Origin: Nitrosopumilaceae archaeon | GTDB taxonomy: Archaea; Thermoproteota; Nitrososphaeria; Nitrososphaerales; Nitrosopumilaceae | Length of the DNA stretch: 64,000 bases | Direction: 5' to 3' | Assembly (NCBI GenBank): GCA_965203465.1 | Contig: CBDBCR010000003.1 | Span: forward strand, 736,001-800,000 | Part shown: piece after piece, positions 1 to 64,000 of the stretch | How the letters are laid out: every line of letters starts with the position of its first letter | Numbering within the stretch: the stretch's first letter is position 1 | Position numbers and translations under genes: made by a program | Notes under the pieces: model-generated | What the model was told of the DNA's origin: nothing | Seen by the model: the letters and a program-made list of their open reading frames with translations, nothing else | The model's database searches: none

Positions 1-3000
1 GGTCGCCGGAGGCGTCGGTCGGGTCGGTGTACTCTACCGTCAGGATGTCGCCCTGCAGGATGCAGTAGTATTCGTCTGCGTCTGCCAAGGACAGACCGCC
101 GTCGGCAGTCTCCATGTTGGCGTTGGTGTTTGCCGGGCACGTCCTCGATGCCGGGCCGTCGTTGAAGTTGATCGCGAGATCAAGCTCAAAGATGCCCGCG
201 TCGCCGGCAATCTCGGTTATTGGGCCGAGCTGCCTGACTGCTTGGAGGCTCTCGTTTACCGCGTTGTTGGGTACGTCCATCACAGTTCCGATTCCGTTGT
301 CGCCTACGTCGAGTTTGCCGTCAATGGCGTTGGGGCCGCCGGCATATCCCAAGGTGACCCTTTCGGCTCCCCTGGAGACTGTTACCTTTAGCGGACCCAC
401 GCCTGCCGTGGTGTTTTGTGCTATGCGGTCCTCACCAGACGCTGAAATGTCAAAGTCCGGATCGTTCACGCGCGCGTGTATGACGACGGCACCGCCACCT
501 AGCGTTTCGGATGGGCTGTCTAGGCCATCGACTATGGCGGTAGCGTGCACCGGAAAGACCGAGGCCGTTCCGGGCGTGTTGCCGCTGTAGCCTGCGCCAG
601 TCTCGTATGCAGCCCACGGAACCGGGTACACTGTCCTGTCAAGGCTGACAGAACCCGTATTGGCCCGGACTCCCGCAGAGTCGCCCACCTCGATGATCTC
701 GCCGGACACGTCGCGGAAGTCAACATAGTTGACCTCAATGTCCGTGCCGGTCACAGATGCCGGGGCGTCTGAGCCTGCCGGGCAGTACGTCGGCGGAATC
801 TGGAAGTTGCCGACGAATATGCCGGTTGCAACTCCCGTCTCCCTCAGCGTAAAGCCGGTGGCGCCAAGACCCGTGTCGCGTATGTTTTGCGCATTAGCGC
901 ACGTGTCGTTAGCTCCAGCGTCATTTACGTTGGTAGTCCAGATCTCGTCGTTGAAAGTCACGTCAGCCAAGCGTCCCAGAGGGCCAAAGCTGAAATCAGT
1001 GCCTGGAAGGGCAGGGCTCGGTTTCTTGGTCGTTTCCGGAAGGCCTGACGAACCCACTGCGTCCCTTGCGGGATCGTTAGCAGGCGAGGTGACTACCGTA
1101 AAGACATCCACGAGCTCGCTGTCCGTGTTGAGGTCAACGTCGTTCAGCGTGATCATGACGGTGTCTGCCACCTTGTAGGTCTCTGCGTCGAACTCGATCG
1201 AGCCCGAGTGCGTAGGCGCAGCCTCTTGGTCGGAGATCTGCGTTTCGACGCCGTCGGCACCAAGGTCAAGGTAGTTGACCCTGGGCGCGTCCTCGTCGGT
1301 GAGATCTTCGATGGCCACGAACGTAAGGTCTGAGTCGGCTAGCGAGGTAACTCCGTCGTAGGTGGACTGGTCATAGATCGACAGCTGGTTTACCATGTAG
1401 TATTCCAGAGTCCCTTCGAAAGTGCTCGTGTTGTCGCCGCTCTCCTCCAGCTCTAGCCTGATGATCTGGTTTGCAACCCTCTCGGAAGAAGAGTTGCCGT
1501 CATCGGTAAAGCCGTACGAGAAGAAGTCTGCCACGAACGGCAGTTTGTTGCCCACCGTGACATCGTCGTCGGAGCCAATCTCGTTCAGTGCGAATTGGAG
1601 TCCTATGTTGCGGGAGTCGTCTACACCGAAGATGTCGGAGATGGTGTCTGTTGGGAGCAGGAGTTTGCCCTGTCCCTTGTCAACCGTGCCCAGCGCTACG
1701 CTGGACAAGCTGCTCACGCGGACGTTGTTGGTTGAATCGGCGGAAACGTCCTCCAGAACGCCGTCGCTGTCTGCGGTGTGCAACAGGCTTACCGTGGCAT
1801 CACGGGAGCCAAAGCTCGTCACATCGACGTTCAGGTAGTTGAATCCGTAGAAGCCGGCCGCATCGTCAGCAGAGTTGTTGATGCTCTCCTTGAGTGCCGC
1901 TGCATTGGTACCTAGGTCTACGACCAAGGTGCCGTTGATGGTTCCAGTCACGTCGATGGCCGCCTGAGGATCAATTACAGCGCGTTCGCTGAAAGTCTCC
2001 ACCGTCAGGTCACCCGATATAGTATTCGATCCAATCTCAAGCAGATACTCGAGAGTGTTGTCGTTGCTAACGCCGTTCCTTAGTGTGAACGGTTCGCCAG
2101 TCACGAGCGTCGGTATGATTGAATCGGGGTCGGAAACGAGCAAGTCCTCGTCGTCAAGGCCGTTCCTGTTCATGTCGCGGTCTACCAGAGTTACCGGTAT
2201 GCCGATACCCGAATTCCATTCGCCGTCGCCCGCATCAATGTCGATCGTGGCGGTGGCAGCCTGGAACGTGACAGTCAGCACATCATCGTATGTGATGGTC
2301 GAGGTCACGGATCTTGCCGCATCGCTGGTAGTGTCCACCGAAGAGTCGTCCTGCTCGTCGTACGAGACAAAGATGCCCGTCTGCGGACCGGTCTCTACCA
2401 CGGTGAAAGGCTGTGTGCCCGCGCCCAGCATGTTTGCCGTGCCGCCAGGTACCATTGCCCTTTCGATGAGCGTGCGCTCATCCGTGTCAGAGGTGAGTGG
2501 CTGGTAATCAATTACGTTGTCCGTGTTGTCGTCCAGCGTAAGCACCGGCTTTCCGGTGTTTTGCGGATCGGCATCTATTGTGACTATGCACACTTCGCAC
2601 AGCAAATCGCCAAGAATCCCCGAGAGATCAGGGTTGTCTGTGTTTAGAGTCAAGCGAGTCTCTTCTGCACGATCGATGAAGTTGCCGCTGTCGTCAAAGA
2701 CGCGATAATACACCTTTTCCGAACCCGGAGTAGTGCTCCAAGTCCAAGTGTCGACATCGGTAGGATCGATGTCCAGAGAGGTGTCCGTGATTGTCACGTG
2801 CACTTCTGCTGAACGCGGGTAGATTGCCTGCGTGGGAGCGTTGCCCGTGGCACGATCAGAGGTGATCGTGTCATAGTCGTCGGCATCCTCGTATGTGAGG
2901 CGAACCGTCTGCGCTCCGCCGCCCTTTTCGTACCTGACCTCGACCCTGTTGTCCTCTTCTATGTCATAGAGCTGGACAAAGGGCCAGTAGGCCGGGTGGA

Positions 3001-3634
3001 CACCAATCTGTCCCGGAGTGTTCACGACAGCTTGGTTGGTGTTCAGTTGCTTTTCTTCCCTGACTACATTGAAGCCAGAGTCGCCCGTACCTTGAGGTTG
3101 AGCAGTAGTTCGGTTTTGTGGACTGGTAGGACAGGTAGCATTGTCATTGAGGGGCAGTGCTACTGCATCTGCCTCGCTGAGATCTACGACGGTAGTGTTA
3201 CTGCTGGCACGAACGCCTATGTTAACGCTGGTGCCAGAAGCTATCGGGCAGATCACGCCAAAGTCTATGCCGAGTCCGTTTGATGCAGCTGCGTCCACCG
3301 CCGTGGCCATGCTCCTGGAGGCAAAGTAGCCGTACCAGTTGCCGTCGTTGGCCTGAACCATGCGCAGATCGTTGCCGTTGATGAAGACATCGGGTTCTCC
3401 GAGGGCCTCGTCAAGGCTGTCGATCTGGTTGTCGCGTATGACGACTTCCACGACCTGTCCGGTCATGGCGTTGCTGAAGGTCGCGTCTTCTGCGGAGACG
3501 AACAGGTTTGCGTTCCTGCCCGTCTGAGCGTCGGCTGCCGGGATCACTCCCGGGATGCCGAAGGTCACTCCGCCTGCGACCATTATAGTCATAAGCGTAA
3601 GACTAGTTAGTTTTTTTCCTATTTCATTAGTCAT
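1..3634 (-). CDS. Thaumarchaeal S-layer protein (SlaA-like), runs off the window at its 3' end
   Basis: Absent from the ORF track because no stop falls in the window. Manual translation from ATG 3634 gives MTNEIGKKLTSLTLMTIMVAGGVTFGIPGVIPAADAQTGRNANLFVSAE...GEPDVFINGNDLRMVQANDGNWYGYFA, the signal peptide and N-terminus typical of Nitrosopumilus-type S-layer proteins. Body is acidic and Thr/Asp-rich. Confidence 0.88.
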   Translation of the reverse strand, partial: MTNEIGKKLTSLTLMTIMVAGGVTFGIPGVIPAADAQTGRNANLFVSAEDATFSNAMTGQVVEVVIRDNQIDSLDEALGEPDVFINGNDLRMVQANDGNWYGYFASRSMATAVDAAASNGLGIDFGVICPIASGTSVNIGVRASSNTTVVDLSEADAVALPLNDNATCPTSPQNRTTAQPQGTGDSGFNVVREEKQLNTNQAVVNTPGQIGVHPAYWPFVQLYDIEEDNRVEVRYEKGGGAQTVRLTYEDADDYDTITSDRATGNAPTQAIYPRSAEVHVTITDTSLDIDPTDVDTWTWSTTPGSEKVYYRVFDDSGNFIDRAEETRLTLNTDNPDLSGILGDLLCEVCIVTIDADPQNTGKPVLTLDDNTDNVIDYQPLTSDTDERTLIERAMVPGGTANMLGAGTQPFTVVETGPQTGIFVSYDEQDDSSVDTTSDAARSVTSTITYDDVLTVTFQAATATIDIDAGDGEWNSGIGIPVTLVDRDMNRNGLDDEDLLVSDPDSIIPTLVTGEPFTLRNGVSNDNTLEYLLEIGSNTISGDLTVETFSERAVIDPQAAIDVTGTINGTLVVDLGTNAAALKESINNSADDAAGFYGFNYLNVDVTSFGSRDATVSLLHTADSDGVLEDVSADSTNNVRVSSLSSVALGTVDKGQGKLLLPTDTISDIFGVDDSRNIGLQFALNEIGSDDDVTVGNKLPFVADFFSYGFTDDGNSSSERVANQIIRLELEESGDNTSTFEGTLEYYMVNQLSIYDQSTYDGVTSLADSDLTFVAIEDLTDEDAPRVNYLDLGADGVETQISDQEAAPTHSGSIEFDAETYKVADTVMITLNDVDLNTDSELVDVFTVVTSPANDPARDAVGSSGLPETTKKPSPALPGTDFSFGPLGRLADVTFNDEIWTTNVNDAGANDTCANAQNIRDTGLGATGFTLRETGVATGIFVGNFQIPPTYCPAGSDAPASVTGTDIEVNYVDFRDVSGEIIEVGDSAGVRANTGSVSLDRTVYPVPWAAYETGAGYSGNTPGTASVFPVHATAIVDGLDSPSETLGGGAVVIHARVNDPDFDISASGEDRIAQNTTAGVGPLKVTVSRGAERVTLGYAGGPNAIDGKLDVGDNGIGTVMDVPNNAVNESLQAVRQLGPITEIAGDAGIFELDLAINFNDGPASRTCPANTNANMETADGGLSLADADEYYCILQGDILTVEYTDPTDASGD

Positions 3635-3660
3635 GTTGTTGTTCGGGCTTCCGAAATTGA

Positions 3661-3669
3661 GTATTTAAG
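3661..3669 (-). promoter_or_regulatory. TATA box of the S-layer gene
   Basis: TTAAATAC on the minus strand ~28 bp upstream of ATG 3634. The same GTATTTAA (+ strand) precedes the HARE-HTH genes at ~4899 and ~42846. Confidence 0.6.
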
Positions 3670-3681
3670 CCTAATGAACAA

Positions 3682-3735
3682 CCAATCGGGGCCGGCGCCC
3701 CGAAATGCGGCCCCTAGGCACGGCCTCCGGGGGTT
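3682..3735 (+). repeat. Dispersed ~54-bp direct repeat, copy 1 (copy 2 at 9062-9114)
   Basis: Identical 28-bp core CGGCCCCTAGGCACGGCCTCCGGGGGTT at 3708-3735 and 9087-9114, with similar upstream CCAATCGG..CGGCGCCCCG. Confidence 0.9.
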
Positions 3736-4110
3736 CGGGCGCGGCCCGGGCGGGCTTTCGGGGCCAAGTGCGCCTCCGGGGCTCGCCCGAGCCGGCCCGG
3801 AGGCCAAGCAAAGCCGATCGCCTGGGCCGCCTCGCACGCCCCGATCCGGGCACCGCTGGATCCGGCGGACCGGATCCCGGACGGCGGCGGAGACGGCAGA
3901 GGCCAAGTCCCGAACCCCCCGCGGGTTCGGCGGACCATGTGTCCCGGACGCGGCCGCGGCTCTGCCAAAGCTGCCCGGATCTTTCCGGCAAAGACCGCCG
4001 CCTGCGCGGCTTTGCGGCCCGCCGATCGGGCCCCGCGGCGCCCGGCGGGGCGCGGCATCGGCCCGAAGCGGGGGCGCGGCGGGTCCCCAAGCCGCCCGAT
4101 CGCCCCGCCG

Positions 4111-4878
4111 TCAGGCCTCCGGCCACCTGCGCCGGTAGTACGTCGCGTCGGCGCCGCCCAGCGTTATCCTCTCCCCCCAGACGAACGAGGCGCGGTACTT
4201 GCGGTCCAGCCTCTCTATGCGGCCCGACTCCATCTGCTTTTGGACCTCGCAGTACGGCATCACCAAAAAGTCGTTGCCGGTACCCGAGCGCATGACGAAC
4301 GCATAGTACGCGTCGGGGCGGTTGAACTTTTTGTGCGCGCCGGGCGAGACGAAAAACGAGCACCGGTTGCCCACCGGCACCGACGTCTTCACCTGCAGAA
4401 AGAAGCACCTGCCGCCCTTTACCGCAAAGACGTCCGTTCCCTCGTCGACGTTGGCCACGCAGGCGTCGAACCCGTGAAAGAGCAGCTCGCTTACCACCGA
4501 ATACTCGCCGGCCCTGCCGTTGAAGAGCGCCTGGTTGGTAGCGTCGGGCGTAGGACTGGCGCGGTCCGCAGGCAAGCTCTGGCCGTTCGGGGCCGCCGCC
4601 TGTCTCGGGTCGCCGTCGGAGGCCGGCCCCGCGCCGGCCGCATCCGTCTCCGAGTTCAGCCCGAACAGATCGTCGCGCCGGACGAACTCAGAGTCGGATC
4701 CGCGCTGCCTGATGTTGTTAGAAAGGACCGCGCTCATGGTCCGTGCCGGGGCGTCCGTCATTTTGTCCGCGTCCAAGAGCCCCTTTTGCACGGCCCTCTT
4801 GACGATCTCGTCTGCCGTGAGGAACTTGTCTTTGCCCGACAGTACCGCGATCGCCGAGATCTTGAAGGGCTGTACCAC
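4111..4878 (-). CDS. HARE-HTH + PD-(D/E)XK nuclease-fold protein, paralogue 1
   Basis: N-terminus (AIAVL..LTADEIVKRAVQKGLL..APARTMSAVLSNNIR..SEFVR..LFGL) fits the HARE-HTH pattern. C-terminus GRAGEYSVVSELL..VDEGTDVFAVK..LQVKTS fits a PD-(D/E/Q)xK motif. Confidence 0.8.
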   Translation of the reverse strand: MVQPFKISAIAVLSGKDKFLTADEIVKRAVQKGLLDADKMTDAPARTMSAVLSNNIRQRGSDSEFVRRDDLFGLNSETDAAGAGPASDGDPRQAAAPNGQSLPADRASPTPDATNQALFNGRAGEYSVVSELLFHGFDACVANVDEGTDVFAVKGGRCFFLQVKTSVPVGNRCSFFVSPGAHKKFNRPDAYYAFVMRSGTGNDFLVMPYCEVQKQMESGRIERLDRKYRASFVWGERITLGGADATYYRRRWPEA

Positions 4879-5037
4879 GGCATGGCTGCGAGTGCCCTGT
4901 ATTTAAGTCGCCTTTGGAGGCGATCGCGGGGCACTGTTGCGAATTCGGGGGATAAGCCTAGATTAGGCACGGCCTCCCCGATCGCCCAGGGCACCCGTTC
5001 TTGCCGGTATCTAGAGGCACAAATACGGACTGGTAGC

Positions 5038-5247
5038 ATGCCGAGCGTGGAATACGACGCAAGAGGCGTGTGCTCGATGCACGGCAACCCGTACGCGGCG
5101 GTCGAGTCGATCATGCGCTGGGATCACTTGAGCTTGGACGAAGCTGTCGAAGCGGTGAGGGCCGCAGGCGGCAAGGTCGGACAAAGATACGTGGACAATT
5201 TCAGGCGGCTACAGGCCAAAGCTAAACGCGCTTCCTCGTCTGAGTGA
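5038..5247 (+). CDS. Small hypothetical protein (69 aa) inside element A
   Basis: ATG 5038 MPSVEYDARGVCSMHGNPYAAVESIMRWDHLSLDEAVEAVRAAGG...; natural-looking composition, unlike the GC shadow frame upstream. Confidence 0.5.
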   Translation: MPSVEYDARGVCSMHGNPYAAVESIMRWDHLSLDEAVEAVRAAGGKVGQRYVDNFRRLQAKAKRASSSE

Positions 5248-6138
5248 GGTACCGGCTCTCGTTCTGGATCATTGTCCGCCACTTGTCGGCCCCCTCGATG
5301 AAGATCTGGCTTCCTCGCCCGGAGTCCGCTTGAGGGACTGGTGCTTGCGGGCGTGGTTGTGGTTTACGCGGATGCCGCAGAACTCAGTCGTATGCTTGCC
5401 TTGGAGGTCCCTGAAGGTCTTTTCGCGGTCGCGTATCGTACCGTTGAGCCGCTCCATCCTGTTGTTGTTGTCCTTGCCCTTTTTGGGGCCGGTGATGTGT
5501 ATCTCGCGCACGTGCTCCGTCATGGGCATGACCTCCTCGGTGGCCACCCGGTACGAGTTGAGGCCGTCCGTTATCATCCTGGCCGGTATCTTGCCGGTCT
5601 GCTCCAGCGTATCCTTGAACAGTTTGGTCGCGTCGTGGCCCTCCTTGCGGTCGGCTAGGTCCGACGCGAGTCAGTACCGCGTGTCGTTGTCCGTCGAAGA
5701 GAACAGGTACATCAGGTCGCCGGCCACCTTCACGTAGAGCTCGTCCGCCCTGTAGTCGCTGCCGGTCTCGGGCCTTTGCCTGTCCATGTAGGCGGCGACA
5801 GGGCCGTACCGCTCGATCCACCGGAATATTGCCGACCTGTCGGTCTTGATTCCCTTTACCTCGAGGTTCTCGGCTATCTTGCCGGCCGAGAGGCCGGAAA
5901 AGTGCAGGCGCAGGCATTCGGTTATGACGGCCCTCGAGTACCGCCTGTACCTGAACCCGAACCTCGCGGAAAACTTGCGGCCGCAGTCACAGCACTTCAT
6001 CAGTTGGGTGACGCCGGGCTTGTTCTGGCGTATACCGTTCTTGCAGATGTGCCTTGAATTGCAATACTTGTACTTTGTCGGTGTGTCGTAGTTCTTTACC
6101 GTCTTTACGTATCGCTCCATGCCCCGTATACAGGCCAT
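5222..6138 (-). pseudogene. IS6-like DDE transposase, disrupted
   Basis: Zn-ribbon/HTH, YRADELYVK, ITDGLNSY and NNNRMERLNGTIRDRE motifs. In-frame TGA at 5671-5673 where the intact paralogue has W (DTRY*LA vs DTRFWLA). Further frameshifts near the 3' end. Confidence 0.88.
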
Positions 6139-6152
6139 GGTAATAGAAACAT

Positions 6153-6190
6153 TAGGTAAACCTATTGGTCAACCAAGGAAATAGGTAAAC
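6153..6190. promoter_or_regulatory. Candidate operator in the divergent tnp/abrB promoter
   Basis: Palindrome TAGGT-AA-ACCTA (6153-6164) and a second TAGGTAAAC (6182-6190) in an AT-rich spacer. Confidence 0.4.
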
Positions 6191-6219
6191 TGAAATAAGC
6201 CCGGGTTGCGCCGCCCTGC

Positions 6220-6411
6220 ATGGTAAGGGAAGACTTGGCTGAGACCGTAATGGCCTTGGCCGTATCGAAAAGCCGATCGCTCCGGACGACAGTCCCCATA
6301 CACGTGGCCCGACAGTTGGGCCTCGAGCCGGGCTCCCGCGTAAAGTGGGACATGGACAAGGTGAAAGGGCGCTGGACGGCGACGATCTGCAAGGCGGGTG
6401 AGAGGGCGTGA
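6220..6411 (+). CDS. AbrB/MazE/SpoVT-like DNA-binding protein
   Basis: SLRTTVPIHVARQLGLEPGSRVKW swapped-hairpin signature. Confidence 0.85.
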   Translation: MVREDLAETVMALAVSKSRSLRTTVPIHVARQLGLEPGSRVKWDMDKVKGRWTATICKAGERA

Positions 6412-6506
6412 GTCTGTACTGGATAGGCGTGTTAGCCGTCATCGGGTTTGCGGGTGCGGCCGTACTCTCGCACACAGTACAATCGCTGTCCCGCCTCGGA
6501 CAGTAG
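6408..6506 (+). CDS. Putative 32-aa single-transmembrane peptide
   Basis: GTG overlaps the abrB stop (GTGA): MSLYWIGVLAVIGFAGAAVLSHTVQSLSRLGQ. Below the ORF-track cutoff. Confidence 0.4.
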   Translation: MSLYWIGVLAVIGFAGAAVLSHTVQSLSRLGQ

Positions 6507-6592
6507 GCCCGAAACCCCTCCGCCTTCAGGCAGATTTTTGAGGCTGATTTTTCGCCGATCGGCAGAAGGTTTTTCAAGCGTCGTTTCCGCGC

Positions 6593-7529
6593 ATGGGTCA
6601 TATGGGCAAACGCGGCGGAAAACTTACGGCGGCCAGTCTGTTTTCCGGAGCCGGCGGACTGGATCTGGGCTTCGAGCAGTCTGGAGTCCGCGTCGTCGTG
6701 GCCAACGATTCGTGGGACATGGCGCTGGAGACATACAAGACGAACAGGGACGGAAAGACCGAGGTGCTCGTGGGCGCGCTGGAAAAACACGCGAACGAGA
6801 TCGCCTGCTTGGCGCAGAACGCCGACATCGTGTTCGGCGGCCCCCCGTGCCAGGACTTCAGCCAGGCCGGATGGAGGACCGGGGACGGGCGCAGGGCCGA
6901 CCTCACTTCATCGTTCGTCAAACTGGCGCTGAAAATACGACCCGAGTGGGTCGTCATGGAGAACGTCAACACCATCATGTCGATCGGCAGGCGCCACGCA
7001 GAGTACGCGATCAAGGCGCTGGGCAGGGCCGGATACACGGTCACTACGAGGGTGCTCGACGCGGCCGACTTCGGGGCTCCCCAGTACCGCAAGCGCTTCT
7101 TCCTCATAGCCCGAAAGGGCTCGCACAACATGCTCGGGCTCGCCGAGTCCATAGAGAGAGAGAGAGAGAGCGCCGCTGACCGTCCGCCGGTACTATCCAG
7201 CCATAAGCCGCGGAGCCCGGGGCACTGAGTTCTACTACAGGCATCCGTGGAGTTTCGAGCGCCGCGCCATATTCAGCGTGGACGAGCCCAGCCCCACGAT
7301 ACGCGGCGTGAACCGGCCGATCCCCCCGAGCTACAAGATACACCGCAACGACGCGACGGACGACCTCGGCCTGGTCAGGCCGCTCACCACCGAAGAGCGC
7401 GGCATATTGCAGACGTTCCCGAAAAAATACGAATTCGTCGGGAACAAGACGGAGCGGGAGCAGCAGATAGGCAATTCGGTTCCGCCGGTCCTCGCCAAGG
7501 CGGTGGCCAGCGCGATCGTGAGGATGTGA
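6593..7529 (+). CDS. C5-cytosine DNA methyltransferase (M.HindV-like), frameshifted at an (AG)9 tract
   Basis: SLFSGAGG, GGPPCQDFS, MENV, PQYRKRFF in ORF 6593-7228. The target-recognition region (YYRHPW..IFSVDEPSPTIRGVNRPIP) and motif X (QQIGNSVPP) continue in another frame after the tract. Confidence 0.92.
7153..7170 (+). repeat. (AG)9 simple sequence repeat inside the C5-MTase
   Basis: Counted directly. (AG)7 or (AG)10 restores the reading frame. Confidence 0.95.
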
Positions 7530-7530
7530 C

Positions 7531-8514
7531 ATGGCCGACGAAAGCCCTGAACTGTTCGGCATACACCGATCCAACGTAGAGTCCATGATGAGCAAGAACA
7601 TATTCACCACGTTCTTTCCCGTGGCGACCGCGCTGTACTTGTCGAGCAAGGGGCGGCCGGTCAAATACCTCCGCCTCCGCGACGGCGATTTGGACATCGA
7701 CGAGATTCTGTTCGAGCGGGCGATAGGCGTGGATTCCGGCGACCTGCGGCGCGTCGAATGGAACAGTGAGATACACCCGGACGCATTCGCCAGCAGCCCG
7801 AACGCGCCTCCGATGGACATGGTGCCCACCTTGGACGGGGAGCAAAAGCTGGAATTCGAGGTCAAACTAACCGTGGTGCCTACGTTCAACAAGAACAAGA
7901 CTACCGAGCTGATAGTGCGTCAAAACACCGAATTCTCGCTGGCCGAGAGGATGGCGTACAGGCACCACGACTTGGTTGACGTGCGGCCGATAACGAACGA
8001 CACGCTGCGCGGCGCGATTCGCGACGAGAGCCGACAGCTACCCTTCATACTCCACGGATTGTGGAAGACGGAAGGCACCAGCATGGTTCTGGACGAGATC
8101 AACGCCACCGACGCCTATTTCATAAGCGACTTTGCGTATCTGAAAATACTGCTGGACAAGTACGACCGGCACCCGCGCGAATCATCCCGCGTAGGCAAAG
8201 TGGTGCGGCTGATACGCAGCTGGATAGGGTGTTATCTAGAGAGCGGAAGCATGCGGTACAAGGAGGACAGGGCCAACGTGGAGCACCTGAAGGTCACGAT
8301 TTATCCCACCGAACACCAGAAAGACCTGCAAAGAAGCTACGAAAACCTGCGCCTGTCGGTGAAAGACCTGTGGAACATAGTCCCCGACGATTCCATACGG
8401 CGAATGTCCCCGGAAAGGAGGCTCGACGCGGCCATGTTCGTCAACTGGATGATACAGACGATACTTAAGCGGGAAGAGTCGGCGGAAGCAAGGGACGGCC
8501 GAAGTTTCACGTAA
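7531..8514 (+). CDS. Type II restriction endonuclease, HindVP-like
   Basis: Starts 1 bp after the MTase stop. FEVKLTVVP and C-terminal MSPERRLDAA motifs resemble the HindVP family. Confidence 0.75.
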   Translation: MADESPELFGIHRSNVESMMSKNIFTTFFPVATALYLSSKGRPVKYLRLRDGDLDIDEILFERAIGVDSGDLRRVEWNSEIHPDAFASSPNAPPMDMVPTLDGEQKLEFEVKLTVVPTFNKNKTTELIVRQNTEFSLAERMAYRHHDLVDVRPITNDTLRGAIRDESRQLPFILHGLWKTEGTSMVLDEINATDAYFISDFAYLKILLDKYDRHPRESSRVGKVVRLIRSWIGCYLESGSMRYKEDRANVEHLKVTIYPTEHQKDLQRSYENLRLSVKDLWNIVPDDSIRRMSPERRLDAAMFVNWMIQTILKREESAEARDGRSFT

Positions 8515-8609
8515 AGCCGCCCGTCAACGAGGCCACGCGGCGAATATCACCAGTCCTATGGCGGCCACGACCGCCGCGGCGGCCAACTCTTTCGCGTGTT
8601 CGAGCGGGA

Positions 8610-8975
8610 TCATTCCGCCTTCTCAATGGCGGCGTAGTCTACCTCGTTTATCTTGACGATCCCGCTCGCGAGGTACGCCCCGTAATGGTACGGGTTCTTT
8701 ATGATCGACAGCGCGTCCAGCAGGCCGCCTATGCTCACGGGCTTTTTCATCACGCGGACTTTGCGCAGCGGTATGTGCTCGTCTTTGACTTGGCCGGCCG
8801 CGACCGCCGTCGCTATGAACGCGCGGCCTTCCTTGCCTCCGCGGTATACGGTGAACCTATCCCCGTCCCGGATATGCTTGACGTGCGGTGTCCGTGGGTT
8901 CACCGGCCACGAGGCCCCGCGCAGCCGCTTGTCTATCTCCGCGTCCGTGTCGTTCACGACCAGTATGTAGTCCAC
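8610..8975 (-). CDS. EVE-domain (PUA-like) protein
   Basis: W..KHIRDGDRFTVY..FIATAVAAG..KPVSI..LSII..GIVKINEVDY pattern. Confidence 0.75.
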   Translation of the reverse strand: MDYILVVNDTDAEIDKRLRGASWPVNPRTPHVKHIRDGDRFTVYRGGKEGRAFIATAVAAGQVKDEHIPLRKVRVMKKPVSIGGLLDALSIIKNPYHYGAYLASGIVKINEVDYAAIEKAE

Positions 8976-9283
8976 TGGCGGCGGACGGCAACCGAGTCGG
9001 TTTAAGCTTTGGGCTCAGATCGCGTGCCTAGCCGGGGCTACCCCACGAATTGGAAACAGTGCCAATCGGTTCGGCGCCCCGGAATCCGGCCCCTAGGCAC
9101 GGCCTCCGGGGGTTTTGGACAGCCGGGGAGCCCGGCGCGGGGCCTAGCCCGCCCGAGCGCCCGAGCCGAGCCGATCGCCCACGGGCCCCCGGCTCACTCC
9201 ACCAGCTCTGCCCCGTACAGGCGGGCTAGGTCGCGCCTCCTGGTGCGGAACTTGGTCCGGCGGTTCCCGATCCCGCCGGCCTC

Positions 9284-10400
9284 GTGAAGGGCAAGTCGCT
9301 GGGGCCCGTCCCCTCCGTCGTCGCGTGCCGGTGGAAGCAGGGCAACAGAGGCGGCTCCATTCGGGGCATACTGAAAGATGTCTTCGGCCTGAGCATGTGC
9401 AGGGCCGCCGTGTTGCACGTCATAGGGTCGGTGGCAGACGAGCTCACAGAAGAGCACGACAAGATAGTGGAGCAGGCGAGCGAGCGGTGTGAGGGTGGAC
9501 GACGAGACCGCGATGGGGCACACGTACCGCAACGAGCCCGTATCGGACGCGCCTGACGAGTCCCCCGAAAAGCCGCGGCCGCGGTGACCCGCAGCTCCGA
9601 TCCAGCACGACAGCTGCGGGCTAGGCAAGGAATGTGACAAGCTGCAATCGCCGTAGCGCCCCGCAGATCCGATCCAGCACGACAGGGCGATGCCGTCCCG
9701 AACCGCCCCGCCCGATCCGGTCGGCGGATGTACCAAGCGCAGGCAGGTCTACGCGTGGGGGCTCGTGACCCTCACGTTGGTCGTGGTGCGCCTGGCCTTG
9801 TCGCGCAGCGGCGCGATATTCGTGGAGCACTTCGAGTACAGGATCAGGGCGGCTAACACGACCGACGGGTACGTAGTCTACGACGTGGTCCTGGTGCGTC
9901 AGCGGTACTTTGCGCACATTCTCCGGGACGCCGAGCAGATGTCGTGGTCGAAGGAAAAGTCGGACGTAGAACAGCACGGGCGCCTGCTGGGCATCTACTC
10001 CGAGGCAAAGTCGCTCTGGCGCCCGGGCGGCGCGCTGGCAGGCCCGCGCGCCCGCGAAAACTACGCGAGGCGGGTTTCTGCCGCCAAGGAGCTGGCGGGC
10101 GAGTACAAGAAGGCGGGCCGCGAAAAGTTCGGCGGCAAGATGGAGCGCGCAGTAGATCAGCTCTTCGTGTTCATCCTGTATCCGGGCCTGGATCCGACCA
10201 ACAACGCGTGCGAGCGCGTCATGAAGTCCGTGGCGAAGCAGCGCAACGTGCGCCAAAAGTGCGCGACTGCCGCGGCCGCGCCAGGTTAGGCATCCTGATG
10301 ACGTGTTTTGAGACGGGGAACAAGCGTGGCATCTCGGTCATGGACAAGCTGGACGAGATTCTGGGCGTACAGCCCGCCCCCGAATATGTGCAGATCCTAT
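9284..10400 (+). pseudogene. IS66-family transposase remnant
   Basis: Fragments across frames: ILKDVFGLSMCRAAV, DDET, TTDGYVVYD, QRYFAHILRD, PTNNACERVMKSV. Multiple frameshifts, with an internal ~25-bp direct repeat (9589-9613 and 9661-9685). Confidence 0.8.
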
Positions 10401-10747
10401 TGAAGATTCCACGTATCTGGCGCTGCATCAAACACTATCTCTGTTCCTTTGATGTCTGATTTCTCCATGGTGTGGGAATCAAGCCTACCGTCGCCCACTT
10501 TGCATACAGCAACCAAGCCGTCGTTTTTTGGTATAGTGAAGCGCGTTACTTTGATCTCGGAGATCTTGATGATCTGTTCGTTTTTGTCATGATCCACATA
10601 CTCTATCGTGGTGTTTGGTGTGTCTGGTACCACAAACCACTCATTGTCAATTCCCCCGTCGCTGATCTCATACACAAGACCCTTGCCTTGTCCTGTTGGT
10701 AATCTCAGGCGCTTGACCTCGATCCCCTTCGGTAGCACGATATGCAT
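10397..10747 (-). CDS. Hypothetical protein, AT-richer than its surroundings
   Basis: 116-aa ORF with natural composition. Upstream AT-rich inverted repeat TATAACT-N8-AGTTATA (10771-10792). Confidence 0.6.
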   Translation of the reverse strand: MHIVLPKGIEVKRLRLPTGQGKGLVYEISDGGIDNEWFVVPDTPNTTIEYVDHDKNEQIIKISEIKVTRFTIPKNDGLVAVCKVGDGRLDSHTMEKSDIKGTEIVFDAAPDTWNLQ

Positions 10748-11077
10748 GGCAGGGCTTCCAGAAGCCGGCGTATAACTGTATAGTAAGTTATAGGAGTGTA
10801 GACTCAGGTCGATTTGACTGCCGTGGCTAGGCCGCTTCGGCTAGGCACGCGCGGCGTCGCTACGCGCGGGCTCGGCTCCGTTGCGCGGCGAAACGGCGTC
10901 CCGAGCCGCCGTCCGGCGGCGGATCGTCCTAACTGCGGCCGGGTCGGAGAACAGCCCCTGTTTGCGGCGCGCCTCCGGCAAGCCAGAGCCCCGCTTTTCC
11001 GCGCGCGCGGCAGGCGGCGTCGATCCCGACCGGCTGGCTCGGCATGCGGCTGCCGCGCTCCGGTGCGGCGCCGCCCG

Positions 11078-12907
11078 TCAGAGCGTGGCCTGCGCGTGAC
11101 GCGGCTCCCTCTTCTGCATGGCCACCCGGGTGGTGTCCATGATGGACATTACCTTGGGGCGCACGCCTGCAAAGTACTCCCCGACGGTGTAGATTTGGAC
11201 CTTGGGGTACGTCCCGTACTCGGTATGGTACACCCCGGCCTTGGCCGCCGCCTCGTACATGCCCCGGGACGGCTTTTCGAGGCAGATGAAGATCCCGAAC
11301 GCCGCCTTGCCCTCCATCGTCCCGGCCAGCTCCCTGACCATGGACGGATGCAGGTTTTTGCCCCCTTTTACGGACACCACGACCGTCTCGTACTTTGGGT
11401 TGCCGTCCGGGTCCCGGACGAGGATCTGGCCGCTGCCGTCTACGCCCCCGTCGCCGGTCTGCTTTTGGTTGGGGTGCACGTTCGGTATCAGACTCACGGC
11501 CCACGTCTCGAACTGGAACTTGTTCTGCCGGGCCAGCATCCGCGCCGATTCCGGCGACTTTGGTATCCCGCGTATGTCAGGCCGTATCTTGAACTTGTCC
11601 GACAGCCTTTTCGCGACGAGGTTTACGGCCAGGTGCGTTATGTCGATCCCCACCCACGACCGGTTCAGCCTCTCGGCTTCCATTACCGTCGTACCGCACC
11701 CGCAGAACGGGTCGAGCACCGTGTCGTCCTCGTCCGAGGACGCGCGGATGATGCGCTCTAGCAGCGCCTCGGGCTTTTGCGTGGGGTACCCGACGCGCTC
11801 GTTTCCCTGGGCCGGCAGCACGTCGTCCCAAAAGTCCCCGACGTTCTCCCCCGCGTAGTCGTCCTCGTACACCTTGCGGATCAGTTTCCTGGAGCCGTCC
11901 GGCCTCTCGACGATCTCAAAGTTCCCCTTGCGGTACTCTTCCTCCAGCTTCTCCCGGGACAGCCGCCAGCCCGAGGGGTGCGGGTTGGAAAAGCCCTTCC
12001 ACGTATAGCACAGGTTGGGCCGCGCCCCCATCCCCGGCGTGCTCCAGATGTGCGAAGAGTCGTCCATCCACCGGCGCCCGTCGGGATCCTGCTTGCTGAA
12101 TTTTTTGCGCCTTTTTTCCTCGGTCAGCGGCGCCTTGGGGGGGTTGAACTTGGCGCGCCTCGCGTCCTTTGCGTAGAACAGGATGGTGTCGCGGTTCCGC
12201 CCGAACTTTTTTGCCGCGTGCTGGCTGCCTTTTTGGCCGGAGGTCGCCCGCTTCCACGTTATTTCGTTCCTGTAGTTTTTCGGGCCGAACACGGCGTCCA
12301 TCACGACTTTGAGGTAGTGGCTGGCCGTGGGGTCGCAGTGCACGTACACGCTGCCGCTCTTTTTGAGGACGCGGTGCAGTTCTAGCAACCGTATGGCCAT
12401 CGCGACCACGTACGCGAACAGGTCGTTCTTGCCCACCGCCTGCCTCAGGCCCAGGACCACCCCGCCTATGCGCGTCCCTGCCAGGTAGTCCAGCGTGGCC
12501 TCGGATTCGGCCGTCCACGACCACGTGTCTTGGAACGCGAGTATCTGGGCGCCGGACTTTTTGCCGTCCTTGTTTTTGAAGATCATGTTGTAGTCGGCGT
12601 TGGAGTTGAACGGCGGATCGAGATATATGAGGTCGACCGACTCGTCTCCGACGTGCTGCCTCAGTACGTCAAGGTTGTCGCCGTAGTACAGTAGTCTCGA
12701 CCTGGCGTCTCGACCTGGCGTCTCGACCTGGCGTCTCGACCTGGCGTCTCGACCTGGCGTCTCGACCTGGCGTCTCGACCTGGCGTCTCGACCTGGCGTC
12801 TCGACCTGGCGTCTCGACCGCTGTGATCGGTCAGCCCGTTCTTTGGCAAGTGCCAGAGGCCGTTTTCCGGACTCCGCGCCTACCCGCCGTCCGAGCCTGC
12901 CCTCCAA
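11078..12907 (-). CDS. Beta-class N6/N4 DNA methyltransferase fused to a C-terminal Mrr-like endonuclease domain
   Basis: YYGDNL, LIYLDPPFNS, GYPTQKPEALLERII, VLDPFCGCGTT. C-terminal FQFETWAV..GDGGVDG..VSVKGG. Start is uncertain (TTG 12907 chosen; the ORF is open to 13075). Confidence 0.9.
   Translation of the reverse strand: MEGRLGRRVGAESGKRPLALAKERADRSQRSRRQVETPGRDARSRRQVETPGRDARSRRQVETPGRDARSRLLYYGDNLDVLRQHVGDESVDLIYLDPPFNSNADYNMIFKNKDGKKSGAQILAFQDTWSWTAESEATLDYLAGTRIGGVVLGLRQAVGKNDLFAYVVAMAIRLLELHRVLKKSGSVYVHCDPTASHYLKVVMDAVFGPKNYRNEITWKRATSGQKGSQHAAKKFGRNRDTILFYAKDARRAKFNPPKAPLTEEKRRKKFSKQDPDGRRWMDDSSHIWSTPGMGARPNLCYTWKGFSNPHPSGWRLSREKLEEEYRKGNFEIVERPDGSRKLIRKVYEDDYAGENVGDFWDDVLPAQGNERVGYPTQKPEALLERIIRASSDEDDTVLDPFCGCGTTVMEAERLNRSWVGIDITHLAVNLVAKRLSDKFKIRPDIRGIPKSPESARMLARQNKFQFETWAVSLIPNVHPNQKQTGDGGVDGSGQILVRDPDGNPKYETVVVSVKGGKNLHPSMVRELAGTMEGKAAFGIFICLEKPSRGMYEAAAKAGVYHTEYGTYPKVQIYTVGEYFAGVRPKVMSIMDTTRVAMQKREPRHAQATL
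12694..12819 (+). repeat. 13-bp tandem repeat (GTCTCGACCTGGC), 9 copies plus 9 bp, at the 5' end of the MTase
   Basis: Counted directly. Perfect copies abut the first conserved motif (LLYYGDNL). Confidence 0.97.
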
Positions 12908-13010
12908 CCCCGCGCCCCGGGGCGGCGCACTATTATGCGTATCTGGCCAGATGTTTGAAATGTCCCCACTCACGGGGACGGCTCGGATCCGGCCGCGCGT
13001 TCGCCTGTGC

Positions 13011-13397
13011 CTAAACCTCCGACGAGGCGAGCGTCTCAATCCCGTGGTCGCGCGCCACTTCCGACATGTCTCCATCGTCGGTGACTATGGCAAGCCCGTA
13101 CTCTTTTGCGACTACCACGTACGCAGAATCGTAGAATGTCAGCTTGGTCTTCATTCCCATGGTGGCCGCTTTCAACTCCATTGTAGACACGTTCATTACA
13201 TACATGTCTTTGATCAGATTCGTGTAGGTGTCTAGCAGTTTGAGCATGGCCTCTTCGCCCCTGCCAGAGTTTTTACACGCAGCGTTGCCTAGCTCGTATT
13301 GTGTTAGATCTAGCACCGCCTGGCCCATTAAATGCCCGCGTTGGGTTTCCCGTAGCAGTATGTTGAAAAACGCGCTAGCGTCGTAGAGCCTGTCCAT
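13011..13397 (-). CDS. PIN-domain (VapC-like) toxin
   Basis: LYDASA, LTQYELGNA, LTFYDSAYVVVA, IVTDD acidic PIN motifs. Confidence 0.88.
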   Translation of the reverse strand: MDRLYDASAFFNILLRETQRGHLMGQAVLDLTQYELGNAACKNSGRGEEAMLKLLDTYTNLIKDMYVMNVSTMELKAATMGMKTKLTFYDSAYVVVAKEYGLAIVTDDGDMSEVARDHGIETLASSEV

Positions 13398-13398
13398 G

Positions 13399-13893
13399 CT
13401 ACCTCGAGTCTCGCCCTTCCCGCACCGCCCGTACTACGTCTTCTTTGCTTATTTTTGATCCCAGTGTGTTGCGGATCCATTCCAAGTCAGACTCCATCTC
13501 CCTAGTCTTGCCTTCGTCAAGCGCGCGCTCCCTGGCGCGCTCGCGCGTCCGCAGTTCGTAAAGGAAGTTGACGCGGTTTTTGAGTATTGCAAGTTCCGCT
13601 TTCAACGGCGCAGTTTCGGCGTCAGATACCTCTCTGATCGCCTCCTCCAAATACCCTCTGCCATGCCGTGACATGCTGACGAGCCTTAGGGCGAGCACCA
13701 GATCGCGTAGATCAAACTGAGGCGACGCGTCGTATCGTTCTGATTCCGATTGTGCTCGGCCAAACGTCTCCATGAAGCCAGACCAAATAGGATCAGGTTG
13801 CATAGGTTGGAACTTGTCTAGAACGAGATCAGGTTTGAATGGCTTTGCTCCGCCGTCCAGCTCGTGTTGCGTACGTTTGTCTGCGAGCGTCAT
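13399..13893 (-). CDS. Putative antitoxin (VapB-like C-terminus) with a long unknown N-terminus
   Basis: Ends 1 bp before the PIN gene. C-terminal ISKEDVVRAVREGRDSR resembles archaeal VapB tails. Confidence 0.6.
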   Translation of the reverse strand: MTLADKRTQHELDGGAKPFKPDLVLDKFQPMQPDPIWSGFMETFGRAQSESERYDASPQFDLRDLVLALRLVSMSRHGRGYLEEAIREVSDAETAPLKAELAILKNRVNFLYELRTRERARERALDEGKTREMESDLEWIRNTLGSKISKEDVVRAVREGRDSR

Positions 13894-14297
13894 CTCGTGT
13901 CACTCCCGGCAGATGTAGAACGCCCCCTCATAGGAAGCTTCGAGGCGCGTCTGATCTGGAATGTTGTGGCGGAAAACCGCAAGTCTTCGAGAATGTCGTA
14001 CAGTTTTTCCTTGTCGCCTTTGTAGTTTGACATCAACTTGCCTAGATTTCCTGTTATGTTGCGAACCACGGCTTTTTTGTCATCTTCTGGAACGGCGTGT
14101 CGCTGAAATACATTATTTACTTGGACGAAAACGCTCTCGAGTGTTTCTGCAATGAAGACGCCGCGCTTGAAGTCCAGCAACGTGCACAGGCGGGTAAGAT
14201 CCGCGGCGGTCAGAAAACACTCTTCCAGTTTCGAAAGGCCCGAAAAAACTATCATGTCCTGCAAATGCTCTTCGAATGCCTCGTACACGTCTTTCAT
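13890..14297 (-). CDS. Hypothetical helical protein, first gene of a three-gene operon
   Basis: ATGA overlap with the next gene; AT-richer composition. Confidence 0.7.
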   Translation of the reverse strand: MKDVYEAFEEHLQDMIVFSGLSKLEECFLTAADLTRLCTLLDFKRGVFIAETLESVFVQVNNVFQRHAVPEDDKKAVVRNITGNLGKLMSNYKGDKEKLYDILEDLRFSATTFQIRRASKLPMRGRSTSAGSDTR

Positions 14298-14767
14298 GCA
14301 TGCATAGCCACGTCAGACTGATAAATACGTTGCCAGGTAGCCCTATGTAAACGATCAGGTCGAGGAATAGACTAGTCACGAAAAAGCGCCACGTATGGAT
14401 CGGGCCGTGCCTAAACGCAAGCCCGATCTGGCCGGTTACACCCGTATGCGGGATGCCGGAGGCACTTACCGCCTGAAGGCACCGACGGGCAGATCCTACA
14501 CGAGACCGGTTCTGGGCGCATTCACGCTCGGGGCAGAACCTCCCGGGCAGGGGTGCAGCCGTCCCTCTGGCTGGGCAGCTGCCGCCGACTGCCTGCGGGG
14601 GCCGCCCGTCGGAGCCCCGCCGCGGGCGGCGGCGCGCGCCTCTGGCATGCCAGAGCCCTGCCTTCCCGCGTGCGCAGCAGTAGGCCCCGGCCAGTTGCCA
14701 GAAAGTGCAAAGAACCTCCGGCTAGGCAGGCGCAAGGCCCGCAGAACCTGCGCCTTTGCAGAACGCG

Positions 14768-15670
14768 TCAGGCCGGGGGCCAGTCCAGGGCGTACGCGCC
14801 CACATCTATGTCGTTCTGCTTGCCGCACTTTAGGCGGCTTTTCCGGTCGTCTACGTAAATGTCCACCGTGTTTTTCCCCTTGTTGCGCAGTATCAGCGGG
14901 CCCAGAAACCCGGAGGGGAACAGGAAGGGCCTCGTCCTCTGCAGCAGCACGTACAGGTTCGGATCCCGCTCCTCAAACATCCTCATCAGGTCGTCCCTGA
15001 CGGTTATCTGCCAGCCCGAGGGCTTTTCGCTGGCGGACACCGAATAGACGGTCCGCCCGTCCGGACACTTTACCCACCTGCCTTTCTTGTAGCCGGCAAA
15101 GCCGTTCGAGCCGAGCAGCGCCATGGTTTCCTCGTCGGTTAGCGCCCTGCTCTGCTGCGCCTCCTCGGGGACCTGCTCCAGGTACCCGAACTTGTGCAGG
15201 ATGAAGAACATCTCCTCGCGGAACCGGCTTATGGTTTCTTTTTGCTGCAGGTTGGGGCGCGAGCCGCTGCCCGACGCGTTGACCGGCCTGTACTTTCCGA
15301 ACCCCTGGAACGCCCGGATCAGCTCGGCTTCCAGGCTTTTGCGCACGGTGCTGTCGCTGAACCTGGTGGTCTGGACCGGGCGCCCGTCCCAGATCACCGC
15401 GACCTTGTCGAAGGCGTGAACTCCCCCCTTTACGGGCGGGCCCCCCTTGCGGTGCTGCGATATGCGGGACTTTGCGTTTTCCGTCTCCCCGATATACACC
15501 GTCTCGGCCTCGTCGTTTACCAAAAGATACAGGCAGGCTATCTCGTCGACGTTCTCGTCCTTGAGGTGGATCTCGGCCACGTCCCTGTCCGACACCGTCA
15601 TGACGAGGCAGTCCCCTATCACGCGCCACAGGGAATCGGAGCAGTGCTCGTTGTACGTGTATCTTTTCAA
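14768..15670 (-). CDS. GIY-YIG-family endonuclease, probable REase partner of the adjacent MTase
   Basis: CLYLLV..VYIGETENAKSRISQH..LEAELI..N motifs. TTG start overlaps the MTase stop (TTGA). Confidence 0.8.
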   Translation of the reverse strand: MKRYTYNEHCSDSLWRVIGDCLVMTVSDRDVAEIHLKDENVDEIACLYLLVNDEAETVYIGETENAKSRISQHRKGGPPVKGGVHAFDKVAVIWDGRPVQTTRFSDSTVRKSLEAELIRAFQGFGKYRPVNASGSGSRPNLQQKETISRFREEMFFILHKFGYLEQVPEEAQQSRALTDEETMALLGSNGFAGYKKGRWVKCPDGRTVYSVSASEKPSGWQITVRDDLMRMFEERDPNLYVLLQRTRPFLFPSGFLGPLILRNKGKNTVDIYVDDRKSRLKCGKQNDIDVGAYALDWPPA

Positions 15671-16486
15671 CCCGCCGCCCCCCCGCGCAGCCTGGCCTGC
15701 ACGCCACTCACCCGCCTCCTCGCTATCCGGGCGTACTTTGGGGACACGTCGCAACCTATGAAATTCCTGCCCCTGCTCTTTGCCATCTTGCACGTGGTGC
15801 CCGAGCCGCACATCGGATCCAAGACCAGGTCGCCTTCGTCGGTCCACGACAGTATGTGCTCCTCCGCGAGCCGCTCGGGGAACACGGCCGGGTGCTCGAA
15901 TGCGTACCTGTCGCTGGTGGTACCGCCGAGGCCGACCGCGTACTCCCAGATGTTGGTCCGCGTCTTGTATTCGTTGAGCCGCGCCTTCACCTTTCGGTTG
16001 AGCGCGTCGGGCCCCTTGTTTGCGACCACGCCCTCGACGCCGCTGCGCGCGGTCTTTTCGGTCAGCGGGTTGAACGTGCGCGGCTTTCCCTTCGAGAGGA
16101 CCAGCATGAACTCGTAGCAGTTGGTGTACGCGTTGCTGCGCATGAACGGGGTGTTCCTTTTTCTGTATATCATGACGTCGTGCACGGCGAAGCCGATCTT
16201 TTGGAAAAAGAGGGCCTGGCGGAAGCTCGTGAGGCTCCGGCCCCCGTTAATCCTGTCCCCTATCACCCATACGACGATCCCCCCCCCCCCGGGTCACGTC
16301 GTAGAGGGCCCGCGCCGTGCCTTCAAAGTCGAATTCGTACCCGTCGTAGTTGCGCAGGTCGTCGTACGGCGGGGAGGTCACGGTGAGGTCGACGGAGCCG
16401 GGCCTGACCCGCTCGCGCATGAACCTGACGCAGTCGCCCGTGTAGATCCTGTTCTGCGCGGCGTACCGGGCCGCCGTGTCGGCCAT
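15667..16486 (-). CDS. Beta-class N4/N6 DNA methyltransferase, frameshifted at a G12 tract
   Basis: IYTGDC and LTVTSPPYD before the tract; HPAVFPERLAE and VLDPMCGSGTT after it in another frame. Confidence 0.92.
16279..16290 (-). repeat. G12 homopolymer on the coding strand of the MTase
   Basis: C12 on the + strand. G11 or G14 restores ..DVTRGGGIVVWVIGD.. Confidence 0.95.
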
Positions 16487-16704
16487 CTTTACCGGCCCCC
16501 CGGCGCGCGGCTCGAAACTGAATCGGCCGCATCGCGCTTGCGCATGAGCCGCCCGGCGGGAGGGCGGTTTTAAGTCTTGGTTGTCGGGCCCAGGGCCCGT
16601 TCAACGGTATCCTGCGCCCGTGTTTTCGGCCTGCCCTAGGATACTGCCGATCTAGATCTGGTGGGGCGGGCCCCCATCACGCAGACCGTCTGAATCGCCG
16701 CATT

Positions 16705-17763
16705 CTATGACATGCGGTTACGGGAACCAAGTCGGGGGACGTACCGGGGACCAGGATCTGTTATGTCTTTGTACACAATTCCCACATATTTCATGGCCCG
16801 CTGTACGTCAGATTCTGTTTCTATGTAAGAACAATAGTTACCCTTACCATAATGGCGCACATTAGAGATATCTAATACGAAATCATTTGGTGGCCAGATG
16901 CGTTTTGTGGTTGCATACACGATTAGGAGCCTGTGTTTGCGGAGAATTACAGAGCAGACCTGTGTGCTATCTTTGAGACGGAATGACGCCCATTTCCTTC
17001 TCTGTACATGTTCGAGTCCAAAATTGACATGCAAGAGACGTTTCAGATCATTGTACAGAGAACGGGTTTGCGGTGTGATTTTGGTGCCTCTGTAGTCACC
17101 TGCAATCCAGGCATCTTCAGAAAGGGAGTCGGAGACGACGGGGCGAGGTTTTGTTCGACGACGCGAGCTAACCGGGGCTCGTTCTTTGCCTGCCACGTTG
17201 ACTTTCGATATTGTCAAGTGGTTCGGGTACCTGCGGATCTCGCAGAGTTCCGTGACGCGCTGACCCACCGAGTTGGACGCTTCGATTTGTTTTTTGGAGA
17301 ATTTCGGCCTTACAAAGATCAAGTACGTTTTTTCCCATCGCACAGATCTCTCTTTTACGACCTTGTTCCGCTTTTCGCTCAGTGCATTACGGCACCTTTC
17401 TTTGTTTTGTTGCAACCTATCGTAGTAGATGGAGACTTGATCGGATATGTCCCTGTTGTCGGCATTCTTGTATTCCATTATAACGAACGCCTTGTCCTTG
17501 TCATCAAAAGCGAGCGCGTCCAGCGTTACATTTCCTATTGGAAACTCACTCTTGATTAGATCCAACCAAGGGAAAAACGTGCCAAAATTTTCTACCACCG
17601 TGCGTTTAATCTCATACTCGCGTTTGAAGCCAACGTGTTCGAGCTCTTTCAAGCCGCCCCTGCCGATCTCAAATATCCTCAACGCTCGCGACTGGAGGCA
17701 GGTGGGTATTTGTGTTTTAGTCGTGACGCCACGCCTGTGTCTAGGCACGACGGGCATAGTCAC
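16705..17763 (-). CDS. NucS/PD-(D/E)XK-like nuclease with a C-terminal DUF5655-like domain
   Basis: E..I....N..SEF....LDALAFD....FVIMEYK....DQ...Y; C-terminal DISNVRHYGKGN. True start is probably downstream (~17682). Confidence 0.65.
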   Translation of the reverse strand: MTMPVVPRHRRGVTTKTQIPTCLQSRALRIFEIGRGGLKELEHVGFKREYEIKRTVVENFGTFFPWLDLIKSEFPIGNVTLDALAFDDKDKAFVIMEYKNADNRDISDQVSIYYDRLQQNKERCRNALSEKRNKVVKERSVRWEKTYLIFVRPKFSKKQIEASNSVGQRVTELCEIRRYPNHLTISKVNVAGKERAPVSSRRRTKPRPVVSDSLSEDAWIAGDYRGTKITPQTRSLYNDLKRLLHVNFGLEHVQRRKWASFRLKDSTQVCSVILRKHRLLIVYATTKRIWPPNDFVLDISNVRHYGKGNYCSYIETESDVQRAMKYVGIVYKDITDPGPRYVPRLGSRNRMS

Positions 17764-17827
17764 GAATACGTAACTAGCGGATCTAGGCAGTGCCTAGAAG
17801 GGGTGCCTAGACATAGGCGGCGCCACG
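17722..17827. repeat. Nested inverted repeats built on CTAGGCAC
   Basis: CGCCTGTGTCTAGGCAC (17732-17748) pairs with 17803-17819 at 16/17. Inner palindrome TCTAGGCA-G-TGCCTAGA (17782-17798). Confidence 0.85.
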
Positions 17828-18271
17828 GTCGACACTGGTGCGAATTCTGGTGTTGCTGGGGGGGGCCGTACCTGGCCTCCACGCATGGATTGAACGATGA
17901 TGTAAAATGGCAGTAGTGGAAAGCGGCGGTTCGTTAGATGGCCGGGTTCGCTACAAGAAGATTCGTAGCCGCAACTTGACAGGCGAAAGGCGTACGCAGA
18001 TCTGCCTTGGCGTTACGGAGGCTGGAGTTTGGGAACCGCGATCGCCCGGCTGCATCCCGCCGCCCTATTAGTCAGATCCGTGGTGGTGCTCACGTAAGAC
18101 TGGATTTGCGGCGGGGCGCCGCGCTCCGCAAATCCGGAGTCGGCGCGCCCTGCCAAGTTCCAGCTTTGCAGGATCGCGCCGTTCCGCCGCCGGGCGTACC
18201 CCGTATTCGGGGGCGCGCTGCAATGATCCCCGGCGTCGGAATTTCGCCGCTGTCCGCCTCGCTGTGAGCGC

Positions 18272-18610
18272 TCAGACGCCCATGCCGAGCGCGATCGTCC
18301 TGCGTATCAGGTACGCCGACGTGGGGCTCAGCGCCGCGACTATGTAGACGCCCAGGATCCAGTCGGACAGCTCGAAAATCTCGTCTATTTGCGCCCCGTC
18401 TAGGATCATGAACGCGATGGCCGAAAGGGCGAAAACCCAGATCAGGCACACGGCTGTCCTTGTCAGCAATTTTTTGATGGCGAGCTCTTCCGTCTGCAGC
18501 GAATCGACCAGTTCGGGCGACGTAGGCATGTCCGGGTGCCCGCCGGATTCCGTCGACATTGCCCCTTTCAGGTCGGATACGGGCTGTTTTGACGACGTGT
18601 CGTCCCCCAT
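18272..18610 (-). CDS. Small two-TM membrane protein downstream of the Panacea gene
   Basis: ATG 2 bp after the upstream stop; two hydrophobic segments. Confidence 0.7.
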   Translation of the reverse strand: MGDDTSSKQPVSDLKGAMSTESGGHPDMPTSPELVDSLQTEELAIKKLLTRTAVCLIWVFALSAIAFMILDGAQIDEIFELSDWILGVYIVAALSPTSAYLIRRTIALGMGV

Positions 18611-18612
18611 GT

Positions 18613-19155
18613 TCAGGTTTCCCCTGCGTTCGGATCCGGCGCGACGCCGCCGGCCGCGCAGAGCTCCAACCTTTTTTCGTAGTACCGCTTGGTCTCTTCG
18701 TCCGGAATGATGGTGTGGAAGACGCCCGGCTTGTAGTGCTTTTTCCACGGAGTGCCGCTCGCATGGGTGATCGATATGAGGCGCCTGCCCGACAGGGCCC
18801 CGTACACCTCGATGGCGTCGTCTAGTATCGCGCGCCTCTGCTCGTCGATCCGGCTCTCGAAGAACTCCATCCTGTCGGCCAGCTCCGGGCTGCCCGACGC
18901 CGTGTCGCAGTATTCGAGCGACTGTATGGGTTTCTGGCCGTTGTCCCTCAGCGCGAAATACATAGACGGAAAGACCGGCCCGTACCTCCACGCCTGGGCC
19001 TTTTCCCTGATCAGCGGCTTGCCTAGCACCGCAAGCGAGTATCCGTGGGCGATGTACGCCGTTTTGATTACCTGGATCGCGGTCATGCTCGCCCTGCTTT
19101 TCGCTATTATATAGTCGGCGACGAGGGACGCGGAATAGCCCCTGTGAACGACCAT
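18613..19155 (-). CDS. Panacea (DUF4065/SocA-like) antitoxin
   Basis: YSASLVADYII..IQVIKTAYIAHG..PLI..QAWRYGPVFPSMY..L..ITH..PW. Confidence 0.9.
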   Translation of the reverse strand: MVVHRGYSASLVADYIIAKSRASMTAIQVIKTAYIAHGYSLAVLGKPLIREKAQAWRYGPVFPSMYFALRDNGQKPIQSLEYCDTASGSPELADRMEFFESRIDEQRRAILDDAIEVYGALSGRRLISITHASGTPWKKHYKPGVFHTIIPDEETKRYYEKRLELCAAGGVAPDPNAGET

Positions 19156-19711
19156 GGTGCGCAGGAAAAAAGGCCCTATTAAAAAGTGCGCGCGTGGCGG
19201 CAACAGCTGGCACTGCCCAATTCGCAGGACAGGCTCGGTTTTGCCGCGATCTGGGCCTTAAATAGTGGCGGACGGCCGGCTCGGAATAGCGTTCGCGAGC
19301 ACGGTGCCGAAGCTGTGCGGCGAACCCGAGGCGGCCGCCGAGGCCATCATGCACTGGCGCAACATGTCCCGCAGAGGCGGCGCTCGCGGCCGGCGGCTCC
19401 CCGACCGATCCTGTACGCGGTCGTGTCAAAGGCAGGGAAAAGTGCAACCCGGGCGAGAAGCTCAGGGCCTGAAGCCACGGCACTCCCGCCAGGCCGCTAT
19501 CGGAGTGCGCCTCCTAGCCCGGTACTGGTACTGCGCGTTCAGGCCCGCGCCCCGCGCCGTAGCAGGAATTATAACCGCCGCACGGGGCCTCACGCCTGCA
19601 TGGCTGGGCTGAAAGAGCGCGCAAAGCCGCCCGCCGAACGCGCGGGGCCGCCCGGATCGAGCATGTCCGGGATCGTGTGGGACGGAGGCGCCGATCGCGC
19701 GGCGCCGTGCG

Positions 19712-19765
19712 CTAGAACAGTCGATCTAGAACAGTCGATCTAGAACAGTCGATACCGAACAGTCG
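19712..19765 (+). repeat. 14-bp tandem repeat (CTAGAACAGTCGAT), 3 copies plus a degenerate copy
   Basis: Counted directly. About 65 bp upstream of the type IIG-like gene. Confidence 0.9.
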
Positions 19766-19828
19766 CCCCCTTTTACTGCGCCGCGATCACGGCGGCCGCG
19801 GCGATTCCGCCCAATATTTGTCGTCCGG

Positions 19829-22240
19829 GTGGGCCCCCTGACGGGCCGAGCCGAGCCCGCGGGCGCCGCGGCCCGCAGGCTCCTCAACCCGCCCTCGAAA
19901 AAAGAGGCCGACCGCCGGGCGTACATCAGGGCCTGGCTGGATTCCATCGGCGTGCCCGAATCTTCGATACGGGCAGAGTACCACACGAAGGCGGGCCCCA
20001 TAGATCTCTACCTCACGAACAGGCGGGTCATCATCGAAGTGAAGCAGAGCGGCGCCTCGACGGCGGCCCGGACCGGCCCGGCACCGGATCCAAGACGAAC
20101 GAGACGGCCTTTGAGCAGCTGGACAGGTACGTGCGGGCAGAGCGCCTGAGGGAGCGCCTGTACCTAGAGGACGGCATAACCGACTCGACGTGGCTTGGCG
20201 CCGTGACGGACGGCGCGGTATGGTACGTCTGGGAGTGGGATCCGCAGCCGTCGGAGATCGAGGGCGCGCCGCGGCCCGTGCGGATGTGGCAGGGGCAGGG
20301 GCTCAATTCGGGCAACCTGGGCAGGCTCGCGGGCCTGTTCGACAGGGAGTCGGTGGGCAGGGAATGGGCCACCCCGGACATGTCGCACGCGTTCTCGGAC
20401 ATACTGGAGAGCATGCACGAGCGCTACGGCCAGCTGAGGGGAACCGGGTCCGTCAGGACGCAGCGCGGCCTGTGGCTGGAGCAGCTGAAGGGCGGCGGGA
20501 ACTCGCCGGAGGGCGAGGAGGGCAGGCTATTCGTGCTCCATTCGCTGCTCATACTGATCTCCAAGCTGATTTCGTCGGAGACCGATCCGCGCGAGGGTTT
20601 CGTGCAGTGGGTCCCGGACTCCGAGATAGGCAGGCTGGCCGAGATTATATGCTCGGAAATAATAGACGACGGGTTCATAGAGGAGCAGATACGCAAGTTC
20701 GAGTCGGGCGGGGCTGTCTCGGGGGTGCTCGATCCGGCGTGCGGGTCCGGCACGTTCCTGTACCACGCCGCCAGGCGCGTCATGGAGTCCGGGCCGGTCC
20801 GCGCGTCGTACTTGGGCAGGGAAAAGATCGCCGCCCTGGTCTGCCGGATGATCCGCGGGATGGACATACACCCGGTGGCCGTGGAGATGGCCAAAGCGAA
20901 CATGCGCAGGCTGCTCCCGCGGGCCAGCCACGGAGACGTCATCGTGTACCAGGGGGACGCCCTGCTGACCCCGCGCCCGGAAGCCGCGCTCTTCGGCTAC
21001 TCCGGCAGCGCCCTCCCGCTCAGCTCGCCCAAGGGCCTGCACCTGGTGCTCCCCGGGTGGTTCGTGCTATCGGACAGCGGGGACATATCGAGGTTCGTAG
21101 AATCCGCGTGCGACGACACGGCCATGCCCCCCTCGCTCGGCGTGGACGTGCGGGGCTACGATCGGGGGCAGCTGGCCTGCGCGCACGATCAGTTGCGGAA
21201 AATAGTCCGGGAAGAGTCCGACGGGGTCTGGTTCTGGTACATACTCAACCAGGCCGGCCCCATGAGGCTACGCGGCACGATAGGCAGGACGGTGTCCAAC
21301 CCGCCGTGGGTCTCGTACGACAAGATCCAAGAGGCGCGCAGAAAGGAGGAGATCAGGAGGATGGCCGAAGAGCGCCGCCTGTGGGTGGGCGGCAAGAACA
21401 ACAGGTTCGACCTGGCCGCGCTCTTCGTGGACAGGTGCCCCGAGCTGTACGAAACGGCCGGGGCCAAGTCCGCGTGGGTGCTCCCCCGAAGCGCTATGCG
21501 CGCCGACACGTGGAAGGGCCTGCGCGACAAGGCCGGCAAAAAGATGTCCGGCTCGTGGGATTTGGGGAACCTGCCGTTCAGCACCAATTCGTGCGTCGTG
21601 TTTTTCGGGCACAAGACCAGGGACAGAAAACTCTCGAGGACCGGCGGAAAACTGCGGGCCAGCGATTCTTGGGAAGCGGTTTCCGGAAAGACGGAGTGGT
21701 CAAAGGCCGGCGCGTCCTTTGCCGAAAGGTGCTCCGAATGGACGGACGGGAGGGGCAGGAATCTCGCCAGAAAGGGCGCCTCGATAATACCGCACTGCCT
21801 GGTGTGGGCAGGCTCCGTGACGGCGAGCGGGGGCACGGCGCGCGTGAGGACCAAGCCGGCCCGGTGGCCCCCGTGGAGGGATCTGGGGGTGATGGATGGC
21901 GACGTGCCCGAATCGTGGATACGCGACTGCGCGTCCGCCGGCGACCTCGCGCCGTACTCGGTGCCGGGCGTGACGCGGTGCGTGCTGCCCATCGACGGCG
22001 ACGGCTGGGACGCGGGCAGAGGCCGCTTCAGGTTCTGGAGGGACGCGCGGGATCAGTACGCAGCGCACAGGGGCGCGGGCGCCCACACGCCGAAAACGCT
22101 GGAGGCCCGGCTGGACTTCAACGGGGCGATTTTCAAGCAGCTGGGGCGCACCGGCGAGCACGTCGCCTACAACAAGGCCGGCAGCACGCTGTACGCGGCG
22201 AGAATCCCGAACAAGAGGATAATACACGACACCCTGTACT
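19829..22240 (+). pseudogene. Type IIG-like fused REase-N6 MTase: frameshifted, apparently internally deleted, 3'-truncated by an IS
   Basis: GPIDLY..IIEVK nuclease motif, frameshift at ~20053, VLDPACGSGTFL, VSNPPW. The usual GxYYTP block is missing. The reading frame runs into the IS end at 22241. Confidence 0.82.
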
Positions 22241-22268
22241 GGAAGCATGTAATCTCCGTCAGTTGTGC

Positions 22269-22463
22269 CTAGCGCTGGCCCTTGGCGGCGGTTACCTCTA
22301 TTTTGCCGCGCACGATCCTGTACGTTATGCGGGAGGGGCGGCCCAGCCTCTCCATGATCGGCTTCGGGAGGTACCCCTGGCAGCCGCGCGCCTCGTTGTA
22401 GGTGACGCTGACCGTGAACTCGGTTGCGTCCTTTTGCCACTTGGTCAGGTCAATTCTGGGCAC
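22269..22463 (-). CDS. AbrB-like small DNA-binding protein
   Basis: MPRIDLTKWQKDATEFTVSVTYNEARGCQGYLPKPIMERLGRPSRITYRIVRGKIEV; same position relative to tnp as in elements A and C. Confidence 0.7.
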   Translation of the reverse strand: MPRIDLTKWQKDATEFTVSVTYNEARGCQGYLPKPIMERLGRPSRITYRIVRGKIEVTAAKGQR

Positions 22464-22535
22464 GCATTTTGTTAAAAATATTTTGTTCACGTGGTTATAT
22501 GCTAGTCCGACCGGGATTCGGGCACGGACAGGAAA

Positions 22536-23671
22536 ATGGCCGCGCTGAGGCGGGTAGGCGGCGGCGGAAAGCCGGTAAAGAGGGGCGGGTTGGTGCGGCA
22601 CAGCCCCTACCACTATTCGGTCCCGTCCAGCTCTACTAGGCGGAAGCACGCCGTGGTCAGATCGGGCGACTCGTGGCACTGCACGTGCCTTTCGTACGGC
22701 TACCGCCACGGCACCTGCAAGCACATCGCGGCAGTAAAGGCCGCGTTCGACACGGCAGAGCCGGCCGGCGAGCCGTCCGAGCCGGTGGTGGTGCGCCACA
22801 TAGAGCAGGGCACGTGCCCCAAATGCGGCTCGGCCAACTCGAAAAAGGACGGCGTGCGCTACAACAAAAAGTACAAGAACCAGAAATACAAGTGCCGCGA
22901 CTGCGGCAACTGTTTTTCCGGAAACGCCGGGATGGGCAACACCGTGCTTCCGCCAGAACACGTGATCGATGTCATGCAGCTGTCCGCCTCGGGCCTGTCG
23001 TACGCCAAGATAGCGGCGTTCCTAGCCGTAAAAGGCGTGCGCGTGTGCGTAAAAACCGCATGCAATACGGCCCACCGCTTCTCCGAAATCCTGATCGAAT
23101 ACTGCGATCAGCTGCGCCCCCGCGTCTCCGAGGCGCGTGGAGAAGCGACGAAAAGCACGTCAAGTCGCAGGACGGCCCGTCGTGGGCCCACACCGTGATG
23201 GACAACGAGACCAGGTTCGCGCTTGCGGCTATGCTGGCGCCCAAAAAAGGCGAAGGCGACATCTCGGAGGTGTTCGTGGCCGCGGCCGTGCGGGCCGGCA
23301 AGGTCCCCCACATGCTGATCTCGGACGCGTCCAAGTCTATACACGCGGCGTGGAAAAAGTGCTACCGGGCGCGCACCAAGCTGCAGAAGAGCACCGCGCA
23401 CGCGTCGAGCGTCCACCTTGCCGGCAACATGAACAACAACATGATGGAGAGGTTCAACCGCGAGCTCGGCGAGCGCGTGCACGGCGCGCGGTTCGTCTCG
23501 GAACGGGCGGTCGTCGCCATGGTGGAGCGCGCCCGCCTGTTCTACAACTTTTTCCACAAGCACTCGGGCCTGGGCGACAGGACGCCGGCCGAGGCGGCCG
23601 GCATCGTCGTCGAGGGCGACAAGTGGACCACGCTGCTGCGCAACGCGCACGCCTGGAAGCTGGCCGGGTGA
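22536..23671 (+). pseudogene. SWIM + Zn-ribbon IS6-like DDE transposase, frameshifted at ~23135
   Basis: WHCTC..CKH (SWIM), CPKCGS..YKCRDC, WRSDEK, LISD, NNNMMERFN, RTPAEAAGI; 2-bp insertion in GAGGCGCGTGG. Confidence 0.88.
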
Positions 23672-23860
23672 CCGGCGGGCGCGGCGCGGGCGGCCTGAAT
23701 CCGTGCGGGTTTGCGCGCGCGCAGGCCGCTCCGGCGGCTTCCCGGCCCGCTCGGGGCGCGGTTTTCTGGATCATGACGGCATCCGCAGGACGGTCTTGCG
23801 CCCGATCTGTCCGGGTAGATCCCGCTCAGTCAATCTAGCAGACGAATACTACATGCTTCC

Positions 23861-24051
23861 CCCACCACGTGCTCGAACCTGCTGGTCGTGGCGCCCGGGT
23901 ACGTCATGTACGCCATGGAGTTCTGCCGCACCCTGTGTAGCCTCACAAAGAGCGGCAGTTGGATCAGATCGTATTCTGCGCAGGTCATCGGCACGTATCC
24001 GTGGACCGGATCCTTGATCACCCGCGCAGTCTCGATCTTGGTGATTTGCAC
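23861..24051 (-). pseudogene. N-terminal fragment of an HD-domain (dNTP triphosphohydrolase-like) protein truncated by element B
   Basis: IKDPVHGY..LIQLPLFVRLHRVRQ..YPGATTSRFEHVVG, followed directly by IS sequence. Confidence 0.85.
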
Positions 24052-24217
24052 GGCGCGTTTGCCGCGCGTTCTGTAATAAGTGTAGATCTGGTCCATAGTA
24101 CCGAAAACCGACCGCCGGGCGGACTTGGCCGTTCCGGCGGGCACGGAGAATTTTGCCTAGCCCGCCACACGCCATGCAAGCGCGGTGCAGTCTTCCACGA
24201 TCGGTAGAATAGACGGC

Positions 24218-27200
24218 CTACCGTTTCTTCCGTTTGGCGATGGTATCCGAGAGGCGCTCGACGACCTCGTCCTTTCTGGATCCAAGACCCAGCACGTCAA
24301 ACACCGCCCCGTCCAGCCTGTCTTGATCCAGCGTCTTGCAGTACGACTTCCACGCCTTGGCCATTTGGTTCCTGCCCGCCGCGTCCAAGACCGCCATGTC
24401 GGGCACCTGCATCATCGCATAGTCTTCGACCTGCATCTTCAACGCGCCCCCTCCCATGGGGTGACCCACGACTTCCATGTGAAGCGAAAACATCGACGAC
24501 CGGATGTATGCGAGAAGAGGGTGCAGGTGCGTGCTGTCGCGGGCCTCGAAACAGACCCAGGTATCCAGCGCGCCGAACCTGGTGGTGCCGACTCCGTCTC
24601 CGTTTTCGACCACCTTGTGCCTGTCGTTGCTGATGGCGCTCAAAAACGCATCCGGCGTCCCCCGCGTGTTCATGTAAAACCAGAACCGCTTTTTCCTGAG
24701 AGTCGGCGATTCTGCCGGTATCTTGCCAGACCCGTCGGGGAACTTTCTGGTCTCGCCTTCCCTGATGTACCTGATCAGTCCTTTTGCGTCCTTGTCGCGC
24801 AGGAGATCGGCCATTGGCGAAGTCACTGCCAGAATGTACTTGCCCGCGTCGCTGTTGCGCACTTTTCCGCTTATCGTCGACTTGGGCAGCAGGACGGGAT
24901 GGAGGAACTTTTCGTGTATGCCGTACTCTTCAATTGTGTCGGCGCCAATCACAAAGTAGCTGTTAAATTTGGTAGATACGCCGCTGAACAACTTGCCCGT
25001 CTTGCCGAGCGCGGACATTTTCACCGCGGGTTCGGGTACGGCATCCATGAAGTGTACTGCCCACTTTTCGTCCCCGAACTCGTTCTGGCCCTTTTTCTTG
25101 TATGCAAGGTTTGAAAACAGGCCTCCCTCGTTCACGGCCGCGTATCTGACGACGTTGTTTCTGCTCCTCCCCTTCGTCAGTATCGTGATCACCGTCTTTA
25201 CGTCTATGTTCTTGAACACGTTGTAGTCCGGCTTTAGCATGACGTTGATGTCGCAGTTGTCCGCGAGCATTCTCTTGAGGGACTTGCCGTACGAGAAGCT
25301 CATCCAGCTGTCGCTCACGATGAACCCCAGCCTCCCGCCTGCCTTTAGCCAGTTCAGCGAATGGTAGTAAAAGTACGACGACTTGTCGGCCTTCTTGTCT
25401 ACGAGTCCCGCGCCTTTCAGCGTGTTGTTTCTGGGCAGCTGCATGCAGTCCTTGTCGGAGAGCCGCTCCTGCCTCACGTACGGCGGGTTTCCGATTACGA
25501 CATCAAAGCCGGGCATGACTCCCACCACGTGGTCCTTGTTGGCGCAGACCTGGGGAAAGCCGCGCTCGCCGGCCCAGTCGAACGGACGCTCGCCCCCGGC
25601 GCTGCGCGTCAGGATGGTGTTCCCCCGCCGTATGTTCTTCGACAGATCCGGAAGCTTTCTTCTGCTTCCCGCGATTTTGAAGAACATCGCAATCCTCGAT
25701 ATTTCGACGGACTGCTCGTTTATGTCGATGCCGAATATGCATTCCTCGATTATTTTTCTGGCCACGCTCTGTTCAAACGCCATCCCGAACGTCTCGTTTT
25801 TTGACGCGGCCCCCTTCTTGCCGCCCAATTCGACCTCGTACGCGCCCGCGTCTTTCTTCTGCTCCAGTATCTCGTTGTGCACGTCGAGCAACACGTCGAC
25901 GGCCTTCACCAAAAACGCGCCGGAGCCGCAAGCCGGATCGAGTATCCTTATCGACCTCAGTCTTTCCTCGAGTGCGCCCAATTCTCCGTCGTACTGCTCT
26001 ATGAGATCGCGGGTGCTCGTGGTGTCGGGTTTTCTCGCCAGGTACGGGATTATGGTCTGCCTGCACACATAGTCCGTGACGTACGGAGGCGTGTAGTACA
26101 CACCCATCTTCTTCCTCTCGGACGCGTCCGCATCCATGAGCCTGTCAAGATCGTCGAGCGACTGTTCGAATATGTGGCCGAGTATGTTTACGGTCAAATC
26201 TGACTCGAAATCATACCGCAGCATCGAAAGCACGCCGGTTATGATCGGGCTGAGGTTCTTTTCAAGTACGTCGATCTGATCTTTGGCGTACTTGAGTTCC
26301 TTTTCCGCGGTGTTCGGAAAGTACTCCTTGGGCCGCATGTCCAGGAACTGTGCTTTGACAGGCCACGACTTTGTGAACAGGCCTCCGTTGAACGCGAAAA
26401 CGTCCGGGTTTTTGTGTCCCTCCGCGAACCACCTGAACACCTTGTCCATGGCGTTGAAGACCACGCTGGTCGAGCCGTCGATCTTTTTGTTCCCGATGCT
26501 TTTCTTGATCTGATCGTACAGCAGGCGTCTGCCTACATAATCGTTGGATTCTGCGAACATCACGAAGATCAGGCGGTTCAAGAATGACTGCGCCTGGTCT
26601 ACGGCGGTGCTTCGGTCCACGCAACCCTCGAACTCTTTTACGAGCATGAGGCGCGTTCGGTGGAATATGTCGTAGAATTCCTCCTCGAGATCCTTCTCGA
26701 TCTCGTCCGCCGTCGCCCGGGTCGCTTCCAGCGAATTTTCGCCGATCATGTGCGCCTTTGAGAATATCCAGACGAACTCCTTCAGCCGGTATTCGCTGTC
26801 CCGTATGGACGAGAATTCGAACTCGTAATGCTGGCACCGGCCGACATCGTACTTGAACAGGATGAATTTGTCATAGTCGGTCACGATCCCGTACTTTGGT
26901 ATGATCTCCGACATGTACCACCACAGCTGGCCGACGGCTCCGTTCTTGTTCTGTGGCGTAGGCTTCCACAGGTCCGTGCCTTGTCCCTTGGCTTCTATGC
27001 AGACGGCTGTTTTTCCGTCCGGACCGGCAATCTGGAACTCGATGTCGTTCTGCTGGAACTTTACGTCGTCCGTCAGCGAATAACCCAGCACGCCCTCGAG
27101 TATGATTTTCTGGAAATTCGTGTAGTTCAACTCCTCCTTTTTCAACTTGCCCCTCTCGAGCATGTCCAGCCACTTGTCTTTGGCCTTCTTGGCGGCCCTG

Positions 27201-27277
27201 TCCAACGCGACGTTTTCAGACAGTTTTCTGATCGCCCTGCGATTCAGCAGCGTGTTTTGCGACGCCACCGCGATCAC
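24218..27277 (-). CDS. Type IIG (Eco57I-like) fused restriction-modification enzyme
   Basis: CIEAKG, ILGHIFEQSL, RKKMGVYYTP, ILDPACGSGAFL, DVVIGNPPYVRQE, C-terminal specificity region; intact, 1019 aa. Confidence 0.92.
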   Translation of the reverse strand: MIAVASQNTLLNRRAIRKLSENVALDRAAKKAKDKWLDMLERGKLKKEELNYTNFQKIILEGVLGYSLTDDVKFQQNDIEFQIAGPDGKTAVCIEAKGQGTDLWKPTPQNKNGAVGQLWWYMSEIIPKYGIVTDYDKFILFKYDVGRCQHYEFEFSSIRDSEYRLKEFVWIFSKAHMIGENSLEATRATADEIEKDLEEEFYDIFHRTRLMLVKEFEGCVDRSTAVDQAQSFLNRLIFVMFAESNDYVGRRLLYDQIKKSIGNKKIDGSTSVVFNAMDKVFRWFAEGHKNPDVFAFNGGLFTKSWPVKAQFLDMRPKEYFPNTAEKELKYAKDQIDVLEKNLSPIITGVLSMLRYDFESDLTVNILGHIFEQSLDDLDRLMDADASERKKMGVYYTPPYVTDYVCRQTIIPYLARKPDTTSTRDLIEQYDGELGALEERLRSIRILDPACGSGAFLVKAVDVLLDVHNEILEQKKDAGAYEVELGGKKGAASKNETFGMAFEQSVARKIIEECIFGIDINEQSVEISRIAMFFKIAGSRRKLPDLSKNIRRGNTILTRSAGGERPFDWAGERGFPQVCANKDHVVGVMPGFDVVIGNPPYVRQERLSDKDCMQLPRNNTLKGAGLVDKKADKSSYFYYHSLNWLKAGGRLGFIVSDSWMSFSYGKSLKRMLADNCDINVMLKPDYNVFKNIDVKTVITILTKGRSRNNVVRYAAVNEGGLFSNLAYKKKGQNEFGDEKWAVHFMDAVPEPAVKMSALGKTGKLFSGVSTKFNSYFVIGADTIEEYGIHEKFLHPVLLPKSTISGKVRNSDAGKYILAVTSPMADLLRDKDAKGLIRYIREGETRKFPDGSGKIPAESPTLRKKRFWFYMNTRGTPDAFLSAISNDRHKVVENGDGVGTTRFGALDTWVCFEARDSTHLHPLLAYIRSSMFSLHMEVVGHPMGGGALKMQVEDYAMMQVPDMAVLDAAGRNQMAKAWKSYCKTLDQDRLDGAVFDVLGLGSRKDEVVERLSDTIAKRKKR

Positions 27278-27334
27278 CAGATCCCGCCGTGCGGAACTGC
27301 CCGCACTACAAATATGGAGGAGGAATCTGGTTCG

Positions 27335-28243
27335 TTACGGTGTTCGCGTTGATTTAGCCAACGGTTCCGCGGCGCGGCCTGTTCCGCGGCGCGGCCTGTT
27401 CCGCGGCGCGGCCTGTTCCGCGGCGCGGCCTGTTCCGCGGCGCGGCCTGTTCCGCGGCGCGGCCTGTTCCGCGGCGCGGCCTGTTCCGCGGCGCGGCCTG
27501 TTCCGCGGCGCGGCCTGTTCCGCGGCGCGGCCTGTTCCGCGGCGCGGCCTGTTCCGCGGCGCGGCCTGTTCCGCGGCGCGGCCTGTTCCGCGGCGCGGCC
27601 TGTTCCGCGGCGCGGCCTGTTCCGCGGCGCGGCCTGTTCCGCGGCGCGGCCTGTTCCGCGGCGCGGCCTGTTCCGCGGCGCGGCCTGTTCCGCGGCGCGG
27701 CCTGTTCCGCGGCGCGGCCTGTTCCGCGGCGCGGCCTGTTCCGCGGCGCGGCCTGTTCCGCGGCGCGGCCTGTTCCGCGGCGCGGCCTGTTCCGCGGCGC
27801 GGCCTGTTCCGCGGCGCGGCCTGTTCCGCGGCGCGGCCTGTTCCGCGGCGCGGCCTGTTCCGCGGCGCGGCCTGTTCCGCGGCGCGGCCTGTTCCGCGGC
27901 GCGGCCTGTTCCGCGGCGCGGCCTGTTCCGCGGCGCGGCCTGTTCCGCGGCGCGGCCTTAGGCCTGACGACGCCGCCCCGTCAGCACGCAATAGAAACGT
28001 CGCGGCTTGACGCGGTTGTTGATTCATGCCAACTGACTTCATCTCTGAGCGCAGGGCTTTGGCCCTGCCGCGCAGCGCCCGCGCGCGCTCTTCAAGATCG
28101 CGTATTTCCGCATTGAGCGCTTTCCGGCGAGTCTCCGGACGCCCTTGCCTGCCGCAGCAAATTTCTTTCTGCCTGCCGTCTTTCGTTGTCAGGTAGTATG
28201 CGTATCGCAGTCCCCCCCTGGCGCGTACCACGTGCCTGCCCAT
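27335..28243 (-). CDS. Small basic protein (YxY..GxxKE..G beta-hairpin DNA-binding-like domain plus coiled coil) whose 3' end runs through the 17-mer array
   Basis: MGRHVVRARGGLRYAYYLTTKDGRQKEICCGR..EIRDLEERARAL resembles SSV1 integrase N-terminal/DUF6788-like domains. TATA-like TTTTTAA upstream. Confidence 0.5.
   Translation of the reverse strand: MGRHVVRARGGLRYAYYLTTKDGRQKEICCGRQGRPETRRKALNAEIRDLEERARALRGRAKALRSEMKSVGMNQQPRQAATFLLRADGAASSGLRPRRGTGRAAEQAAPRNRPRRGTGRAAEQAAPRNRPRRGTGRAAEQAAPRNRPRRGTGRAAEQAAPRNRPRRGTGRAAEQAAPRNRPRRGTGRAAEQAAPRNRPRRGTGRAAEQAAPRNRPRRGTGRAAEQAAPRNRPRRGTGRAAEQAAPRNRPRRGTGRAAEQAAPRNRPRRGTGRAAEQAAPRNRPRRGTGRAAEPLAKSTRTP
27364..27958 (+). repeat. 17-bp perfect tandem repeat (GTTCCGCGGCGCGGCCT), 35 copies
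   Basis: 595 bp = 35 x 17, with no spacers or variants seen; 86 bp upstream of the type IIG start. Confidence 0.97.
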
Positions 28244-28292
28244 GGCCGGCCGCCGGATCCCGCCCTTAAAAATCCTATTGTCATAGATTTTA

Positions 28293-28318
28293 TGGCAAAT
28301 GCTTGGATTGATTTGCCA
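28293..28318. promoter_or_regulatory. Inverted repeat TGGCAAAT-N10-ATTTGCCA, candidate operator
   Basis: Perfect 8-bp arms in an AT-rich region 50 bp upstream of ATG 28243. Confidence 0.45.
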
Positions 28319-28899
28319 CGCAAACGGTGGCATGGAGTTGGAAAGTCGCCGACGGGCGGGAGCGAAGGACGGCCGCCCGGGGCGAGCCGATGACCGTAGC
28401 CTGTTATTCTGAGTCCCCGAATCTTTCTTTATTTTCAATATTAAGATCGCGCGGCCCAAGGGGCGATATTGGCCAAAAATTGGTTCCGCCTAACGATCTC
28501 GGGCACGGTTGCGGCCGTAACGGAGGGTACGGAATGCAGGTCACGGCAAAGGTGTACGGCGGCGAGTAATTCGCGTCTGCCGGCCCTGCCGGCCCTTTGC
28601 CGCGGCCGCGCGCGTCCTGCCGGGGAAGATCCGGCCCGTCCCGGGCAGGCGAAAATTGCGCGTTGCCTCGCAGGACATGTTGAGCACGCGCAGAGCCGAC
28701 CGCCGCCTGTCCGTTGCGCCGCTCGAGCGGCAGTGCCGTATGCCGTGCCCGGCCCAGACCCGCATTCGCGCCCCCGAATAAAGGACCGGGGCGATCGGGC
28801 AGGCCGCGCCCAGTCGGCCCCCACCCCGCGAATTGGAGGCAGAGTCGGCTGGACGCCGCCAAACCAGTCTTATAAGAGACGACTCACAGGCCAGGCCCG

Positions 28900-30189
28900 T
28901 TGGAACCTCAAGATCGCGCGTCGCCGGAGCGCAGACCGTCCACTATGTGCAGACGCTCCGAGATCATAAAGGAGTCTTATTCGGGTGCGCAGTACGCGCT
29001 AGAACAAGAATACCCTGATCATTTTGCGCATTTTGCCCAGTCTCTGAGGGAGGTGATAGATCAACTGGCCCTGCACAGTTCGGATCCGGGGCACGAGAAT
29101 CTGCAAGGCATGGAAAACCGAAGCTGCCTACTCAGAAAAACGTTCAGCAGGGACGGGGAAAGGTGGTCCATGGCCCATCTGTGCGACATGCTGGCAAGGA
29201 CGTACGGCCGCCTAAGCAGGGTGTCCCACCACAGCGAGGAAATATCCAAAGCCCAAGCGCGCAACACCCTGTCCAAAGTCGAACAGGCGCTGGATCTGCT
29301 GACCAGCATCCCACCCGCAATGGATCCCGAACTGGATGAAATGCTGGGAGGACCGCTGTCTCTGGATTCTGCGGCAAAGATCGCAGATCTGACCGCACGG
29401 CAGGCATTCCGGCCCTACATGATCGACAAGGTGCACGAGCGCTGGCTTCCGCGCCTGAAAAATGCCGGGTTCTTCGAAAACCCGCCGCCTCCAGAAGGCA
29501 GCCAGTCATGGGACTACGAGCGGTGGGCGCCGGCGATATACCTAGAAAAATGCGCAGAGATGCGCTACAAAGACGTCGCCGGCATCATTATGTCGTGCCC
29601 GTTCCCGGAGCTGCCAAACCCCGCAGTCTATACGGACTTTCTCAGGTGCGCGGCCGTCTGGTGCGCAAGGGCGAAAAGAACGGGCGCCGAGGCGCCCCTG
29701 GCAGGGCTTTCGGCCGACGGTTGGAACTATCTTGACGACGCGGAAAGGGTGGGCGTCAAGGCGCTCGAGGAGGGGTGGGATCGCTTCATGTGGCACGACT
29801 CGTTCCGGGCCAGCTATGTCGAAATTGCCGAAGAGCTCGCCTTGGGCAAAAGATACGACGTCGCCACCCGCATGCTGCGCCTAGCGCTGAAGCCCGGTCC
29901 GCCGGGCCCCCCGCCGGCGGACGGCCGCTTCGATCCCTCGTATACGTTCGTCTCTGACAGGTTCATGCGCAAAATGCCCGAAATGTACAAGGAAAGCCCG
30001 CCGTCTATGAGGAAACTGCTAGATGCCATCTTGCACGAATCGCCCACGGCGGACGGCCGGGGCGAAAAGACGGGTGGAGGCAGTTTTTACGACGGCGAAA
30101 AGATCGGCGCCTCAGAGGCGAACGAGGTGTTGTTCAAATGCATCAGGGACTGCATTGACAAATCCGGATCGGTTGGGGACGGCAAGTAG
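28900..30189 (+). CDS. Hypothetical protein: N-terminal HEPN-like helical domain plus alpha-solenoid (first part of a split large protein)
   Basis: FAQSLREVID..RLSRVSHH (R-x5-H) followed by WLPRLKNAGFFENPPPP..W.P..YL. Confidence 0.55.
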   Translation: MEPQDRASPERRPSTMCRRSEIIKESYSGAQYALEQEYPDHFAHFAQSLREVIDQLALHSSDPGHENLQGMENRSCLLRKTFSRDGERWSMAHLCDMLARTYGRLSRVSHHSEEISKAQARNTLSKVEQALDLLTSIPPAMDPELDEMLGGPLSLDSAAKIADLTARQAFRPYMIDKVHERWLPRLKNAGFFENPPPPEGSQSWDYERWAPAIYLEKCAEMRYKDVAGIIMSCPFPELPNPAVYTDFLRCAAVWCARAKRTGAEAPLAGLSADGWNYLDDAERVGVKALEEGWDRFMWHDSFRASYVEIAEELALGKRYDVATRMLRLALKPGPPGPPPADGRFDPSYTFVSDRFMRKMPEMYKESPPSMRKLLDAILHESPTADGRGEKTGGGSFYDGEKIGASEANEVLFKCIRDCIDKSGSVGDGK

Positions 30190-30473
30190 GCCAGTCGCGC
30201 ACGGCGGGGATCGCTGCGCGTACCGCAGGCCAGAGCTGCACGCGTACGCAGAGTTTTCTGACAGGTTCAGCGGGGGCCGGGTTGCCTGCCATGGCACTTT
30301 GGCCGCATGCGCACATGCCCGAAATACCCCATACTCGGAGACGCCGTCCGGCAGCGGAGCGGCGGATAACGGAGCGCATAGGCCATGAGCGCGATCTGGG
30401 CGTGGAACGCCGGAATCCGGGGCGCGGGCCCGACCCGAAACGCTAAAAAGCGCGAGAGTGTTTCCGCAGAGGG

Positions 30474-31910
30474 ATGGACGGACATCGCGGCGCGGTTCTG
30501 GCGGCCGGGGAGGATCCCGCCCTTTTGGGCGGCAGCAATGCCGACGAAGTCTTTGAAATCGCGCTAAAATACGACCCCACGTCCCAAGACGCGGCAGAGG
30601 CGTTGAGGGAGTGCGCTAGGAACAACCCGCTGGAATGCTCAAAGAGGGCGCCGGGCTTGGGCCGGGCCCACCCCCGCATGATAGACGGGCTGCTAGCGGG
30701 CCTGCGCGATGCCGTAGGCGGCAACGAACGCATGGAGTGGGACGGCGTGCTGTCCCTGGGCAACTCCATACTCGCGCGCTGGTCAAAGGACCGCGCCGGG
30801 CCGCAGCCTGCGGCCCCGGAGGGCAGGCTGCAGCTGCTGCCGCTCGTTTGGCTCTTGGAAGACGGATTCAAAAGAGACTCCGTGAGCTTTGGCCTGAAAG
30901 ACAAAGCGTGGGGCGTCTTGGAGCGCATGGTCGAGGCCGGCACCTTGGAAGGGGAACATGCATACGGGGCAGACGGGCTGCGCACGTCGCTCAACAACCT
31001 AAACGGCGCCTCGTTCCGCGCAGCCTACAGGTACGCCGCGTGGTGCAACATGCACGACGAGGGACTGGCGCTGGTGCCGGAGGCAAAGCTTGTCTTTGAC
31101 GGGTACGTGAACGGCGGCAGGCACACGGCTTCGCGGCACGCGGTCCTGGGGGAATTCCTGCCCGACTTTTACTACCTGGATCGGGGGTGGGCAAGCGGCC
31201 TGCCGTCGAGAATACGTTCGTCCGAAAAGGCAAGAGTGGCGTTCTGGGACGGGTACATTTCCGACAAGCACATGTACTCGTACGTGTTTGGGGATCTTTG
31301 GGAGTGGTACGACGAGTTTCTGAACGTGCGCGGCGCGCAGGATCCGGTTCCGGGCCGCCTGCGCGAGGCCACGGCGTGCCACGTCATGCTGGCGTATTTT
31401 TACGGCCTTGAACGGGCGGACCGGATCGTGGAGAAGTTCCTGAAAGGAGGTCCGGTGGCCGCGCGGCTCTGCGCGGAGCAGACAGCCCGCATCCTGCCGG
31501 ACAAGCGCGACGATCCCAACTTCGACAAGGCGAAGCTGGCCAAACTGTGGAGGCATCCAGCCCTGAAAGGCTGCAATCTGGACAGGTGGTTCGCAAACAC
31601 CCCGCTGGACGACGAGGAATCCATAACGCTGTACCGCGACCACGCAAGGCAGTACCGGGGCAAGATCGGCTCCGCGCGCAGCCCGGTGTACAAACTGGCC
31701 GAATACGCGGCCGATTTCCCACTGCAGGTCGCCGAGTGCCTCGAGGCACTCGCCCCCAGATGCGGCTGCACCGAGCAGAAGCACGCGCTCGAGATCCTAG
31801 AGTCGCTGTCCGAGTCCGATGATCCCCGGGTCCGGGACGCGTGCGGGCTGGCGAAGCAGGCGGTAAACGACGGGGTCGATCCGCCCCCGGGCGCCGGGCG
31901 CGCCACGTAG
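30474..31910 (+). CDS. Hypothetical alpha-helical repeat protein (probably second part of the split protein)
   Basis: Same strand, Trp-rich helical repeats (SLNNLNG, AVLGEFLPDFYYLDRGWA). Confidence 0.55.
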   Translation: MDGHRGAVLAAGEDPALLGGSNADEVFEIALKYDPTSQDAAEALRECARNNPLECSKRAPGLGRAHPRMIDGLLAGLRDAVGGNERMEWDGVLSLGNSILARWSKDRAGPQPAAPEGRLQLLPLVWLLEDGFKRDSVSFGLKDKAWGVLERMVEAGTLEGEHAYGADGLRTSLNNLNGASFRAAYRYAAWCNMHDEGLALVPEAKLVFDGYVNGGRHTASRHAVLGEFLPDFYYLDRGWASGLPSRIRSSEKARVAFWDGYISDKHMYSYVFGDLWEWYDEFLNVRGAQDPVPGRLREATACHVMLAYFYGLERADRIVEKFLKGGPVAARLCAEQTARILPDKRDDPNFDKAKLAKLWRHPALKGCNLDRWFANTPLDDEESITLYRDHARQYRGKIGSARSPVYKLAEYAADFPLQVAECLEALAPRCGCTEQKHALEILESLSESDDPRVRDACGLAKQAVNDGVDPPPGAGRAT

Positions 31911-31982
31911 TCGGGGGCCCGGCTCTCCGGTCTTCGGCCGCCGGCTGCGCGCCAGAGCGCGGACCCGGCGAGGAAACCGCGC

Positions 31983-32169
31983 TACCTCGAGTCGCGGCCT
32001 TCCCGCACCGCCCTTACGACGTCCTCTTTGCTTATTTTCGGTCCCAGCGTGTTGCGGATCCATTCCAGATCGGACTCCAGCTTTCCGGTCTTGCCTTCGT
32101 CAAGCGCGCGCTCCCTGGCGCGCTCGCGCGTCCGCAGTTCGTAAAGGAAGTTGACGCGGTTTTTGAGTA
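31983..32169 (-). pseudogene. 3' fragment of a paralogue of the antitoxin gene at 13399-13893
   Basis: Highly similar DNA to 13399-13586; ends at the TA of the IS630 end. Confidence 0.85.
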
Positions 32170-33318
32170 TAGTATCTTAGATTGACATTCGGTAGTTTTT
32201 TGGCACGAATGATCAGACCGTAAGATAGTCATGCATCTTTACGATTTTGATGCGACCGGATCTTAGAGCTTTCAATACTTCCCTTTTCAGCTGCCCGATG
32301 TCGTCAAAAAACTGGTTGGCGATGTAGCGCTTGACCTCCCTCCACTGGGCTTCGATCGGCACAAGCTCTGGGGTGTACTTGGGCAGGAACCGCACGACGA
32401 TGCCGCCGTCGGTTTTCTCGTACAGCCTCTTGAACACGGCCTCGCTGTGGTACGAGGCGTTGTCCGTGTAGACAAGCAGCTTGCCCATCTTTTTGTACGC
32501 CCTTGTGAGGAACGCCTCGACGTTCTCTGCATTGCCCGTGTCGCAGAACTCGAAGTAGCTCTGGCCTCCGGCCCCTACGACTCCGAGCAGGGTGGCCCGG
32601 CCTTTCCGCCTGCTCGTGATGTCGACCCTGACCTGTTCGGCGCGCTTGCCCTTCCTCCTTTTCTTGCGGTACCATCCTTTCCGGACTATGCTCTGCATGG
32701 ATACGTGCATTTCGTCAAAGGAAACGGCCAGATGCCCGCGCCCAGCGTAGATTGCTACGGTTCTGTGAGCTTTTTTTTGAAATCCTTGATTTCTGCCGGA
32801 GACGCCCCCCGTACGTCGCGGGGCGGGGCTTGATGTACACGAAGCCCAGCCGGTTCACCAGATCCCAGACGGAGTGGACATGGTACTCTACGCTGAACTT
32901 TTTCTTTATGTGCGTCCTGATCAGCGGTATCGTCCAAGCACCAGATCCGAGTCCGATCGCTGCGGGACCAGCTTCCAGATCCCGCTCGAGCGCCTTGATC
33001 TGGCGCTTGGTGAGCTTGCACGCTGCCCCTTTGTTCTTTATGTCGCATCTCTTGTTCAGGCCGTTCTTCTCGATGTTCCTTATCCAGTTGGTCACCGTGC
33101 TGCGCGGAATGTTCAAGCCCTTGGATATTTCCGCGATGGTCTTTCCCTGCTTCCTTTGTATGCATACCACCAGCCTGCTTTGTGCCTTTGGATCTTTTTC
33201 CTTCCGATGCATGTCGCACAGGCGGGCCATGTTCACTTTGGGAAGAAACCTCCTCGCCATGGGGCCCCCCCGGCGTGCCGCTATTTAGATCTTTACCCAA
33301 AGTCAATCTAAGATACTA
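32170..33318 (-). mobile_element. IS630-family insertion sequence
   Basis: Perfect 17-bp TIRs TAGTATCTTAGATTGAC, flanked by TA on both sides (32168-69 and 33319-20). Confidence 0.93.
32213..33260 (-). pseudogene. IS630 transposase (HTH orfA + DDE orfB) with an A8 -1 frameshift site and an extra inactivating 1-bp loss
   Basis: orfA WTIPLIR..KPRP; TTC-AAAAAAAA-G slippery site; orfB SFDE, DNASYH, FLPKYTPEL.PIE..W. Confidence 0.88.
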
Positions 33319-33429
33319 TACGACTCCCCGATCTTCGCGCGTGGCGGAGGCGATCGCCGCGGCGCCAAAGGCGGGGGCCCGCGCGGGTTCGGAATTTAAG
33401 GCCGGCAGCAATCCAGAGTCTGCGGGCGC

Positions 33430-33957
33430 TCACAATTTGCCGGGAAAAACGAACTTGTTCCACACGTACCTGAACGATCCGTTCTGCGACTTTGCGGTCT
33501 TTACGTCGAATTCCTTGAGCGTCTCCATCATAAAGTCGTATCTGGACTTGAATTTTTGAGGCTTCAATGCGTCAAACTCTTCCTTGGTTATGCCGTCCGT
33601 GCTTGACTTGTACCGGAAGCCCAGCTTCCGGGCGGCGGCGTTCCCTATGCCGGCCAGATACCAGCTTTCGATCTCGGTCCGGACGATGGCTATGCGGGAT
33701 TCGTCGGCGTTCGGGATCTTGCGTTTGAGTTTTTCCTTGCTCTTGCCAAAGCACGTATGGGGCAAGTCTGAATCTGCGAGCACGATGTAGGGGGAGCCGT
33801 TGCGGTTCAGGCCCTCTATGTACCGTTTGTTTGAATCCGGGCGTTGGGTCGCGTAAAAGTAGGGCTTTATTCGGTATTTTGAGAGTTTGGTACCGAACAC
33901 CTTCTTAAAAAACCGTGCATCGTCCCGGCCCTCCAACAGCACGTGCAACGTCTTCAT
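33430..33957 (-). CDS. TOPRIM-like partner protein (DUF4276/DUF4435-like), copy 1
   Basis: VLLEGRDD, LADSD, EIESWYLAG; directly follows the ATPase. Confidence 0.72.
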   Translation of the reverse strand: MKTLHVLLEGRDDARFFKKVFGTKLSKYRIKPYFYATQRPDSNKRYIEGLNRNGSPYIVLADSDLPHTCFGKSKEKLKRKIPNADESRIAIVRTEIESWYLAGIGNAAARKLGFRYKSSTDGITKEEFDALKPQKFKSRYDFMMETLKEFDVKTAKSQNGSFRYVWNKFVFPGKL

Positions 33958-35220
33958 CTAATCACCCAGCAGGCACTGCACATGCATCTCCCCTATGTCC
34001 ATCTCGCTTTCCAAGAACGACTGCACCTCGCTCTCCTCGGATGGGCGCGTGATGAGCGAAGAGCCCGAATCGCCCCTGCTTATCAGCAGGAGTCGGTCTA
34101 TTCCCGATTGCCTCACGATTTCGGGGCTGTGCGTTGTGATGATGATCTGTTTGCTGGACGATGCGTCCTTCATCATGTCCACCATACCCGAAAGCAATGC
34201 AGGGTGCACGCTCCTTTCTGGTTCTTCGATCACGGCGAGCTGCGCGTCTTCGAAATACAGCGCCACGACCAGCGCTACCGCGTTGGTAGTGCCGTCCGAT
34301 ACCAAAGCTGCCGGCAGATGCTTGCCTTTGGAATAACTCTCCTCCGTCATAAACACCAAGGACTTGTCCACCGTGCTTTTGACGCCAAGGGACTTTACGA
34401 ACGGGAGTATGTCGGATGTCAAGTTGTTGAATTGTCTTCTTTTTTCAGCGTTTGACAGTATATCCCTCAGCACTAGCGGAAGGTTGGAACCGTCGGTCTC
34501 CAGTCCGAGCCTGCCCCCTATGGCGGAGGGCCGTTTTGCTAGTTTTGGGGCAAAGTCGTAGATTTCAAGCTGGCTGAAGAAATAGCCTACCCACGGGAAC
34601 ATGATATCTACGACTATGTGCGATTCCAAAATGGACTTGTTCTTGGCGGTCTTTGATCCGTATCCGTACACTGTCCTGTATAGATTCAGTTGTTTTTTGG
34701 ACACGATGTCGATGGGAAAGTCGGGCTCGAAGAACAGCTTGCCGTTTTCCGACTTTATGTTCAGTATGCCGTCTATGCGCCCTTTCTTGTTGGTGCCGTC
34801 TATGCGCCCTTTCTTGTTGGTGCCGGTCATGTAAAAACGCCACGCGTCGGACAGGATCTTGAACCCCGACCTCTGGCCCATCTCTATTTCGAAACTCCAT
34901 TTTACGTGCGTGTTGTGGAGCACGTATTGTTGGTTGGACAGATTTCCGGGGAGCGGTATTTCCGGAAAGTCTATTTCCAGCTCGATCGACATGCGGTTGT
35001 CGCCGTTGAAATTCCGCACGTATTCGATCCCTCCCTGGATTGCCAGCGCGTCGGCCAGTCCCCCGCGCATGTCTTTGAGAAACTGAAAGATCTGCCCAAA
35101 GTTGGACTTGCCCGAAGCGTTAGAGCCCACTAGCACATTGAATTCTTTGAACTCAACGTCCAAATCTACAAAGCTCTTGAAATTGTGCACCTTCAGCCGC
35201 TTCATGAACGCCTCGCGCAT
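33958..35220 (-). CDS. ABC/AAA_21-type ATPase, copy 1
   Basis: HNFKSF, GSNASGKSN (Walker A), VSDGT signature, IEEPE (Walker B), ITTHSP. Confidence 0.92.
   Translation of the reverse strand: MREAFMKRLKVHNFKSFVDLDVEFKEFNVLVGSNASGKSNFGQIFQFLKDMRGGLADALAIQGGIEYVRNFNGDNRMSIELEIDFPEIPLPGNLSNQQYVLHNTHVKWSFEIEMGQRSGFKILSDAWRFYMTGTNKKGRIDGTNKKGRIDGILNIKSENGKLFFEPDFPIDIVSKKQLNLYRTVYGYGSKTAKNKSILESHIVVDIMFPWVGYFFSQLEIYDFAPKLAKRPSAIGGRLGLETDGSNLPLVLRDILSNAEKRRQFNNLTSDILPFVKSLGVKSTVDKSLVFMTEESYSKGKHLPAALVSDGTTNAVALVVALYFEDAQLAVIEEPERSVHPALLSGMVDMMKDASSSKQIIITTHSPEIVRQSGIDRLLLISRGDSGSSLITRPSEESEVQSFLESEMDIGEMHVQCLLGD
34767..34825. repeat. 27-bp in-frame tandem duplication in the ATPase
   Basis: Encodes GTNKKGRID twice. 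Confidence 0.92.
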
Positions 35221-35587
35221 GAGGTGCCGGCCCGTCACTACAATTAATATCTATACCGCGATCCCGGATTCCGGCAAATCCTGGTGAGCCGGGGCCCGGT
35301 GCGGAGGTACGGCCCCGTCGATCGGGCGTTTTCACGCCGGCTGCGGCCGGATCCGGCCCCGGGCCCCAAGCGCCCGAATCCGCAGCTCTCCGCGGGGGAG
35401 TTCGCCCCCACGGTTTAAGTGAGGCGCGCAGAAAAGGCCGGCAGTGAAGGTCAAAGTAAACGTCAACGTCCTCCCCTTCGGGCACTACAGGACGGAGGAG
35501 GCGCAGTCCGAATCGACCGTCGAGATTGCCCCGACCCCCATAATAAAAGACTACACGTCGGGTTCTGTGTAATCAGCGAGACCCGGC

Positions 35588-36709
35588 CTAGCCCGCGTGG
35601 AGCCGGTGCAGGGCCGCGTTCTGGATCAGCGTCTTCCAGCGATCGGGCCCGTCTATGTCTATCAAGGCCGCGTCCGAGGGCGTCCGGCCGCCCAAGCCGC
35701 CGTGCTTTTTGACGCAGTTGTAGTGGGCCTGGAACCCCGGTATCAGCGGCGTGTGGAACTTCTTGAGGCCCCGGAAATTCACCTCGCGCTCCCGCACCGT
35801 CCCGTTGAGCCGTTCCATCTTGTTGTTGTTCATCTCTTTCCGCAGGTGGATGTACCGCCAGTGCTGGGTATCGGGGCCGAACACCCTGATGCTCGACTTC
35901 ATGTAGTTGGGCAGCCCATCGGTGACGAAGTGGGCCGGCGCCTTACCCAGCTTCCGCTTGGTGGCCTCCAGCAGGTTGTCCGCGTCGTGCTGGAACTTGG
36001 TCTCGGCCATCTCGGCGGCCAGCCAGAACCGCGTGTCGTCCTCCATGGAGCCGAACAGGTACTTTAGTTCGCCGGCTATCTTGATCCAGACCTCGTCGGC
36101 CCGGGCCATGGCCCGGTCGGAGGTGCGCGGCACCACGTCGTGCAGGTATTCGGATACGGACTTTGAATACTCGGCTACCCAGTTGTATATGGTCTTGTGT
36201 GATATTTTGACGCCCTCGGTCTCGAACTCGTCCGCTATATCCCGGACGCTCATGCCCTTGTAATACGTCCGGACGGCCCGGGTTATCGTCTTGGGGCGAA
36301 AGTGCTTCTTTTCGAACCCCGGGTTGTCTGTAAACCTGCGGCCGCAGTCGCCGCACTTGAGCAACTGCACCGGGCCGGCCTTGGTCTTGCGCGTGCCCTT
36401 CTTGGCTACGTTGCCCGAGTCGCAGAACTTGCACACTTGGCGGCCGGCCCTTTCCATGATCCGGAACGGCGCCCGCTTGAAGAGTTGGTTGCGGCAAAGC
36501 GCCCGCAACACAACCTTGATGTGCTTGCAGTCGGCCCCGCGGGTCCGGTGATCCGGGCACTCGCAGACCAGCCCCGAGCCGGTGCGCTTCACCTCGTACC
36601 TCTTGTCCGGGTCCGTCTGCGAGCGGACGCTGAACGTGTCCGGATCTGACTGGCCGGCCGCGCCGGCCTGCTTGAGCATCTCGACTGCGCGGGCGGTGCG
36701 GGCGTTCAT
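35588..36709 (-). CDS. IS6-like DDE transposase with N-terminal SWIM finger and Zn ribbon, intact
   Basis: CECPD..CKH, CKFC..CGDC, HTH (ISHKTIYNW), ARADEVW, FVTDGLPNY, NNNKMERLNG. Confidence 0.93.
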   Translation of the reverse strand: MNARTARAVEMLKQAGAAGQSDPDTFSVRSQTDPDKRYEVKRTGSGLVCECPDHRTRGADCKHIKVVLRALCRNQLFKRAPFRIMERAGRQVCKFCDSGNVAKKGTRKTKAGPVQLLKCGDCGRRFTDNPGFEKKHFRPKTITRAVRTYYKGMSVRDIADEFETEGVKISHKTIYNWVAEYSKSVSEYLHDVVPRTSDRAMARADEVWIKIAGELKYLFGSMEDDTRFWLAAEMAETKFQHDADNLLEATKRKLGKAPAHFVTDGLPNYMKSSIRVFGPDTQHWRYIHLRKEMNNNKMERLNGTVREREVNFRGLKKFHTPLIPGFQAHYNCVKKHGGLGGRTPSDAALIDIDGPDRWKTLIQNAALHRLHAG

Positions 36710-36721
36710 GCCTGTAGTCTA

Positions 36722-36770
36722 AGGCTAGTCTATTAAAACCTTTAGGGCGACGTATAGACTATTATAGCCT
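36722..36770. promoter_or_regulatory. Divergent promoter with inverted-repeat operator candidate
   Basis: TAGTCTAT (36726-33) and ATAGACTA (36754-61) flank TATTAAAA; outer AGGCTA/TAGCCT. Confidence 0.45.
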
Positions 36771-36788
36771 GCTCTGGAGGAGGGCGGC

Positions 36789-37046
36789 ATGGACAAGACG
36801 TCGCTGGTACAGGTCAACAAGAGCGACTCGCTGCGCACGACGGTGCCCGCGAGCATCGTGAAACTGCTCGATCTGCGCCAGGGCGATCGTGTAGAGTGGG
36901 ACGTGCTGCCGGACGGAAACAGGTTCGCCGTAAAGATCGAATTCGTAAAACCAAAGGACGCGCGAACCAAAGGACGCGCGAACCAAAGGACGCGCGAACC
37001 AAAACCGGTCAGGGCGCCGCGTTCGTCACGGCCGCGGCAATTCTGA
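36789..37046 (+). CDS. AbrB/MazE/SpoVT-like DNA-binding protein
   Basis: SLRTTVPASIVKLLDLRQGDRVEW; GGAGG Shine-Dalgarno upstream. Confidence 0.88.
   Translation: MDKTSLVQVNKSDSLRTTVPASIVKLLDLRQGDRVEWDVLPDGNRFAVKIEFVKPKDARTKGRANQRTREPKPVRAPRSSRPRQF
36949..37003 (+). repeat. 16-bp tandem repeat (AACCAAAGGACGCGCG), 3 copies plus 7 bp, in the abrB 3' end
   Basis: Counted directly. Confidence 0.93.
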
Positions 37047-37079
37047 CCGGCAATTAATTCTTGGCCGGGGGCGGCGCTC

Positions 37080-39896
37080 CTGACCACCAGCGAGCCGACG
37101 GCCAACGCGGCCCTGGCCGAGGTGCTCGACGGCCTGCGCCGGAACTGGTCGGTGAAGGGCGAGCAGATGGGGGGAGTCCTCCGGGGAGGCAAAAGGCCCG
37201 ATCTAATCGCGCTTGAGCAAGGCCGTTCTCCGATCTTAGTCGAAGTTGAATTCTCACCCGCGGCAACGCTGGAAAAAGACGCGCTCGCGCGCCTGCACAC
37301 CGTCACCAAGGACGGCCAAGAGGTGGCGGCCGTCGTGTCGGTCCGGCTTCCGGCACGGCTCAGAAAAGTCGGCGGCGAAAAACTCAGGAAAGAACTGCGC
37401 GCGGCGGCGGATCTGGAATACGCCGTGTACCAGCCCGGACGGTTCCCGAAAACCGGGTACGTCAAGGGCGGCGTCACAGACATCGCGCAAATTATCCAAA
37501 ATGTGTCGCTGCCCGCCGAAATAATCGGCGAATGGGTGAAAGAGATGAGTGGTGCGATAGAGAGCATCGCCAAACTGCTCGCCGGAAGCGGTAGGGACAC
37601 CAAGAAGAAGATAGCCGATCTTCTGTCGCTGAACGAAGGCAGACAGACCTGGCGCATGGCCGGGCTGATACTGTCCAACGCATTCGTGTTCCACAGCCAC
37701 ATAGCGGGCGAGCGCGGCATAAAGACTCTCCAAGAATTGATCGTCTTGGACACGGTGCCCACGGCCAGCTTGGTGGCCGAGTGGGGCAGGATACTCAAGA
37801 TCAACTACTACGCCATATTCGACGTGGCGCGCAGCATCATCACGTACGTGAAAGACGCGGACGCGGAGGACATCATACGGGTGCTGCTGGACACGACCGG
37901 CAAGATCAACGCGCGCGGCCTGTCCACGTCGACGGACATGTACGGCACGCTTATCCAAAAAATGATCGAGGACCGCAAGACGCTCGCCTCGTTCTACACC
38001 CTCCCAGAATCGGCCGCGCTACTGGCCGGCCTGGCCGTCCCGCCAGCAGGCTCCGACGTCTATTCCTCGCCCGAATCCATGAAAGAGTTCAGGTTCGGAG
38101 ACTTTGCGTGCGGGACGGGCGCGCTGCTGACCACGGCCTACAAGGTGCTGATCGCCAACTACGAGGCGGCCGGCAACGATATGCGGAAGATACACGATTC
38201 CATGATGGGTGGGGCCATATTCGGGTTCGACGTGCTGCCCAGCGCCGTCCACCTGACCGTATCGTCGCTGGCCGAGATATTCCCAAAAAAACTGTTCACG
38301 GAGACCAAGGTCGGGAAGCTCTTGTACGGAAGGCGCGACTCCGAGTTGCGTCTGGGTTCGCTGGATCTGATCTCCAAACAGAGCACTCTGGGTGGGGGAG
38401 GCGACTACGTGACCGGTACGGCATCGGACACGTTCTTCAGCCCGACCGTACCGGACGGCTATTTCTCGCTCGTCTTGATGAACCCGCCGTTCACGAGGAA
38501 CGCCAAAGGAGGGGCAGATCGTCACGCAATGTTCGCGTCGTTCGGCACGGACAGGGACGATCAGAGGAAAATGGCGGCAATGGAAAAGAAGCTGTTCAAA
38601 ACCACGTGCGCGCACGGCAACGCCGGAGCCGCGTCCAACTTCGTGGCCATCGCCGACAAGAAACTCAAGCCGGGCGGCGTGTTGGGCTTGGTGCTGCCGT
38701 CCACGATAGCGTGGGGTTCGTCGTGGAAGGCATGCAGGGATCTGCTGAAGGACGGCTACGAGGATCTGACGGTGGTCAGCATCGCCGCGTCCGACATATC
38801 CACCATGGCGTTTTCATACGATACGGACATGGGCGAGGTTCTGGTGGTGGCACGCAAACGCGAGCGTCCGGCCGACGGGCCTCCGCGCGGCCGGTTCGCA
38901 TCGTTGCGCAGGCGCCCGGAATCCGTGCTCAACTCAATCGAATTATGCAAGGACATACTCAACTCGAAACCGAACAGGCTCGACGGCGACAATTACGGAG
39001 GCACGCCGCTCAAGGCGGGCCGAGACGTACACGGAAGCGTGCTGGACTGCCCGCTTGACGATGAATGGTGGTGGCCAGTGGCCGTGCGGGATCAAAACCT
39101 GATCCAGTTCATGTACCGCCTGTACCGCGGACAGTTCGCGCTTCCGAATCCGTTGTGCGGATCCGGTTCGATTCCCATGACTAGGGCGGGAGCCAACTTC
39201 GGCTTGGTGGGAAGGGACATAGCGGACGGCAAAGACGACTGCAAACGCGCCCCCTTCACGAGTCATCCGTACGACACGGGCGCGGTATACCCCGTCTTGA
39301 TGAACAACGATTCAGACAAACAGACACACATGATGGTCAAGCCCGACTGCATGGCAATCCCGAAAACATGCGCCAAAAAAGAAGACGTGGTGAGGGTGGC
39401 CGCGGACGCCACGCGCCTGCATGTCAATAGCACGTGCAGATACACCAGCCAGCGCGTGTTGTTCCCGTATACGGCAAAACCCACGCTTGGTTCGTCCGTA
39501 TTCCCGTCATTCAACACAGCGCCGGAGCACGAGAAGGCCATGGCGGTCTGGGGCAACAGCACGCTTGGAATACTCTGTTTCTGGACGCATGCAGGCAAAC
39601 AGCAACTGGGCCGCGGAAGGGCCAGCAGAACGTCTATGGAAAACATGGCCGTGTTGAACGCGCCAAAACTGAAAAAAACAGCCTTGGCCAAACTCGACAG
39701 GATATTCGACAAATACTGCAAAAAGGAATTTCTGCCAATGAACCTTTGCTACAGGGACGAAAACAGGATGGCCATGGACGCCGAGATGCTCGCGGCCCTG
39801 GGCATCGACGAGCCCATAGACGATCTGCGGGTACGGTTCTGCCGCGAGCCGCTGGTGCGGAGCGGCCGGGAGGATCCGGAGCTGGACGCGCTGTAG
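37080..39896 (+). CDS. Type IIG-like fused REase-N6 MTase, cargo of transposon C
   Basis: RPDL..ILVEVEF nuclease-like N-terminus, LASFYT, DFACGTGALL, LMNPPF. Start is CTG 37080 or GTG 37122. Confidence 0.88.
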   Translation: MTTSEPTANAALAEVLDGLRRNWSVKGEQMGGVLRGGKRPDLIALEQGRSPILVEVEFSPAATLEKDALARLHTVTKDGQEVAAVVSVRLPARLRKVGGEKLRKELRAAADLEYAVYQPGRFPKTGYVKGGVTDIAQIIQNVSLPAEIIGEWVKEMSGAIESIAKLLAGSGRDTKKKIADLLSLNEGRQTWRMAGLILSNAFVFHSHIAGERGIKTLQELIVLDTVPTASLVAEWGRILKINYYAIFDVARSIITYVKDADAEDIIRVLLDTTGKINARGLSTSTDMYGTLIQKMIEDRKTLASFYTLPESAALLAGLAVPPAGSDVYSSPESMKEFRFGDFACGTGALLTTAYKVLIANYEAAGNDMRKIHDSMMGGAIFGFDVLPSAVHLTVSSLAEIFPKKLFTETKVGKLLYGRRDSELRLGSLDLISKQSTLGGGGDYVTGTASDTFFSPTVPDGYFSLVLMNPPFTRNAKGGADRHAMFASFGTDRDDQRKMAAMEKKLFKTTCAHGNAGAASNFVAIADKKLKPGGVLGLVLPSTIAWGSSWKACRDLLKDGYEDLTVVSIAASDISTMAFSYDTDMGEVLVVARKRERPADGPPRGRFASLRRRPESVLNSIELCKDILNSKPNRLDGDNYGGTPLKAGRDVHGSVLDCPLDDEWWWPVAVRDQNLIQFMYRLYRGQFALPNPLCGSGSIPMTRAGANFGLVGRDIADGKDDCKRAPFTSHPYDTGAVYPVLMNNDSDKQTHMMVKPDCMAIPKTCAKKEDVVRVAADATRLHVNSTCRYTSQRVLFPYTAKPTLGSSVFPSFNTAPEHEKAMAVWGNSTLGILCFWTHAGKQQLGRGRASRTSMENMAVLNAPKLKKTALAKLDRIFDKYCKKEFLPMNLCYRDENRMAMDAEMLAALGIDEPIDDLRVRFCREPLVRSGREDPELDAL

Positions 39897-40063
39897 GATG
39901 CCGGTCACGGGTCTCGCTGATTACACAGAACCACACGTCGATATCCGAATCGGTTACCCTGCAGTAGGCCGGCCTTTCCCCGCCTCCGGCCGCGCGCAGA
40001 ATCCGGGCGGCCAACGCCCCAAGCGGCTCGCCGGGCGCGCCGACCCCGGGCGTCCCGCGCGGC

Positions 40064-40770
40064 TCAGGCCTCCGGCCACCTGCGCCGGTAGCGCGTCACG
40101 TCCAGGCCGCCCAGCGTTATCTTGCCCCCCACACGAACGAGGCTCGGTACTTGCGGCTCATCCTCGCTATGCGGCCCGACTCCACGTGCTTTTGGACCTC
40201 CGAGTGCGGCATCACCAGAAAGTCGTTGCAGGCGCCGGAACGCACGACGAACGCATAGTACGCGCCCGGGAGGCCGAACTTTTCGTGCGCGCCGGGCGGG
40301 ATGAAAAACGAGCACTTGTCGCGCACCGGCACGGACGTCTTCACCTGGAAAAGGAAGCGCCTGCCCCCCTTTGCAGCGAAGACGTCAGTTTCCGCGTCGA
40401 CGGCGGCCACGCGGGCGTCGAACCCGTAAAAGAGCAGCTCGCTGGCCACCGAATGCTCGCCGGCCCTGCCGTTGAAGAGGATCCGGCCGGGCGCGTTGGA
40501 CGTCGGCCTTCCCGCGCAGCCGCGCGCGCCCGGAGGTCCCTGCTGGTCGAGCCCGAACCGCTCGCCGCGCCGGACGAATTCAGAGTCCGGGCCGCGCCGC
40601 CGCATGTCGCCCGAAAGGACCGCCTTCATGATCCGTTCCGGCGCCCGCGTCGTTTGGCCCGGATCCAAGAGCCCGCGCTGCACCGCCTTTTTGACGATCT
40701 CGGCAGCCGTAAGCAGCCTGTACCCGTCCGACAGCACCTCGATCGCCGATTTCCTGAAGGGCTGCGCCAC
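40064..40770 (-). pseudogene. HARE-HTH + PD-(D/E)XK paralogue 2, frameshifted near the 3' end at a G6 run
   Basis: High similarity to 4111-4878. G7 at 40125-40130 would restore ..KITLGGLDVTRYRRRWPEA. TATA box degenerate. Confidence 0.8.
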
Positions 40771-41003
40771 GGCGCGGCCGCGGGCACCCGGCATTCAAGT
40801 CGCCCCCGGAGCCTGGCGCAGCCCCAGCAGCGGCGCGCGGCAGGGCGCCTGCGGTCTCGACGATCCGCGGCAGGCAGGCGCGGCGGCCCCGCCTCCGGAA
40901 TGCGCGGGGCAGCGTCGATCAGCCCGCCGCCCTTCCGGGAAGTTTGGCCACGCAAAGCCGCAGATCAAGCATGTTTAAAAAACGGGGCGCGCGGACGCTC
41001 CGC

Positions 41004-41486
41004 ATGGGGGTATCCCGGGTGTATCTCGATACGTATTACCTGCTGGAGATAGTGCTCAAGGGCCACAAGAAGCACGACGCAGAGAAGATCTTGTACAAGG
41101 CCAGCAAGGGCAGTTTCGAGATAGTCGTCCCCCAGATCGTCCTGGGCGAGGCGGTCTCCAAGATACTGAAGCGCGGCAGGGACGCGCGGCCCCTGATGGA
41201 CCGGCTCGTAGGCACGATCGAAAAGTACGGGATCGACGTAGACAGATGCCTGGTTCCGGTGGCCAAGAGCGCGTTCGAGATCATGGAGGAGGTGCGCGGC
41301 AGGGATCAGCGACTCGACGGCACGGACATCGCTATATTGGCCCACGCGCTGGCCGATCCCGACGCAAAGGTCTTCCTCACGATAGACTGCGACATGACGG
41401 ACAATCCGGCTATCGGCGAATACGAAAGGAAACTGAGAAGCGAGGGGCGGCGGAACGTAAAGCTGAATATCACCGATCGCATTTGA
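41004..41486 (+). CDS. PIN-domain protein
   Basis: VYLDT, PQIVLGEA, LDGTDIAILAHA, FLTID. Confidence 0.85.
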   Translation: MGVSRVYLDTYYLLEIVLKGHKKHDAEKILYKASKGSFEIVVPQIVLGEAVSKILKRGRDARPLMDRLVGTIEKYGIDVDRCLVPVAKSAFEIMEEVRGRDQRLDGTDIAILAHALADPDAKVFLTIDCDMTDNPAIGEYERKLRSEGRRNVKLNITDRI

Positions 41487-41958
41487 TCATGTCCGCGCTC
41501 TCCAGACCGCGCAGCGTCTCCTCTATGAACCCGCGCGTGAACCCGACCTTGGTGTCCTCCGTGTTTTGGAGCAGGATGTCCCTTTCCGGTATGCGCTTCC
41601 TCTTGGAGAGCAGCGTGGCGGCTATCTCCAGCCAGTCGTTGTTCCTGTTGCGGACAAAGTCGAGGAACTGCCCGCTCCTGAACTGTTGCGGAAGCTCGGG
41701 CCGGGCTTTGCTGTATTGCTCCGGGTTTTCCGCCAGGCCGTAGTAGTCTTCCGTCAGGGTCCCCGAATACGGCCCGTACAGGTACATGCCGTGCCTGTAG
41801 GGAACGTCCAGCCCAAAGTACTTTGCCAGGAACACGTACTTTTGGATCCTGAACCGGTTCCAGAAATGGCGGTCTTCCCCGCCCAGTATGTCGAATTCGA
41901 CCAGGTTCTCGCTCTCCAAGTACTTTATGAACCCGGGCAGCACCGGCGCGCCTTCCAC
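41470..41958 (-). CDS. YwgA/Panacea-like winged-helix protein
   Basis: RFRIQKYVFLAK..Y.YGPYS..L..LEIAATL; TATA-like TTTAA ~25 bp upstream of GTG 41958. Confidence 0.72.
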   Translation of the reverse strand: MEGAPVLPGFIKYLESENLVEFDILGGEDRHFWNRFRIQKYVFLAKYFGLDVPYRHGMYLYGPYSGTLTEDYYGLAENPEQYSKARPELPQQFRSGQFLDFVRNRNNDWLEIAATLLSKRKRIPERDILLQNTEDTKVGFTRGFIEETLRGLESADMIKCDR

Positions 41959-42143
41959 GGGCCGCCGTCCGCGCCGGCGCGTTAAATTTCTTTCCTGCGC
42001 GGGCAGGCGCGGCCCCGCCGCCGGATTGGCGGCGCGCCGGCCCGGCGGCGCGTCCCGGACGGCCGGCCCGGCCGTGGCCGCGTTGCCCAGCACGCCCCTT
42101 TTCCGCCCCGGGCGCCGCGGCGTCCGAACAGGGCAGGGCTTTG

Positions 42144-42824
42144 TCAGGCCCGCGGCCACCTGCGCCGGTAGCGCGTCACGTCCAGGCCGCCCAGCGTTAT
42201 CCTCTTTCCCCAGACGAGATCGGCGCGGTACTTGCGGCCCAGTTTTTCGATGCGGCCCGACCTGACGTGCCTTTGGATCTCGCGGTACGGCATCACCAGA
42301 AAGTCGCTGCCTGCATCCGAGCGCATCACGAACGCATAGTAGGCGCCGGGGCGGCGCAGCTTTTCGTGCGCGCCGGCCGGTATGAAGAACGAGCACCGGT
42401 TTCGCACCGGCGCCGACGTCTTCACCTGGAAAAGGAAGCGCCTGCCGCCCTTTTCGGCGACGATGTCCGCCCCGCCGTCCCCGGCCGCGCGCGCCTCGAA
42501 CCCGCGAAAGAGCAGCTCGGCGGCCACCGAATGCTCGCCGGCCATGCCGTTGAGCAGCGCCCGCCCCGGGTCGGCGCCGGTCGGGCCGGGCCGCAGCAGC
42601 GGGTTGAGCCCGAAAAGGCCGCCGCGCCGCGCGAACCGCGAGCCGGCGCCGAGCCGCCGTATGTCGCAGGAGAGCACCGCGCTCATGGTCCGTTCCGGCG
42701 CCCGCGCCGTTCTCGGATCCAAGAGCTTTCGCCGCGCGGCCTTTTCGACTATCGCGCCGGCAGAGAGGGGCCTGCGCTCGTCGGACAGCACCTCGAACGC
42801 CGAGCTCTTGAAGGGCTGCGCCAC
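42144..42824 (-). CDS. HARE-HTH + PD-(D/E)XK paralogue 3
   Basis: High similarity to 4111-4878; intact; TTAAATAC upstream. Confidence 0.8.
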   Translation of the reverse strand: MAQPFKSSAFEVLSDERRPLSAGAIVEKAARRKLLDPRTARAPERTMSAVLSCDIRRLGAGSRFARRGGLFGLNPLLRPGPTGADPGRALLNGMAGEHSVAAELLFRGFEARAAGDGGADIVAEKGGRRFLFQVKTSAPVRNRCSFFIPAGAHEKLRRPGAYYAFVMRSDAGSDFLVMPYREIQRHVRSGRIEKLGRKYRADLVWGKRITLGGLDVTRYRRRWPRA

Positions 42825-42957
42825 GGCGCGGCCGCGGGCCCACCCGTATTTAACGCGCACCGGGGGCCGGCCCGCGTGTACGGGCGCGCGCTGCCGGGAC
42901 GCCGCGCGGAACCCGCGCGCAAGCAATGATTATTAACTCAGGCGCGACGGCCCCGGC

Positions 42958-44217
42958 GTGGCGGGTCCGTTCATCAAGCGCATAAGGGTGCAAAACTTCA
43001 AGAGCTTCGCAGACGCGGATCTGGAACTGGGCAGGTTCAACGTCATCGTCGGCGCCAACGCGGCCGGCAAGTCGAACTTGGTGCAGATCTTTAGGTTCCT
43101 GCGCGACATCCGGCGGGACGGGCTGGACAACGCCGTCTCCATGCAGGGCGGCCCGCAATACATACACAACCTGAGACTGGGCGACAACAGCACGTCGATC
43201 GAACTGGAGACCGCGCTGTCAAAGGGATTTCGCATCCCGGTCCCGACCAAGCACAAGGCATACAGCACGGGGGGGAAATGGCGCCTCGAATTCAAGACGG
43301 AGGGGCAAAAGATCGAGATAGTGGAGGATTCGTGCACGTTCCGCGTCTCCGACTGCGCCGAGCGGGATTTGGGCGACTTTGTGGGCGGCGCGGACGGGCA
43401 GCAGGCGGACGATCAAAAGAGCGGGCGCCGCGAAGGAAGCGTCAAAGTAACGCGCAACGGCGGCCTGTGCTTTGACGTGGATTTTGACGCGGATCTCAGA
43501 GAGGCGCTTGACAACTATACGACCAAATCGCACGCCAGAAAAAACGAGCTGCTCGTAGAATCCGGGCTTTTGGGCCACCTCTTTCCGCGGATCTTTTACT
43601 TTGAGGACATCGGCACGTACGACTTCGACTCCAAACGCGCCGGTGGATCCGTCCCGGTGAAGGGAACGCCGGAGCTGGAAGACGACGGCTCCAACCTGGC
43701 CGTGGTGCTAAAGGACATACTTTCAAACGACGCCGGCAGAAAGTCTCTGCACGCCGTAGCCTCCGACCTGCTGCCGTTTGTAAAGTCCATCGGCGTCAAG
43801 GATCTGGTGAAATCGGTCATGTTTACCCTCACCGAAGAACGCATCGAAAAGACGCCCCTGCCGTCCCCCCTGCTCTCCGACGGAACCGTCAACGCGGTGG
43901 CCCTGATCGTCGCGCTGTATTTCGAGGAGATGCCGGTAGTGGTGATAGAAGAGCCCGAAAAGAGCATGCACCCCTCCCTGATGGCCAGGACGGTGGATAT
44001 GATGAAGGACGCCTCCAGAAACAGCCAGATCATAGTGACCACGCACAGCCCGGAGCTGGTCCGTTACGCAGGACTGGACAGCCTGTACTCGATCAAGAGG
44101 GGAGAGGACGGGTCTTCAGAGGTCAGCCGCCCGTCGACGAACAAAGAGATCAAAAAGTTCCTGGAAAACGACATGGGCATAGAGGAGATGCATGTGCAGA
44201 ACATGTTCGACTGGTAA
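42958..44217 (+). CDS. ABC/AAA_21-type ATPase, copy 2
   Basis: QNFKSF, GANAAGKSN, LSDGT, IEEPE, VTTHSP. Confidence 0.92.
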   Translation: MAGPFIKRIRVQNFKSFADADLELGRFNVIVGANAAGKSNLVQIFRFLRDIRRDGLDNAVSMQGGPQYIHNLRLGDNSTSIELETALSKGFRIPVPTKHKAYSTGGKWRLEFKTEGQKIEIVEDSCTFRVSDCAERDLGDFVGGADGQQADDQKSGRREGSVKVTRNGGLCFDVDFDADLREALDNYTTKSHARKNELLVESGLLGHLFPRIFYFEDIGTYDFDSKRAGGSVPVKGTPELEDDGSNLAVVLKDILSNDAGRKSLHAVASDLLPFVKSIGVKDLVKSVMFTLTEERIEKTPLPSPLLSDGTVNAVALIVALYFEEMPVVVIEEPEKSMHPSLMARTVDMMKDASRNSQIIVTTHSPELVRYAGLDSLYSIKRGEDGSSEVSRPSTNKEIKKFLENDMGIEEMHVQNMFDW

Positions 44218-44766
44218 ATGGCCACCGTACACGTGCTTCTGGAAGGCCCCGACGACGAGAAGTTTTTCCTCTCCGTGCTGCGCCCGGAGCTTGCCAAGAC
44301 GTACAGCACGATCAGGACGTACCTGTACGCCCAGAGATCCAAGAAAGATGTGGAAAAGTACGTCAGGGCGCTGCACGGCTCAAAAGAGGACTATGTCGTG
44401 CTTGCTGACTTTGATGTGGGAGGCACCTGCTATGGCGGAATAAAACTCGCGCTGCGTAAAAAAATGCGGCGTGCGGATCCAGGCAGAATCGCGGTAGTAA
44501 GGACGGAGATCGAGAGCTGGTATCTTGCAGGCGTTGGCCGGGCCGAATGCGGGCGCCTCCGGATCCCGTACCGCCCGAACACGGAGCCCGTGTCCAAAGA
44601 GGAGTTCGAGCAGATGCGCGGGAGGGCCGAGCCGATGCCGCGGGCCGAATTCATGTCGAGAATGCTAGCCGTGTTCGACGCAGAAACGGCCAAGAGGCAG
44701 AACGCGTCGTTCGGGTACGTGTGGGGCAGGTTCGTCTCCAAGGCTCCCCGATCTCACCCGCGCTGA
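44218..44766 (+). CDS. TOPRIM-like partner protein, copy 2
   Basis: VLLEGPDD, LADFD, EIESWYLAG; paralogue of 33430-33957. Confidence 0.72.
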   Translation: MATVHVLLEGPDDEKFFLSVLRPELAKTYSTIRTYLYAQRSKKDVEKYVRALHGSKEDYVVLADFDVGGTCYGGIKLALRKKMRRADPGRIAVVRTEIESWYLAGVGRAECGRLRIPYRPNTEPVSKEEFEQMRGRAEPMPRAEFMSRMLAVFDAETAKRQNASFGYVWGRFVSKAPRSHPR

Positions 44767-45235
44767 CAACTGCCGGCGATCCGCGCATGCCCGCCGGCGG
44801 CCGCGGCAGTGCAGCGAAGGCGGGCGCCCCGCGGGGGTTTAGAATTGGAGACGGGCTTGCGGCAATCCGGAGGGCGGCGCGCGATTTGCGCCTGCCAGGA
44901 TCTGCCCGGGCCAACCGGGGACGGATCTTCCCCCCGATCCCAGGCACGAGGTCGTGCGCGGCAGGGCACGGGCGGCCGCGGCAAAAGGCGGGCCGGCAGG
45001 CGCAAACCGCGCGCCGCCTCGGAAAATAACCCGACGTCTTGTCGGATCGGCCGGTATTCGGATCCGGCCGGGCAGGTTGCATGGTATTCCCGCCGATGCG
45101 GCGTCGCCGCGCGCGGCCGAGTCTGGCGGCGTCTCCGGCGTGCAGGCCCGCCTAGGTTTCCAAGGGCCGCTCCGGCGAACCGCCGGGCAGGCTCTCGGGG
45201 CGTGCGGGCTTCGGCCGGGCGCCGCGTTTTCGCCG

Positions 45236-45562
45236 TCAGTCGCGCGGCCGCCGCTTTTCCGCGCCCCCCAGCGGCACGCGCCGCACCTCGCCGCACAGCA
45301 GGCACGTGGTCCGCACCGCCCGTATGCCCGAGCGGCCCACCCTGACGCGGGCCGAGACGCCCGGCACCGAGAGGCTCTTGCACCTGCGGCAGCGCAGGGC
45401 CCGCGCGGAGCGCGGCATGCGCGCGCGCCGCCCCGAAGATATCCTGCGCGCAAGATCCATCTCGTTGCGCGCGAGGCGCGGATCCGACGAGGCGTGGCGC
45501 GCGGCCGACGCGGCCAGCCTCCCTATGCGCTCCAGCGCCTCCCGGCGCTCCCTTGGCCTCAA
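45236..45562 (-). CDS. rnp4: RNase P protein subunit Rpp21 (Rpr2 family)
   Basis: ERI..L..A..LARRIS..CRRCK..PG..RVR..TCLLCG..RR.P zinc ribbon. Confidence 0.88.
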   Translation of the reverse strand: MRPRERREALERIGRLAASAARHASSDPRLARNEMDLARRISSGRRARMPRSARALRCRRCKSLSVPGVSARVRVGRSGIRAVRTTCLLCGEVRRVPLGGAEKRRPRD

Positions 45563-45592
45563 CGGCCCCTCCCGCGGGGGGCCCTACAAATA

Positions 45593-45666
45593 TGCAGCCA
45601 GCGGGATTCGGACCCGCGTCGCAGGGTTGGAAACCCCGTATACTCACCAGGCTATACGATGGCTGC
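45593..45666 (-). tRNA. tRNA-Gly(TCC)
   Basis: Cloverleaf GCAGCCA..TGGCTGC-A; anticodon arm CGGGG-TTTCCAA-CCCTG; T-loop variant TCCGAAT. Confidence 0.9.
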
Positions 45667-45672
45667 GCGCGC

Positions 45673-46752
45673 CTAGGGCCCGGCCCCGGCATTAAAACGG
45701 TTTAGGACGGACCAGGCCGGCTTTGCCGAGCCGTCCTCGCGCAGCAGGCCCGAGGCGCACACGTAGTGGCCCAGGCGCTCGGCCACGCGGTCGCTGCCGC
45801 CTAGCGAGACGCCCCCCTCGCGCAGCTCCGGCGAGAACGAGCACGAGCCGGCCGGCCTGTCGTACTGCCGGTACCAGGTCACGTACTCTAGCGATCCGCG
45901 GTTCTGCTCGTAGAATTCTAGCAGCTGCTCCGCGAACTCGGCCTGGTCGGCCTCGCTGCCCCCCACGAACTCGGACGTGCTCCATCCCGCCTCCAGGAAC
46001 GCGGCCGGCCGGGGGCCTGCCAGCTCGAGGCCCAGCTCTAGGTCGGCGCGCGCCTCGGAGGGCGTCTTTGATATCTCGTTGAGCGAATCGACCGGAAAGT
46101 ACGTGAACGCGGCGTAGTCGCCCGCGTCGATCGCCTCGACGACTCGCCCCAGGTCCTTGTTTATGACCCCGTGCAGCGAGTACGCGTTGCCCACGCGCAC
46201 GTCGGGGTGGCGCGCCTTTATCTCAGAGTACACGCGCCCGAACAGCTCCAGGTACTGCGGGATCTCGCTCTCAGAGTACCGGAAGCGCTCTTCGGCCTGC
46301 CCCGCCACGACGAGCGAGTCCACCGCGCCGTACCTCGAAAGGGCCGCGTCGAGCACCGAGACGAGCGCGTCCGGATCCAGCGATTCCAGGTCGGGCTCTC
46401 CCATCCAGCCGGGAAACGGCCCCAGGTCGGCGCCGTTGACCAGCGAGAAAAAGAGCGTCACCGAGAGGCCCCGCTCGGCTGCCAGGAAGACGGCCGGATC
46501 CGTGCTGCTCCAGTCGAACATGCCCGGCTCGGGCTCGACCAGGTTCCAGAACATGTACGCGTTGGTCCGGCCCACGCCGGTCGAGGCGGCCTGCTCGTAT
46601 ATGCCGCGCGCCCCCTCGGCGTCGGTGGCCCCCGGCGCGTTTACCACCAGGCCCAGCCCCGCGTCGGCTTGGGGCCCGCCGAGCGTCGCTGCTACAACGA
46701 CGGCAGCCGCGGCGGCCGCTGCCGCTGCGCCCGCGACGACTGCCCTCTTCAA
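45673..46752 (-). CDS. Membrane-anchored glycoside-hydrolase-like TIM-barrel protein
   Basis: N-terminal hydrophobic anchor; FWNLVEPEPGMFDW, AFTYFP, FLEAGWST, GL...DG..KPAW. Confidence 0.7.
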   Translation of the reverse strand: MKRAVVAGAAAAAAAAAVVVAATLGGPQADAGLGLVVNAPGATDAEGARGIYEQAASTGVGRTNAYMFWNLVEPEPGMFDWSSTDPAVFLAAERGLSVTLFFSLVNGADLGPFPGWMGEPDLESLDPDALVSVLDAALSRYGAVDSLVVAGQAEERFRYSESEIPQYLELFGRVYSEIKARHPDVRVGNAYSLHGVINKDLGRVVEAIDAGDYAAFTYFPVDSLNEISKTPSEARADLELGLELAGPRPAAFLEAGWSTSEFVGGSEADQAEFAEQLLEFYEQNRGSLEYVTWYRQYDRPAGSCSFSPELREGGVSLGGSDRVAERLGHYVCASGLLREDGSAKPAWSVLNRFNAGAGP

Positions 46753-47117
46753 CGGCGCGCCGTTCCCGGCGGGCGGTAAAAAAGTTGCCGCCGGCCGGGC
46801 CTGCCTGCACGCGGCCCCGAAAAAACACGCAGGGGCCTGGGCTGCCGGCGGCGCGGGCGCCGGGCGGTCATGCGCACGCTCGAGCGTTTCCTGACTCTTG
46901 TCATTAACAGAACTTGCCGGTCATGTACCACACGCACGGTAATACGACAGTCCCCGACCCCGTATTTGTACGGCCAAGAGTTCTTTATCTTTGCTAGATG
47001 TACAATGGGGTTTTCTAGAACATGGTCGGTCTTTGTCAGGATGCGCTCAACATCGCTGCTTGCAATCTTGTCAAGATCCCGGACGGCTTTTTCTGACCAT
47101 TCTGCACTCCAAGTCAT
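46749..47117 (-). CDS. RelE/ParE-family toxin, probably degenerate with an extended C-terminus
   Basis: WSEKAVRDLDKI..YKYGVGDCRI..RVRKRSSV; ATGA overlap with the antitoxin. Confidence 0.75.
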   Translation of the reverse strand: MTWSAEWSEKAVRDLDKIASSDVERILTKTDHVLENPIVHLAKIKNSWPYKYGVGDCRITVRVVHDRQVLLMTRVRKRSSVRMTARRPRRRQPRPLRVFSGPRAGRPGRRQLFYRPPGTARR

Positions 47118-47332
47118 AAGCCGTATCTTTGCTTGACTTTTTCGTGCGGAACGCACCTGCCTTCTTCGAATTCTTTTTTCGCCTCTTCGGCATCCAAGAC
47201 GTCCTGCCCCGAGAGATTCTCGTCCTCGGCCAAGTCAAGCACCCTGTTAATCATCTGATCCATGTCTTCGCCCGGGCGGATGTTGGACTCCAAGCGCCCC
47301 ATGGACTCGTCCGATACACGTATGGTGGCCAT
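47114..47332 (-). CDS. RelB-like antitoxin
   Basis: MATIRVSDE..L..GE..D..INR.LD..EEAKKEFEEGRCVPHEKVKQRYGL. Confidence 0.8.
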   Translation of the reverse strand: MATIRVSDESMGRLESNIRPGEDMDQMINRVLDLAEDENLSGQDVLDAEEAKKEFEEGRCVPHEKVKQRYGL

Positions 47333-47380
47333 CAGCGCACGGCTGCACGGCCAGCTTAATGCTACGAGTCGAAGCCGGGC

Positions 47381-50300
47381 CTATTCTGCCGGTCGTGGAA
47401 GATTTCGCCCCGTGCCTGTCTGGTGCGTGGAGGAGGCGGAATTTTCACGCCCGCGGGAATGGGCGCGCGCAAGGCGCCTGTACGCCACCACCGCCGCGGC
47501 CGGCGAGCCGAGCAGCGCGGCGTTGAACAGTATCACCAGCGATCCCAAAAGGGCCACCTGCTCTTCGGAGCCGGGCTCTGCCAGCGACATTGCGCCAAGG
47601 GACCAGAGGAGAGGCTGCAGCGAGGCCCGGACGAGCTCCTTGAACGCCGGGCTCTGCCTTTCCAGGTCGGCGACTGCCGGCGAGAACGCATAGTAGAGCT
47701 GGTTGAACCCGGACAGAAACGCCGCCCCGGCGCCGGTCGAGTCCACCGTGCCGTCGCGCAGCTCGCGCAGGGCCTGCACCTGCGGGGCCATCTCCGTCCC
47801 GTACACTGCAGTAGCTATCAGGCACCCGCCGCCGTCGTCGGCCCGGACGGGCTCGCACGTGCCGCCCTCGGAGAGGAACGTGCCCGGCCCGCACACGAGC
47901 TCTTGTACTGCCGGCTCCTGGGTGACTGGCTCTTGCGCGGCCGGCTCTTGCGTGATCGGCGCCCGGGGCTCGGGCGCGGGCGGCGCCGGCTCTGCGGGCG
48001 CCTCCCTTGCCGGCTCGGCCGGCTTGGGCTCGGCTGCCGGCTCCTGCTGCGGGGCCGGCTCCGGCGCCGCCGGCGTCAGCGTGGCGGCTGCCGGCGGCGC
48101 GGGCACCTCGAAGGTCCGGGTGCCCGTGCACGAATCGATGTTTATCGATTCGGCGTCCGAGACTATGGTGCGGGCCGAGACGAGCGTGGCAGATATCCGG
48201 GCATAGTATTCCGAAGAGTCGAACGGCGCGGTAAAGACGCCGTACCCGGGCGCGTCGCCCGACGGCGTCATCCTGACCAGCCCGGCGACCGGCATGCGGA
48301 CTGTCACGTCGAGCGAGCCGACCGCCGGGCCGGCCACCACGGTGATCAGGCGGGTGTCGCAGTCCCACGAGGCCGACCGTATGTAGACCGCATCTGCGCC
48401 GGACCTGTCGAGGGTGGTGCCCGAGACGCTGCTGCCTCCCCCGCCACCGCCGCCTCCACCGCCTCCACCGCCGGTGTAGGCGGGCTGCCGCGGCGCGGGC
48501 GCGGGAGCTGGCGTGGGAGCTGGCACGCGCTCCAGCGTGGCCGTCCCGAACTGCGAAAAGTGCTTCGTCCATATCGAGTCTAGCGGATCCGAAAAGCACG
48601 CCAGGTTGTCGTGTACGGACGCGTCCGCGTCGAGCGCCGAGATGAACGCGTCGGCGCTCTGCCACGTGCCCGCCGCGCTGCAGGCCGGTATGAGCCGCAC
48701 CGCGCCGGCCGTGTCTATGGAAAAGACCACCGTCCCGGTCCCTATGGCGCCCTCGCCGAGGGCTATGCGGACGGGCCTGTCGAACGCAAGATCGCGCGCC
48801 GGATCGCCCACCTGCCACACCACGGCGTCCGAGAGGGCGTACTGCGCGCCGTACGACGATATGTCCACGTCCGGCGCCGGGCGCGTCGTCGGCGCGGACA
48901 GCTCTATGCGTATGTTCTCGGCCGCCCCCACCAGGGCCGTGCGCGGGGCAAAGTACACGGCCGGGGCGCGCTCGTCGGCGGAATCGACGGCCACGGGCCT
49001 GTCGGGGAACGTGAGCGACGAGAGCACCAGCGCGGAATCGCCCCTGAGCGTTATGGCAGAGTACAGCTGCCGCGTCAGATCGACGGGCGCTGCCGGCGCG
49101 AACGATACGTCCATCCTGTAAGAGTCCGACGGGCCGACCGCGTCGAACAGGTGCATCGAGAGGCCCTGCACGGCGACGGTCGCCGAGGCCAGTTTCAGCC
49201 CTATCCGGTCCGCAAAGCCGGCGGCAAACTGCCCCGAATCGTACTCCAGCACGAGATCCCGGGCGGACAGGTCCAGCGGGGACGAGGCGACGAGATCGAC
49301 GCTCGGCGAGCCGGTCACCGCGGGGTGGCCCGAGACGGTGCGCGCGCCCGCCGAGGCGCCCGACAGCGTCCATACCAGGGTAGACGAGGAGGCCTCGGCG
49401 GTGACCGGCTCGCTGAACAGCGCCGTTATGGTGTTGCGGTTCTTTATCTCCGCAGAGACGAGCGACGGGGGCGTGGTGTCCTTTCTTACGTACAGCTCGG
49501 CGGACGGCCGCGACTCGTTGGAGGCCGGATCCGTCGCCGTGGCAGTCACCGAGTTGAGCCCCTCTGAAATGTCCAGCGTCACCGACCAGGCGCCGGCCGC
49601 GGCGGTCGCCGTCTTTGTCGAATGTACCGTAGTGGCGCTGCCCGTGCTCACCCTGCCCGTCACGGTGACCAGCGAGCCGTCCTCGGCGGTGCCCGATACG
49701 GCGTGCGTCGAGGAGCTGATCAGCGCCCGCGCCGTCGATATGACCGGGGGGGCCGGCGGCATCGTGTCCAGCACGACCGTCTGGGCGGCCGAATCTGCCG
49801 ACGCGTTGCCGGCCGCGTCGAGCGCCCGCGCGGAGACGGAGTTGGACCCTTCGGCCAGCGTCAGCTGCGCGCTCCAGTCGCCGGACGCGTCTGCGGTGGC
49901 GCTCGGGCCCGCGGTGCCGCCCAGCACGAGCCGGACGGTCGAGCCGGGCGCGGCGGTGCCCGACACGGCCAGCGAGGCGCTGTTTGTCAGGGCCGGCAGC
50001 GAGTTGACCGACGGCGCCGGCGGCGGGATGCGGTCGGATGCCGGACCCGTAAAGTCTGCCAAGGCGTTGCCCGCGTCGTCGCCGATGTTGCCCCCAGAGT
50101 ACGCCACGGTGATCTGGGGATCCAGGCTGGCAAGATTCTGCGTGAGGCGCAGGGTGGCCGTAGACGAGAGGCCCGTCTCGCTTATGCCCCCGTAAGAGCT
50201 GACCGCGGCGGGATCGCCGGTTATCGACCAGCCGAACGGCGCGTTGCCGGCGTGGAGCAGTTTGGCGCCTTCCGAAAACGCCACGGTCAGCTGGTTCCTG

Positions 50301-53300
50301 GCGGATGCCTGGACCGAGACGACGGACGGCGGGATCTTGTCCGTTACGGGGAAGGTTCCGGCCTCCATCGATACGGACCGGTCGTCCTCTATCAGGCCGG
50401 TTGTCGCGTAGGATGCCGTCGTGCCGGTCGGGTCCGTGTCGGGCAGGTTGCCGTCCAGCGTGAGCACCAGCGCGCCCGTGAGGGACGAAAGGGAGGTGGT
50501 GGCTCTGACCTGCAGCGAGCCGGCGTCCGTGCCGCCCAGGGTCCACGCGGCGGCGGCCTGGGCGTCGGTGGCGGTGCTGCGCACCGGCCTGTCGAACGTA
50601 ATCTTTATTGAATTCACGGAGACGGCCTCGGCCGACGATACAGACGGCTTGCTCGTGTCCCTTTGGAGCACGATCAGGCCGGCGGAGTCGGACAGCACGG
50701 GCCTGCCCGAGGTGTCCTCTATTGCGTCCCACTGGTTGGTAAGCCTGACCGGCTCGTTCGATCTTGCGAACGCGAGCGCGGCCGAATCCACCGCGAAAGT
50801 GGCCGTCAGCGAGCTTGTCACCATGCTCGGCTGTAGCGTCGAAGAGACGCCGTTCCGGACATCCACCACCACGTACTGCGTCAGCGGCAGCGAGTTGCCA
50901 GAGCCCTCCAGGGCGAACCTGGACGGCTCGCCGCTCTGCAGCACCACCGTCTCGTTGAACCTCACGGACAGCAGAGACGACTGGTGGTCCAGCGCCGCCG
51001 AGCTTATGCGCGGCGGCGTCCTGTCCGGCTCCACGAAGGTAAGCGACGTGAACGGGACCGCCTCGTTGGGCTCCTGCACGTACTTTACGGCGCCCGCCTG
51101 AATCTCCAGCTGCAGGGCCTTGGACAGCAGGTCTTGGCGTATGCTCTCGTCCAGCCTTATCACGAGCCGCGCGCCGTCCAGCGAGTTCAATACCGACGAG
51201 GTTCCAGTCGAGCTGGACAGCGCGTGGAAGACGGTCGGCGCCGACTGCTCGGTCCCCGCCAGGACGAACTTTTCAAGGTCAACCTCGGAGACGTCGATTG
51301 GCCTGTCGAAGACGGCCACCAGCGCGCTCGGGCCCAAATACAGGCCCGCCTGCCTGAAGACGGGCTTTATCTCGGTCTTTGTTATCGTATTGTCCGCCGA
51401 GGCGGCGATGCCGCGCGAGGCCACGTTGGTGAACGCCGAGGCCGCAATGTCCAGCTCTGCCGAGGCTATGTTCATGACCGTGGTCTGGAGCGTCGGCGAC
51501 AGCCTTATGCGCACCTTTATGTCGTCGCTCTCGGTCAGTACCGTCGAGCCGGTCAGCGCGTGCTGGTTGGCCTGGCCGGTCTCCGAGATGTACACGTCGC
51601 CCAGCTTTGCGCTCGTGATGGCCGAGACGTCCATAATGTCGTCGAATTTGAGCTCGAGCACCGTGCCGCCCACCAATACGGCCGACTCCAGCAGCGGGTC
51701 GGTCGTGTCCGGTATCCCGCCTATCCGGAATATCCCGATGCCCTCGTTGGCAAAGGCCGGCTGCGTGCCGCGAGAGGCCACGGCGGCGTACACGTACCCG
51801 CCCGTCTCGAAGGCGGCCACGCCCTGGGGCCACACCAGCTTTATCTTGTCGATCGTCACGGCGTTGCCGGATGTGTCTTTGTGCGCGTTGGTGTACCAGT
51901 TGCGCAGATCCCCGTTCGTCGGGTTTGTCGGATCCGACAGGTTGGCAAGCTGTATGCCGTCGCATCCGTTGGTGGCCCTAAAGTTGGTGTGTCCCAAGCC
52001 GTTCTCGCAGGTGAACACCGCGTACGTAGAGCTGCCCAGCGTGAAGACGTCCACGCCGAAGGCGCCGCGCAGCTCCGTAAAGCTGCCGCCCGTATTCTGG
52101 TCCTGCTGGGCCGAGGCCCGCGTCGGATTCGTCGCGCTGCTCACGTTCAGCACTGTAAAGCCCGTATCGCCCGCATCGGCGCCCTTGCCGGCCCCGGTCG
52201 CCACCACGTACGGCGTGTCGTTCACCACGAACGACTTTATCCCTATCGCCCGGTCCAGGTACGTGTTGGCGTCGTCTGTAACCGTGCTCTGGTGCACCAA
52301 GTTGTTCGGATCCTCCACGTCTATGATTACCACGGCGTTGGCCCCCGGCGCGGCGACGGCCACGTGCGTCCTAGTGCCTATCTCGAACGCGTCTATCCCG
52401 TACGGGTTTCCGAGCGCGGCGACATCGCTCTTGGTTATGCTGCCCATCACGGCCGGGTTGACGGGATCCGTGATGTCGACCACCGAGACGGCCCCCTCCG
52501 TCCTAGCCGTGACCGCCGCGTACGTCTTGCCGTTGTCCGTATAGACCGTCACGCCCCTAACGAGCCCCAGGTTCAGGGTGGCGTCGTCCCGCACGCTGGA
52601 GGTCTGCACCGGGTTGGACGGGTTCGTGACTTCCAGTATGCGGAACCCCCCCTTGCCGCTCGCCAGTATGAGGTAGGTCTTTTCGTTGGCCCCCGATCCG
52701 AGCTTGAACGACTCCAGCTCGTACAGCTGCTTGAGCTCCGCGTCCTTGAACTCCGTCGTATAGTCTGACGAGACCGACGAGGCCGGCGTCGGCTCGAGCG
52801 GGTTGGTCACGTCGATGATCTGCACGCCCCCCTCCAGGGGGATCTGGGCCGTTCCCGTCCCGTACGCGGTCACGGCGATGTACGTCCTGCCGTCTATCTC
52901 AAAGTCCTCCACGAAGAGCGGCGTCTCGAGCGTGGAGAACCCCAGCGCCCCGTCCTGGATCACGCCCCTCGCTAGGAACGCCAGCGTGGTCGTGTCCGTA
53001 AACTCTATCATCTGCAGCGCGTCGTCGTCCTGCGCCGATATGGCCGCGTACGTCTTGCCGCCTACCGTGATCAGGTCGATGCCGGTGGCCCCCGCCAGCC
53101 CGCTGCACACGTTCCCTATGGAATCCGATTCCTCGTCGCGCGTGTCCGAGACGGCCCGCGGCGAGGCCGGGTTCGACAGGTCCACGAACTGCACGCCGTT
53201 GTCGTTCCACGCGGGCACGAACAGGTACGGCGTGCCGCCCAGCGACTCGATGTGCAGTCCCTGCGCGCCCGCGAGCGTGTTGAAGCCGCCCCGGTCGTCC

Positions 53301-54367
53301 GTCATCGTGGCCACGATGTTCGGGCTGGCCGGGGTGCTCAGGTCTATCACGTGCACCACGGTCTTTTCCCCCGAAGATGCCGAGACCACCGCGTACGGCT
53401 TGCCGCCGATGGTCGTCGTCACCACGTCTTTGGGCTCCGATATGGACTGCGCCCACGTGTTGGACGAGAACACCAGCGACGGAGAGGACGGGTTGGCCAG
53501 GCTCACTATCTGCAAGTTGCCGTCGTGGTCGGCGTCGAGCGTTTTGTTGGTCAGCTCGCCGTTGACGGCCACCACCGCGTGCTTTACGGCGTTGATCTCG
53601 ATGACGTCGATCGCGTTGCGGTACCCCTCCAAGCTGGACAGCCACGTCCCGTCGGACTGCCAGACGAACGACGGCGAGGCCGGCGTCGATACGTCTATCA
53701 CGGTCAGGCCGCCCGGCAGCAAATTCCCAAAGTCGCCCGCCGATATGGCGTACGTGTTGTTGCCCGACGAAAAGACCGCGCTCGAATACGCCCCTCCCAG
53801 GTGGTCGTATTTCGTGTCCGTGTTCGGATCAGAGTCCACGTCGGTGCCCTGCCCCACGAAAGAGACGAACGCGGGCGCCGTCGGATCCGTAATATCTACC
53901 AGCTGCAGGCCGGAGCCGCGCGCGCTGCTTGCCGAGGCGGGCGCTTTTTCGGTGGGAGAGAAGAAGCCCAGCCCCAGGCGCCCGGGCGAGGTGACTAGCA
54001 TGTATTTTTTGCTGTCGCCCGTCACGCTGAACGACTCTATGTGGGTGGGGTCGTAAAGCCCCCACTCGTTGGCGTTGCCCGCGTCGTTGTTGCGCTGCTC
54101 CCAGACGATGTCCATCTCGTCCTGATCCGTGATGTCAAAGACGCCCAGCGCGTTGTCGCCAGAGGCCGTCGCGATCGCGTAGATTTTGCCGTTGTGCTCG
54201 ACCAGCAGCACGTCCTCCGGGGACCCCAGATAGTGTATGGTGCCCTCGTCGTCGTCGATGTCGGCCACGTACCGGAACGCAGGGCCGGTGTCGAACGTCT
54301 GGGCCGTCGCTGCCGGCACAAACGCCACGGAGACGGCGGCCAGCGCCATTATAATGCCAATCTTCAA
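47381..54367 (-). CDS. Giant secreted/surface protein: LVIVD repeats, Ig-like domains, poly-Gly and Pro-rich linkers, CFI-box-CTERM anchor
   Basis: Signal peptide; repeated LQLVDITDPTAP-type motifs; VSGTA..ADASGDWS..EGSN..DAAGN Ig folds; GGGCLIATAVYGTEMAPQVQALRELRD plus a TM segment. Confidence 0.9.
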   Translation of the reverse strand: MKIGIIMALAAVSVAFVPAATAQTFDTGPAFRYVADIDDDEGTIHYLGSPEDVLLVEHNGKIYAIATASGDNALGVFDITDQDEMDIVWEQRNNDAGNANEWGLYDPTHIESFSVTGDSKKYMLVTSPGRLGLGFFSPTEKAPASASSARGSGLQLVDITDPTAPAFVSFVGQGTDVDSDPNTDTKYDHLGGAYSSAVFSSGNNTYAISAGDFGNLLPGGLTVIDVSTPASPSFVWQSDGTWLSSLEGYRNAIDVIEINAVKHAVVAVNGELTNKTLDADHDGNLQIVSLANPSSPSLVFSSNTWAQSISEPKDVVTTTIGGKPYAVVSASSGEKTVVHVIDLSTPASPNIVATMTDDRGGFNTLAGAQGLHIESLGGTPYLFVPAWNDNGVQFVDLSNPASPRAVSDTRDEESDSIGNVCSGLAGATGIDLITVGGKTYAAISAQDDDALQMIEFTDTTTLAFLARGVIQDGALGFSTLETPLFVEDFEIDGRTYIAVTAYGTGTAQIPLEGGVQIIDVTNPLEPTPASSVSSDYTTEFKDAELKQLYELESFKLGSGANEKTYLILASGKGGFRILEVTNPSNPVQTSSVRDDATLNLGLVRGVTVYTDNGKTYAAVTARTEGAVSVVDITDPVNPAVMGSITKSDVAALGNPYGIDAFEIGTRTHVAVAAPGANAVVIIDVEDPNNLVHQSTVTDDANTYLDRAIGIKSFVVNDTPYVVATGAGKGADAGDTGFTVLNVSSATNPTRASAQQDQNTGGSFTELRGAFGVDVFTLGSSTYAVFTCENGLGHTNFRATNGCDGIQLANLSDPTNPTNGDLRNWYTNAHKDTSGNAVTIDKIKLVWPQGVAAFETGGYVYAAVASRGTQPAFANEGIGIFRIGGIPDTTDPLLESAVLVGGTVLELKFDDIMDVSAITSAKLGDVYISETGQANQHALTGSTVLTESDDIKVRIRLSPTLQTTVMNIASAELDIAASAFTNVASRGIAASADNTITKTEIKPVFRQAGLYLGPSALVAVFDRPIDVSEVDLEKFVLAGTEQSAPTVFHALSSSTGTSSVLNSLDGARLVIRLDESIRQDLLSKALQLEIQAGAVKYVQEPNEAVPFTSLTFVEPDRTPPRISSAALDHQSSLLSVRFNETVVLQSGEPSRFALEGSGNSLPLTQYVVVDVRNGVSSTLQPSMVTSSLTATFAVDSAALAFARSNEPVRLTNQWDAIEDTSGRPVLSDSAGLIVLQRDTSKPSVSSAEAVSVNSIKITFDRPVRSTATDAQAAAAWTLGGTDAGSLQVRATTSLSSLTGALVLTLDGNLPDTDPTGTTASYATTGLIEDDRSVSMEAGTFPVTDKIPPSVVSVQASARNQLTVAFSEGAKLLHAGNAPFGWSITGDPAAVSSYGGISETGLSSTATLRLTQNLASLDPQITVAYSGGNIGDDAGNALADFTGPASDRIPPPAPSVNSLPALTNSASLAVSGTAAPGSTVRLVLGGTAGPSATADASGDWSAQLTLAEGSNSVSARALDAAGNASADSAAQTVVLDTMPPAPPVISTARALISSSTHAVSGTAEDGSLVTVTGRVSTGSATTVHSTKTATAAAGAWSVTLDISEGLNSVTATATDPASNESRPSAELYVRKDTTPPSLVSAEIKNRNTITALFSEPVTAEASSSTLVWTLSGASAGARTVSGHPAVTGSPSVDLVASSPLDLSARDLVLEYDSGQFAAGFADRIGLKLASATVAVQGLSMHLFDAVGPSDSYRMDVSFAPAAPVDLTRQLYSAITLRGDSALVLSSLTFPDRPVAVDSADERAPAVYFAPRTALVGAAENIRIELSAPTTRPAPDVDISSYGAQYALSDAVVWQVGDPARDLAFDRPVRIALGEGAIGTGTVVFSIDTAGAVRLIPACSAAGTWQSADAFISALDADASVHDNLACFSDPLDSIWTKHFSQFGTATLERVPAPTPAPAPAPRQPAYTGGGGGGGGGGGGGSSVSGTTLDRSGADAVYIRSASWDCDTRLITVVAGPAVGSLDVTVRMPVAGLVRMTPSGDAPGYGVFTAPFDSSEYYARISATLVSARTIVSDAESINIDSCTGTRTFEVPAPPAAATLTPAAPEPAPQQEPAAEPKPAEPAREAPAEPAPPAPEPRAPITQEPAAQEPVTQEPAVQELVCGPGTFLSEGGTCEPVRADDGGGCLIATAVYGTEMAPQVQALRELRDGTVDSTGAGAAFLSGFNQLYYAFSPAVADLERQSPAFKELVRASLQPLLWSLGAMSLAEPGSEEQVALLGSLVILFNAALLGSPAAAVVAYRRLARAHSRGRENSASSTHQTGTGRNLPRPAE

Positions 54368-54375
54368 AGGTCACA

Positions 54376-54386
54376 CCCCCCCCCCC
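54376..54386 (-). repeat. G11 tract in the leader of the giant surface-protein gene
   Basis: C11 on the + strand, 8 bp upstream of the TTG start; TATA TTTATAT at ~54452-54458. Confidence 0.9.
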
Positions 54387-54600
54387 AGCCTAGGTGCGGG
54401 CATGATACGCGCTCAGCAAGCTCGTCCACGGGCAGTTTCCTCGATTGGGCATATAAATATCAGATCTCGGGCTGTTGCCCGCCGGCGGCGCTACCGCATG
54501 CCAAAGTCCGGCCCCGCCCGATCGCCTCGCGCCGTTGCACGGCGCTGTAAGGGCGGCCCGGCGTCAGCCTCCGCGCCGCTACGAAAAAACCCGCGCCGGT

Positions 54601-55743
54601 TCAATCGCGCGCCGCCGCCTGCGCCGAGCCCTGCAGGCGGCGTTCAGCTGCGCGCAAAATCGGTCGCGCGCACCAAAAGCGCGTGCTCTGACGCTGCCGC
54701 CCGCAGTATCTTCGCGCGGCGCGGTTTCCGGAGGATCCGCCCGGAACGTGCTCTCCGAGGGGCGCCCGGCGTCCCCGTCTATGAGACCCGCGTCCCTCGC
54801 CGCGCCAGACCGACGCCGCCGCGTCGCCTGCGGATGTTTTGCCCGCCATGTGATCCCGCATGTGTCCGGCAAGCAGCAGGGCGAGCAGGACGTTAGTTGT
54901 GTGATCTGTTTTTTTGTACGGTTTTTTCTTGGATACGAATGTGCCGGCAAAGTCGCTGCGGTTTTTTGCGTCCGTGCGCGTGATGGTGACCGCGTTGCCT
55001 AGATCCAGCATGCGGCCGACGGACTCTGCGATGTCGGCTATGATCTAGCCCGGACTGTATCTGCCGTTGTCGAATTTGCCCGCCTTCATCGCGGTAAGTT
55101 TGGGAAACGCGCCGAACGCTTCTGCGATGTCGTTCATGGTAGATCCCCGGATCAGCAGCCCTGTGTCATGGGCCTGCTTGGCAACCTCTATCTGGCGGTT
55201 GCTCCGAAGGCCCACGGTGCCCAGCGCCGAGGCCGTAAGCTTGTCGCCCAACAGCCATCCGCGCGTCAGGATGCGCATGTCCGCCGGCGTCGCAAAGTCG
55301 AGCACCTCGTAGCCGGCCTTGACGGTTCTTGAGCCCATTGCAATCTCGGCATCGCAGAAAAAATCCACCTTGACGTGCGTTCTGTTTCCGAAACAAGAAT
55401 CAAAGAACGCCTTGTAAGATACCAAGTTCTTGAGCGGGTATGGTTTTTTGGGTTCGTGCAGTTCGAATGATATCTCTTCCGGCATCCAGCCGTCCCCCCG
55501 CATGGCAGCGTCTACCGCCGCTACGGGCAACGTGGCGGCAAGATCCACATCCAAGCTCACCCGGCCCGCCCGCATAGAACGACATGCACAGGCCCCCTCT
55601 TGTGACGCAGTCGAGCCGGCCGGCTATGTGGCTCCAACTAAGTCCATCACGAATTTTTCGACCATGTCGCCGTGTGCGAACTTGTACGCGTCGGTCATTG
55701 CCGCGATGGCTCCCTTTTCTAGCGAGCGTGCAAGACGCAACAC
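54601..55743 (-). pseudogene. AbiEii/AbiGii-like nucleotidyltransferase toxin, disrupted
   Basis: Across frames: VEKFVMD..DCVTRGGLCMSFY..RVSLDVDL..LLGDKLTA..EVAKQAHD. Two frameshifts (~55635, ~55565) and an in-frame TAG at 55045-55047. Confidence 0.65.
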
Positions 55744-55744
55744 G

Positions 55745-57640
55745 TCAGGCGCCCCCCATGTACGATTCTATCTTGGAAAACCCCGCCCTCTTTGCAAGGG
55801 ACCTTATCCTGTCCGGATCCGCCAGGCCCCGATCCACGAGATCCTCCAGAACGCCGTCCAGCTCGTCCCGGTACATGGTGACCCCGTTCCTGACCACCTC
55901 TAGGCACAGGTCAAACCACGCCCTGTCCGGAAGCGCCCACGTGGAAGCGATCCTCCCCGCGCCCTCCCTGACCGCCACGAGCCTGCGCGTCTTGGCGAGA
56001 TCGAGCACCGTCCTGATCTGGTGCGGCTTTGGGTTGAGCACGGCGTCGAACTCGTCCTCGATCTCTTCGAGCAGCGCCTGGCCCGCGCCCCGCGCGGTCC
56101 TGACCGTGTACACGGCCTGCCTGTAGCCCTTGCTCAAAAACGACGACAGGGTGCTGATGCCGGTGAACTGGAACTTGCGGTCAAACCCGGCCACCAGCCG
56201 GTCGTGCAGCCCTACGAGCTCGTCCGCTAGAGCATAGTCTGGAATGCGATCCGGCACCGTGTGGACGCCGTCGCCGTGCGCCTTGTTTCGGAGCGACGCG
56301 TGCATGAATCTTGTCCATCTCTTGTTGCGCTCCGCAAGGAACGACTCGGCGTCCGGCGGCCCCGACGCAAGAAGCTCCGCCTCTATGCCTATCCAGCCCA
56401 GCAGGAAGAGGGGGTTTCTAAACGCCTCGAAGGCGCGGCTGTCTCTGCGTATGGTTATCGAGGCCTTGTCTGGGGAGGCGCGCATGCTGTATATCCCGTC
56501 GGGGCCGTCTTCGAACCCGACTTTCATATCGAATCCGTTTCTGGACGCCGAAAACCCGTCGGCGCCTGCCATGAGCTTCCGGGCCGGCTCTGCGGACATC
56601 CTGGCCCCGAACGGGCCCGGATTGGGCCCGAAGGCGCTGCTGACGTCGTGATCCTCCGGCGCGCCGCGCAGGCAGGCGCGCAGCACCGCGAGCACGGATT
56701 CGTCGTTTTTGAAGCTTTCCACGGCCCGGACGTACTCGGGCGACTCTTCTATAAAGCCGGTCTTGTGAAAATTTACCGGCACGTGATCCAGCGACACGCT
56801 CCCGATTATTCCGGACACGGCAGGGTGGCGGCGTACGCCGAACTTGTCGAACGCCCTGATCAACCTCCCCCTCCAGTACAGGTGTATCCCGTAGTCCCCC
56901 TTTACGGACCTTTTTTGCAGCATGCCGACCCAGCCGGTTATTCTGTCGTTTCCGCCGAGGGATATCGATACTTCGCGCCTGGTGCCCTCTTGTATGGCCG
57001 GCGTTGCCGGAACGCACTTGCGCGAGTTTATGTGTATGTGCGTACGGCCATCGGCGAGGTGCGGTCCGTACCGCACGCCGAACCGCTTGGCAAAGATCGA
57101 CACCTGGTTGGGGTACAGGGGGACTCTCGTCTTGGCGATCTCTACGGTCGTGCCGTGCCTGCTCTCGGACGTCATTCCTTCGGTGATCGCAAAGTTGCGC
57201 CATCCCGACGAGCCGTCTTTGAGCCACTCGTCCTCGTCGTATCTTGCCACAAACTCCCTTTCAGATCCCGCGGCCGTGGTGGTAACTGCAAACGCCGCGC
57301 CTAGGCTGGAGCAGGAGCTCTTCATGCCGATCCCGAATTTGCCCAGGCCCTCGCCCGAATGTTTGGCTATCGTCAGCGCGTCGATCAGGTCGTCGTAGCC
57401 CATGCCGCGCCCGTCGTCGCTTACCGTGATCTTTTTTTCCGCAAAATCGAGCCTCACCTGTACCCGCACGCTGCCGGCCCGCGCGTCGATCGAGTTGTCC
57501 ACCAGTTCTGCCACCGCCTGCTCTGTACGGTACCCGGTCATGCCCAGCTTGCTGATCAGGCTCTTGTCGGGCGTAATGTCCACCTCATGGCGCCTGAGCT
57601 GCTGCCTGCCTGCCGGACCTGCAGCATTGTGGTGTTCCAC
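55745..57640 (-). CDS. MORC-like GHKL ATPase with an AbiEi-like C-terminal domain
   Basis: AVAELVDNSIDA, DDGRGM, GKFGIGMK, HGTTVEI, S5-like GIHLYWRGRLI; tail ALPDRAWFDL..DPDRIRSLAKRAG. Confidence 0.78.
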   Translation of the reverse strand: MEHHNAAGPAGRQQLRRHEVDITPDKSLISKLGMTGYRTEQAVAELVDNSIDARAGSVRVQVRLDFAEKKITVSDDGRGMGYDDLIDALTIAKHSGEGLGKFGIGMKSSCSSLGAAFAVTTTAAGSEREFVARYDEDEWLKDGSSGWRNFAITEGMTSESRHGTTVEIAKTRVPLYPNQVSIFAKRFGVRYGPHLADGRTHIHINSRKCVPATPAIQEGTRREVSISLGGNDRITGWVGMLQKRSVKGDYGIHLYWRGRLIRAFDKFGVRRHPAVSGIIGSVSLDHVPVNFHKTGFIEESPEYVRAVESFKNDESVLAVLRACLRGAPEDHDVSSAFGPNPGPFGARMSAEPARKLMAGADGFSASRNGFDMKVGFEDGPDGIYSMRASPDKASITIRRDSRAFEAFRNPLFLLGWIGIEAELLASGPPDAESFLAERNKRWTRFMHASLRNKAHGDGVHTVPDRIPDYALADELVGLHDRLVAGFDRKFQFTGISTLSSFLSKGYRQAVYTVRTARGAGQALLEEIEDEFDAVLNPKPHQIRTVLDLAKTRRLVAVREGAGRIASTWALPDRAWFDLCLEVVRNGVTMYRDELDGVLEDLVDRGLADPDRIRSLAKRAGFSKIESYMGGA

Positions 57641-57900
57641 GACGTGTAAACGGGGTGTTTTTATTTAGGTTTTTCACACCGCGTTTTCCGTGTGTAGTTT
57701 TGGACTGTTTCTATAACATTTTTTGTTCGTTATAACGAATTTCAGCGCCTGCCGCCCACGTCGGGGCAGTCCGGCCCGCCGGAGGCTCCCGCCGGGCAGG
57801 TACGGTGCCCGGCCGCGCGATCGGCGCCGAGGCGCGCCTGCCCGCCTCTTGTATCGAAATTAGGTCCGCCTAAGTTCGAGCGGCCGGCTGCTTGCGCTCC

Positions 57901-58380
57901 TCATCCGGCGGCTTCGGCCCGGCACCCGGTCCACGCCTGGTCTGCAAACTCGGATTCCGAGCAGAACCGCGTGTACTGGCCCGAATGGCCCTCGCGTATT
58001 AGCAGCTCGTTGATGCTCGGCATCTGCGGCCCGTCGCAGTACACCAGGCTCAGGTGGCGCCCGAACCTGTCCGTCGGCTGCGGGTCGTTCTGGTCGTAGG
58101 CCACCTGCCTGTCCAGGCACCTCTCCTTGACAAAGTCGGTCGCCTCGTCAAAGCCCGGCTCGCCGCGCTCGGGCGTGTCCACCAGGACCAGGCGGTGGCT
58201 CTGGCCGTCCAGGTGGACTGTGTCGCCGTCTACCACCCGGGTGACCGTCGCCTGCAGCACGTCGTCCCCGGCGGGCGGGCCGGCCGGCCCGCCGTCCAGG
58301 ACCAAGCTCGCCCCCGCGGCCGCGGCGGCCCCCACGGCCAGGCCGGCCGCGAACGCCGCGGCCAGCCGGAACCTTGCCAC
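57901..58380 (-). CDS. Thermonuclease (SNase) family protein with an N-terminal membrane anchor
   Basis: VTRVVDGDT, RLVLVDTPE, DRFGR, INELLIREG. Confidence 0.9.
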   Translation of the reverse strand: MARFRLAAAFAAGLAVGAAAAAGASLVLDGGPAGPPAGDDVLQATVTRVVDGDTVHLDGQSHRLVLVDTPERGEPGFDEATDFVKERCLDRQVAYDQNDPQPTDRFGRHLSLVYCDGPQMPSINELLIREGHSGQYTRFCSESEFADQAWTGCRAEAAG

Positions 58381-58480
58381 GCGGCGCGCGGCCCTGCGCC
58401 GCGTTAAATACGCGCGGATCGGCCTTTCGGGCGGGAAAATCTGCAAAGGGTTTTAAGCTCAGCTCTGTTCCGGCGGGCAG

Positions 58481-58556
58481 GCTCCCATGGTGTAGTCCGG
58501 CCAAGCATACTGCCCTTTCAAGGCAGTGATCTCGGGTTCGAATCCCGATGGGAGCA
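58481..58556 (+). tRNA. tRNA-Glu(TTC)
   Basis: GCTCCCA..TGGGAGC-A; anticodon arm CTGCC-CTTTCAA-GGCAG; GGTTCGAATCC; TTTTAAG promoter at 58451. Confidence 0.95.
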
Positions 58557-58599
58557 CAGTCAAGGTTTAATTACGCGCGGAGCGCATCAGCGCACGCGC

Positions 58600-59451
58600 T
58601 TGGATCGCAAGAACGCAGAGGCCGTGCCCCTCTTCGACTCGTACTCTGAATACGTCGGGAGGATAAACGGCGCGCTGTCCCGCGAGCTGGAGCTGTACTC
58701 CGAATCCGAGTTCGTCGGGCCGCTGAGGTACGCCCTAGAGGGCGGCAAGCGCGTCAGGCCCGTCATACTCGTGCTGTCGGCCGAGGCCGCCGGCGTGGCG
58801 GACGAGAACGCGTACGCGGCCTCGTGCGCCGTCGAGTTCCTCCACATGGAATCGATAATACACGACGACATCATAGACAAGGAGACGCGGCGCAGGAGGC
58901 GCGATCCGTTCCACGTCAGGTACGGCTACAACACCAGCATACTGACCGGCGACTTCGTCCTGGGCCTGATACTGGCCGTCTCGTCGCGCCTCAACAACGC
59001 CCGCATAACCAAGGATCTGGCCACCACGGCGATGCTGATGAGCGAGGGCGAGATGATAGAGGCCAGGCTCGAGGAGAGCGGCGACGCCACGTTCGACGAC
59101 TATATCAAGACGGCCGAGTACAAGACCGCTACGGCCTTCGAGGTCTCGGCGCGCGTGGGGGCCGTCCTGGGCGGCGGCGCCGAGGAGCAGATAGGCGCGC
59201 TGACCGAGTACGGCCGCAACATAGGCATCGCCTACCAGATACGCGACGACCTGCACGACTGGCAGAACGAGGACAAGCTCTTCAACCAGCTGATCAAAAA
59301 GAGCTCCGATCCGCGCAGGGTCTTCGACCGCATGGAAGAGCTGCTCTCGGACTATTCGGGCATGGCGCGCGCCGCGCTGCGCCGAGTGCGCGACTGCCCG
59401 GCAAAGTCCAACCTCGAGAGCCTCATAGAGTTCACCTCGTTCAAGGCATGA
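58600..59451 (+). CDS. Polyprenyl diphosphate synthase (GGPP synthase family)
   Basis: GGKRVRP, IHDDIID..RR, YKTA, AYQIRDDL. Confidence 0.95.
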   Translation: MDRKNAEAVPLFDSYSEYVGRINGALSRELELYSESEFVGPLRYALEGGKRVRPVILVLSAEAAGVADENAYAASCAVEFLHMESIIHDDIIDKETRRRRRDPFHVRYGYNTSILTGDFVLGLILAVSSRLNNARITKDLATTAMLMSEGEMIEARLEESGDATFDDYIKTAEYKTATAFEVSARVGAVLGGGAEEQIGALTEYGRNIGIAYQIRDDLHDWQNEDKLFNQLIKKSSDPRRVFDRMEELLSDYSGMARAALRRVRDCPAKSNLESLIEFTSFKA

Positions 59452-60895
59452 GCGGCGAGGCCGACTGCGCTAGGCCGATCAGTGGATCGGGGTACACGCC
59501 AAAGGCCACCATGAACGCCATCGAGGCCGCCAGTATGGCGACGGCCGAGCGCGGCTCGCGCGCGCGCTCGCCGGGGCCGTCCTCAAAGTACATCTTGCGT
59601 ATCACCCAGCCGTAGTACGCTAGCGAAAGCGCGCTGTTGAGCACGCCGGCCACGGCCAGCCAGACCGTCCACGGGACGGCCGAGCTTGCGTCCAGCGCCG
59701 AGCCGAACAATACCAGCTTGGACCAGAACCCGCTCAGCGGCGGCACGCCGGCAAGCGAGAGCAGCGATACGGTCAGGCCGGCGGCGGTGAACGGCATGCG
59801 GCGCCCGAGGCCGCGCAGCTTTTCGAGGTGCGTGACGGCCAGGGCCACGGCGATGCCTGCCACCGCGGCAAAGGCCGCCCCCTTCATGACCGCGTGGTTC
59901 ATCACGTGCAGCAGCGAGCCGTGCAGGCCCATGGCCGAGTATGGGGCCACCGACAGCCCGATGAGCAGGTACCCCGCGTGGCCTATGCTAGAATAGGCCA
60001 GCATGCGCGCGAGGCTCTTTTGCATGATGGCCGCCACGTTGCCGACCGTCATGGTCATGACGGCCAATATCCCCAGCGCCAGGGCCCAGTCGGCGCCGGC
60101 GGCCACCATCCCGAGTATCACAACCCGTATGGCCGCCGCGAAGCCGGCCTTTTTGGTGCCGGCCGAGAGCAGCACCGCGACGGGCGCCGGCGAGCCCTCG
60201 TAGGCGTCGGGCAGCCACATGTGGAACGGCACCAGGCCCATCTTGAAGCCGAAGCCGGCCACGAACAGCCCGACCGAGAGCAGCGCCAGCGGCATCATCG
60301 ACGCGTCGGCAGAGGCCAGGCCGGCGGCCACCTCGGCTATGTTCGTAGAGCCCGTTATTCCGTACGCCAGCGATATGGCGTACACTATGAGGGCCGACGA
60401 GAACGCGCCGAACAGAAAGTACTTTATGGCAGCCTCGTTGGAGCGCGGGTCGCGCTTTGCAAAGCCTGCCAGCGCGTACGTGGGGATGCTCATCAGCTCC
60501 CAGGCCACGAACAGCATTATCAGGTCGGTCGAATATGCCACCAGCACCATGCCGACGGCCGAGAGCAGTATCAGCGAATAGTACACCGCGTGGTGGCCGT
60601 GCTTGCGCATGTAGCTGAACGACGAGACGGCCGTCATCAGCGCGACTGCCAGCATGGCGATGGCAAAGAACCCGCCGAACATGTCGTCGGCAAGGACGCC
60701 TCCCGAAAATACGGCCCCCTCGTCGGCCGAGCCTGAGAGCACGGCGTACGCCGCGTACAGCAGCGCGGCGGCCAGCGCCCCCAGCGCCACTAGGGCGTAC
60801 AGCTGCCCGCCCCGCTCGCCGCGCGCGATGCTGATCACTGGCAGGGCCGCGCCGGCCGAGCCGAGCAGCGCCATGAGCAGTATCGGGGTGTCCAT
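59441..60895 (-). CDS. nuoN: NADH-quinone oxidoreductase subunit N
   Basis: SNEAAIKYFLFG, FKMGLVPFHMWLPDAYEGSP, RMLAYSSIGHAGY. Confidence 0.96.
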   Translation of the reverse strand: MDTPILLMALLGSAGAALPVISIARGERGGQLYALVALGALAAALLYAAYAVLSGSADEGAVFSGGVLADDMFGGFFAIAMLAVALMTAVSSFSYMRKHGHHAVYYSLILLSAVGMVLVAYSTDLIMLFVAWELMSIPTYALAGFAKRDPRSNEAAIKYFLFGAFSSALIVYAISLAYGITGSTNIAEVAAGLASADASMMPLALLSVGLFVAGFGFKMGLVPFHMWLPDAYEGSPAPVAVLLSAGTKKAGFAAAIRVVILGMVAAGADWALALGILAVMTMTVGNVAAIMQKSLARMLAYSSIGHAGYLLIGLSVAPYSAMGLHGSLLHVMNHAVMKGAAFAAVAGIAVALAVTHLEKLRGLGRRMPFTAAGLTVSLLSLAGVPPLSGFWSKLVLFGSALDASSAVPWTVWLAVAGVLNSALSLAYYGWVIRKMYFEDGPGERAREPRSAVAILAASMAFMVAFGVYPDPLIGLAQSASPLMP

Positions 60896-60899
60896 GGCC

Positions 60900-62957
60900 T
60901 CACACCATCAGCAGCAGGACCACGAAGAGCAGCCCCGCCCCGAAGACGAAAAGATAGGACTGGGCCACGCCCGTCTGCGTGCCCTGCACCACGCGCGCGC
61001 CCCAGCCGGCGGCCCGCTCGAAGCCGAGGTTCATGCCCGCGTCGACGGCGGTCCTCTCAAAGTAGCGGTGCACGCCGCGCGCCAGCCACAGCGGGGCCAC
61101 CACGAACCCCCAGTATATCATGGCGTTGAGGTACCACCTGTTGAGCATCAGCTTGTGCAGGGCGTAAAAGAAAACGTTGGACGCGACGAGCCTCTCGGCG
61201 CTGGCCTGCCTGCCGATGTAAAACAGGTACCCCAGGCCTATGCCGGCTGCAAAGGCCGCCAGCGACGAGCCGAGCGCCACGGGGTTGAGGCCCAGCAGCC
61301 CCTCCTCGCCGGCGCCGTGCTCGGAGTGTATGCCGAACGCGTCGTCGAGGTACACTTCGAACATGTGGTGGAGGTCCTGCTCGAGGCCCAGGCCGACCAG
61401 CCCCAGCCCTATGGTCATGGCCGCCAGCACCCCGTAGGGCACCCACATCGAGATAGAGACTTCGTGTATGCGGCCCTGCTCGTCGAGCTCTTGGACGCGC
61501 GCGCTGGGCTTGCCGAAGAACACCATGCCTATCATGCGGGTCGTGTAGAACGCGGTGATGACGGCCGTAAGGACGGCTATGGCGTACAGGGGCAGCGCCC
61601 ATTCGCTGCCCGACGTGTACACGGCCGCGAATATGGCGTCCTTTGACCAGAACCCCGTCGTGATGAACGGGGCCCCCATCAGGGCCAGGCCGGCGGCCCA
61701 CATGAACGCGTAGGTCTTGCGCATCTTTTTGCGCAGGCCCCCCATGTCGGTCATGAACCGCGAGCCGACCACGTGCAGCAGGGAGCCGGCGGCCATGAAC
61801 AGCGAGGCCTTGAACATGGCGTGCGATATGAGGTGGAAGAAGCCGGCGGTGTACCCGTCCACGTACTGCCCCGAGAGGCCGGCCACCCCGAGGGCCATCA
61901 TCATGTAGCCTATCTGCGAGCCGGTCGAATACGCCAGGACCTTCTTGATCTCGGGGTTGACCATGCCCTGCGTGGCCAGCAGCAGCGCGGTCATGGCGCC
62001 GACCCACGCTATTATCTCGAAGAACTGGTCCACCATGATGCCCGCCGCCGCCAGGGCGAAGAACAGCGGCCCTATGCGCGCCACCAAAAACACGCCGGCC
62101 TTTACCATGGTGGCCGCGTGTATCAGCGCCGAGACGGCCGTCGGGCCCGTCATCGCCTCGAGGAGCCACTCGTTGAGCGGGAACTGCGCCGACTTGCCTA
62201 TCGCACCGCCGAAGAGCAGCACGGCGGCCGGCACCAGCAGGCCCTCGGCCTGCATGGCAGAGGCCCACGCAGTGTCGGCCCCCAGCTCCCGGAACCCGAA
62301 CGTGCCCGCGTAGGCGAATATCAAAAACATGCCGGCCAGCATCATCACGTCGCCCACCTTTGTCATGATGAACGCCTTCATGCCCGCGTGCGTGGGCGAA
62401 TAGTACGCGGCAAGGCCCAGGGCCGTGTGCCCCTCGGTGCCCACGTAGTCCTTCTTTTTGTCGCGGTACCAGAAGCTGATCAGCATGTACGAGGCCAGCC
62501 CCACGCCCTCCCAGCCGAAGAACACCTGCAGCAAATTGTCCGAGAGCACGATCAGCTGCATCGAGCCGACGAAGAACATCATCCAGAACCAGAACCGCGG
62601 CAGGGCCGGATCGCCGCGCATGTAGCCGGTCCCGTATATCATGATGAGCAGCGATATCCAGCCGACCACGTTGGCCATGATGACGGCCAGCGGGTCCGCA
62701 AGGACGCCGGCCCCCACGCCGACCGACTCTATCCAGGGTATCTGATCGTGGACCTCGGCGCCGCCGAGGGCCCCGGGCAGCAGCAGCGCCGCCGAAAGGG
62801 CGCTTGCCAGCGCGAAGCCGACCGCCACGTAGCCGGTCCCCCGATGCGTGAATTTCCCGACGGCCGGCATTACCAGGGCCGCGACGAACGGCAATACCCA
62901 GACCGCCCAGGCGGCCTCGGCGCCCACGGCGAACGGGAGCTGGAAGGGCTCGGCCAT
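60900..62957 (-). CDS. nuoL: NADH-quinone oxidoreductase subunit L
   Basis: FFGWEGVGLASY, GKSAQFPLNEWL.EAMTGPTAVSALIHAATMV, IKKVLAYST.SQ. Confidence 0.96.
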   Translation of the reverse strand: MAEPFQLPFAVGAEAAWAVWVLPFVAALVMPAVGKFTHRGTGYVAVGFALASALSAALLLPGALGGAEVHDQIPWIESVGVGAGVLADPLAVIMANVVGWISLLIMIYGTGYMRGDPALPRFWFWMMFFVGSMQLIVLSDNLLQVFFGWEGVGLASYMLISFWYRDKKKDYVGTEGHTALGLAAYYSPTHAGMKAFIMTKVGDVMMLAGMFLIFAYAGTFGFRELGADTAWASAMQAEGLLVPAAVLLFGGAIGKSAQFPLNEWLLEAMTGPTAVSALIHAATMVKAGVFLVARIGPLFFALAAAGIMVDQFFEIIAWVGAMTALLLATQGMVNPEIKKVLAYSTGSQIGYMMMALGVAGLSGQYVDGYTAGFFHLISHAMFKASLFMAAGSLLHVVGSRFMTDMGGLRKKMRKTYAFMWAAGLALMGAPFITTGFWSKDAIFAAVYTSGSEWALPLYAIAVLTAVITAFYTTRMIGMVFFGKPSARVQELDEQGRIHEVSISMWVPYGVLAAMTIGLGLVGLGLEQDLHHMFEVYLDDAFGIHSEHGAGEEGLLGLNPVALGSSLAAFAAGIGLGYLFYIGRQASAERLVASNVFFYALHKLMLNRWYLNAMIYWGFVVAPLWLARGVHRYFERTAVDAGMNLGFERAAGWGARVVQGTQTGVAQSYLFVFGAGLLFVVLLLMV

Positions 62958-62958
62958 G

Positions 62959-64000
62959 CTAGGCACCCAGCACCCCGCTCATGTACGGCATTATGCCGCC
63001 CAAAAATATGTCCGGATATATGCCAAGCACGACCGTAAAGCCGGCAAGGACCATCATGGGCGCGGTCATGTGCCAGCCGGCCTCGCGCACCTTTGCAAGC
63101 GGGGCCGGCGTCTTGCCGAAAAAGACGCGCTTCAGCATCCACAGAATATACGACATGGTCAGGGCCGTGGCCACCAGGCCCAGTCCGAAGGTCACCATGC
63201 GCAGCGTCGAGCCCTCCGATATGGCCGTCTCGAGGGCCCCGTAGAACATTATCCACTCGCCCATGAAGCCGCTCGTGGGCGGCACGCCCATTATGGTCAG
63301 GGCCCCCACGACGGCGCACACCGCCGTGATGGGCATGCGGCCGGCGAGGCCGCCCAGCTTTGATATGCTGCGCGTGCCCACGTTTACTATGATGATGCCG
63401 GCGGTCATGAACAGTATCCCCTTGCCGAGCGCGTGCGTGACGTACATCATCTCGGCGCCGGCCAGGCCCATCGCAGAGTAGGTCCCGATGCCGAACAGCA
63501 GGTACCCCATCTGGCTTATGCTCGAGTACGCAAAGAGCCGCTTGATGTCGTCCTGCATCAGCGCCATGGCGCCCCCGTAGAACATGGTCACCAGGCCCCA
63601 GACGTGGAACCATATGGACAGGTCGGCGAACGCGGAGGGCAGCATCTCGACTACCAGCCTGAATATCCCGTAGGCCCCTATGCCTATCATGGCAGGCGAG
63701 AGCAGCGCGCTGATGGGGGTCGGCGCGGCCCCGTGCACGTACGGCAGCCATATGTGGAACATGAATGCGGCCAGTTTCACGCCGAGGCCTATGGATATGG
63801 CCACGGCCGAGGCCAGCAGTATGTCGGCGGGCAGCGACCGGGCGTCTATGGAATCGAGATCGAACGTGCCGGCGGTCAGCCCCACCATCAGGAACCCCAG
63901 CAACAACACCACGGCGCCCACGTGCGTCCAGAACAAAAACATGAGCGCGATGCGCCGGCGCGGCCCGTCGCCCCAGAACGCTATCAAAAAGAACCCCGGT
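62959..64000 (-). CDS. nuoM: NADH-quinone oxidoreductase subunit M (5' part lies outside the window)
   Basis: VKLAAFMFHIWLPYVHGAAPT, QDDIKRLFAYSSISQMGY, P.TSGFMGEW. Confidence 0.95.
   Translation of the reverse strand, partial: PGFFLIAFWGDGPRRRIALMFLFWTHVGAVVLLLGFLMVGLTAGTFDLDSIDARSLPADILLASAVAISIGLGVKLAAFMFHIWLPYVHGAAPTPISALLSPAMIGIGAYGIFRLVVEMLPSAFADLSIWFHVWGLVTMFYGGAMALMQDDIKRLFAYSSISQMGYLLFGIGTYSAMGLAGAEMMYVTHALGKGILFMTAGIIIVNVGTRSISKLGGLAGRMPITAVCAVVGALTIMGVPPTSGFMGEWIMFYGALETAISEGSTLRMVTFGLGLVATALTMSYILWMLKRVFFGKTPAPLAKVREAGWHMTAPMMVLAGFTVVLGIYPDIFLGGIMPYMSGVLGA

Follow-up and report, generated by a model that had tools for sequence, protein, structure and literature searches.

The question raised by this locus is what kind of element has been inserted three times into one short stretch of an archaeal genome, and what the small gene that accompanies its transposase does there. 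In the window, i.e. the whole stretch of 64,000 nucleotides from a Nitrosopumilaceae archaeon that was analysed, the same layout occurs at three loci (A, B and C): between inverted ends lie a gene for an IS6-type zinc-finger DDE transposase and, pointing away from it, a small gene. A preliminary description had proposed this layout, and its inverted-repeat pairs were recovered where it had placed them. A, B and C are very probably copies from an archaeal branch of the IS6-group DDE transposons, in which three modules can be exchanged. C and a fourth element, D, found elsewhere in the genome, are recent in this genome, and A and B are decayed.

Inverted repeats of this size are not in themselves beyond chance here, since 25-37 other pairs were found in each of the A, B and C regions. 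That the ends are real follows from their position flush against genes, from the tips of A, C and D, which fit the IS6 type (GG then CTGT), from the recurrence of the A-type end in D and of the B-type end in the copies E, F and G, from the 8-bp target duplications of C and D, and from public-run contigs that stop matching exactly at the ends of C. The intact copy, C, consists of the following features:

35561..39932: element C, intact cargo-carrying transposon, 4372 bp
35553..35560: 8-bp target duplication of C, left copy (ACACGTCG, direct repeat)
39933..39940: 8-bp target duplication of C, right copy (ACACGTCG, direct repeat)
35588..36709, minus strand: tnpC, 373-aa transposase (PF13610 40.4 bits; NF033587 122.5 bits)
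36789..37046, plus strand: abrC, 85-aa type-A AbrB/MazE-like gene (PF04014 E 1e-6)
37122..39896, plus strand: 924-aa N6-adenine methylase-domain protein, putatively type IIG-like (weak methylase-core matches)

The ends of C (35561-35585 and 39908-39932) are identical at 25/25 positions. In the public runs X3 and X6, contigs depart from the window exactly at 39932 and 35560/35561; record 5 of X3 and records 17 and 21 of X6 run from inside C to its exact last or first base, followed by 278-1162 letters unlike the window. Copies of C with other flanks exist, in other words, in other public runs. One X3 contig follows the left flank as far as 35559, and its next 30 letters agree with 39940-39969 at 25/30 (by eye). 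This is an apparent empty site of C, seen in one contig with a left-flank match of 127 nt. Between X3 and the window, element C differs at 15 of 4287 letters and the left flank at 61 of 1008. The parts of TnpC are a SWIM-like CxC..CxH, an IS1/IS1595-type zinc ribbon, an HTH and a DDE domain, and the tail of abrC (36948-37000) is a 16-bp tandem repeat. The cargo protein contains the motifs FACGTG and NPPF, the Atlas clusters closest to it comprise N6_Mtase/Eco57I proteins of 900-975 aa, and its matches are all weak (Eco57I E 8e-4, PADLOC type IIG E 2e-6). With the methylase core as the one part seen in it, the protein may tentatively be taken as a putative type IIG-like enzyme.

Element A has the same arrangement, with a different cargo:

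4930..9063: element A, decayed cargo-carrying transposon, 4134 bp
5269..6138, minus strand: tnpA, IS6-type transposase pseudogene (in-frame TGA 5671-5673, broken 3' end)
6220..6411, plus strand: abrA, type-A AbrB/MazE-like gene of 63 aa, reading away from tnpA (PF04014 E 5e-6)
6593..7529 (6593-7228, 7278-7529), plus strand: C5 cytosine DNA methyltransferase, frameshifted (PF00145 E 1e-42)
7531..8514, plus strand: HindVP-like type II restriction endonuclease (PF09519 E 8e-17; PADLOC REase_II E 4e-16)
8610..8975, minus strand: 121-aa ORF, possibly EVE/UPF0310-like, a weak assignment (NCBIfam PRK00809 E 1e-5; PDB 2p5d, UPF0310, E 0.89)

A is a dead copy. The in-frame TGA of tnpA is a Trp codon in D, the tnpA fragment matches PF13610 only weakly, and motifs IX and X of the C5-methyltransferase fall in the second frame. 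As to the cargo claimed for A, the methyltransferase and the endonuclease were recovered, while the EVE part is weak and the 121-aa ORF has no Pfam match. D is the sister of A, with transposases that are 87-90% identical, ends identical at 33/34 positions and the target duplication GGGCAGGG. Whether A-type ends are reproduced elsewhere had been set beforehand as a check, and D has them, together with the 8-bp duplication. Despite the common end type, D carries a restriction-modification (R-M) system different from that of A.

The third locus in the window is smaller:

22241..23860: element B, empty dead copy, 1620 bp (end type also in E, F and G)
22269..22448, minus strand: type-B small gene, 59 aa (predicted fold beta-beta-alpha-beta-beta; MazE/VapB/AbrB top matches)
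22536..23671, plus strand: tnpB, transposase pseudogene (reading frame shifts near 23130 through an indel of 2 nt compared with E and F)

B is a dead copy and, as had been said of it, empty, with a transposase gene and a small gene only; E and F have the same contents. Its ends (22241-22260 and 23841-23860) agree at 17/20 positions, the first 11 perfectly. No target duplication was found at B, and its flanks are two different truncated genes, which would fit an IS-mediated rearrangement without proving it. The small gene starts with CTG where E, F and G have ATG, and a GTG lies 6 codons upstream. It has no Pfam match, profile comparison with the A type was not significant (hhalign probability 1.4%), and a PDB profile search with the type-B protein gave no match. 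The predicted monomer (pLDDT 82) shows the beta-beta-alpha-beta-beta order, and the top 9/9 Foldseek matches were MazE, VapB and AbrB chains, but with weak E-values of 0.13-2.6; such chains head the list over E-values of 0.13-6. The transposases are clearly diverged, with 39% identity between A and C and 27-32% between B and C. The earlier wording, distinct members and not recent copies, was right on this divergence and wrong only in emphasis, as A and B have decayed to pseudogene copies.

The transposases were assigned by their domains, their ends and their target duplications. The transposases matched PF13610 (DDE_Tnp_IS240), TnpC with 40.4 bits (cut-off 27). The best NCBIfam model by far was NF033587 (transpos_IS6), with 122.5 bits for C and 123.3 for D as compared to 47-54 for IS1; its cut-off of 125 was missed by these two and by L017 (114.2 bits) and H (42.7 bits). 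In tblastn searches against plasmids, the best matches were the transposases of IS6100, IS26 and IS240, at 24-31% identity. IS6-type tips (GGTTCTGT...) are found in A, C, D and most relatives, and the tips GGCACTGTTGCG and GGTTCTGTG agree with the end consensus GG..cTGTt given in PMC7986276. B-type ends (GGAAGCATGTAA) retain the GG only, and H-type ends (GATTCCGACAAA) do not fit the IS6 tips. The 8-bp target duplication occurs in C, D, H and 20 of 30 delimited relatives and is absent in A and B. By their IS240-type catalytic domain, GG/cTGTt ends and 8-bp duplication, the elements fit IS6/IS26 in the broad (ISfinder) sense. They fall outside the family as drawn more narrowly by Harmer and Hall (2019), with a transposase of about 230-260 aa close to Tnp26 and a 14-bp conserved end: their transposases are 317-397 aa long with zinc-finger extensions and 24-31% identical to those of IS26, IS6100 and IS240. 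Those authors argue for excluding archaeal elements, and long zinc-finger ones, from the IS6/IS26 family altogether (PMC6807381). C, D and the relatives also have the hallmarks of a transporter IS, namely unrelated passenger genes inside the ends and one flanking duplication.

The family was found in 172 out of 401 genomes of the source's archaeal family, and in Bathyarchaeia. The relatives studied were the 40 best-scoring matches on long contigs, a non-random sample, from which 10 without a convincing end pair were set aside. The 20 perfect 8-bp duplications among the remaining 30 belong to elements of 1.86-7.0 kb. Extra genes are carried by 28 of these 30 delimited relatives, and restriction or modification genes by 17. 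The 64 cargo ORFs (at least 100 aa) included matches to N6_N4_Mtase (11), N6_Mtase (5), HNH (5), Eco57I (4), GmrSD_N (3) and Methylase_S (3). Toxin-antitoxin-like cargo was found in some relatives, with SocA_Panacea in L100 and UPF0175 in L023. In another set, restriction or modification genes occurred in nine of 17 elements, six of these in Bathyarchaeia. The claim of a transposon family with interchangeable cargo holds on these counts and on the different R-M systems of A and D. That modules are exchanged follows from this last pair, with their nearly alike transposases, and from sister transposases that are accompanied by different small genes (L079/L080, L086/L103, L093/L095 and L111/L113). 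One end sequence can likewise occur with different small-gene types, as in L079/L087 (type B) vs L080 (coiled-coil) and in L076/L082 (type B) vs L084/L085 (type A). We conclude that this is a real family of archaeal transposons that carry R-M defence genes inside their own ends, beside a swappable small gene for a putative DNA-binding protein; no description of such defence-cargo elements for archaea was found in the literature searched.

A second check set beforehand was whether homologous transposases keep the linked gene. A divergent small gene is indeed conserved beside them, at 25 out of 29 loci in one count and, among the 30 delimited relatives, in 27 by pattern and in L115 by eye. AbrB had been named as the shared backbone, which stands for A and C, where the gene is AbrB-like, but not for the family, where the slot holds four unrelated protein types: AbrB-like (type A), putative MazE/AbrB-fold (type B), zinc ribbon and coiled-coil. 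Type A exceeds the PF04014 cut-off of 24.7 bits in A (26.7), C (28.9) and D (30.1). On a quick transposase tree with SH-aLRT support only, the small-gene type changes 18 times, compared to a mean of 19.1 for shuffled labels, i.e. there is no extra clustering. In 12 of 21 gaps between the two divergent genes, direct repeats, typically 28-35 bp apart, exceeded the level of shuffles that preserved nothing but base composition; the repeats overlap AT-rich promoter-like boxes. In A, GTTTACCTA is present twice, 29 bp apart, within the 81-bp tnpA-abrA gap, and TAGTCTA/TAGACTA occurs three times in the 79-bp tnpC-abrC gap. At least two copies of [AT]ACCTA were found in five of seven type-A gaps, while the ACCTA motif is missing from the gaps of the window's C and of D. 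CACGTG or TACGTA occurred exclusively in type-B gaps (4/13). The three exact gap patterns were absent from the 8 coiled-coil gaps and present in at most one copy in 3/13 type-B and 1/5 zinc-ribbon gaps. Judged from sequence, such type-specific repeats in the divergent gap suggest that the small protein is a local repressor.

Other roles for the small protein were considered. According to the preliminary description, the AbrB protein would work like the controller (C) protein of an R-M system, coupling transposase repression to delayed R-M expression in a naive host. The R-M genes do follow the AbrB-like gene on its downstream side and in the same orientation in A and C, as had been noted, and also in D; ten of the 17 related R-M elements share this layout, and the type-specific repeats of the promoter gap are in keeping with it. 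In five R-M elements, however, the cargo is convergent with the small gene, and in two the small gene is absent. It is kept in the empty elements B, E, F, L076 and L092, and the slot is filled by the four unrelated proteins whatever the cargo. In A, abrA is separated from the methylase gene by a stretch with three T5 tracts, and in C an AT-rich box stands directly before the cargo gene; moreover, C proteins are helix-turn-helix proteins, which these small proteins are not. A dedicated R-M controller role is not supported, the idea is weak as a general rule, and we regard such coupling as doubtful. It is unlikely that the small protein instead serves as a cofactor or inhibitor of transposition, acting on the transposase or the ends with no role in transcription. 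Its gene is tightly and widely linked with the transposase gene, and MazE- and VapB-like domains bind partner proteins too, but near-identical transposases are paired with different types, one end sequence goes with several (e.g. L079/L087 vs L080), and the gap motifs were not seen by eye in the ends of A, C and D. An orphan antitoxin, or one half of an addiction module of the cargo, might be expected from PF04014 being the MazE antitoxin family, from the MazE and VapB fold matches of type B and from the toxin-antitoxin-like cargo of L100 and L023. With no MazF, PIN or other toxin gene adjoining the small gene in A, B, C or D, and nothing besides the small gene and the transposase gene in B, E and F, we consider this highly improbable.

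Another objection concerns A itself, which could be an insertion sequence that landed next to R-M genes already present in a defence island, 9039-9063 being a chance or solo end. The ends of A (4930-4954 and 9039-9063) agree at just 21/25 positions, there is no clean target duplication (flanks GATCGCGG vs AATCGGTT), solo end-like sequences are present in the genome and the window is packed with R-M genes. Against this, the right end of A matches both D ends over about 38 nt, far past the core, and A shares its layout with C and D. Alignment of the right flank with a paralogous site at 3684 begins at the flank's first base, and on the left 22 bp separate the TATA-like GTATTTAAG from the element where the uninterrupted paralogous site has 14 bp, a difference of 8. 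It is very unlikely that A was not a single unit, and we retain the reading of A as a decayed cargo-carrying transposon.

The element would work through its three modules. The zinc-finger/HTH/DDE transposase gene lies at one end, its stop within about 100 bp of that end; the small gene, encoding a protein of predicted DNA-binding fold, points away from it, the two being separated by a short AT-rich gap that contains two promoter-like boxes; and the cargo slot, most often with R-M genes, extends from the small gene to the other end. A single transposase acting on both inverted ends would insert the whole unit, cargo included, which leaves the 8-bp duplication observed; replicative copy-in with cointegrates is probable by analogy with IS6/IS26. 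The small protein most likely binds the type-specific repeats in the divergent promoter gap, where it would act as a repressor of the transposase gene as well as of its own, and it could also set the expression of downstream co-oriented cargo. R-M systems are known to kill cells that lose them, and R-M cargo plausibly pays for the element both in this way and as host defence.

Compared to known systems, the small proteins of types A and B resemble the AbrB/MazE/VapB/SpoVT swapped-hairpin domains in size and in beta-beta-alpha-beta-beta order (predicted for type B), and type A passes PF04014, whereas type B is unrecognisable as a member by sequence. Unlike those proteins, they have no partner toxin, and they also lack a C-terminal part for toxin binding or sensing; the only tail of this kind is the repeat-derived one in abrC. 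With R-M C proteins they share a small DNA-binding-protein gene upstream of co-oriented R-M genes in A, C and D and repeats in the promoter region, but the fold is AbrB/MazE-type or another by Pfam and fold results, not helix-turn-helix (Xre-type), and the small gene is paired with a transposase gene, present without R-M and often convergent with the cargo.

The elements as a whole are like IS6/IS26 in the DDE_Tnp_IS240 domain, the GG-tipped CTGT ends, the 8-bp duplication and the single transposase gene. They differ in their archaeal hosts, in size (1.5-7 kb vs roughly 0.8-1.5 kb), in the second, divergent small gene and in missing the NCBIfam equivalog cut-off by 2-3 bits. Cargo inside the ends is the rule here and the exception there; with IS26-type elements, the cargo that is moved lies between two copies and not within one. 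ISDsp3 is one IS6 member named with an internal passenger, a hypothetical one (PMC7986276). An N-terminal zinc finger plus HTH in the transposase is shared with the long zinc-finger clades, h/i of Varani et al. 2021 (PMC7986276) and VII/VIII of Harmer and Hall 2019 (PMC6807381). As in transporter IS (tIS) and in Tn7-like elements, which are unit transposons with defence cargo (PMC8649781), passengers lie inside a single transposon's ends and defence genes predominate; the present elements are archaeal, with a single small IS6-type DDE transposase, no target-selection machinery and 1-5 kb of cargo. Furuta, Abe and Kobayashi (2010) described transposon-like R-M units with inverted repeats and 8-bp duplications (PMC2853133), and both kinds have R-M genes between inverted repeats, an 8-bp duplication and a relative in which the site is empty. 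The units in that account were retained only without a linked mobility gene (PMC2853133), whereas here the transposase is on board.

The three pairs of inverted ends claimed in the preliminary description of elements A, B and C were all found, at the following coordinates:

4930-9063, element A: inverted ends matching at 21/25 positions, clean target duplication absent
22241-23860, element B: inverted ends matching at 17/20 positions, target duplication absent
35561-39932, element C: 4372 bp, perfect 25-nt inverted ends, 8-bp direct repeat ACACGTCG on either side

In each of these elements, situated in a genome of 2.26 Mb and 65% G+C (window at G000:C3:736001-800000), a DDE transposase gene near one end is accompanied by a small gene read in the opposite direction. 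The three transposases (encoded by tnpA, tnpB and tnpC) match PF13610 (IS240/IS6 type), and transpos_IS6 was by far their top NCBIfam model, narrowly missing the cut-off of 125 bits with 122.5-123.3 bits. An IS1/IS1595-type zinc ribbon precedes the catalytic part, and on annotated plasmids IS6100, IS26 and IS240 transposases were matched at 24-31% identity. The C-terminal tail of abrC, the AbrB/MazE-like small gene of C, is encoded by a 16-bp tandem repeat (~3.4 copies, in three frames; 36948-37000), and is probably not a conserved domain.

About nine copies of such elements were found genome-wide. Three of the further copies, designated D to I, have the following structure:

C3:312218-316652, element D: 4435 bp, ends matching at 33/34 positions, 8-bp duplication GGGCAGGG
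C3:897039-898545, element H: 1507 bp, intact, ends matching at 24/24 positions, 8-bp duplication AGGCCGCC
C3:499301-500781, element I: broken, with ends of the same type as H and unlike those of A, B and C

The ends of D and A are alike over ~38 nt, the intact transposase of D is 87-90% identical to that of tnpA, and its AbrB-like protein shares 60% identity with that of abrA, the corresponding small gene of A. As cargo, D holds an N4/N6-methylase gene (frameshifted as assembled) and an unassigned 357-aa ORF, at the position occupied in A by a C5-methylase and HindVP-like pair. One backbone thus bears different R-M systems within one genome. The B type is represented by the further copies E, F and G, either empty or truncated, and no divergent small gene was seen in H and I. 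At C1:326000-336000 (L014), solo ends of the A/D, B and C types form a second cluster, which includes an AbrB-like ORF of A type (C1:334720-334857) lacking a transposase gene.

Two out of the three elements in the window, i.e. A and B, are dead copies. The tnpA gene has an in-frame TGA and a broken 3' end, and tnpB has a 2-nt indel compared to its relatives in E and F, which are themselves broken at other sites; the reading frame of tnpC is intact. Read-through or recoding of the TGA was ruled out, as the sister element D has TGG (Trp) at this codon and the 3' end of A is broken too. An IS1-like programmed frameshift in tnpB was likewise ruled out, given two extra nucleotides in B where E and F read through.

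The mobility of C was assessed by aligning contigs from four public sequencing runs, belonging to four studies, to positions 34000-41500. In run X7, contigs span both junctions with zero differences, and the same insertion is therefore present there. In runs X3 (record 5) and X6 (record 21), contigs from inside C reach exactly 39932, and record 17 of X6 starts at 35560. Beyond the ends of C, the next 278-1162 letters of these contigs do not resemble the window, and the element is therefore found in other surroundings in these two runs. One X3 contig appears to resemble an empty site with a single target copy, its left flank being matched up to 35559 and followed by 30 letters that correspond to 39940-39969 at 25/30 positions (by eye); with a single contig and a left match of 127 nt, we hold this reading with moderate strength. 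X3 differs from the window at 15 of 4287 aligned letters in the element and at 61 of 1008 in the left flank, and such low element and high flank divergence fits a recent spread of C among diverged strains.

By employing a transposase profile (E <= 1e-20), we obtained hits in 172 out of 401 genomes of the host's own family (including eight flagged as unpublished), with 130 of the 246 high-quality genomes and 20 of the 27 genera represented in the same tally. The detailed family results rest on none of these eight genomes. Transposase relatives carry the labels Nitrosopumilus, Nitrosopumilaceae, Thaumarchaeota and Bathyarchaeia, and when a single genome from each species was scanned with a pattern, 29 loci were recovered, in records of Nitrosopumilaceae type and of Bathyarchaeia. 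The family set consisted of 40 loci from among the top-scoring family hits on long contigs, taken with 8 kb on either side, and was thus chosen, not random; one member (L087) duplicates a locus of the first set (L017). Short partial matches (L041-L043 and L045) were left out of the analysis. A convincing pair of ends of the GGTTCTGT type was identified in 30 of the 40 loci, delimiting elements of 1855-7034 bp, 20 of which have a perfect 8-bp duplication. Loci whose ends failed or were unconvincing (L089, L090, L094, L096, L098, L101, L102, L107, L112 and L114) were excluded from the cargo counts, as were 8 of the 25 loci in the first set, where ends were not delimited.

At least one extra ORF of at least 100 aa was found in 28 of the 30 delimited elements. 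The 64 ORFs of this kind include N6_N4_Mtase (11), N6_Mtase (5), HNH (5), Eco57I (4), GmrSD_N (3), Methylase_S (3) and EcoRI_methylase (2), and restriction or modification genes occur in 17 of the 30 elements (30 chosen ORFs scanned singly). Further cargo comprises NurA, a SocA/Panacea protein, secreted proteins and nested insertion sequences. Among the 17 delimited elements of the first set, R-M genes were found in nine (three Thaumarchaeota-type and six Bathyarchaeia), e.g. methylase-HNH and methylase-Mrr fusions, D12 with SacI, and type IIG-like enzymes. The view of A, B and C as members of a transposon family is supported and much widened, to 30 delimited relatives, 17 of them with restriction or modification genes.

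Of the 28 elements with cargo, 27 have it on the side of the small gene (23 exclusively there, four on both sides), and the transposase gene stops 32-109 bp short of its end of the element in 19 of 30. Two same-genome pairs (L103/L086 and L088/L105) have near-identical transposases, with branch lengths of 0.014-0.076, and different cargo, for example GmrSD in one element and a methylase with HNH in the other within one genome. In L105, the MmeI-like cargo is broken up by another DDE insertion sequence.

The ORF that lies upstream of the transposase gene and is read away from it was compared across 29 family loci, and four recurrent types were distinguished:

Type B (WKKDATEF...IPKPI): 11/29 loci, 11/30 delimited elements
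Coiled-coil type (KGKxYLYY...YCG): 6/29 loci, 8/30 delimited elements (one by eye)
Zinc ribbon (...SPYWNK): 5/29 loci, 5/30 delimited elements
Type A (SLRTTVP, PF04014): 3/29 loci, 4/30 delimited elements
None seen: 4/29 loci, 2/30 delimited elements

The Bathyarchaeia relatives have a DUF2080-like ORF (L023, below cut-off), a ribbon-helix-helix ORF (L037) or none. By sequence, nothing likened the type-B protein to AbrB in Pfam or in a PDB profile search, and hhalign gave a probability of 1.4%. In its predicted model (pLDDT 82), strands and helix follow the beta-beta-alpha-beta-beta order known from AbrB/MazE, and AbrB/MazE proteins lead the fold search with this model, with weak scores. A quick tree built from 33 transposases requires 18 changes of small-gene type, the minimum being 4 and the shuffled mean 19.1, and four well-supported sister pairs on this tree carry differing types. 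The small gene is therefore exchangeable, being neither a fixed part of the backbone nor bound to one kind of cargo.

Even at the 65% G+C of this genome, the gaps that separate the small gene from the transposase gene form AT-rich islands containing promoter-like boxes. In 12 of 21 gaps, direct repeats were longer than in composition-preserving shuffles, with a spacing of mostly 28-35 bp. At least two copies of [AT]ACCTA are found in five of seven type-A gaps, that of A in the window among them, CACGTG/TACGTA is confined to type-B gaps (4/13, including those of B and F), and TAGTCTA/TAGACTA occurs three times in the gap of C. The three exact patterns that were counted are absent from the eight coiled-coil gaps and present in at most one copy in 3/13 type-B and 1/5 zinc-ribbon gaps. 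No GGTACC cores were found in the 35 promoter gaps scanned. From these sequences we infer that the small proteins may be element-specific repressors of the divergent promoters, with which the repeats would fit.

The preliminary description proposed that the AbrB-like protein may link repression of the transposase to R-M expression in the manner of a controller protein. This idea is only partly supported. The role of a dedicated R-M controller is argued against by several observations: the small gene is retained in empty elements, T5 tracts lie between abrA and the methylase gene, and the R-M genes, co-oriented in 10 relatives, are convergent in five and occur without any small gene in two. That the small protein acts instead at the element ends is argued against by one and the same end sequence being combined with different small-gene types.

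In all seven related elements tested with ARAGORN (L086, L087, L104, L106, L113, L017 and L022), a tRNA-like gene of 86-90 nt was identified in the gap that separates the type-B small gene from the transposase gene (e.g. L087:7791-7877). It has the same strand as the transposase gene and ends ~45 bp ahead of its start codon. It was called as Leu-CAG/GAG, or as 'Ile'-TAT/GAT with a long extra arm, and none was found in the window's own elements. It could serve as a promoter or processing signal for the transposase, or be cargo.

The window is a dense island of defence and mobile elements, and the following genes lie beside A, B and C:

4095-4912, minus strand: paralogous gene, abutting the left end of A
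20131-22272, plus strand: truncated type IIG-like methylase ORF, running into B
23830-24144, minus strand: N-terminal part of an HD-domain-like ORF (label by eye), running into B
24218-27277, minus strand: type IIG restriction-modification enzyme, 1019 aa (PADLOC E 2.5e-49), just right of B
40045-40813, minus strand: paralogous gene, 185 bp right of C
42143-42868, minus strand: paralogous gene

The three paralogous genes (about 225-255 aa, 76-85% DNA identity) had zero matches in Pfam, NCBIfam and PADLOC. A 52-bp direct repeat (3684-3735 and 9064-9114), without further copies in the genome, has its second copy beginning at the first base beyond the right end of A. This repeat and a common GTATTTAAG box suggest that A lies within a paralogous promoter region, its 8-bp duplication having since decayed. 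As the flanks of B are two different truncated genes, B would appear to stem from an IS-mediated deletion or inversion, not a simple insertion. Other repeats in the window are a 190-bp direct repeat (13398-13587 and 31981-32170, 91.6% identical) and, at 35267-35290, 270 bp left of C, a solo end (GATTCCGACAAATCC...) that belongs to a second element type, of which H and I are the full copies.

Passenger carriage is the rule here in a transposase family that spans 172 of the 401 genomes from a single archaeal family. The elements mostly bear R-M systems, which offers a concrete mechanism for the movement and swapping of defence genes in abundant marine and sediment archaea, and widens the role of IS6-type transposases to the transport of cargo inside one element, besides that between two copies. 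Natural small repressor/operator pairs and compact archaeal gene shuttles are among the candidates that they provide. A broader picture, tentative and in our estimate somewhat short of an even chance, would be that a large and so far undescribed class of unit transposons resides in ammonia-oxidising archaea and Bathyarchaeia. Entire R-M systems would be moved in it by a single IS6-type transposase, with free recombination of the transposase arm, the small repressor gene and the cargo between elements in a population. Such elements would be a main vehicle of archaeal defence-gene turnover, and the small proteins orthogonal, element-specific repressors with their own operators, so that the transposase of each element would be under private control.

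We class the elements as IS6-related transporter IS or unit transposons. A 2021 review of the IS6 family names a single member with a passenger gene, ISDsp3, gives the end consensus as GG..cTGTt, and describes two zinc-finger clades, h and i, from Clostridia (PMC7986276), and Harmer and Hall would keep archaeal and long elements out of IS6/IS26 proper (PMC6807381). According to Krupovic et al. 2019, thaumarchaeal IS-like transposons hold one or two genes, and none of the DNA transposons detected in archaea until then carried passengers (PMC6563490); passengers are unmentioned in the available parts of a 2026 archaeal IS survey (PMC13343696). Within searchable full texts, i.e. outside subscription papers and supplements, neither archaeal IS6-type transposons with R-M cargo nor a small-gene slot were found to be described. 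Inverted repeats and 8-bp duplications likewise flank the bacterial R-M units of Furuta et al. 2010; as far as the accessible text goes, these units have no on-board transposase and include zero archaeal cases (PMC2853133). What sets the present elements apart from the known IS6 kind is cargo as a rule, a swappable small DNA-binding gene, and a three-way exchange of modules.

What the first reader, a model, noticed from the sequence alone, without database searches (positions are those of the whole stretch)
6593..37046. All six R-M loci carry a slippage-prone repeat: candidate multi-locus archaeal phase-variable methylome
Seen: (AG)9 in the C5-MTase (frame OFF), 13-mer x9.7 at the 5' end of the MTase-Mrr gene, G12 in the N4/N6 MTase (frame OFF), 14-mer x3 upstream of 19829, 17-mer x35 upstream of 27277, and 16-mer x3.4 upstream of 37080. 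No unit length is a multiple of 3. I noticed no such tracts in the housekeeping nuo or prenyl-synthase genes. Known: SSR-driven ON/OFF switching of MTases (phasevarions) occurs in host-adapted bacteria such as Haemophilus, Neisseria and Helicobacter. Inference: a combinatorial switchboard of methylation/restriction states in an archaeon, which I have not seen described.
Basis: partly seen in the sequence, partly recalled or inferred. Interest (0 to 1): 0.85.

Follow-up and report, generated by a model that had tools for sequence, protein, structure and literature searches.

The report
Slippery repeats at archaeal restriction-modification genes
A sponge-associated ammonia-oxidising archaeon carries slippage-prone DNA repeats in or just before about half of its DNA-methylase genes and nearly all of its giant surface-protein genes, which looks like the random on/off gene switching so far described mainly in host-adapted bacteria.

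Summary
(AG)9 and G12 each break a methylase gene, and one unit more or less restores the frame. The 13-mer array lies between candidate start codons and the conserved N-terminus.

The genome is a 2.26 Mb amoA-bearing archaeon held by sponge and marine runs. Genome-wide, 14 of 27 methylase ORFs carry such a repeat against 92 of 1854 other genes. All 7 perfect arrays with 10-17 nt units sit at R-M genes.

Comparative support:
- A same-genus ortholog has C11 where the 13-mer array sits.
- 6 of 9 Type III mod-like copies in relatives carry a 5' repeat.
- Intact and broken alleles of the G-tract methylase both exist.
- A C12/C13 difference is seen between runs.

Evidence against:
- Only contigs were available, so switching within a population is not shown.
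- (AG)9 is identical in two runs.
- One gene is broken by a non-repeat frameshift.
- The role of the upstream arrays is only inferred.

Separately, 14 of 15 genes of at least 2000 aa have a sense-strand poly-G at their start.

The parts
6593..7228 (+). C5 cytosine DNA methylase, N-terminal part (frame of ATG 6593), ending at a premature TGA at 7226-7228
   Evidence: Pfam DNA_methylase E 9.8e-43, profile positions 3-168 of 324; sequence read.
7153..7170 (+). (AG)9 inside the C5 methylase. It separates the N-part frame from the C-part frame; (AG)10 or (AG)7 would join them.
   Evidence: TRF 100%. Frames read. It is the only non-GC/CG dinucleotide repeat of at least 6 units in the genome, 1 of 27.
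7155..7529 (+). C5 methylase C-terminal part, open in a different frame and carrying the conserved C-terminal motifs
   Evidence: Translation. PF00145 positions 230-323 match here. It is 91% identical to full-length P0002 by my count.
7531..8514 (+). HindVP-like restriction nuclease; its ATG lies 2 nt after the methylase stop
   Evidence: Pfam RE_HindVP E 8.3e-17; sequence.
11078..12693 (-). N6_N4 methylase fused to an Mrr-like nuclease domain. This is the conserved body; 74 homologous loci begin to align at its first residues.
   Evidence: Pfam N6_N4_Mtase E 6.2e-43 and NA-iREase1; most matches start at query residue 1.
12694..12819 (-). 13-mer x9.7 array between the candidate start codons and the conserved N-terminus. 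No ATG, GTG or TTG lies between the array and the conserved motif.
   Evidence: TRF 100%; sequence. TTG 12905-12907 is in frame through the array, and TTG 12847-12849 is out of frame (my arithmetic).
14768..15670 (-). GIY-YIG nuclease gene downstream of the split methylase. An in-frame TTG overlaps the methylase stop codon.
   Evidence: Pfam GIY-YIG E 8.5e-05; sequence.
15667..16486 (-). N4/N6 DNA methylase in two frames: N-part from ATG 16486 to the stop at 16247, and C-part 16293-15667
   Evidence: Pfam N6_N4_Mtase E 2.2e-32 on the C-part; N-part translation; sequence.
16279..16290 (-). G12 (coding strand) at the break of the N4/N6 methylase; G11 or G14 would be in frame
   Evidence: One contig of run X12 carries one more C here. 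Homolog P0127 is intact across a run of four glycine codons at this site.
17858..17865 (.). G8 tract about 95 nt upstream of a candidate defence gene (PDC-S18, 16705-17763 on the - strand); one base shorter in runs X1 and X12
19712..19765 (+). 14-mer array (3 perfect copies plus 1 diverged) 64 nt upstream of GTG 19829
19829..22272 (+). Type IIG-like nuclease-methylase gene. It is broken near 20050 by a 1-nt deletion in a short G run, not by the array.
   Evidence: Two frames read; weak methylase hits. A contig of run X1 has one extra G behind 20050, which joins the frames.
24218..27277 (-). MmeI/Eco57I-type single-chain restriction-modification enzyme, intact
   Evidence: Pfam Eco57I E 8e-31, N6_Mtase, MmeI_Mtase and MmeI_hel.
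27364..27958 (-). 17-mer x35 perfect array, 86 nt upstream of GTG 27277, ending 48 nt before an A/T-rich box
27335..28243 (-). Small ORF (ATG 28243) that reads through the 17-mer array and stops at TAA 27335-27337. In one of the other two frames it would stop on a TGA overlapping GTG 27277.
   Evidence: Sequence; no Pfam family; the frame readings are mine.
36789..37046 (+). AbrB/MazE-fold small gene whose 3' tail contains the 16-mer array
   Evidence: Pfam MazE_antitoxin E 1.1e-06; sequence.
36949..37003 (+). 16-mer x3.4 array, 118 nt upstream of GTG 37122
37122..39896 (+). Type IIG-like enzyme with weak methylase hits and a nuclease-like N-terminus
   Evidence: Pfam Eco57I E 8.1e-4, below cut-off; PADLOC REase_MTase_IIG and MTase_II weak hits.
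54376..54386 (-). G11 (coding strand) 8 nt upstream of the start of a 2328-aa LVIVD/Ig-like surface-protein gene (47381-54367). It belongs to the same genome-wide pattern.

Best explanation
The window holds a defence island of a sponge-associated ammonia-oxidising archaeon. Its restriction-modification genes are contingency loci: each has a hypermutable repeat placed where gain or loss of units changes expression.

Shown:
- The repeats, their positions and their frames.
- Their strong enrichment at R-M genes.
- Different repeat types at the same site in orthologs.
- Tract-length differences between strains.
- Intact and broken alleles of the G-tract methylase.

Inferred:
- Slipped-strand mispairing during replication changes tract length at a useful rate.
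- (AG)n, poly-G and the 13-mer array then switch translation of the methylase, and of the nuclease gene coupled behind it, on and off.
- The 10-17-mer arrays beside the promoters of the single-chain Type IIG and Type ISP enzymes modulate transcription or translation.

The same device, poly-G placed just after a TATA box or just after the start codon, appears to control nearly all giant surface-protein genes of this genome.
For: 1. Position and frame.
- (AG)9 and G12 lie exactly at the frame breaks, and +1 or -1 unit restores a full-length methylase.
- Three more methylase genes elsewhere in the genome are split at G11, G14 and G12.
- Two of those three are Type III mod genes followed by ResIII genes.

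2. Enrichment.
- 14 of 27 methylase ORFs have a non-triplet repeat in the ORF or within 250 nt upstream, against 92 of 1854 other genes. Odds ratio 20.6, Fisher p 1.5e-11.
- All 7 perfect arrays with a 10-17 nt unit and at least 3 copies are at R-M genes.
- G/C runs of at least 12 nt number 37, against 0 in each of five order-5 Markov simulations.

3. Same site, different repeat.
- The same-genus ortholog of the methylase-Mrr gene (48% identity) has ATG, 18 nt, then C11 directly before the conserved N-terminus, out of frame by one base.
- Homologs P0245 and P0257 have glycine runs at the same place.
- Of 73 bacterial homolog loci scanned, only L056 has a long non-triplet array there.
- 6 of 9 copies of the roughly 850-aa mod-like family in 8 genomes carry a 5' repeat: G14, C26, C11, C9, C11 and a 10-mer x11.

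4. Variation between samples.
- One X12 contig has C13 against C12.
- X1 and X12 have G7 against G8 at 17858.
- P0001 (90% identity) has a longer AG tract than the window.
- 8 of 12 paralogous poly-G pairs with conserved flanks differ in tract length.

5. Both states exist. For the G-tract methylase, P0127 (82% identity, 271 aa) is intact across the tract. P0122-P0126 and P0128 (81-97% identity, 196-207 aa) are C-part only.

6. Selection on the out-of-frame half. Among the X12 differences listed, 8 of 8 in the N-part and 8 of 10 in the C-part of the C5 gene fall on third codon positions of their own frames. This is my count, and only 40 of 489 rows were shown.

7. Gene classes. The affected genes are R-M, DndB, and giant Ig-like, LVIVD and beta-helix proteins. 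By my recollection these are the classes that vary in bacterial contingency loci.
Against: - No read-level length heterogeneity was seen. All four runs laid were Logan contigs, which drop rare variants.
- (AG)9 is identical in X10 (the possible source) and in X1 from another study.
- Every intragenic tract that could be scored is OFF: 5 of 5 in this genome plus the G003 ortholog. For the C5 gene, all 3 database alleles with a pure AG-encoded run among the 31 proteins read are truncated. The full-length alleles have an interrupted tract or none. This fits decay as well as switching.
- The 19829 gene is inactivated by a non-repeat 1-nt deletion shared by X10 and X13.
- The true length of long homopolymers in an assembly may be off by one.
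- For the 14-, 16- and 17-mer arrays no mechanism is shown. Three of the 10-mer arrays lie downstream of the TATA-like box, where unit changes cannot shift a reading frame.
- Switching a separate Type II methylase off while its nuclease ORF stays intact would be risky for the cell.
- 0 of 11 loci of more distant methylase homologs in relatives carry such repeats.
Confidence: 0.62

Rival explanations
1. Decay, not switching. The island is a graveyard of horizontally acquired R-M genes. Repeats are simply the places where an archaeon without strong mismatch repair breaks genes first, with no selected reversibility.
For: - All scored intragenic tracts are OFF.
- The 19829 gene is broken at a non-repeat site.
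- IS66 and DDE transposase fragments flank the loci.
- C5 alleles with a pure AG-encoded run are all truncated (3 of 3 among the 31 proteins read), while full-length alleles lack a pure tract.
- (AG)9 is unchanged between two runs.
Against: - Decay does not explain why long perfect tracts exist at all. G/C runs of at least 12 nt number 37 against 0 expected.
- It does not explain why different repeat types recur at the same 5' site in orthologs.
- It does not explain why the out-of-frame C-part of the C5 gene keeps a third-position substitution pattern and no stops.
- Intact nuclease ORFs sit behind broken methylases, which is the wrong order for safe decay.
- An in-frame allele with the tract exists for the N4/N6 gene.
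Confidence: 0.2
2. Fixed regulatory elements rather than switches. On this view the upstream 10-17-mer arrays are operator or iteron sites for regulators such as the adjacent AbrB-like protein. Poly-G is a constant promoter or leader element, or a site of RNA-polymerase slippage that gives a steady low level of in-frame product from an 'OFF' gene.
For: - Three arrays end 47-48 nt before an A/T-rich box, and three others begin 30-90 nt after one.
- The two Type ISP paralogs share a related 10-mer unit.
- The 16-mer lies in the gene of an AbrB/MazE-fold protein.
- 14 of 49 poly-G tracts start 0-9 nt after a TATA-like hexamer.
- Transcriptional slippage on long homopolymers is known from insect endosymbionts; this is recalled, not searched.
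Against: - Perfect identity of 35 copies implies recent expansion or homogenisation rather than a conserved operator.
- Copy numbers differ between the paralogs, x3.1 against x5.
- Tract lengths differ among paralogs and strains.
- Intragenic (AG)9 cannot act as an operator.
Confidence: 0.13
3. Assembly or sequencing artefact. On this view the homopolymer and repeat lengths are miscalled and the genes are intact in reality.
For: - Long G runs are error-prone on several platforms (general knowledge).
- The 555-aa database protein P0243 has only 1.7 copies of the 13-mer. At 22 nt this is the minimal collapse expected of a k=21 assembler, so it may itself be an artefact (my reasoning).
Against: - Independent contigs from other studies reproduce (AG)9 and the flanks exactly.
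- ORFs of 9057 and 7439 aa are uninterrupted, so the general indel error rate is low.
- Truncated alleles recur in several database clusters from contigs of up to 197 kb.
- A dinucleotide tract of 18 nt is not a typical error site.
Confidence: 0.05

Closest known systems
Phase-variable Type III mod genes (phasevarions) of Haemophilus, Neisseria, Helicobacter and Moraxella
   Same: - The repeat lies inside or at the 5' end of a DNA methylase gene.
- Unit lengths are not multiples of 3.
- Different repeat types occur at the same site in different alleles.
- Several such genes occur per genome.
- This genome has two mod-res pairs with poly-G in mod.
- The REBASE survey reports repeats in 662 of 3805 mod genes, and up to 4 such genes per genome (PMC5909438; passages read).
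   Different: - The host is an archaeon. The word 'archaea' does not occur in the main text of that survey or of its Type I counterpart; their supplements could not be seen.
- Type II, Type IIG and Type ISP genes are involved as well.
- Units of 10-17 nt and a 35-copy array are unusual.
- No methylome or regulon data exist here.
Poly-G contingency loci of Campylobacter jejuni
   Same: Dozens of G/C tracts of at least 10 nt lie in or just upstream of surface-structure and R-M genes, far above expectation. The comparison itself is recalled; PMC3025981 was seen only as an abstract in the listing.
   Different: - This genome is 65% G+C.
- Many tracts lie between an archaeal TATA box and the start codon rather than inside ORFs.
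- The main targets are giant genes of 2000-9000 aa.
Promoter-located repeats that set promoter-element spacing in bacteria (recalled examples; not searched)
   Same: Repeats immediately beside core promoter elements, whose length would change the geometry.
   Different: Archaeal promoters place the transcript start at a fixed distance from the TATA box. A tract between the TATA box and the start codon would therefore change leader length or start-codon position rather than polymerase binding. This is inference.
R-M enrichment in sponge-associated Thaumarchaeota
   Same: Same kind of organism. Elevated G+C and enrichment of restriction enzymes and methylases are reported (PMC7848895; passages read).
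   Different: That paper does not contain the words 'frameshift' or 'pseudogene'. Repeats at these genes are not discussed in the passages seen.

Membership tests
SSR-driven phase-variable DNA methylase (phasevarion-type switch) | Simple or short tandem repeat inside the methylase ORF or its promoter | tested here: met
   6 of 6 methylase-bearing loci in the window; 14 of 27 genome-wide.
SSR-driven phase-variable DNA methylase (phasevarion-type switch) | Gain or loss of one unit moves the ORF in or out of frame | tested here: met
   Met for (AG)9 and G12 and for G11, G14 and G12 elsewhere in the genome. For the 13-mer array it depends on which TTG is the start. It does not apply to the 14-, 16- and 17-mer upstream arrays.
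SSR-driven phase-variable DNA methylase (phasevarion-type switch) | Tract length differs between closely related strains | tested here: met
   - C12 against C13 (X12) and G8 against G7 (X1, X12).
- A longer AG tract in P0001.
- Against this, (AG)9 is identical in X10 and X1.
SSR-driven phase-variable DNA methylase (phasevarion-type switch) | Mixed tract lengths within one population or culture | not testable with these tools
   Only Logan contigs were served, and they drop rare variants.
SSR-driven phase-variable DNA methylase (phasevarion-type switch) | Both ON and OFF alleles that carry the tract are found | tested here: inconclusive
   - N4/N6 gene: ON (P0127) and OFF (P0122-P0126, P0128). 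Tract purity at the DNA level is unknown.
- C5 gene: no ON allele with a pure tract among the 31 proteins read.
SSR-driven phase-variable DNA methylase (phasevarion-type switch) | Methylome and a regulon change with the switch | not testable with these tools
   No methylation or expression data were available.
Type III R-M (mod-res), the two loci outside the window at C1:966302 and C1:337282 | N6_N4 methylase of about 840 aa directly followed by a ResIII helicase-nuclease gene of about 950 aa | tested here: met
   Pfam N6_N4_Mtase E 3.6e-32; ResIII E 3.7e-10 and 2.3e-10; the genes overlap by 4 nt.
Type IIG / MmeI-like single-chain enzyme | Nuclease, helicase-spacer and gamma-class methylase domains in one chain | tested here: met
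   Met for 24218-27277: Eco57I, MmeI_Mtase and MmeI_hel. The genes at 19829 and 37122 give only sub-threshold hits, so their membership is inconclusive.
Type ISP R-M (outside the window; two paralogs with 10-mer arrays) | Mrr nuclease, ResIII/DEAD helicase, ISP coupler and N6 methylase in one chain | tested here: met
   Pfam Mrr_cat_2, ResIII, ISP_coupler and N6_Mtase in both paralogs.
Poly-G contingency loci (Campylobacter type) | Long G/C tracts far above expectation, placed at the 5' ends of surface and modification genes | tested here: met
   - 49 runs of at least 10 nt against 3-6 simulated.
- 14 of 15 genes of at least 2000 aa against 5 of 1159 genes under 300 aa.
- Gene classes.

The most novel reading that the evidence does not exclude
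Sponge-symbiotic ammonia-oxidising archaea run a genome-wide 'phasome'. About 50 hypermutable tracts would stochastically switch nearly every giant surface protein, through poly-G wedged between the TATA box and the start codon. That would be an archaeal-specific way of varying leader length or leaderless start position. The same tracts would switch about half of the R-M methylases of Types II, IIG, ISP and III. The result would be combinatorial surface and methylome states inside the host. The trait is shared by several genera of the family.
Probability: 0.4. Interest if true: 0.9.

Novelty: new variant of a known kind. Interest (0 to 1): 0.8.

Why it matters
Multi-locus repeat-driven phase variation is regarded as a hallmark of host-adapted bacteria. 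A 2025 review names its distribution across archaea as an open question (PMC11868660; passage read).

If these loci do switch, three things follow:
- It would extend the strategy to Archaea, and to a mutualistic animal symbiont rather than a pathogen.
- It would give a testable model for how an uncultured sponge symbiont copes with the heavy phage exposure of a filter-feeding host and with host recognition.
- It would show how the mechanism is adapted to TATA-box promoters.

There is also a practical warning. 'Pseudogenes' in such metagenome-assembled genomes may be switched-off genes.

Tried and rejected
- Strain variants in JGI metagenomes. The protein scan with the GIY-YIG nuclease and the pattern scan across the G12 tract both found nothing.
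- Bridging the 13-mer array with public contigs. No contig spans 12694-12819, and X1 and X12 contigs stop inside the 14-mer array. Given k-mer assembly this says nothing either way.
- P0243 as proof of copy-number change. This 555-aa protein is 100% identical to the window's but has 1.7 copies of the 13-mer instead of 9.7. I downgraded it, because 22 nt is exactly the shortest path a k=21 assembler would give (my reasoning).
- More distant methylase homologs in relatives. 0 of 11 loci had a G/C tract or array; L088 has a T9.
- Close orthologs of the C5 and N4/N6 genes in the four other same-genus genomes. None was found with these queries.
- Translational coupling at the 17-mer array. In one of three frames the small upstream ORF would end on a TGA overlapping GTG 27277. 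I noted this from the sequence but did not test it, and nothing comparable holds for the 16-mer.
- Whether an array contains the recognition site of its own enzyme. Considered, not testable here.
- Pyrrolysine or other recoding as the cause of the breaks. Rejected, because the breaks are frame changes and not single in-frame stops.
- No structure or complex prediction was run; none of the claims needs one.
- My gene calls for the genome-wide counts come from a crude codon-usage ORF picker. It missed at least one real gene, the mod gene at C1:966302.

Full report
**The observation.**
- (AG)9 at 7153-7170.
- A 13-mer x9.7 at 12694-12819.
- C12 (G12 on the coding strand) at 16279-16290.
- A 14-mer at 19712-19765, with three perfect copies and a diverged fourth.
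- A 17-mer x35 at 27364-27958.
- A 16-mer x3.4 at 36949-37003.

All but the 14-mer are 100% perfect, and no unit length is a multiple of 3.

**The genes (Pfam).**
- A C5 methylase with a HindVP-like nuclease.
- An N6_N4 methylase fused to an Mrr-like nuclease domain.
- A split N6_N4 methylase followed by a GIY-YIG nuclease.
- An MmeI/Eco57I-type enzyme.
- Two further large genes with only sub-threshold methylase hits.

PADLOC adds other defence genes between them, PDC-S18 and a HEC-01A-type ATPase. IS66 and DDE transposase fragments are also present. The stretch is a defence island.

**Frames.**
- C5 gene: it reads from ATG 6593 through the conserved N-terminal motifs and then through (AG)9 to a TGA at 7226-7228. 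The C-terminal motifs are open from 7155 to 7529 in another frame. One more AG unit, or two fewer, joins the two frames.
- N4/N6 methylase: it starts at ATG 16486 and runs into G12. It stops 9 codons later. The rest of the domain is open in the frame that G11 or G14 would reach.
- Methylase-Mrr gene: no ATG, GTG or TTG lies between the 13-mer array and the conserved N-terminus. Translation must therefore start upstream and pass through the array. TTG 12907 is in frame with the present 9.7 copies and TTG 12849 is not, so I cannot call its state.
- 19829 gene: its N-terminal nuclease motif is in one frame and the rest is in another, with the break near 20050. A contig of run X1 has one extra G there that joins the frames. 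X10 and X13 share the window's deletion. This gene is off for a reason unrelated to its 14-mer array.
- The 17-mer array lies in the 3' part of a small ORF starting at 28243.
- The 16-mer array lies in the tail of an AbrB/MazE-fold gene.

**The organism.** The window is part of a 2.26 Mb, four-contig genome of 65% G+C. The genome carries archaeal amoA (E 1.9e-115). Its family consists mostly of 1.5-1.8 Mb genomes. The stretch is held by sponge and marine metagenome runs and by runs labelled with three coded organisms, six studies in all. A homolog of the N4/N6 methylase is annotated from Cenarchaeum symbiosum A. I read it as a sponge-associated ammonia-oxidising archaeon. Such archaea are already reported to have high G+C and to be enriched in R-M genes (PMC7848895; passages read).

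**Is it special to R-M genes?**

A scan for perfect repeats in the whole genome gave 105 rows.
- There are 59 homopolymers of at least 9 nt.
- There are 27 dinucleotide repeats, of which 26 are GC/CG. The remaining one is this (AG)9.
- Only seven arrays have a 10-17 nt unit and at least 3 copies.

Pfam family searches of the genome give 27 methylase ORFs.
- 14 of them have a non-triplet repeat in the ORF or within 250 nt upstream.
- Among other genes called by my own crude ORF picker, 92 of 1854 do. Odds ratio 20.6, Fisher p 1.5e-11.
- All seven 10-17-mer arrays are at R-M genes. Four are in the window. The others sit upstream of two Type ISP paralogs (Pfam) and of another Type IIG gene.

Outside the window, three more methylase genes are split exactly at G11, G14 and G12. 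Two of these are Type III mod genes followed by ResIII genes.

**Relatives.**

The same-genus ortholog of the methylase-Mrr gene (G003, 48% identity) has ATG, 18 nt, then C11 directly before the conserved N-terminus. It is out of frame by one base.
- Database homologs P0245 (72% identity) and P0257 (50%) have glycine runs at that same place.
- Of 73 bacterial homolog loci scanned, only one has a long non-triplet array there, a 7-mer x17 in a Dehalococcoidia MAG.

In the roughly 850-aa mod-like family, 6 of 9 copies in 8 genomes carry a 5' repeat.
- The homopolymers are G14, C26, C11, C9 and C11.
- One copy has a 10-mer x11 about 120 nt upstream.

Runs of at least 12 G occur in 8 of 41 genomes searched.
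- All 5 genomes of the genus have them, G000 included, plus three other genera.
- None of the other 33 genomes has one. Many of those are much poorer in G+C.

**Variation and state.**

Only assembled contigs could be laid.
- They show (AG)9 unchanged in X10, the possible source, and in X1 from another study.
- One X12 contig has C13 instead of C12.
- X1 and X12 have G7 instead of G8 at 17858, upstream of a defence gene.
- X1 carries the intact form of the 19829 gene.

Protein database searches add related alleles.
- C5 gene: the three alleles with a pure AG-encoded run (P0001 at 90% identity, P0003 and P0004 at 60%) are all truncated, and P0001 has a longer run.
- C5 gene: full-length relatives have an interrupted run (P0002, 91%) or none. 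31 proteins were read.
- N4/N6 gene: P0127 (82% identity, 271 aa) is intact across four glycine codons at the tract.
- N4/N6 gene: six clusters at 81-97% identity contain only the C-part.
- N4/N6 gene: more distant relatives have no tract.

Among the X12 differences printed, 8 of 8 in the C5 N-part and 8 of 10 in its C-part fall on third codon positions of their own frames. Only 40 of 489 rows were printed. The pattern suggests that both halves have been under purifying selection.

**What this means.**

The repeats are placed where unit changes matter. They are far too frequent and too specifically located to be chance. They recur in different forms at the same site in orthologs, and they differ in length between strains. 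That is the signature of contingency loci.

What is missing is the defining experiment, which is mixed lengths within one population together with a linked methylation difference.

The rival of plain decay keeps real weight.
- Every scorable intragenic tract is off.
- One gene is broken elsewhere than at its repeat.
- No in-frame C5 allele with a pure tract was found.

For the upstream arrays I can offer only geometry.
- Three arrays end 47-48 nt before an A/T-rich box.
- Three 10-mer arrays begin 30-90 nt after a TATA-like box and so are probably in the leader.
- They may be regulator binding sites rather than switches.

**A wider pattern noticed on the way.**

G/C runs are far above expectation.
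- Runs of at least 10 nt number 49, against 3-6 in five order-5 Markov simulations.
- Runs of at least 12 nt number 37, against 0.

The runs are on the sense strand at the 5' ends of genes.
- 14 of 15 genes of at least 2000 aa have one within -200 to +60 of the start.
- Only 5 of 1159 genes under 300 aa do.

The genes concerned include giant Ig-like, LVIVD and EPTP proteins, beta-helix proteins and a DndB gene.

14 of 49 tracts begin 0-9 nt after a TATA-like hexamer. In two cases the ATG lies 4 nt after the tract, a geometry that would fit a leaderless transcript (the inference is mine).

8 of 12 paralogous tract pairs with conserved flanks differ in length. A second genus (G016) shows the same arrangement, with a TATA-like box followed by a tract of 17-19 nt and a long ORF.

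**Literature.**
- A 2025 review of phase variation treats its distribution in archaea as future work (PMC11868660; passage read).
- The REBASE surveys of Type III and Type I systems do not contain the word 'archaea' in their main texts. Their supplements could not be seen.
- A 2010 survey of homopolymeric tracts included 18 archaeal genomes but dealt with short poly-A and poly-T tracts (PMC2831843; passages read).
- A 2025 preprint states that contingency loci 'have been described in ... archaea', citing references I did not follow.
- Searches combining ammonia-oxidising archaea with phase variation, Cenarchaeum with homopolymer, and Thaumarchaeota with sponge, R-M and phase variation gave nothing relevant in the listings.
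- I therefore found no description of this in the library searched.

Noticed in passing
window 54376-54386 and genome-wide (e.g. G000 C1:648377, C3:85262, C3:421842, C4:5436): Sense-strand poly-G of 10-18 nt lies within -200 to +60 of the start of 14 of 15 genes of at least 2000 aa. These are giant Ig-like, LVIVD and EPTP proteins. 14 of 49 tracts begin 0-9 nt after a TATA-like hexamer.
   Followed up: partly
window 20050: The Type IIG-like gene at 19829-22272 is broken by a 1-nt deletion in a short G run. Run X1 has the intact form, while X10 and X13 share the deletion.
   Followed up: yes
window 17858-17865: A G8 tract upstream of a PDC-S18 candidate defence gene is one base shorter in runs X1 and X12.
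   Followed up: partly
window 34767-34825: A perfect 27-mer x2.2 (in-frame unit) lies inside the HEC-01A/AAA_21-type ATPase gene at 33958-35238.
   Followed up: no
G000 C1:677922, C3:339177, C3:921576, C3:978423: A four-copy element carries perfect 15-mer arrays (x33, x20, x4, x9.9) next to 23-mer x3 and roughly 54-mer repeats. One copy lies beside another methylase and poly-G cluster at C1:677-693 kb.
   Followed up: no
G000 C1:313680, C1:689437, C1:812532, C3:87241: Four copies of a roughly 90-nt conserved element (85-94% identical) each end in G12 or G13. A second three-copy family ends in G10, G11 or G14.
   Followed up: partly
G000 C4:45183-48674: A CRISPR-like array with a roughly 36-nt repeat and a 71-72 nt period. 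One spacer region contains a C11.
   Followed up: no
G000 C3:833922: G14 lies 75 nt upstream of a DndB gene, part of a DNA phosphorothioation-associated system (Pfam E 4.1e-103).
   Followed up: no
L056:1329-1470 (Dehalococcoidia MAG, genome contigs): A bacterial homolog of the methylase-Mrr gene has a 7-mer x17 plus x3 array just upstream of its start. It is the only one of 73 bacterial loci scanned with such an array.
   Followed up: no
L007:2687 (G005) and L120:3501-3610 (G003): A (GTCT)x10 tract lies in a methylase locus of another genus of the family. A 10-mer x11 lies upstream of a mod-like gene in a same-genus genome.
   Followed up: partly
G000 C1:61487 and C1:361748: Two Type IIG paralogs of about 1290 aa carry G16 and G9 only 27-84 nt before their stop codons. 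There a frameshift would change only the C-terminal tail.
   Followed up: no
G000, all contigs: Poly-G tracts are strongly strand-biased by contig: nearly all are G on C1, C2 and C4, and C on C3. This follows the orientation of the genes behind them.
   Followed up: no

Follow-up and report, generated by a model that had tools for sequence, protein, structure and literature searches.

A perfect minisatellite of 35 identical 17-bp units lies upstream of an intact type IIG restriction-modification (R-M) gene in the window, the whole 64,000-nt stretch of archaeal DNA analysed here. Judged from its sequence, the array is best read as a slippage-driven, three-phase switch that would act through translational coupling, a reading to which a probability of about 0.5 is given. 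The slippage-prone minisatellite would lie inside a translated leader running from a small upstream gene, or from an internal ATG at 28027, towards the type IIG gene. Since the period of 17 is not a multiple of three and the unit is stop-free, the stop shifts with each copy, and the gain or loss of one unit would move leader ribosomes to another of three stops. When the number of units (n) is 0 mod 3, the TGA at which the leader closes would overlap the R-M start as GTGA, the geometry known to support termination-reinitiation coupling. The two remaining phases, one of them the present n=35, would place the stop 57 or 76 nt upstream, where the start codons are predicted to pair within a hairpin. 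In a subpopulation of cells the R-M enzyme would then be switched between high and low (or on and off) in a heritable, reversible way. We infer that leader and R-M gene share one transcript from which both are translated, that the array copy number varies, and which phase is 'on'.

Repeat-driven on/off switching of R-M systems is a hallmark of host-adapted bacteria, with mixed populations that differ in methylation and phage sensitivity. No archaeal case was found in literature searches or in the available part of a 2026 review of prokaryotic methylases. In this sponge- and marine-associated archaeon and its relatives, some loci have the bacterial design and others a second one, in which a leader ORF crosses a minisatellite and closes either on the start codon or before it. 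If the proposed switch is real, contingency loci would be extended to Archaea, translational coupling would be added as a switching principle, and repeat phase would provide a direct link to methylome state in uncultured symbionts that single-molecule reads could test.

The 17-mer array and its neighbouring genes

Tandem Repeats Finder reported the unit GTTCCGCGGCGCGGCCT for 27364-27958, with a period of 17, 35.0 copies, 100% matches, no indels and a score of 1190, which confirms the 35 identical units counted in an earlier, sequence-only reading. CCGCGG, GCGC and GGCC, said there to be part of each unit, can all be read from the repeat sequence. The 17-mer occurs 35 times in the 2.26-Mb genome, every time within the array, and a two-unit pattern had no matches in two public collections, one of metagenome contigs and one of genome contigs. 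On the sense strand the array contains no stop codon and no ATG, GTG or TTG in any sense frame. Its end lies 86 nt upstream of the type IIG start.

It is unlikely that the array length is an artefact of assembly, a possibility that the same reading had raised, because k-mer depth in public run X1 gives about 25-35 copies, a figure that is a contig depth ratio and not a per-molecule count. Word depth in this run was 234-241 for array-only contigs versus 6.82 and 9.45 for the flanks, and the flank contigs break off 30 nt inside the array on both sides. X1 is possibly the source sample of the genome assembly, and the depth check is therefore independent of the assembler only, not of the sample. 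In runs X3 and X4 the R-M gene was nearly unchanged, and cover ended at 27226 and 27171, before the array.

The 1019-aa ORF downstream has Pfam matches to Eco57I (8e-31), N6_Mtase (8.5e-20), MmeI_Mtase (1.5e-13) and MmeI_hel (5e-6), and inspection by eye shows the motifs PD...IEAK, DPACGSG and NPPY. By these sequence features, one polypeptide combines nuclease, gamma-class N6-adenine methylase and target-recognition parts, as in type IIG (Eco57I/MmeI-like) enzymes. The start at GTG 27277 is supported because alignments with homologues begin at query residue 6-8; the homologues' own starts lie 4-7 aa ahead of an LFN motif. Among four same-genus genomes, two contained matches to the R-M protein, all weak and partial.

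Upstream of the array lies a gene for a small basic protein, for which 147 homologous representatives, mostly of 65-90 aa, were found at E<=1e-3. No Pfam or NCBIfam match was obtained. The AlphaFold model (pLDDT 92.7) shows a three-stranded sheet and a long helix, and its top fold match, a weak one, is to integrase arm-binding domains, which bind direct repeats. The domain is fused to DNA methylases in four of nine long representatives scanned, and the small gene is thereby linked to methylase genes. C proteins of type II R-M systems are small helix-turn-helix DNA-binding controllers. The locus resembles C-protein systems in having a small putative DNA-binding gene upstream of the restriction gene, probably co-transcribed with it and preceded by an inverted repeat; unlike C proteins, the predicted fold of sheet and long helix has no helix-turn-helix. 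The inverted repeat, proposed earlier as a candidate operator, is indeed present, and a TATA-like box 22 nt upstream of ATG 28243 is placed where it would fit a leaderless archaeal mRNA.

Distant homologues of the small protein (30-35% identity) occur in one of the four same-genus genomes, G240, with no perfect multi-copy array beside them; by eye, distant homologues are also preceded by other inverted repeats. A DNA-context search from the close small-protein alignment gave two weak loci only (L034 and L035), which were left out. For an array of 13.8 copies of an 8-mer in genome G184, 6 kb from a small-protein homologue, no tie to an R-M gene was found.

Table 1. Features around the 17-mer array, in window coordinates.
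Feature	Position	Strand	Remark
Intact type IIG restriction-modification gene, 1019 aa	24218..27277	-	Start GTG 27277, possibly GTG 27268
Predicted spacer hairpin	27262..27345	-	RNA fold -37.7 kcal/mol, z -3.62, 0/200 shuffles as stable
Stop TGA, n = 0 mod 3 (33, 36, 39)	27274..27276	-	In-silico copy-number series
Stop TAA, present state n=35 (2 mod 3)	27335..27337	-	In-silico copy-number series
Stop TAA, n = 1 mod 3 (34, 37)	27354..27356	-	In-silico copy-number series
17-mer minisatellite x35	27364..27958	-	Tandem Repeats Finder; sense-strand unit AGGCCGCGCCGCGGAAC
23-codon leader segment entering the array	27959..28027	-	Opens at ATG 28027, codon 73 of the long ORF
Small basic protein gene, 74-aa core	28022..28243	-	Core common to relatives; stop missing, codon 75 = CAA
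AT-rich TATA-like box ATTTTTAA (minus strand)	28266..28273	-	Read by eye
Inverted repeat TGGCAAAT-N10-ATTTGCCA	28293..28318	.	Upstream of the small gene; candidate operator

Leader frame, stop codons and start codon

A minus-strand ORF, 27335-28459, crosses the whole array. Four relatives of the small protein, 73-81% identical to it, are 74 aa long, which places their ends ahead of the array position. At codon 75, the first past that length, the window copy reads CAA (28021-28019), and without the 74-aa stop its frame continues through the stop-free array. The array had been described as the 3′ end of the small ORF; this holds in that the ORF runs through it, but the array is not the native end of a gene whose relatives stop at 74 aa. 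ATG leaders of 8-21 aa, similar to the leader segment opening at ATG 28027, precede arrays at five other loci (L036, L131, L134, L143 and L144).

Varying the copy number in silico moved the end of the upstream frame among three stops according to n mod 3 (Table 1), which bears out the claim of the sequence-only reading that repeat number changes where this frame terminates. The present stop, TAA 27337-27335, lies 57 nt upstream of GTG 27277 and in the same frame as the type IIG ORF, as that reading had it. With n = 1 mod 3 the frame closes at TAA 27356, 8 nt past the array and 76 nt upstream of the R-M start. Only at n = 0 mod 3 is TGA 27276 reached, which overlaps the GTG start as GTGA (27277-27274), so that the stop/start overlap of coupled gene pairs is present in this phase and absent at n=35. 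The R-M frame itself is shut by TAA 27337 at all copy numbers tried, and the repeat therefore does not lie within the enzyme ORF.

The four-base overlap is like that of termination-reinitiation pairs, GTGA here and ATGA there; unlike the known coupled pairs, which are fixed, it would depend on repeat number and form in only one phase out of three. According to the available part of the source (PMC10666635), gene pairs in Haloferax volcanii and E. coli are coupled only with -4/-1 overlaps, and hardly any coupling is left at a distance of about 20 nt. Given this steep loss of coupling with distance, the three stops would behave differently. Literature searches did not find a repeat-phase-dependent termination-reinitiation switch.

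In the predicted spacer hairpin both candidate GUG starts are paired and the present stop, UAA 27337, sits at the base. Spacers at five other loci gave z values of -1.2, +0.4, -1.2, -1.4 and -1.7, none of them significant, so the hairpin is not a general feature of such loci.

Arrays at other loci

Arrays were also present upstream of related genes. For the second type IIG-like gene of the window, 15 homologous loci were examined, nine of which carry perfect or near-perfect 5′-arrays with periods of 7, 11, 10, 17, 17, 19, 16, 5 and 8 and up to 79.7 copies. In the main set, all 13 arrays have periods not divisible by three and no sense-strand stops (product of shuffle probabilities for the lack of stops about 0.015); the 13 stop-free sense strands lend indirect support to translation of the leaders across the arrays. 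At seven of 11 loci of the upstream type, one exit frame closes at a TGA that overlaps a candidate start, as GTGA, as TTGA (five loci) or as CTGA (locus C of the window), and at two more the exit frame closes 0-1 nt short of the start. As a control, the 1912 ORFs of this genome that are 300 aa or longer were scored: 283 (14.8%) have NTGA at the first start, and about 10% have both NTGA and the needed open frame. These comparisons suggest that the arrangement recurs in relatives too often for chance, although the loci compared are kin and the statistics overstate their independence.

Two observations weigh on the coupling step. All seven class-II ATG-leader loci are in a non-overlap phase at their reference copy number, which speaks against coupling, as one in three would be expected to overlap if phase were random. 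Shine-Dalgarno-like sequences, read from the spacers, precede the TTG in four homologues of the TTGA set (L134, L143, L144 and L138), so that independent initiation is possible there. A 15-mer at locus L124 that resembled the window unit was degenerate, GC-rich low-complexity sequence and was dropped.

On this comparison we put forward, tentatively and at somewhat less than even odds, that archaea of this family have repeatedly evolved a three-phase translational switch at many R-M loci. No repeat-driven system for epigenetic or defence switching would have been described in Archaea before it. Its parts would be a short ATG leader, a stop-free array of up to about 80 copies with a period of 5 to 19 bp not divisible by three, a pair of stops shortly past the array, and a third stop that forms NTGA with the start codon of the R-M gene. 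With a slip of one unit, translation of the restriction enzyme would become coupled or uncoupled, and phase variation would proceed through termination-reinitiation and not through the enzyme's own frame.

In the type III mod phasevarions of Haemophilus, Neisseria and Helicobacter, 5′ tandem repeats with units not divisible by three set the frame of the methylase gene. Systems of this type are the topic of PMC1557822 and PMC5149525. Two loci match the phasevarion design directly, with the repeat inside the enzyme frame. One is the 13-mer of the window (9.7 copies, 12694-12819), which abuts the 5′ side of the sequence for the conserved LYYGDNL of a methylase; no start codon intervenes. The other is in the related genome G136, where the stop of a small gene of the same family overlaps the ATG (TAATG) of a 21-aa leader, followed by 5.7 perfect copies of a 10-mer, the type III mod gene and then res; here a full-length mod ORF (658 or 668 aa) requires n=4 or 7, and at the present n=5 the ORF is truncated to 40 aa. 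The archaeal units, of 10-17 bp, differ from the 4-5 bp units of the bacterial phasevarions. The 17-mer resembles phasevarions as a perfect repeat of non-triplet period on the 5′ side of a methylase gene, but it would act, if at all, via a separate leader ORF and not via the enzyme frame.

The poly-G tract of Cj0031 in Campylobacter jejuni lies inside the coding sequence. Like Cj0031, the window enzyme is a single-polypeptide type IIG protein, whose expression would depend on a slippage-prone repeat; unlike that bacterial poly-G tract, the archaeal repeat is a 17-bp unit in 35 copies, and it stands outside the enzyme ORF, with stops in each of the three frames between the two. The available text on Cj0031 describes a phase-variable type IIG restriction-modification enzyme (PMC4889913).

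At element C of the window, an AbrB-like ORF from 36789 is followed by 3.4 copies of a 16-mer (36949-37003), an in-frame TGA at 37044 and a methylase-type gene, and the similarity of layout noted earlier for this element is thus borne out. Of the six perfect short arrays in the genome with periods not divisible by three, three stand immediately 5′ of methylase-type genes in a span of 25 kb. Further perfect arrays occur away from methylase genes, for example 10-mers near multicopper oxidase and radical SAM genes. With 49 G/C runs of 10 nt or longer, the genome fits a picture of widespread slippage tracts.

Alternative readings of the array

The array might instead belong to a 5′-UTR that is transcribed but functionally untranslated, its length or RNA structure grading the stability or translation of the R-M mRNA. 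The model for such an arrangement is hmw1A of Haemophilus influenzae, in which a heptamer repeat in the transcribed 5′-UTR forms a hairpin and control is graded and RNase III-dependent, HMW1A expression being inversely proportional to the length of (ATCTTTC)n; in the available part of the source, neither leader translation nor a stop/start overlap enters the description (PMC12721329). As in hmw1A, a long repeat stands upstream of the start codon in the window, and it would likewise be transcribed, take part in a hairpin and affect expression through its copy number, whereas the proposed switch differs from this control graded by length. The array RNA is predicted to be strongly self-pairing (221 nt at -113.7 kcal/mol), with a z of only -2.0 against shuffles, and the arrays are far longer than a frame switch needs, with 35 copies here and 67.6 and 79.7 in relatives. 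Upstream arrays at three methylase loci (L039, L061 and L057) contain sense-strand stops, and therefore cannot act through translation. Control by length would nevertheless leave unexplained the 13 of 13 stop-free sense strands with non-triplet periods, as well as the frequent ending of an exit frame exactly on the start codon, and we consider it unlikely as an account of the 17-mer.

The array could also have no regulatory role, as a recent, neutral slippage expansion in a defence island rich in insertion sequences, with the R-M gene expressed from a promoter of its own within the 86-nt spacer. A candidate for such a promoter is the AT-rich stretch CATATTTGTAG, about 30 nt upstream of GTG 27277; if it serves as one, the leader would be irrelevant. 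A scan with bacterial-type promoter and terminator models, which are unsuited to archaea, returned no promoters and two terminator-like sites against 3.6 expected. Neutrality would also agree with the lack of matches to the 17-mer in the public collections, with the similarly private units of two related arrays (an 8-mer and a 7-mer, each in one of five genomes), with the perfect arrays away from methylase genes, and with the R-M gene's own closest family, where arrays were found at none of 20 Eco57I-type loci (4.5 kb upstream) and none of four direct homologues. It accounts poorly for the clustering of three of the six perfect arrays 5′ of methylase-type genes, for the unrelated arrays that fill the same position at nine of 15 homologous loci, and for the regular layout of stop codons past the arrays. 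This explanation is accordingly held to be quite improbable.

Greater doubt attaches to a switch of protein tails, in which three alternative low-complexity C-termini of about 200 aa would alter the stability or DNA binding of the small protein and thus transcription of the operon. The small ORF truly has no stop ahead of the array, the AbrB-like ORF at locus C likewise runs into its 16-mer, and an inverted repeat lies upstream of the small gene. The small-protein relatives, however, are nearly all tailless, at 65-90 aa; the small gene in G136 closes before the leader and array; and at L131, L134, L143 and L144 the ORF that enters the array is an 8-20-aa leader without a DNA-binding domain.

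Finally, the 35 units are very unlikely to serve as a decoy or methylation-sensing cluster of CCGCGG, GCGC and GGCC, as the sequence-only reading had offered, or as binding sites for the small protein: each unit does hold three palindromic sites, and the small protein weakly resembles integrase arm-binding domains, but these sites are abundant elsewhere in the genome (2133, 41385 and 32551, respectively) and are not avoided (observed/expected 0.83, 1.28 and 1.07), the NPPY motif of the enzyme is of the adenine-methylase type yet A is absent from the plus strand of the unit, units at equivalent positions in relatives are unrelated, and the candidate operator TGGCAAAT is unlike the 17-mer.

A perfect 17-mer array between a small gene and a type IIG gene

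Tandem Repeats Finder reported positions 27364-27958 as one array of period 17, with 35.0 copies, 100% matches and no indels, matching the 35 units counted in the sequence-only reading. All 35 occurrences of the unit, GTTCCGCGGCGCGGCCT, in the 2.26-Mb genome lie inside this array, and a two-unit pattern had no match in either of two public contig collections. The possibility that the array length is an assembly artefact was checked in X1, a public sequencing run containing window sequence. Both flanking contigs of X1 stop 30 nt inside the array, and word depth was 234-241 in array-only contigs vs 6.82 and 9.45 in the flanks, which corresponds to ~25-35 copies. The length was thus not created by the assembler, although X1 may itself be the source sample of the genome. 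Public runs containing sequence of this stretch came from sponge and marine metagenomes and from coded organisms. The genome is of archaeal type, its SSU scoring 1441.8 bits with the archaeal model vs 1088.5 bits with the bacterial model.

The ORF downstream of the array contains PD...IEAK and NPPY motifs and so encodes a type IIG enzyme that is intact. Alignments with homologues from the order begin at residue 6-8 of this protein, and the homologues have their own starts 4-7 aa ahead of the shared LFN motif, which supports GTG 27277, or GTG 27268, as the predicted R-M start. Upstream, four close relatives of the small protein are 74 aa long (73-81% identity) and end where the window copy has CAA (codon 75); a profile search returned 147 representatives, nearly all of 65-90 aa. 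Since the 74-aa relatives stop at this position and the window copy lacks that stop, the array, judged by this alignment, is not a native tail of the small protein. With the stop missing and the array stop-free, the reading frame continues through the array. The earlier description of the array as the 3′ end of the small ORF therefore holds for the frame, but not for the native end of the gene.

An AlphaFold model of the small protein (pLDDT 92.7) has a three-stranded sheet and one long helix, and its best Foldseek matches, to integrase arm-type DNA-binding domains, were weak (E 0.29, probability 0.82). Four of nine long representatives scanned carry the domain as an N-terminal fusion to a DNA methylase (three N6_N4, one D12), which gives a functional link between the small gene and methylase genes. 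In P0106, P0107, P0120 and P0136 this ~70-aa domain, which has no Pfam family, forms the N-terminal part of N6_N4 or Dam-like DNA methylases. A back-to-back ORF read as a transposase adjoins the small gene at five of the seven distant genomic homologue loci listed; a scan of two of the five showed IS240-type DDE each time. The inverted repeat described upstream of the small gene is present and is a candidate operator.

Features of the 17-mer locus, related loci and other repeats (window or locus coordinates unless prefixed C1 or C3)
Feature	Position	Strand	Description
Type IIG R-M ORF	24218-27277	minus	1019 aa; Pfam Eco57I (8e-31), N6_Mtase, MmeI_Mtase, MmeI_hel
Stop, n = 0 mod 3 (33, 36)	TGA 27276	minus	overlaps GTG 27277 as GTGA
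Stop, n = 2 mod 3 (35, present)	TAA 27337	minus	57 nt before GTG 27277, in frame with R-M ORF
Stop, n = 1 mod 3 (34, 37)	TAA 27356	minus	76 nt before GTG 27277, 8 nt past array
Small-protein ORF start	ATG 28243	minus	upstream of 17-mer array
Inverted repeat	28293-28318		upstream of small gene
Locus B methylase ORF	11078-13075	minus	N6_N4 DNA methylase, C-terminal endonuclease-like part
L131 array	897-1454		7-mer x79.7, 558 bp, perfect; just before type IIG-like gene
L143 array	1043-1380 (gene orientation)	reverse	5-mer x67.6, 338 bp; just before type IIG-like gene
L144 array	1228-1371		8-mer x18; just before type IIG-like gene
14-mer array	19712-19765		x3.9, 92%; between two unannotated ORFs
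27-mer array	34767-34825		x2.2, perfect; inside or adjoining AAA_21 ATPase gene
15-mer array	C1:677922-678418		x33
15-mer array	C3:339177-339476		x20
15-mer array	C3:921576-921635		x4
15-mer array	C3:978423-978570		x9.9

Copy number and the end of the upstream frame

When the locus was rebuilt in silico with 30-40 copies, exactly three outcomes were obtained for the array-crossing frame. The present copy number (n) gives the in-frame stop ahead of the R-M start that had been described. The proposal that repeat number sets where the upstream frame ends, and so tunes R-M expression, is partly supported: n mod 3 selects one of three stops, and the reading can be sharpened to overlap with the start. 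In the available part of a study of Haloferax volcanii and E. coli, termination-reinitiation required a 4- or 1-nt overlap and was nearly gone at ~20 nt (PMC10666635). Given this requirement, the three phases should differ sharply in coupling if the leader (the ORF entering the array from upstream) and the R-M gene share one mRNA. The 84-nt spacer is predicted to form a hairpin (-37.7 kcal/mol, z -3.62, none of 200 shuffles equally stable) that pairs both GUG start candidates and has the present UAA at its base. The most likely function of the array is, in our estimate, a repeat-number switch of R-M translation, to which we assign a probability of about one half.

Arrays at other methylase loci

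Type III mod repeats are classical phasevarions, a design matched by two of the loci compared. The first, from genome G136 of the same family but another genus (L036, G136:C1:484000-500000, 7062-11418), is a type III-like system in which a small-protein homologue ending TAATG is followed by a 21-aa leader from that ATG, a perfect 10-mer x5.7, a mod-type methylase and a ResIII gene. With n=4 or 7 this methylase reaches 658 or 668 aa, but the present n=5 leaves it off frame in the reference, with a product of only 40 aa. At the second, locus B of the window, a perfect 13-mer x9.7 (12694-12819) abuts the conserved LYYGDNL of an N6_N4 methylase, and the two are not separated by any start codon. 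The frame is open toward upstream starts at n=9; a single TTG is present at n=10, and n=8 and n=11 give none. A PIN/VapC-like ORF, judged from sequence, ends just upstream of the locus B array. The 17-mer array, in contrast, lies outside the enzyme's frame and hence outside the classical design, and fits a coupling switch instead. In Campylobacter, a type IIG enzyme is described as phase-variable through a poly-G tract, in the available part of PMC4889913. A literature search found no precedent for a repeat-driven coupling switch, and the available part of a 2026 review of prokaryotic methylases makes no mention of archaeal phase variation.

The layout described for locus C of the window (36789-37122) is present: the tail of an AbrB-like ORF contains a 16-mer x3.4 and is followed by a second type IIG-like gene. 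According to homologues, the conserved N terminus of this gene starts before GTG 37122. In that stretch CTG 37080 is the sole codon resembling a start; GGGGGCGG precedes it, and it overlaps TGA 37081 at a place where TTGA stands in relatives. Of the 120 other genomes sampled from the family, 11 have homologues of this second gene (this and two other genome tallies take in three unpublished genomes, G254, G266 and G267; locus-level claims rest on the others). Upstream sequence was examined at 15 loci, L133 being left out as its contig ends there. At nine of them, a perfect or near-perfect array precedes the conserved N terminus by 37-691 nt (7-mer x79.7, 11 x9.1, 10 x5.2, 17 x2.6, 17 x2.0, 19 x3.3, 16 x2.6, 5 x67.6, 8 x18), and six had none, among them L135 with only a weak 14-mer x2.8 at 73%. 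The very long perfect arrays of L131, L143 and L144 come from two large genomes of another genus, and the L131 and L144 units are each confined to their own genome among the genomes searched. In the R-M family of the 17-mer locus itself, arrays were seen at none of four direct homologues and, within 4.5 kb upstream, at none of 20 Eco57I-type loci (the best-scoring of 92 listed matches plus one lower-ranked match, in G243; matches in the genome that contains the window, in the previously examined genome G058 and in some short open frames were excluded). Three of the best-scoring 30 N6_N4 methylase loci had short upstream non-3n arrays (10 x3.8, 19 x3.2, 11 x2.6); since these contain sense-strand stops, they probably belong to a different class, in promoters or UTRs.

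Thirteen arrays were compared: those of the 17-mer locus and of loci B and C, the one at G136 mod, and the nine at second-type-IIG homologues. In all 13 the period is not divisible by 3 and no sense frame contains a stop (product of composition-matched shuffle probabilities ~0.015), while antisense-strand stops occur in three. At the 11 loci where the R-M ORF follows the array, two of the exit frames usually close 0-42 nt past the array. At seven of these loci the remaining frame closes with a TGA that overlaps the candidate start (GTGA at the 17-mer locus; TTGA at L132, L134, L138, L143 and L144; CTGA at locus C, with TTG in homologues). At L131 and L137 it closes 0 or 1 nt short of the start, and L139 and L142 have no overlap or near-overlap. 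The control consisted of the 1912 ORFs of this genome that reach 300 aa or more: 283 (14.8%) have NTGA at the first start, and in ~10% the +1 frame is open as well. An ATG leader begins 2-78 nt before the array at L131, L132, L134, L138, L143 and L144, and 69 nt before it at the 17-mer locus. The compared loci are relatives rather than independent tests, so that these counts are indicative. Taken together, the non-3n periods, stop-free sense frames and exit-frame stops point to translation of the arrays.

Counter-evidence, other readings and other repeats

Several observations count against a switch. The reference copy number places the leader in a non-overlap frame at all seven ATG-leader loci, whereas one in three would be expected in overlap by chance; either the uncoupled state predominates or the leader assignment is wrong. 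The spacer hairpin was not general across the other loci folded, SD-like sequences precede TTG in L134, L143, L144 and L138 (spacers read by eye), and an AT-rich box in the spacer of the 17-mer locus could be the R-M gene's own promoter. Array length, rather than reading frame, might tune R-M expression, a reading we regard as unlikely; hmw1A is tuned by a transcribed heptamer repeat, according to the available part of PMC12721329. That the array has no regulatory function is a little less probable again. A decoy or methylation-sensor role for the CCGCGG, GCGC and GGCC sites of the unit, suggested earlier, is very unlikely, since these sites are frequent and not avoided in the genome, one unit strand has no adenine whereas the enzyme's NPPY is of adenine-methylase type, and arrays at equivalent sites of relatives have unrelated units.

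Repeats of other kinds were also recorded. Genome-wide, 49 G/C runs reach 10 nt or more, and many span 13-18 nt; the window has homopolymer tracts C12 at 16279-16290 and C11 at 54376-54386. A near-identical 15-mer, GCCATGGAGCCACGG, and its variants form perfect arrays at four loci, in ORFs with weak extensin-like matches. Three perfect 10-mer arrays (3-5 copies) lie away from methylase genes (C2:140543-140592, C3:561484-561537 and C3:569339-569369); one of them precedes a multicopper oxidase gene by ~270 nt, and another adjoins a radical SAM gene.
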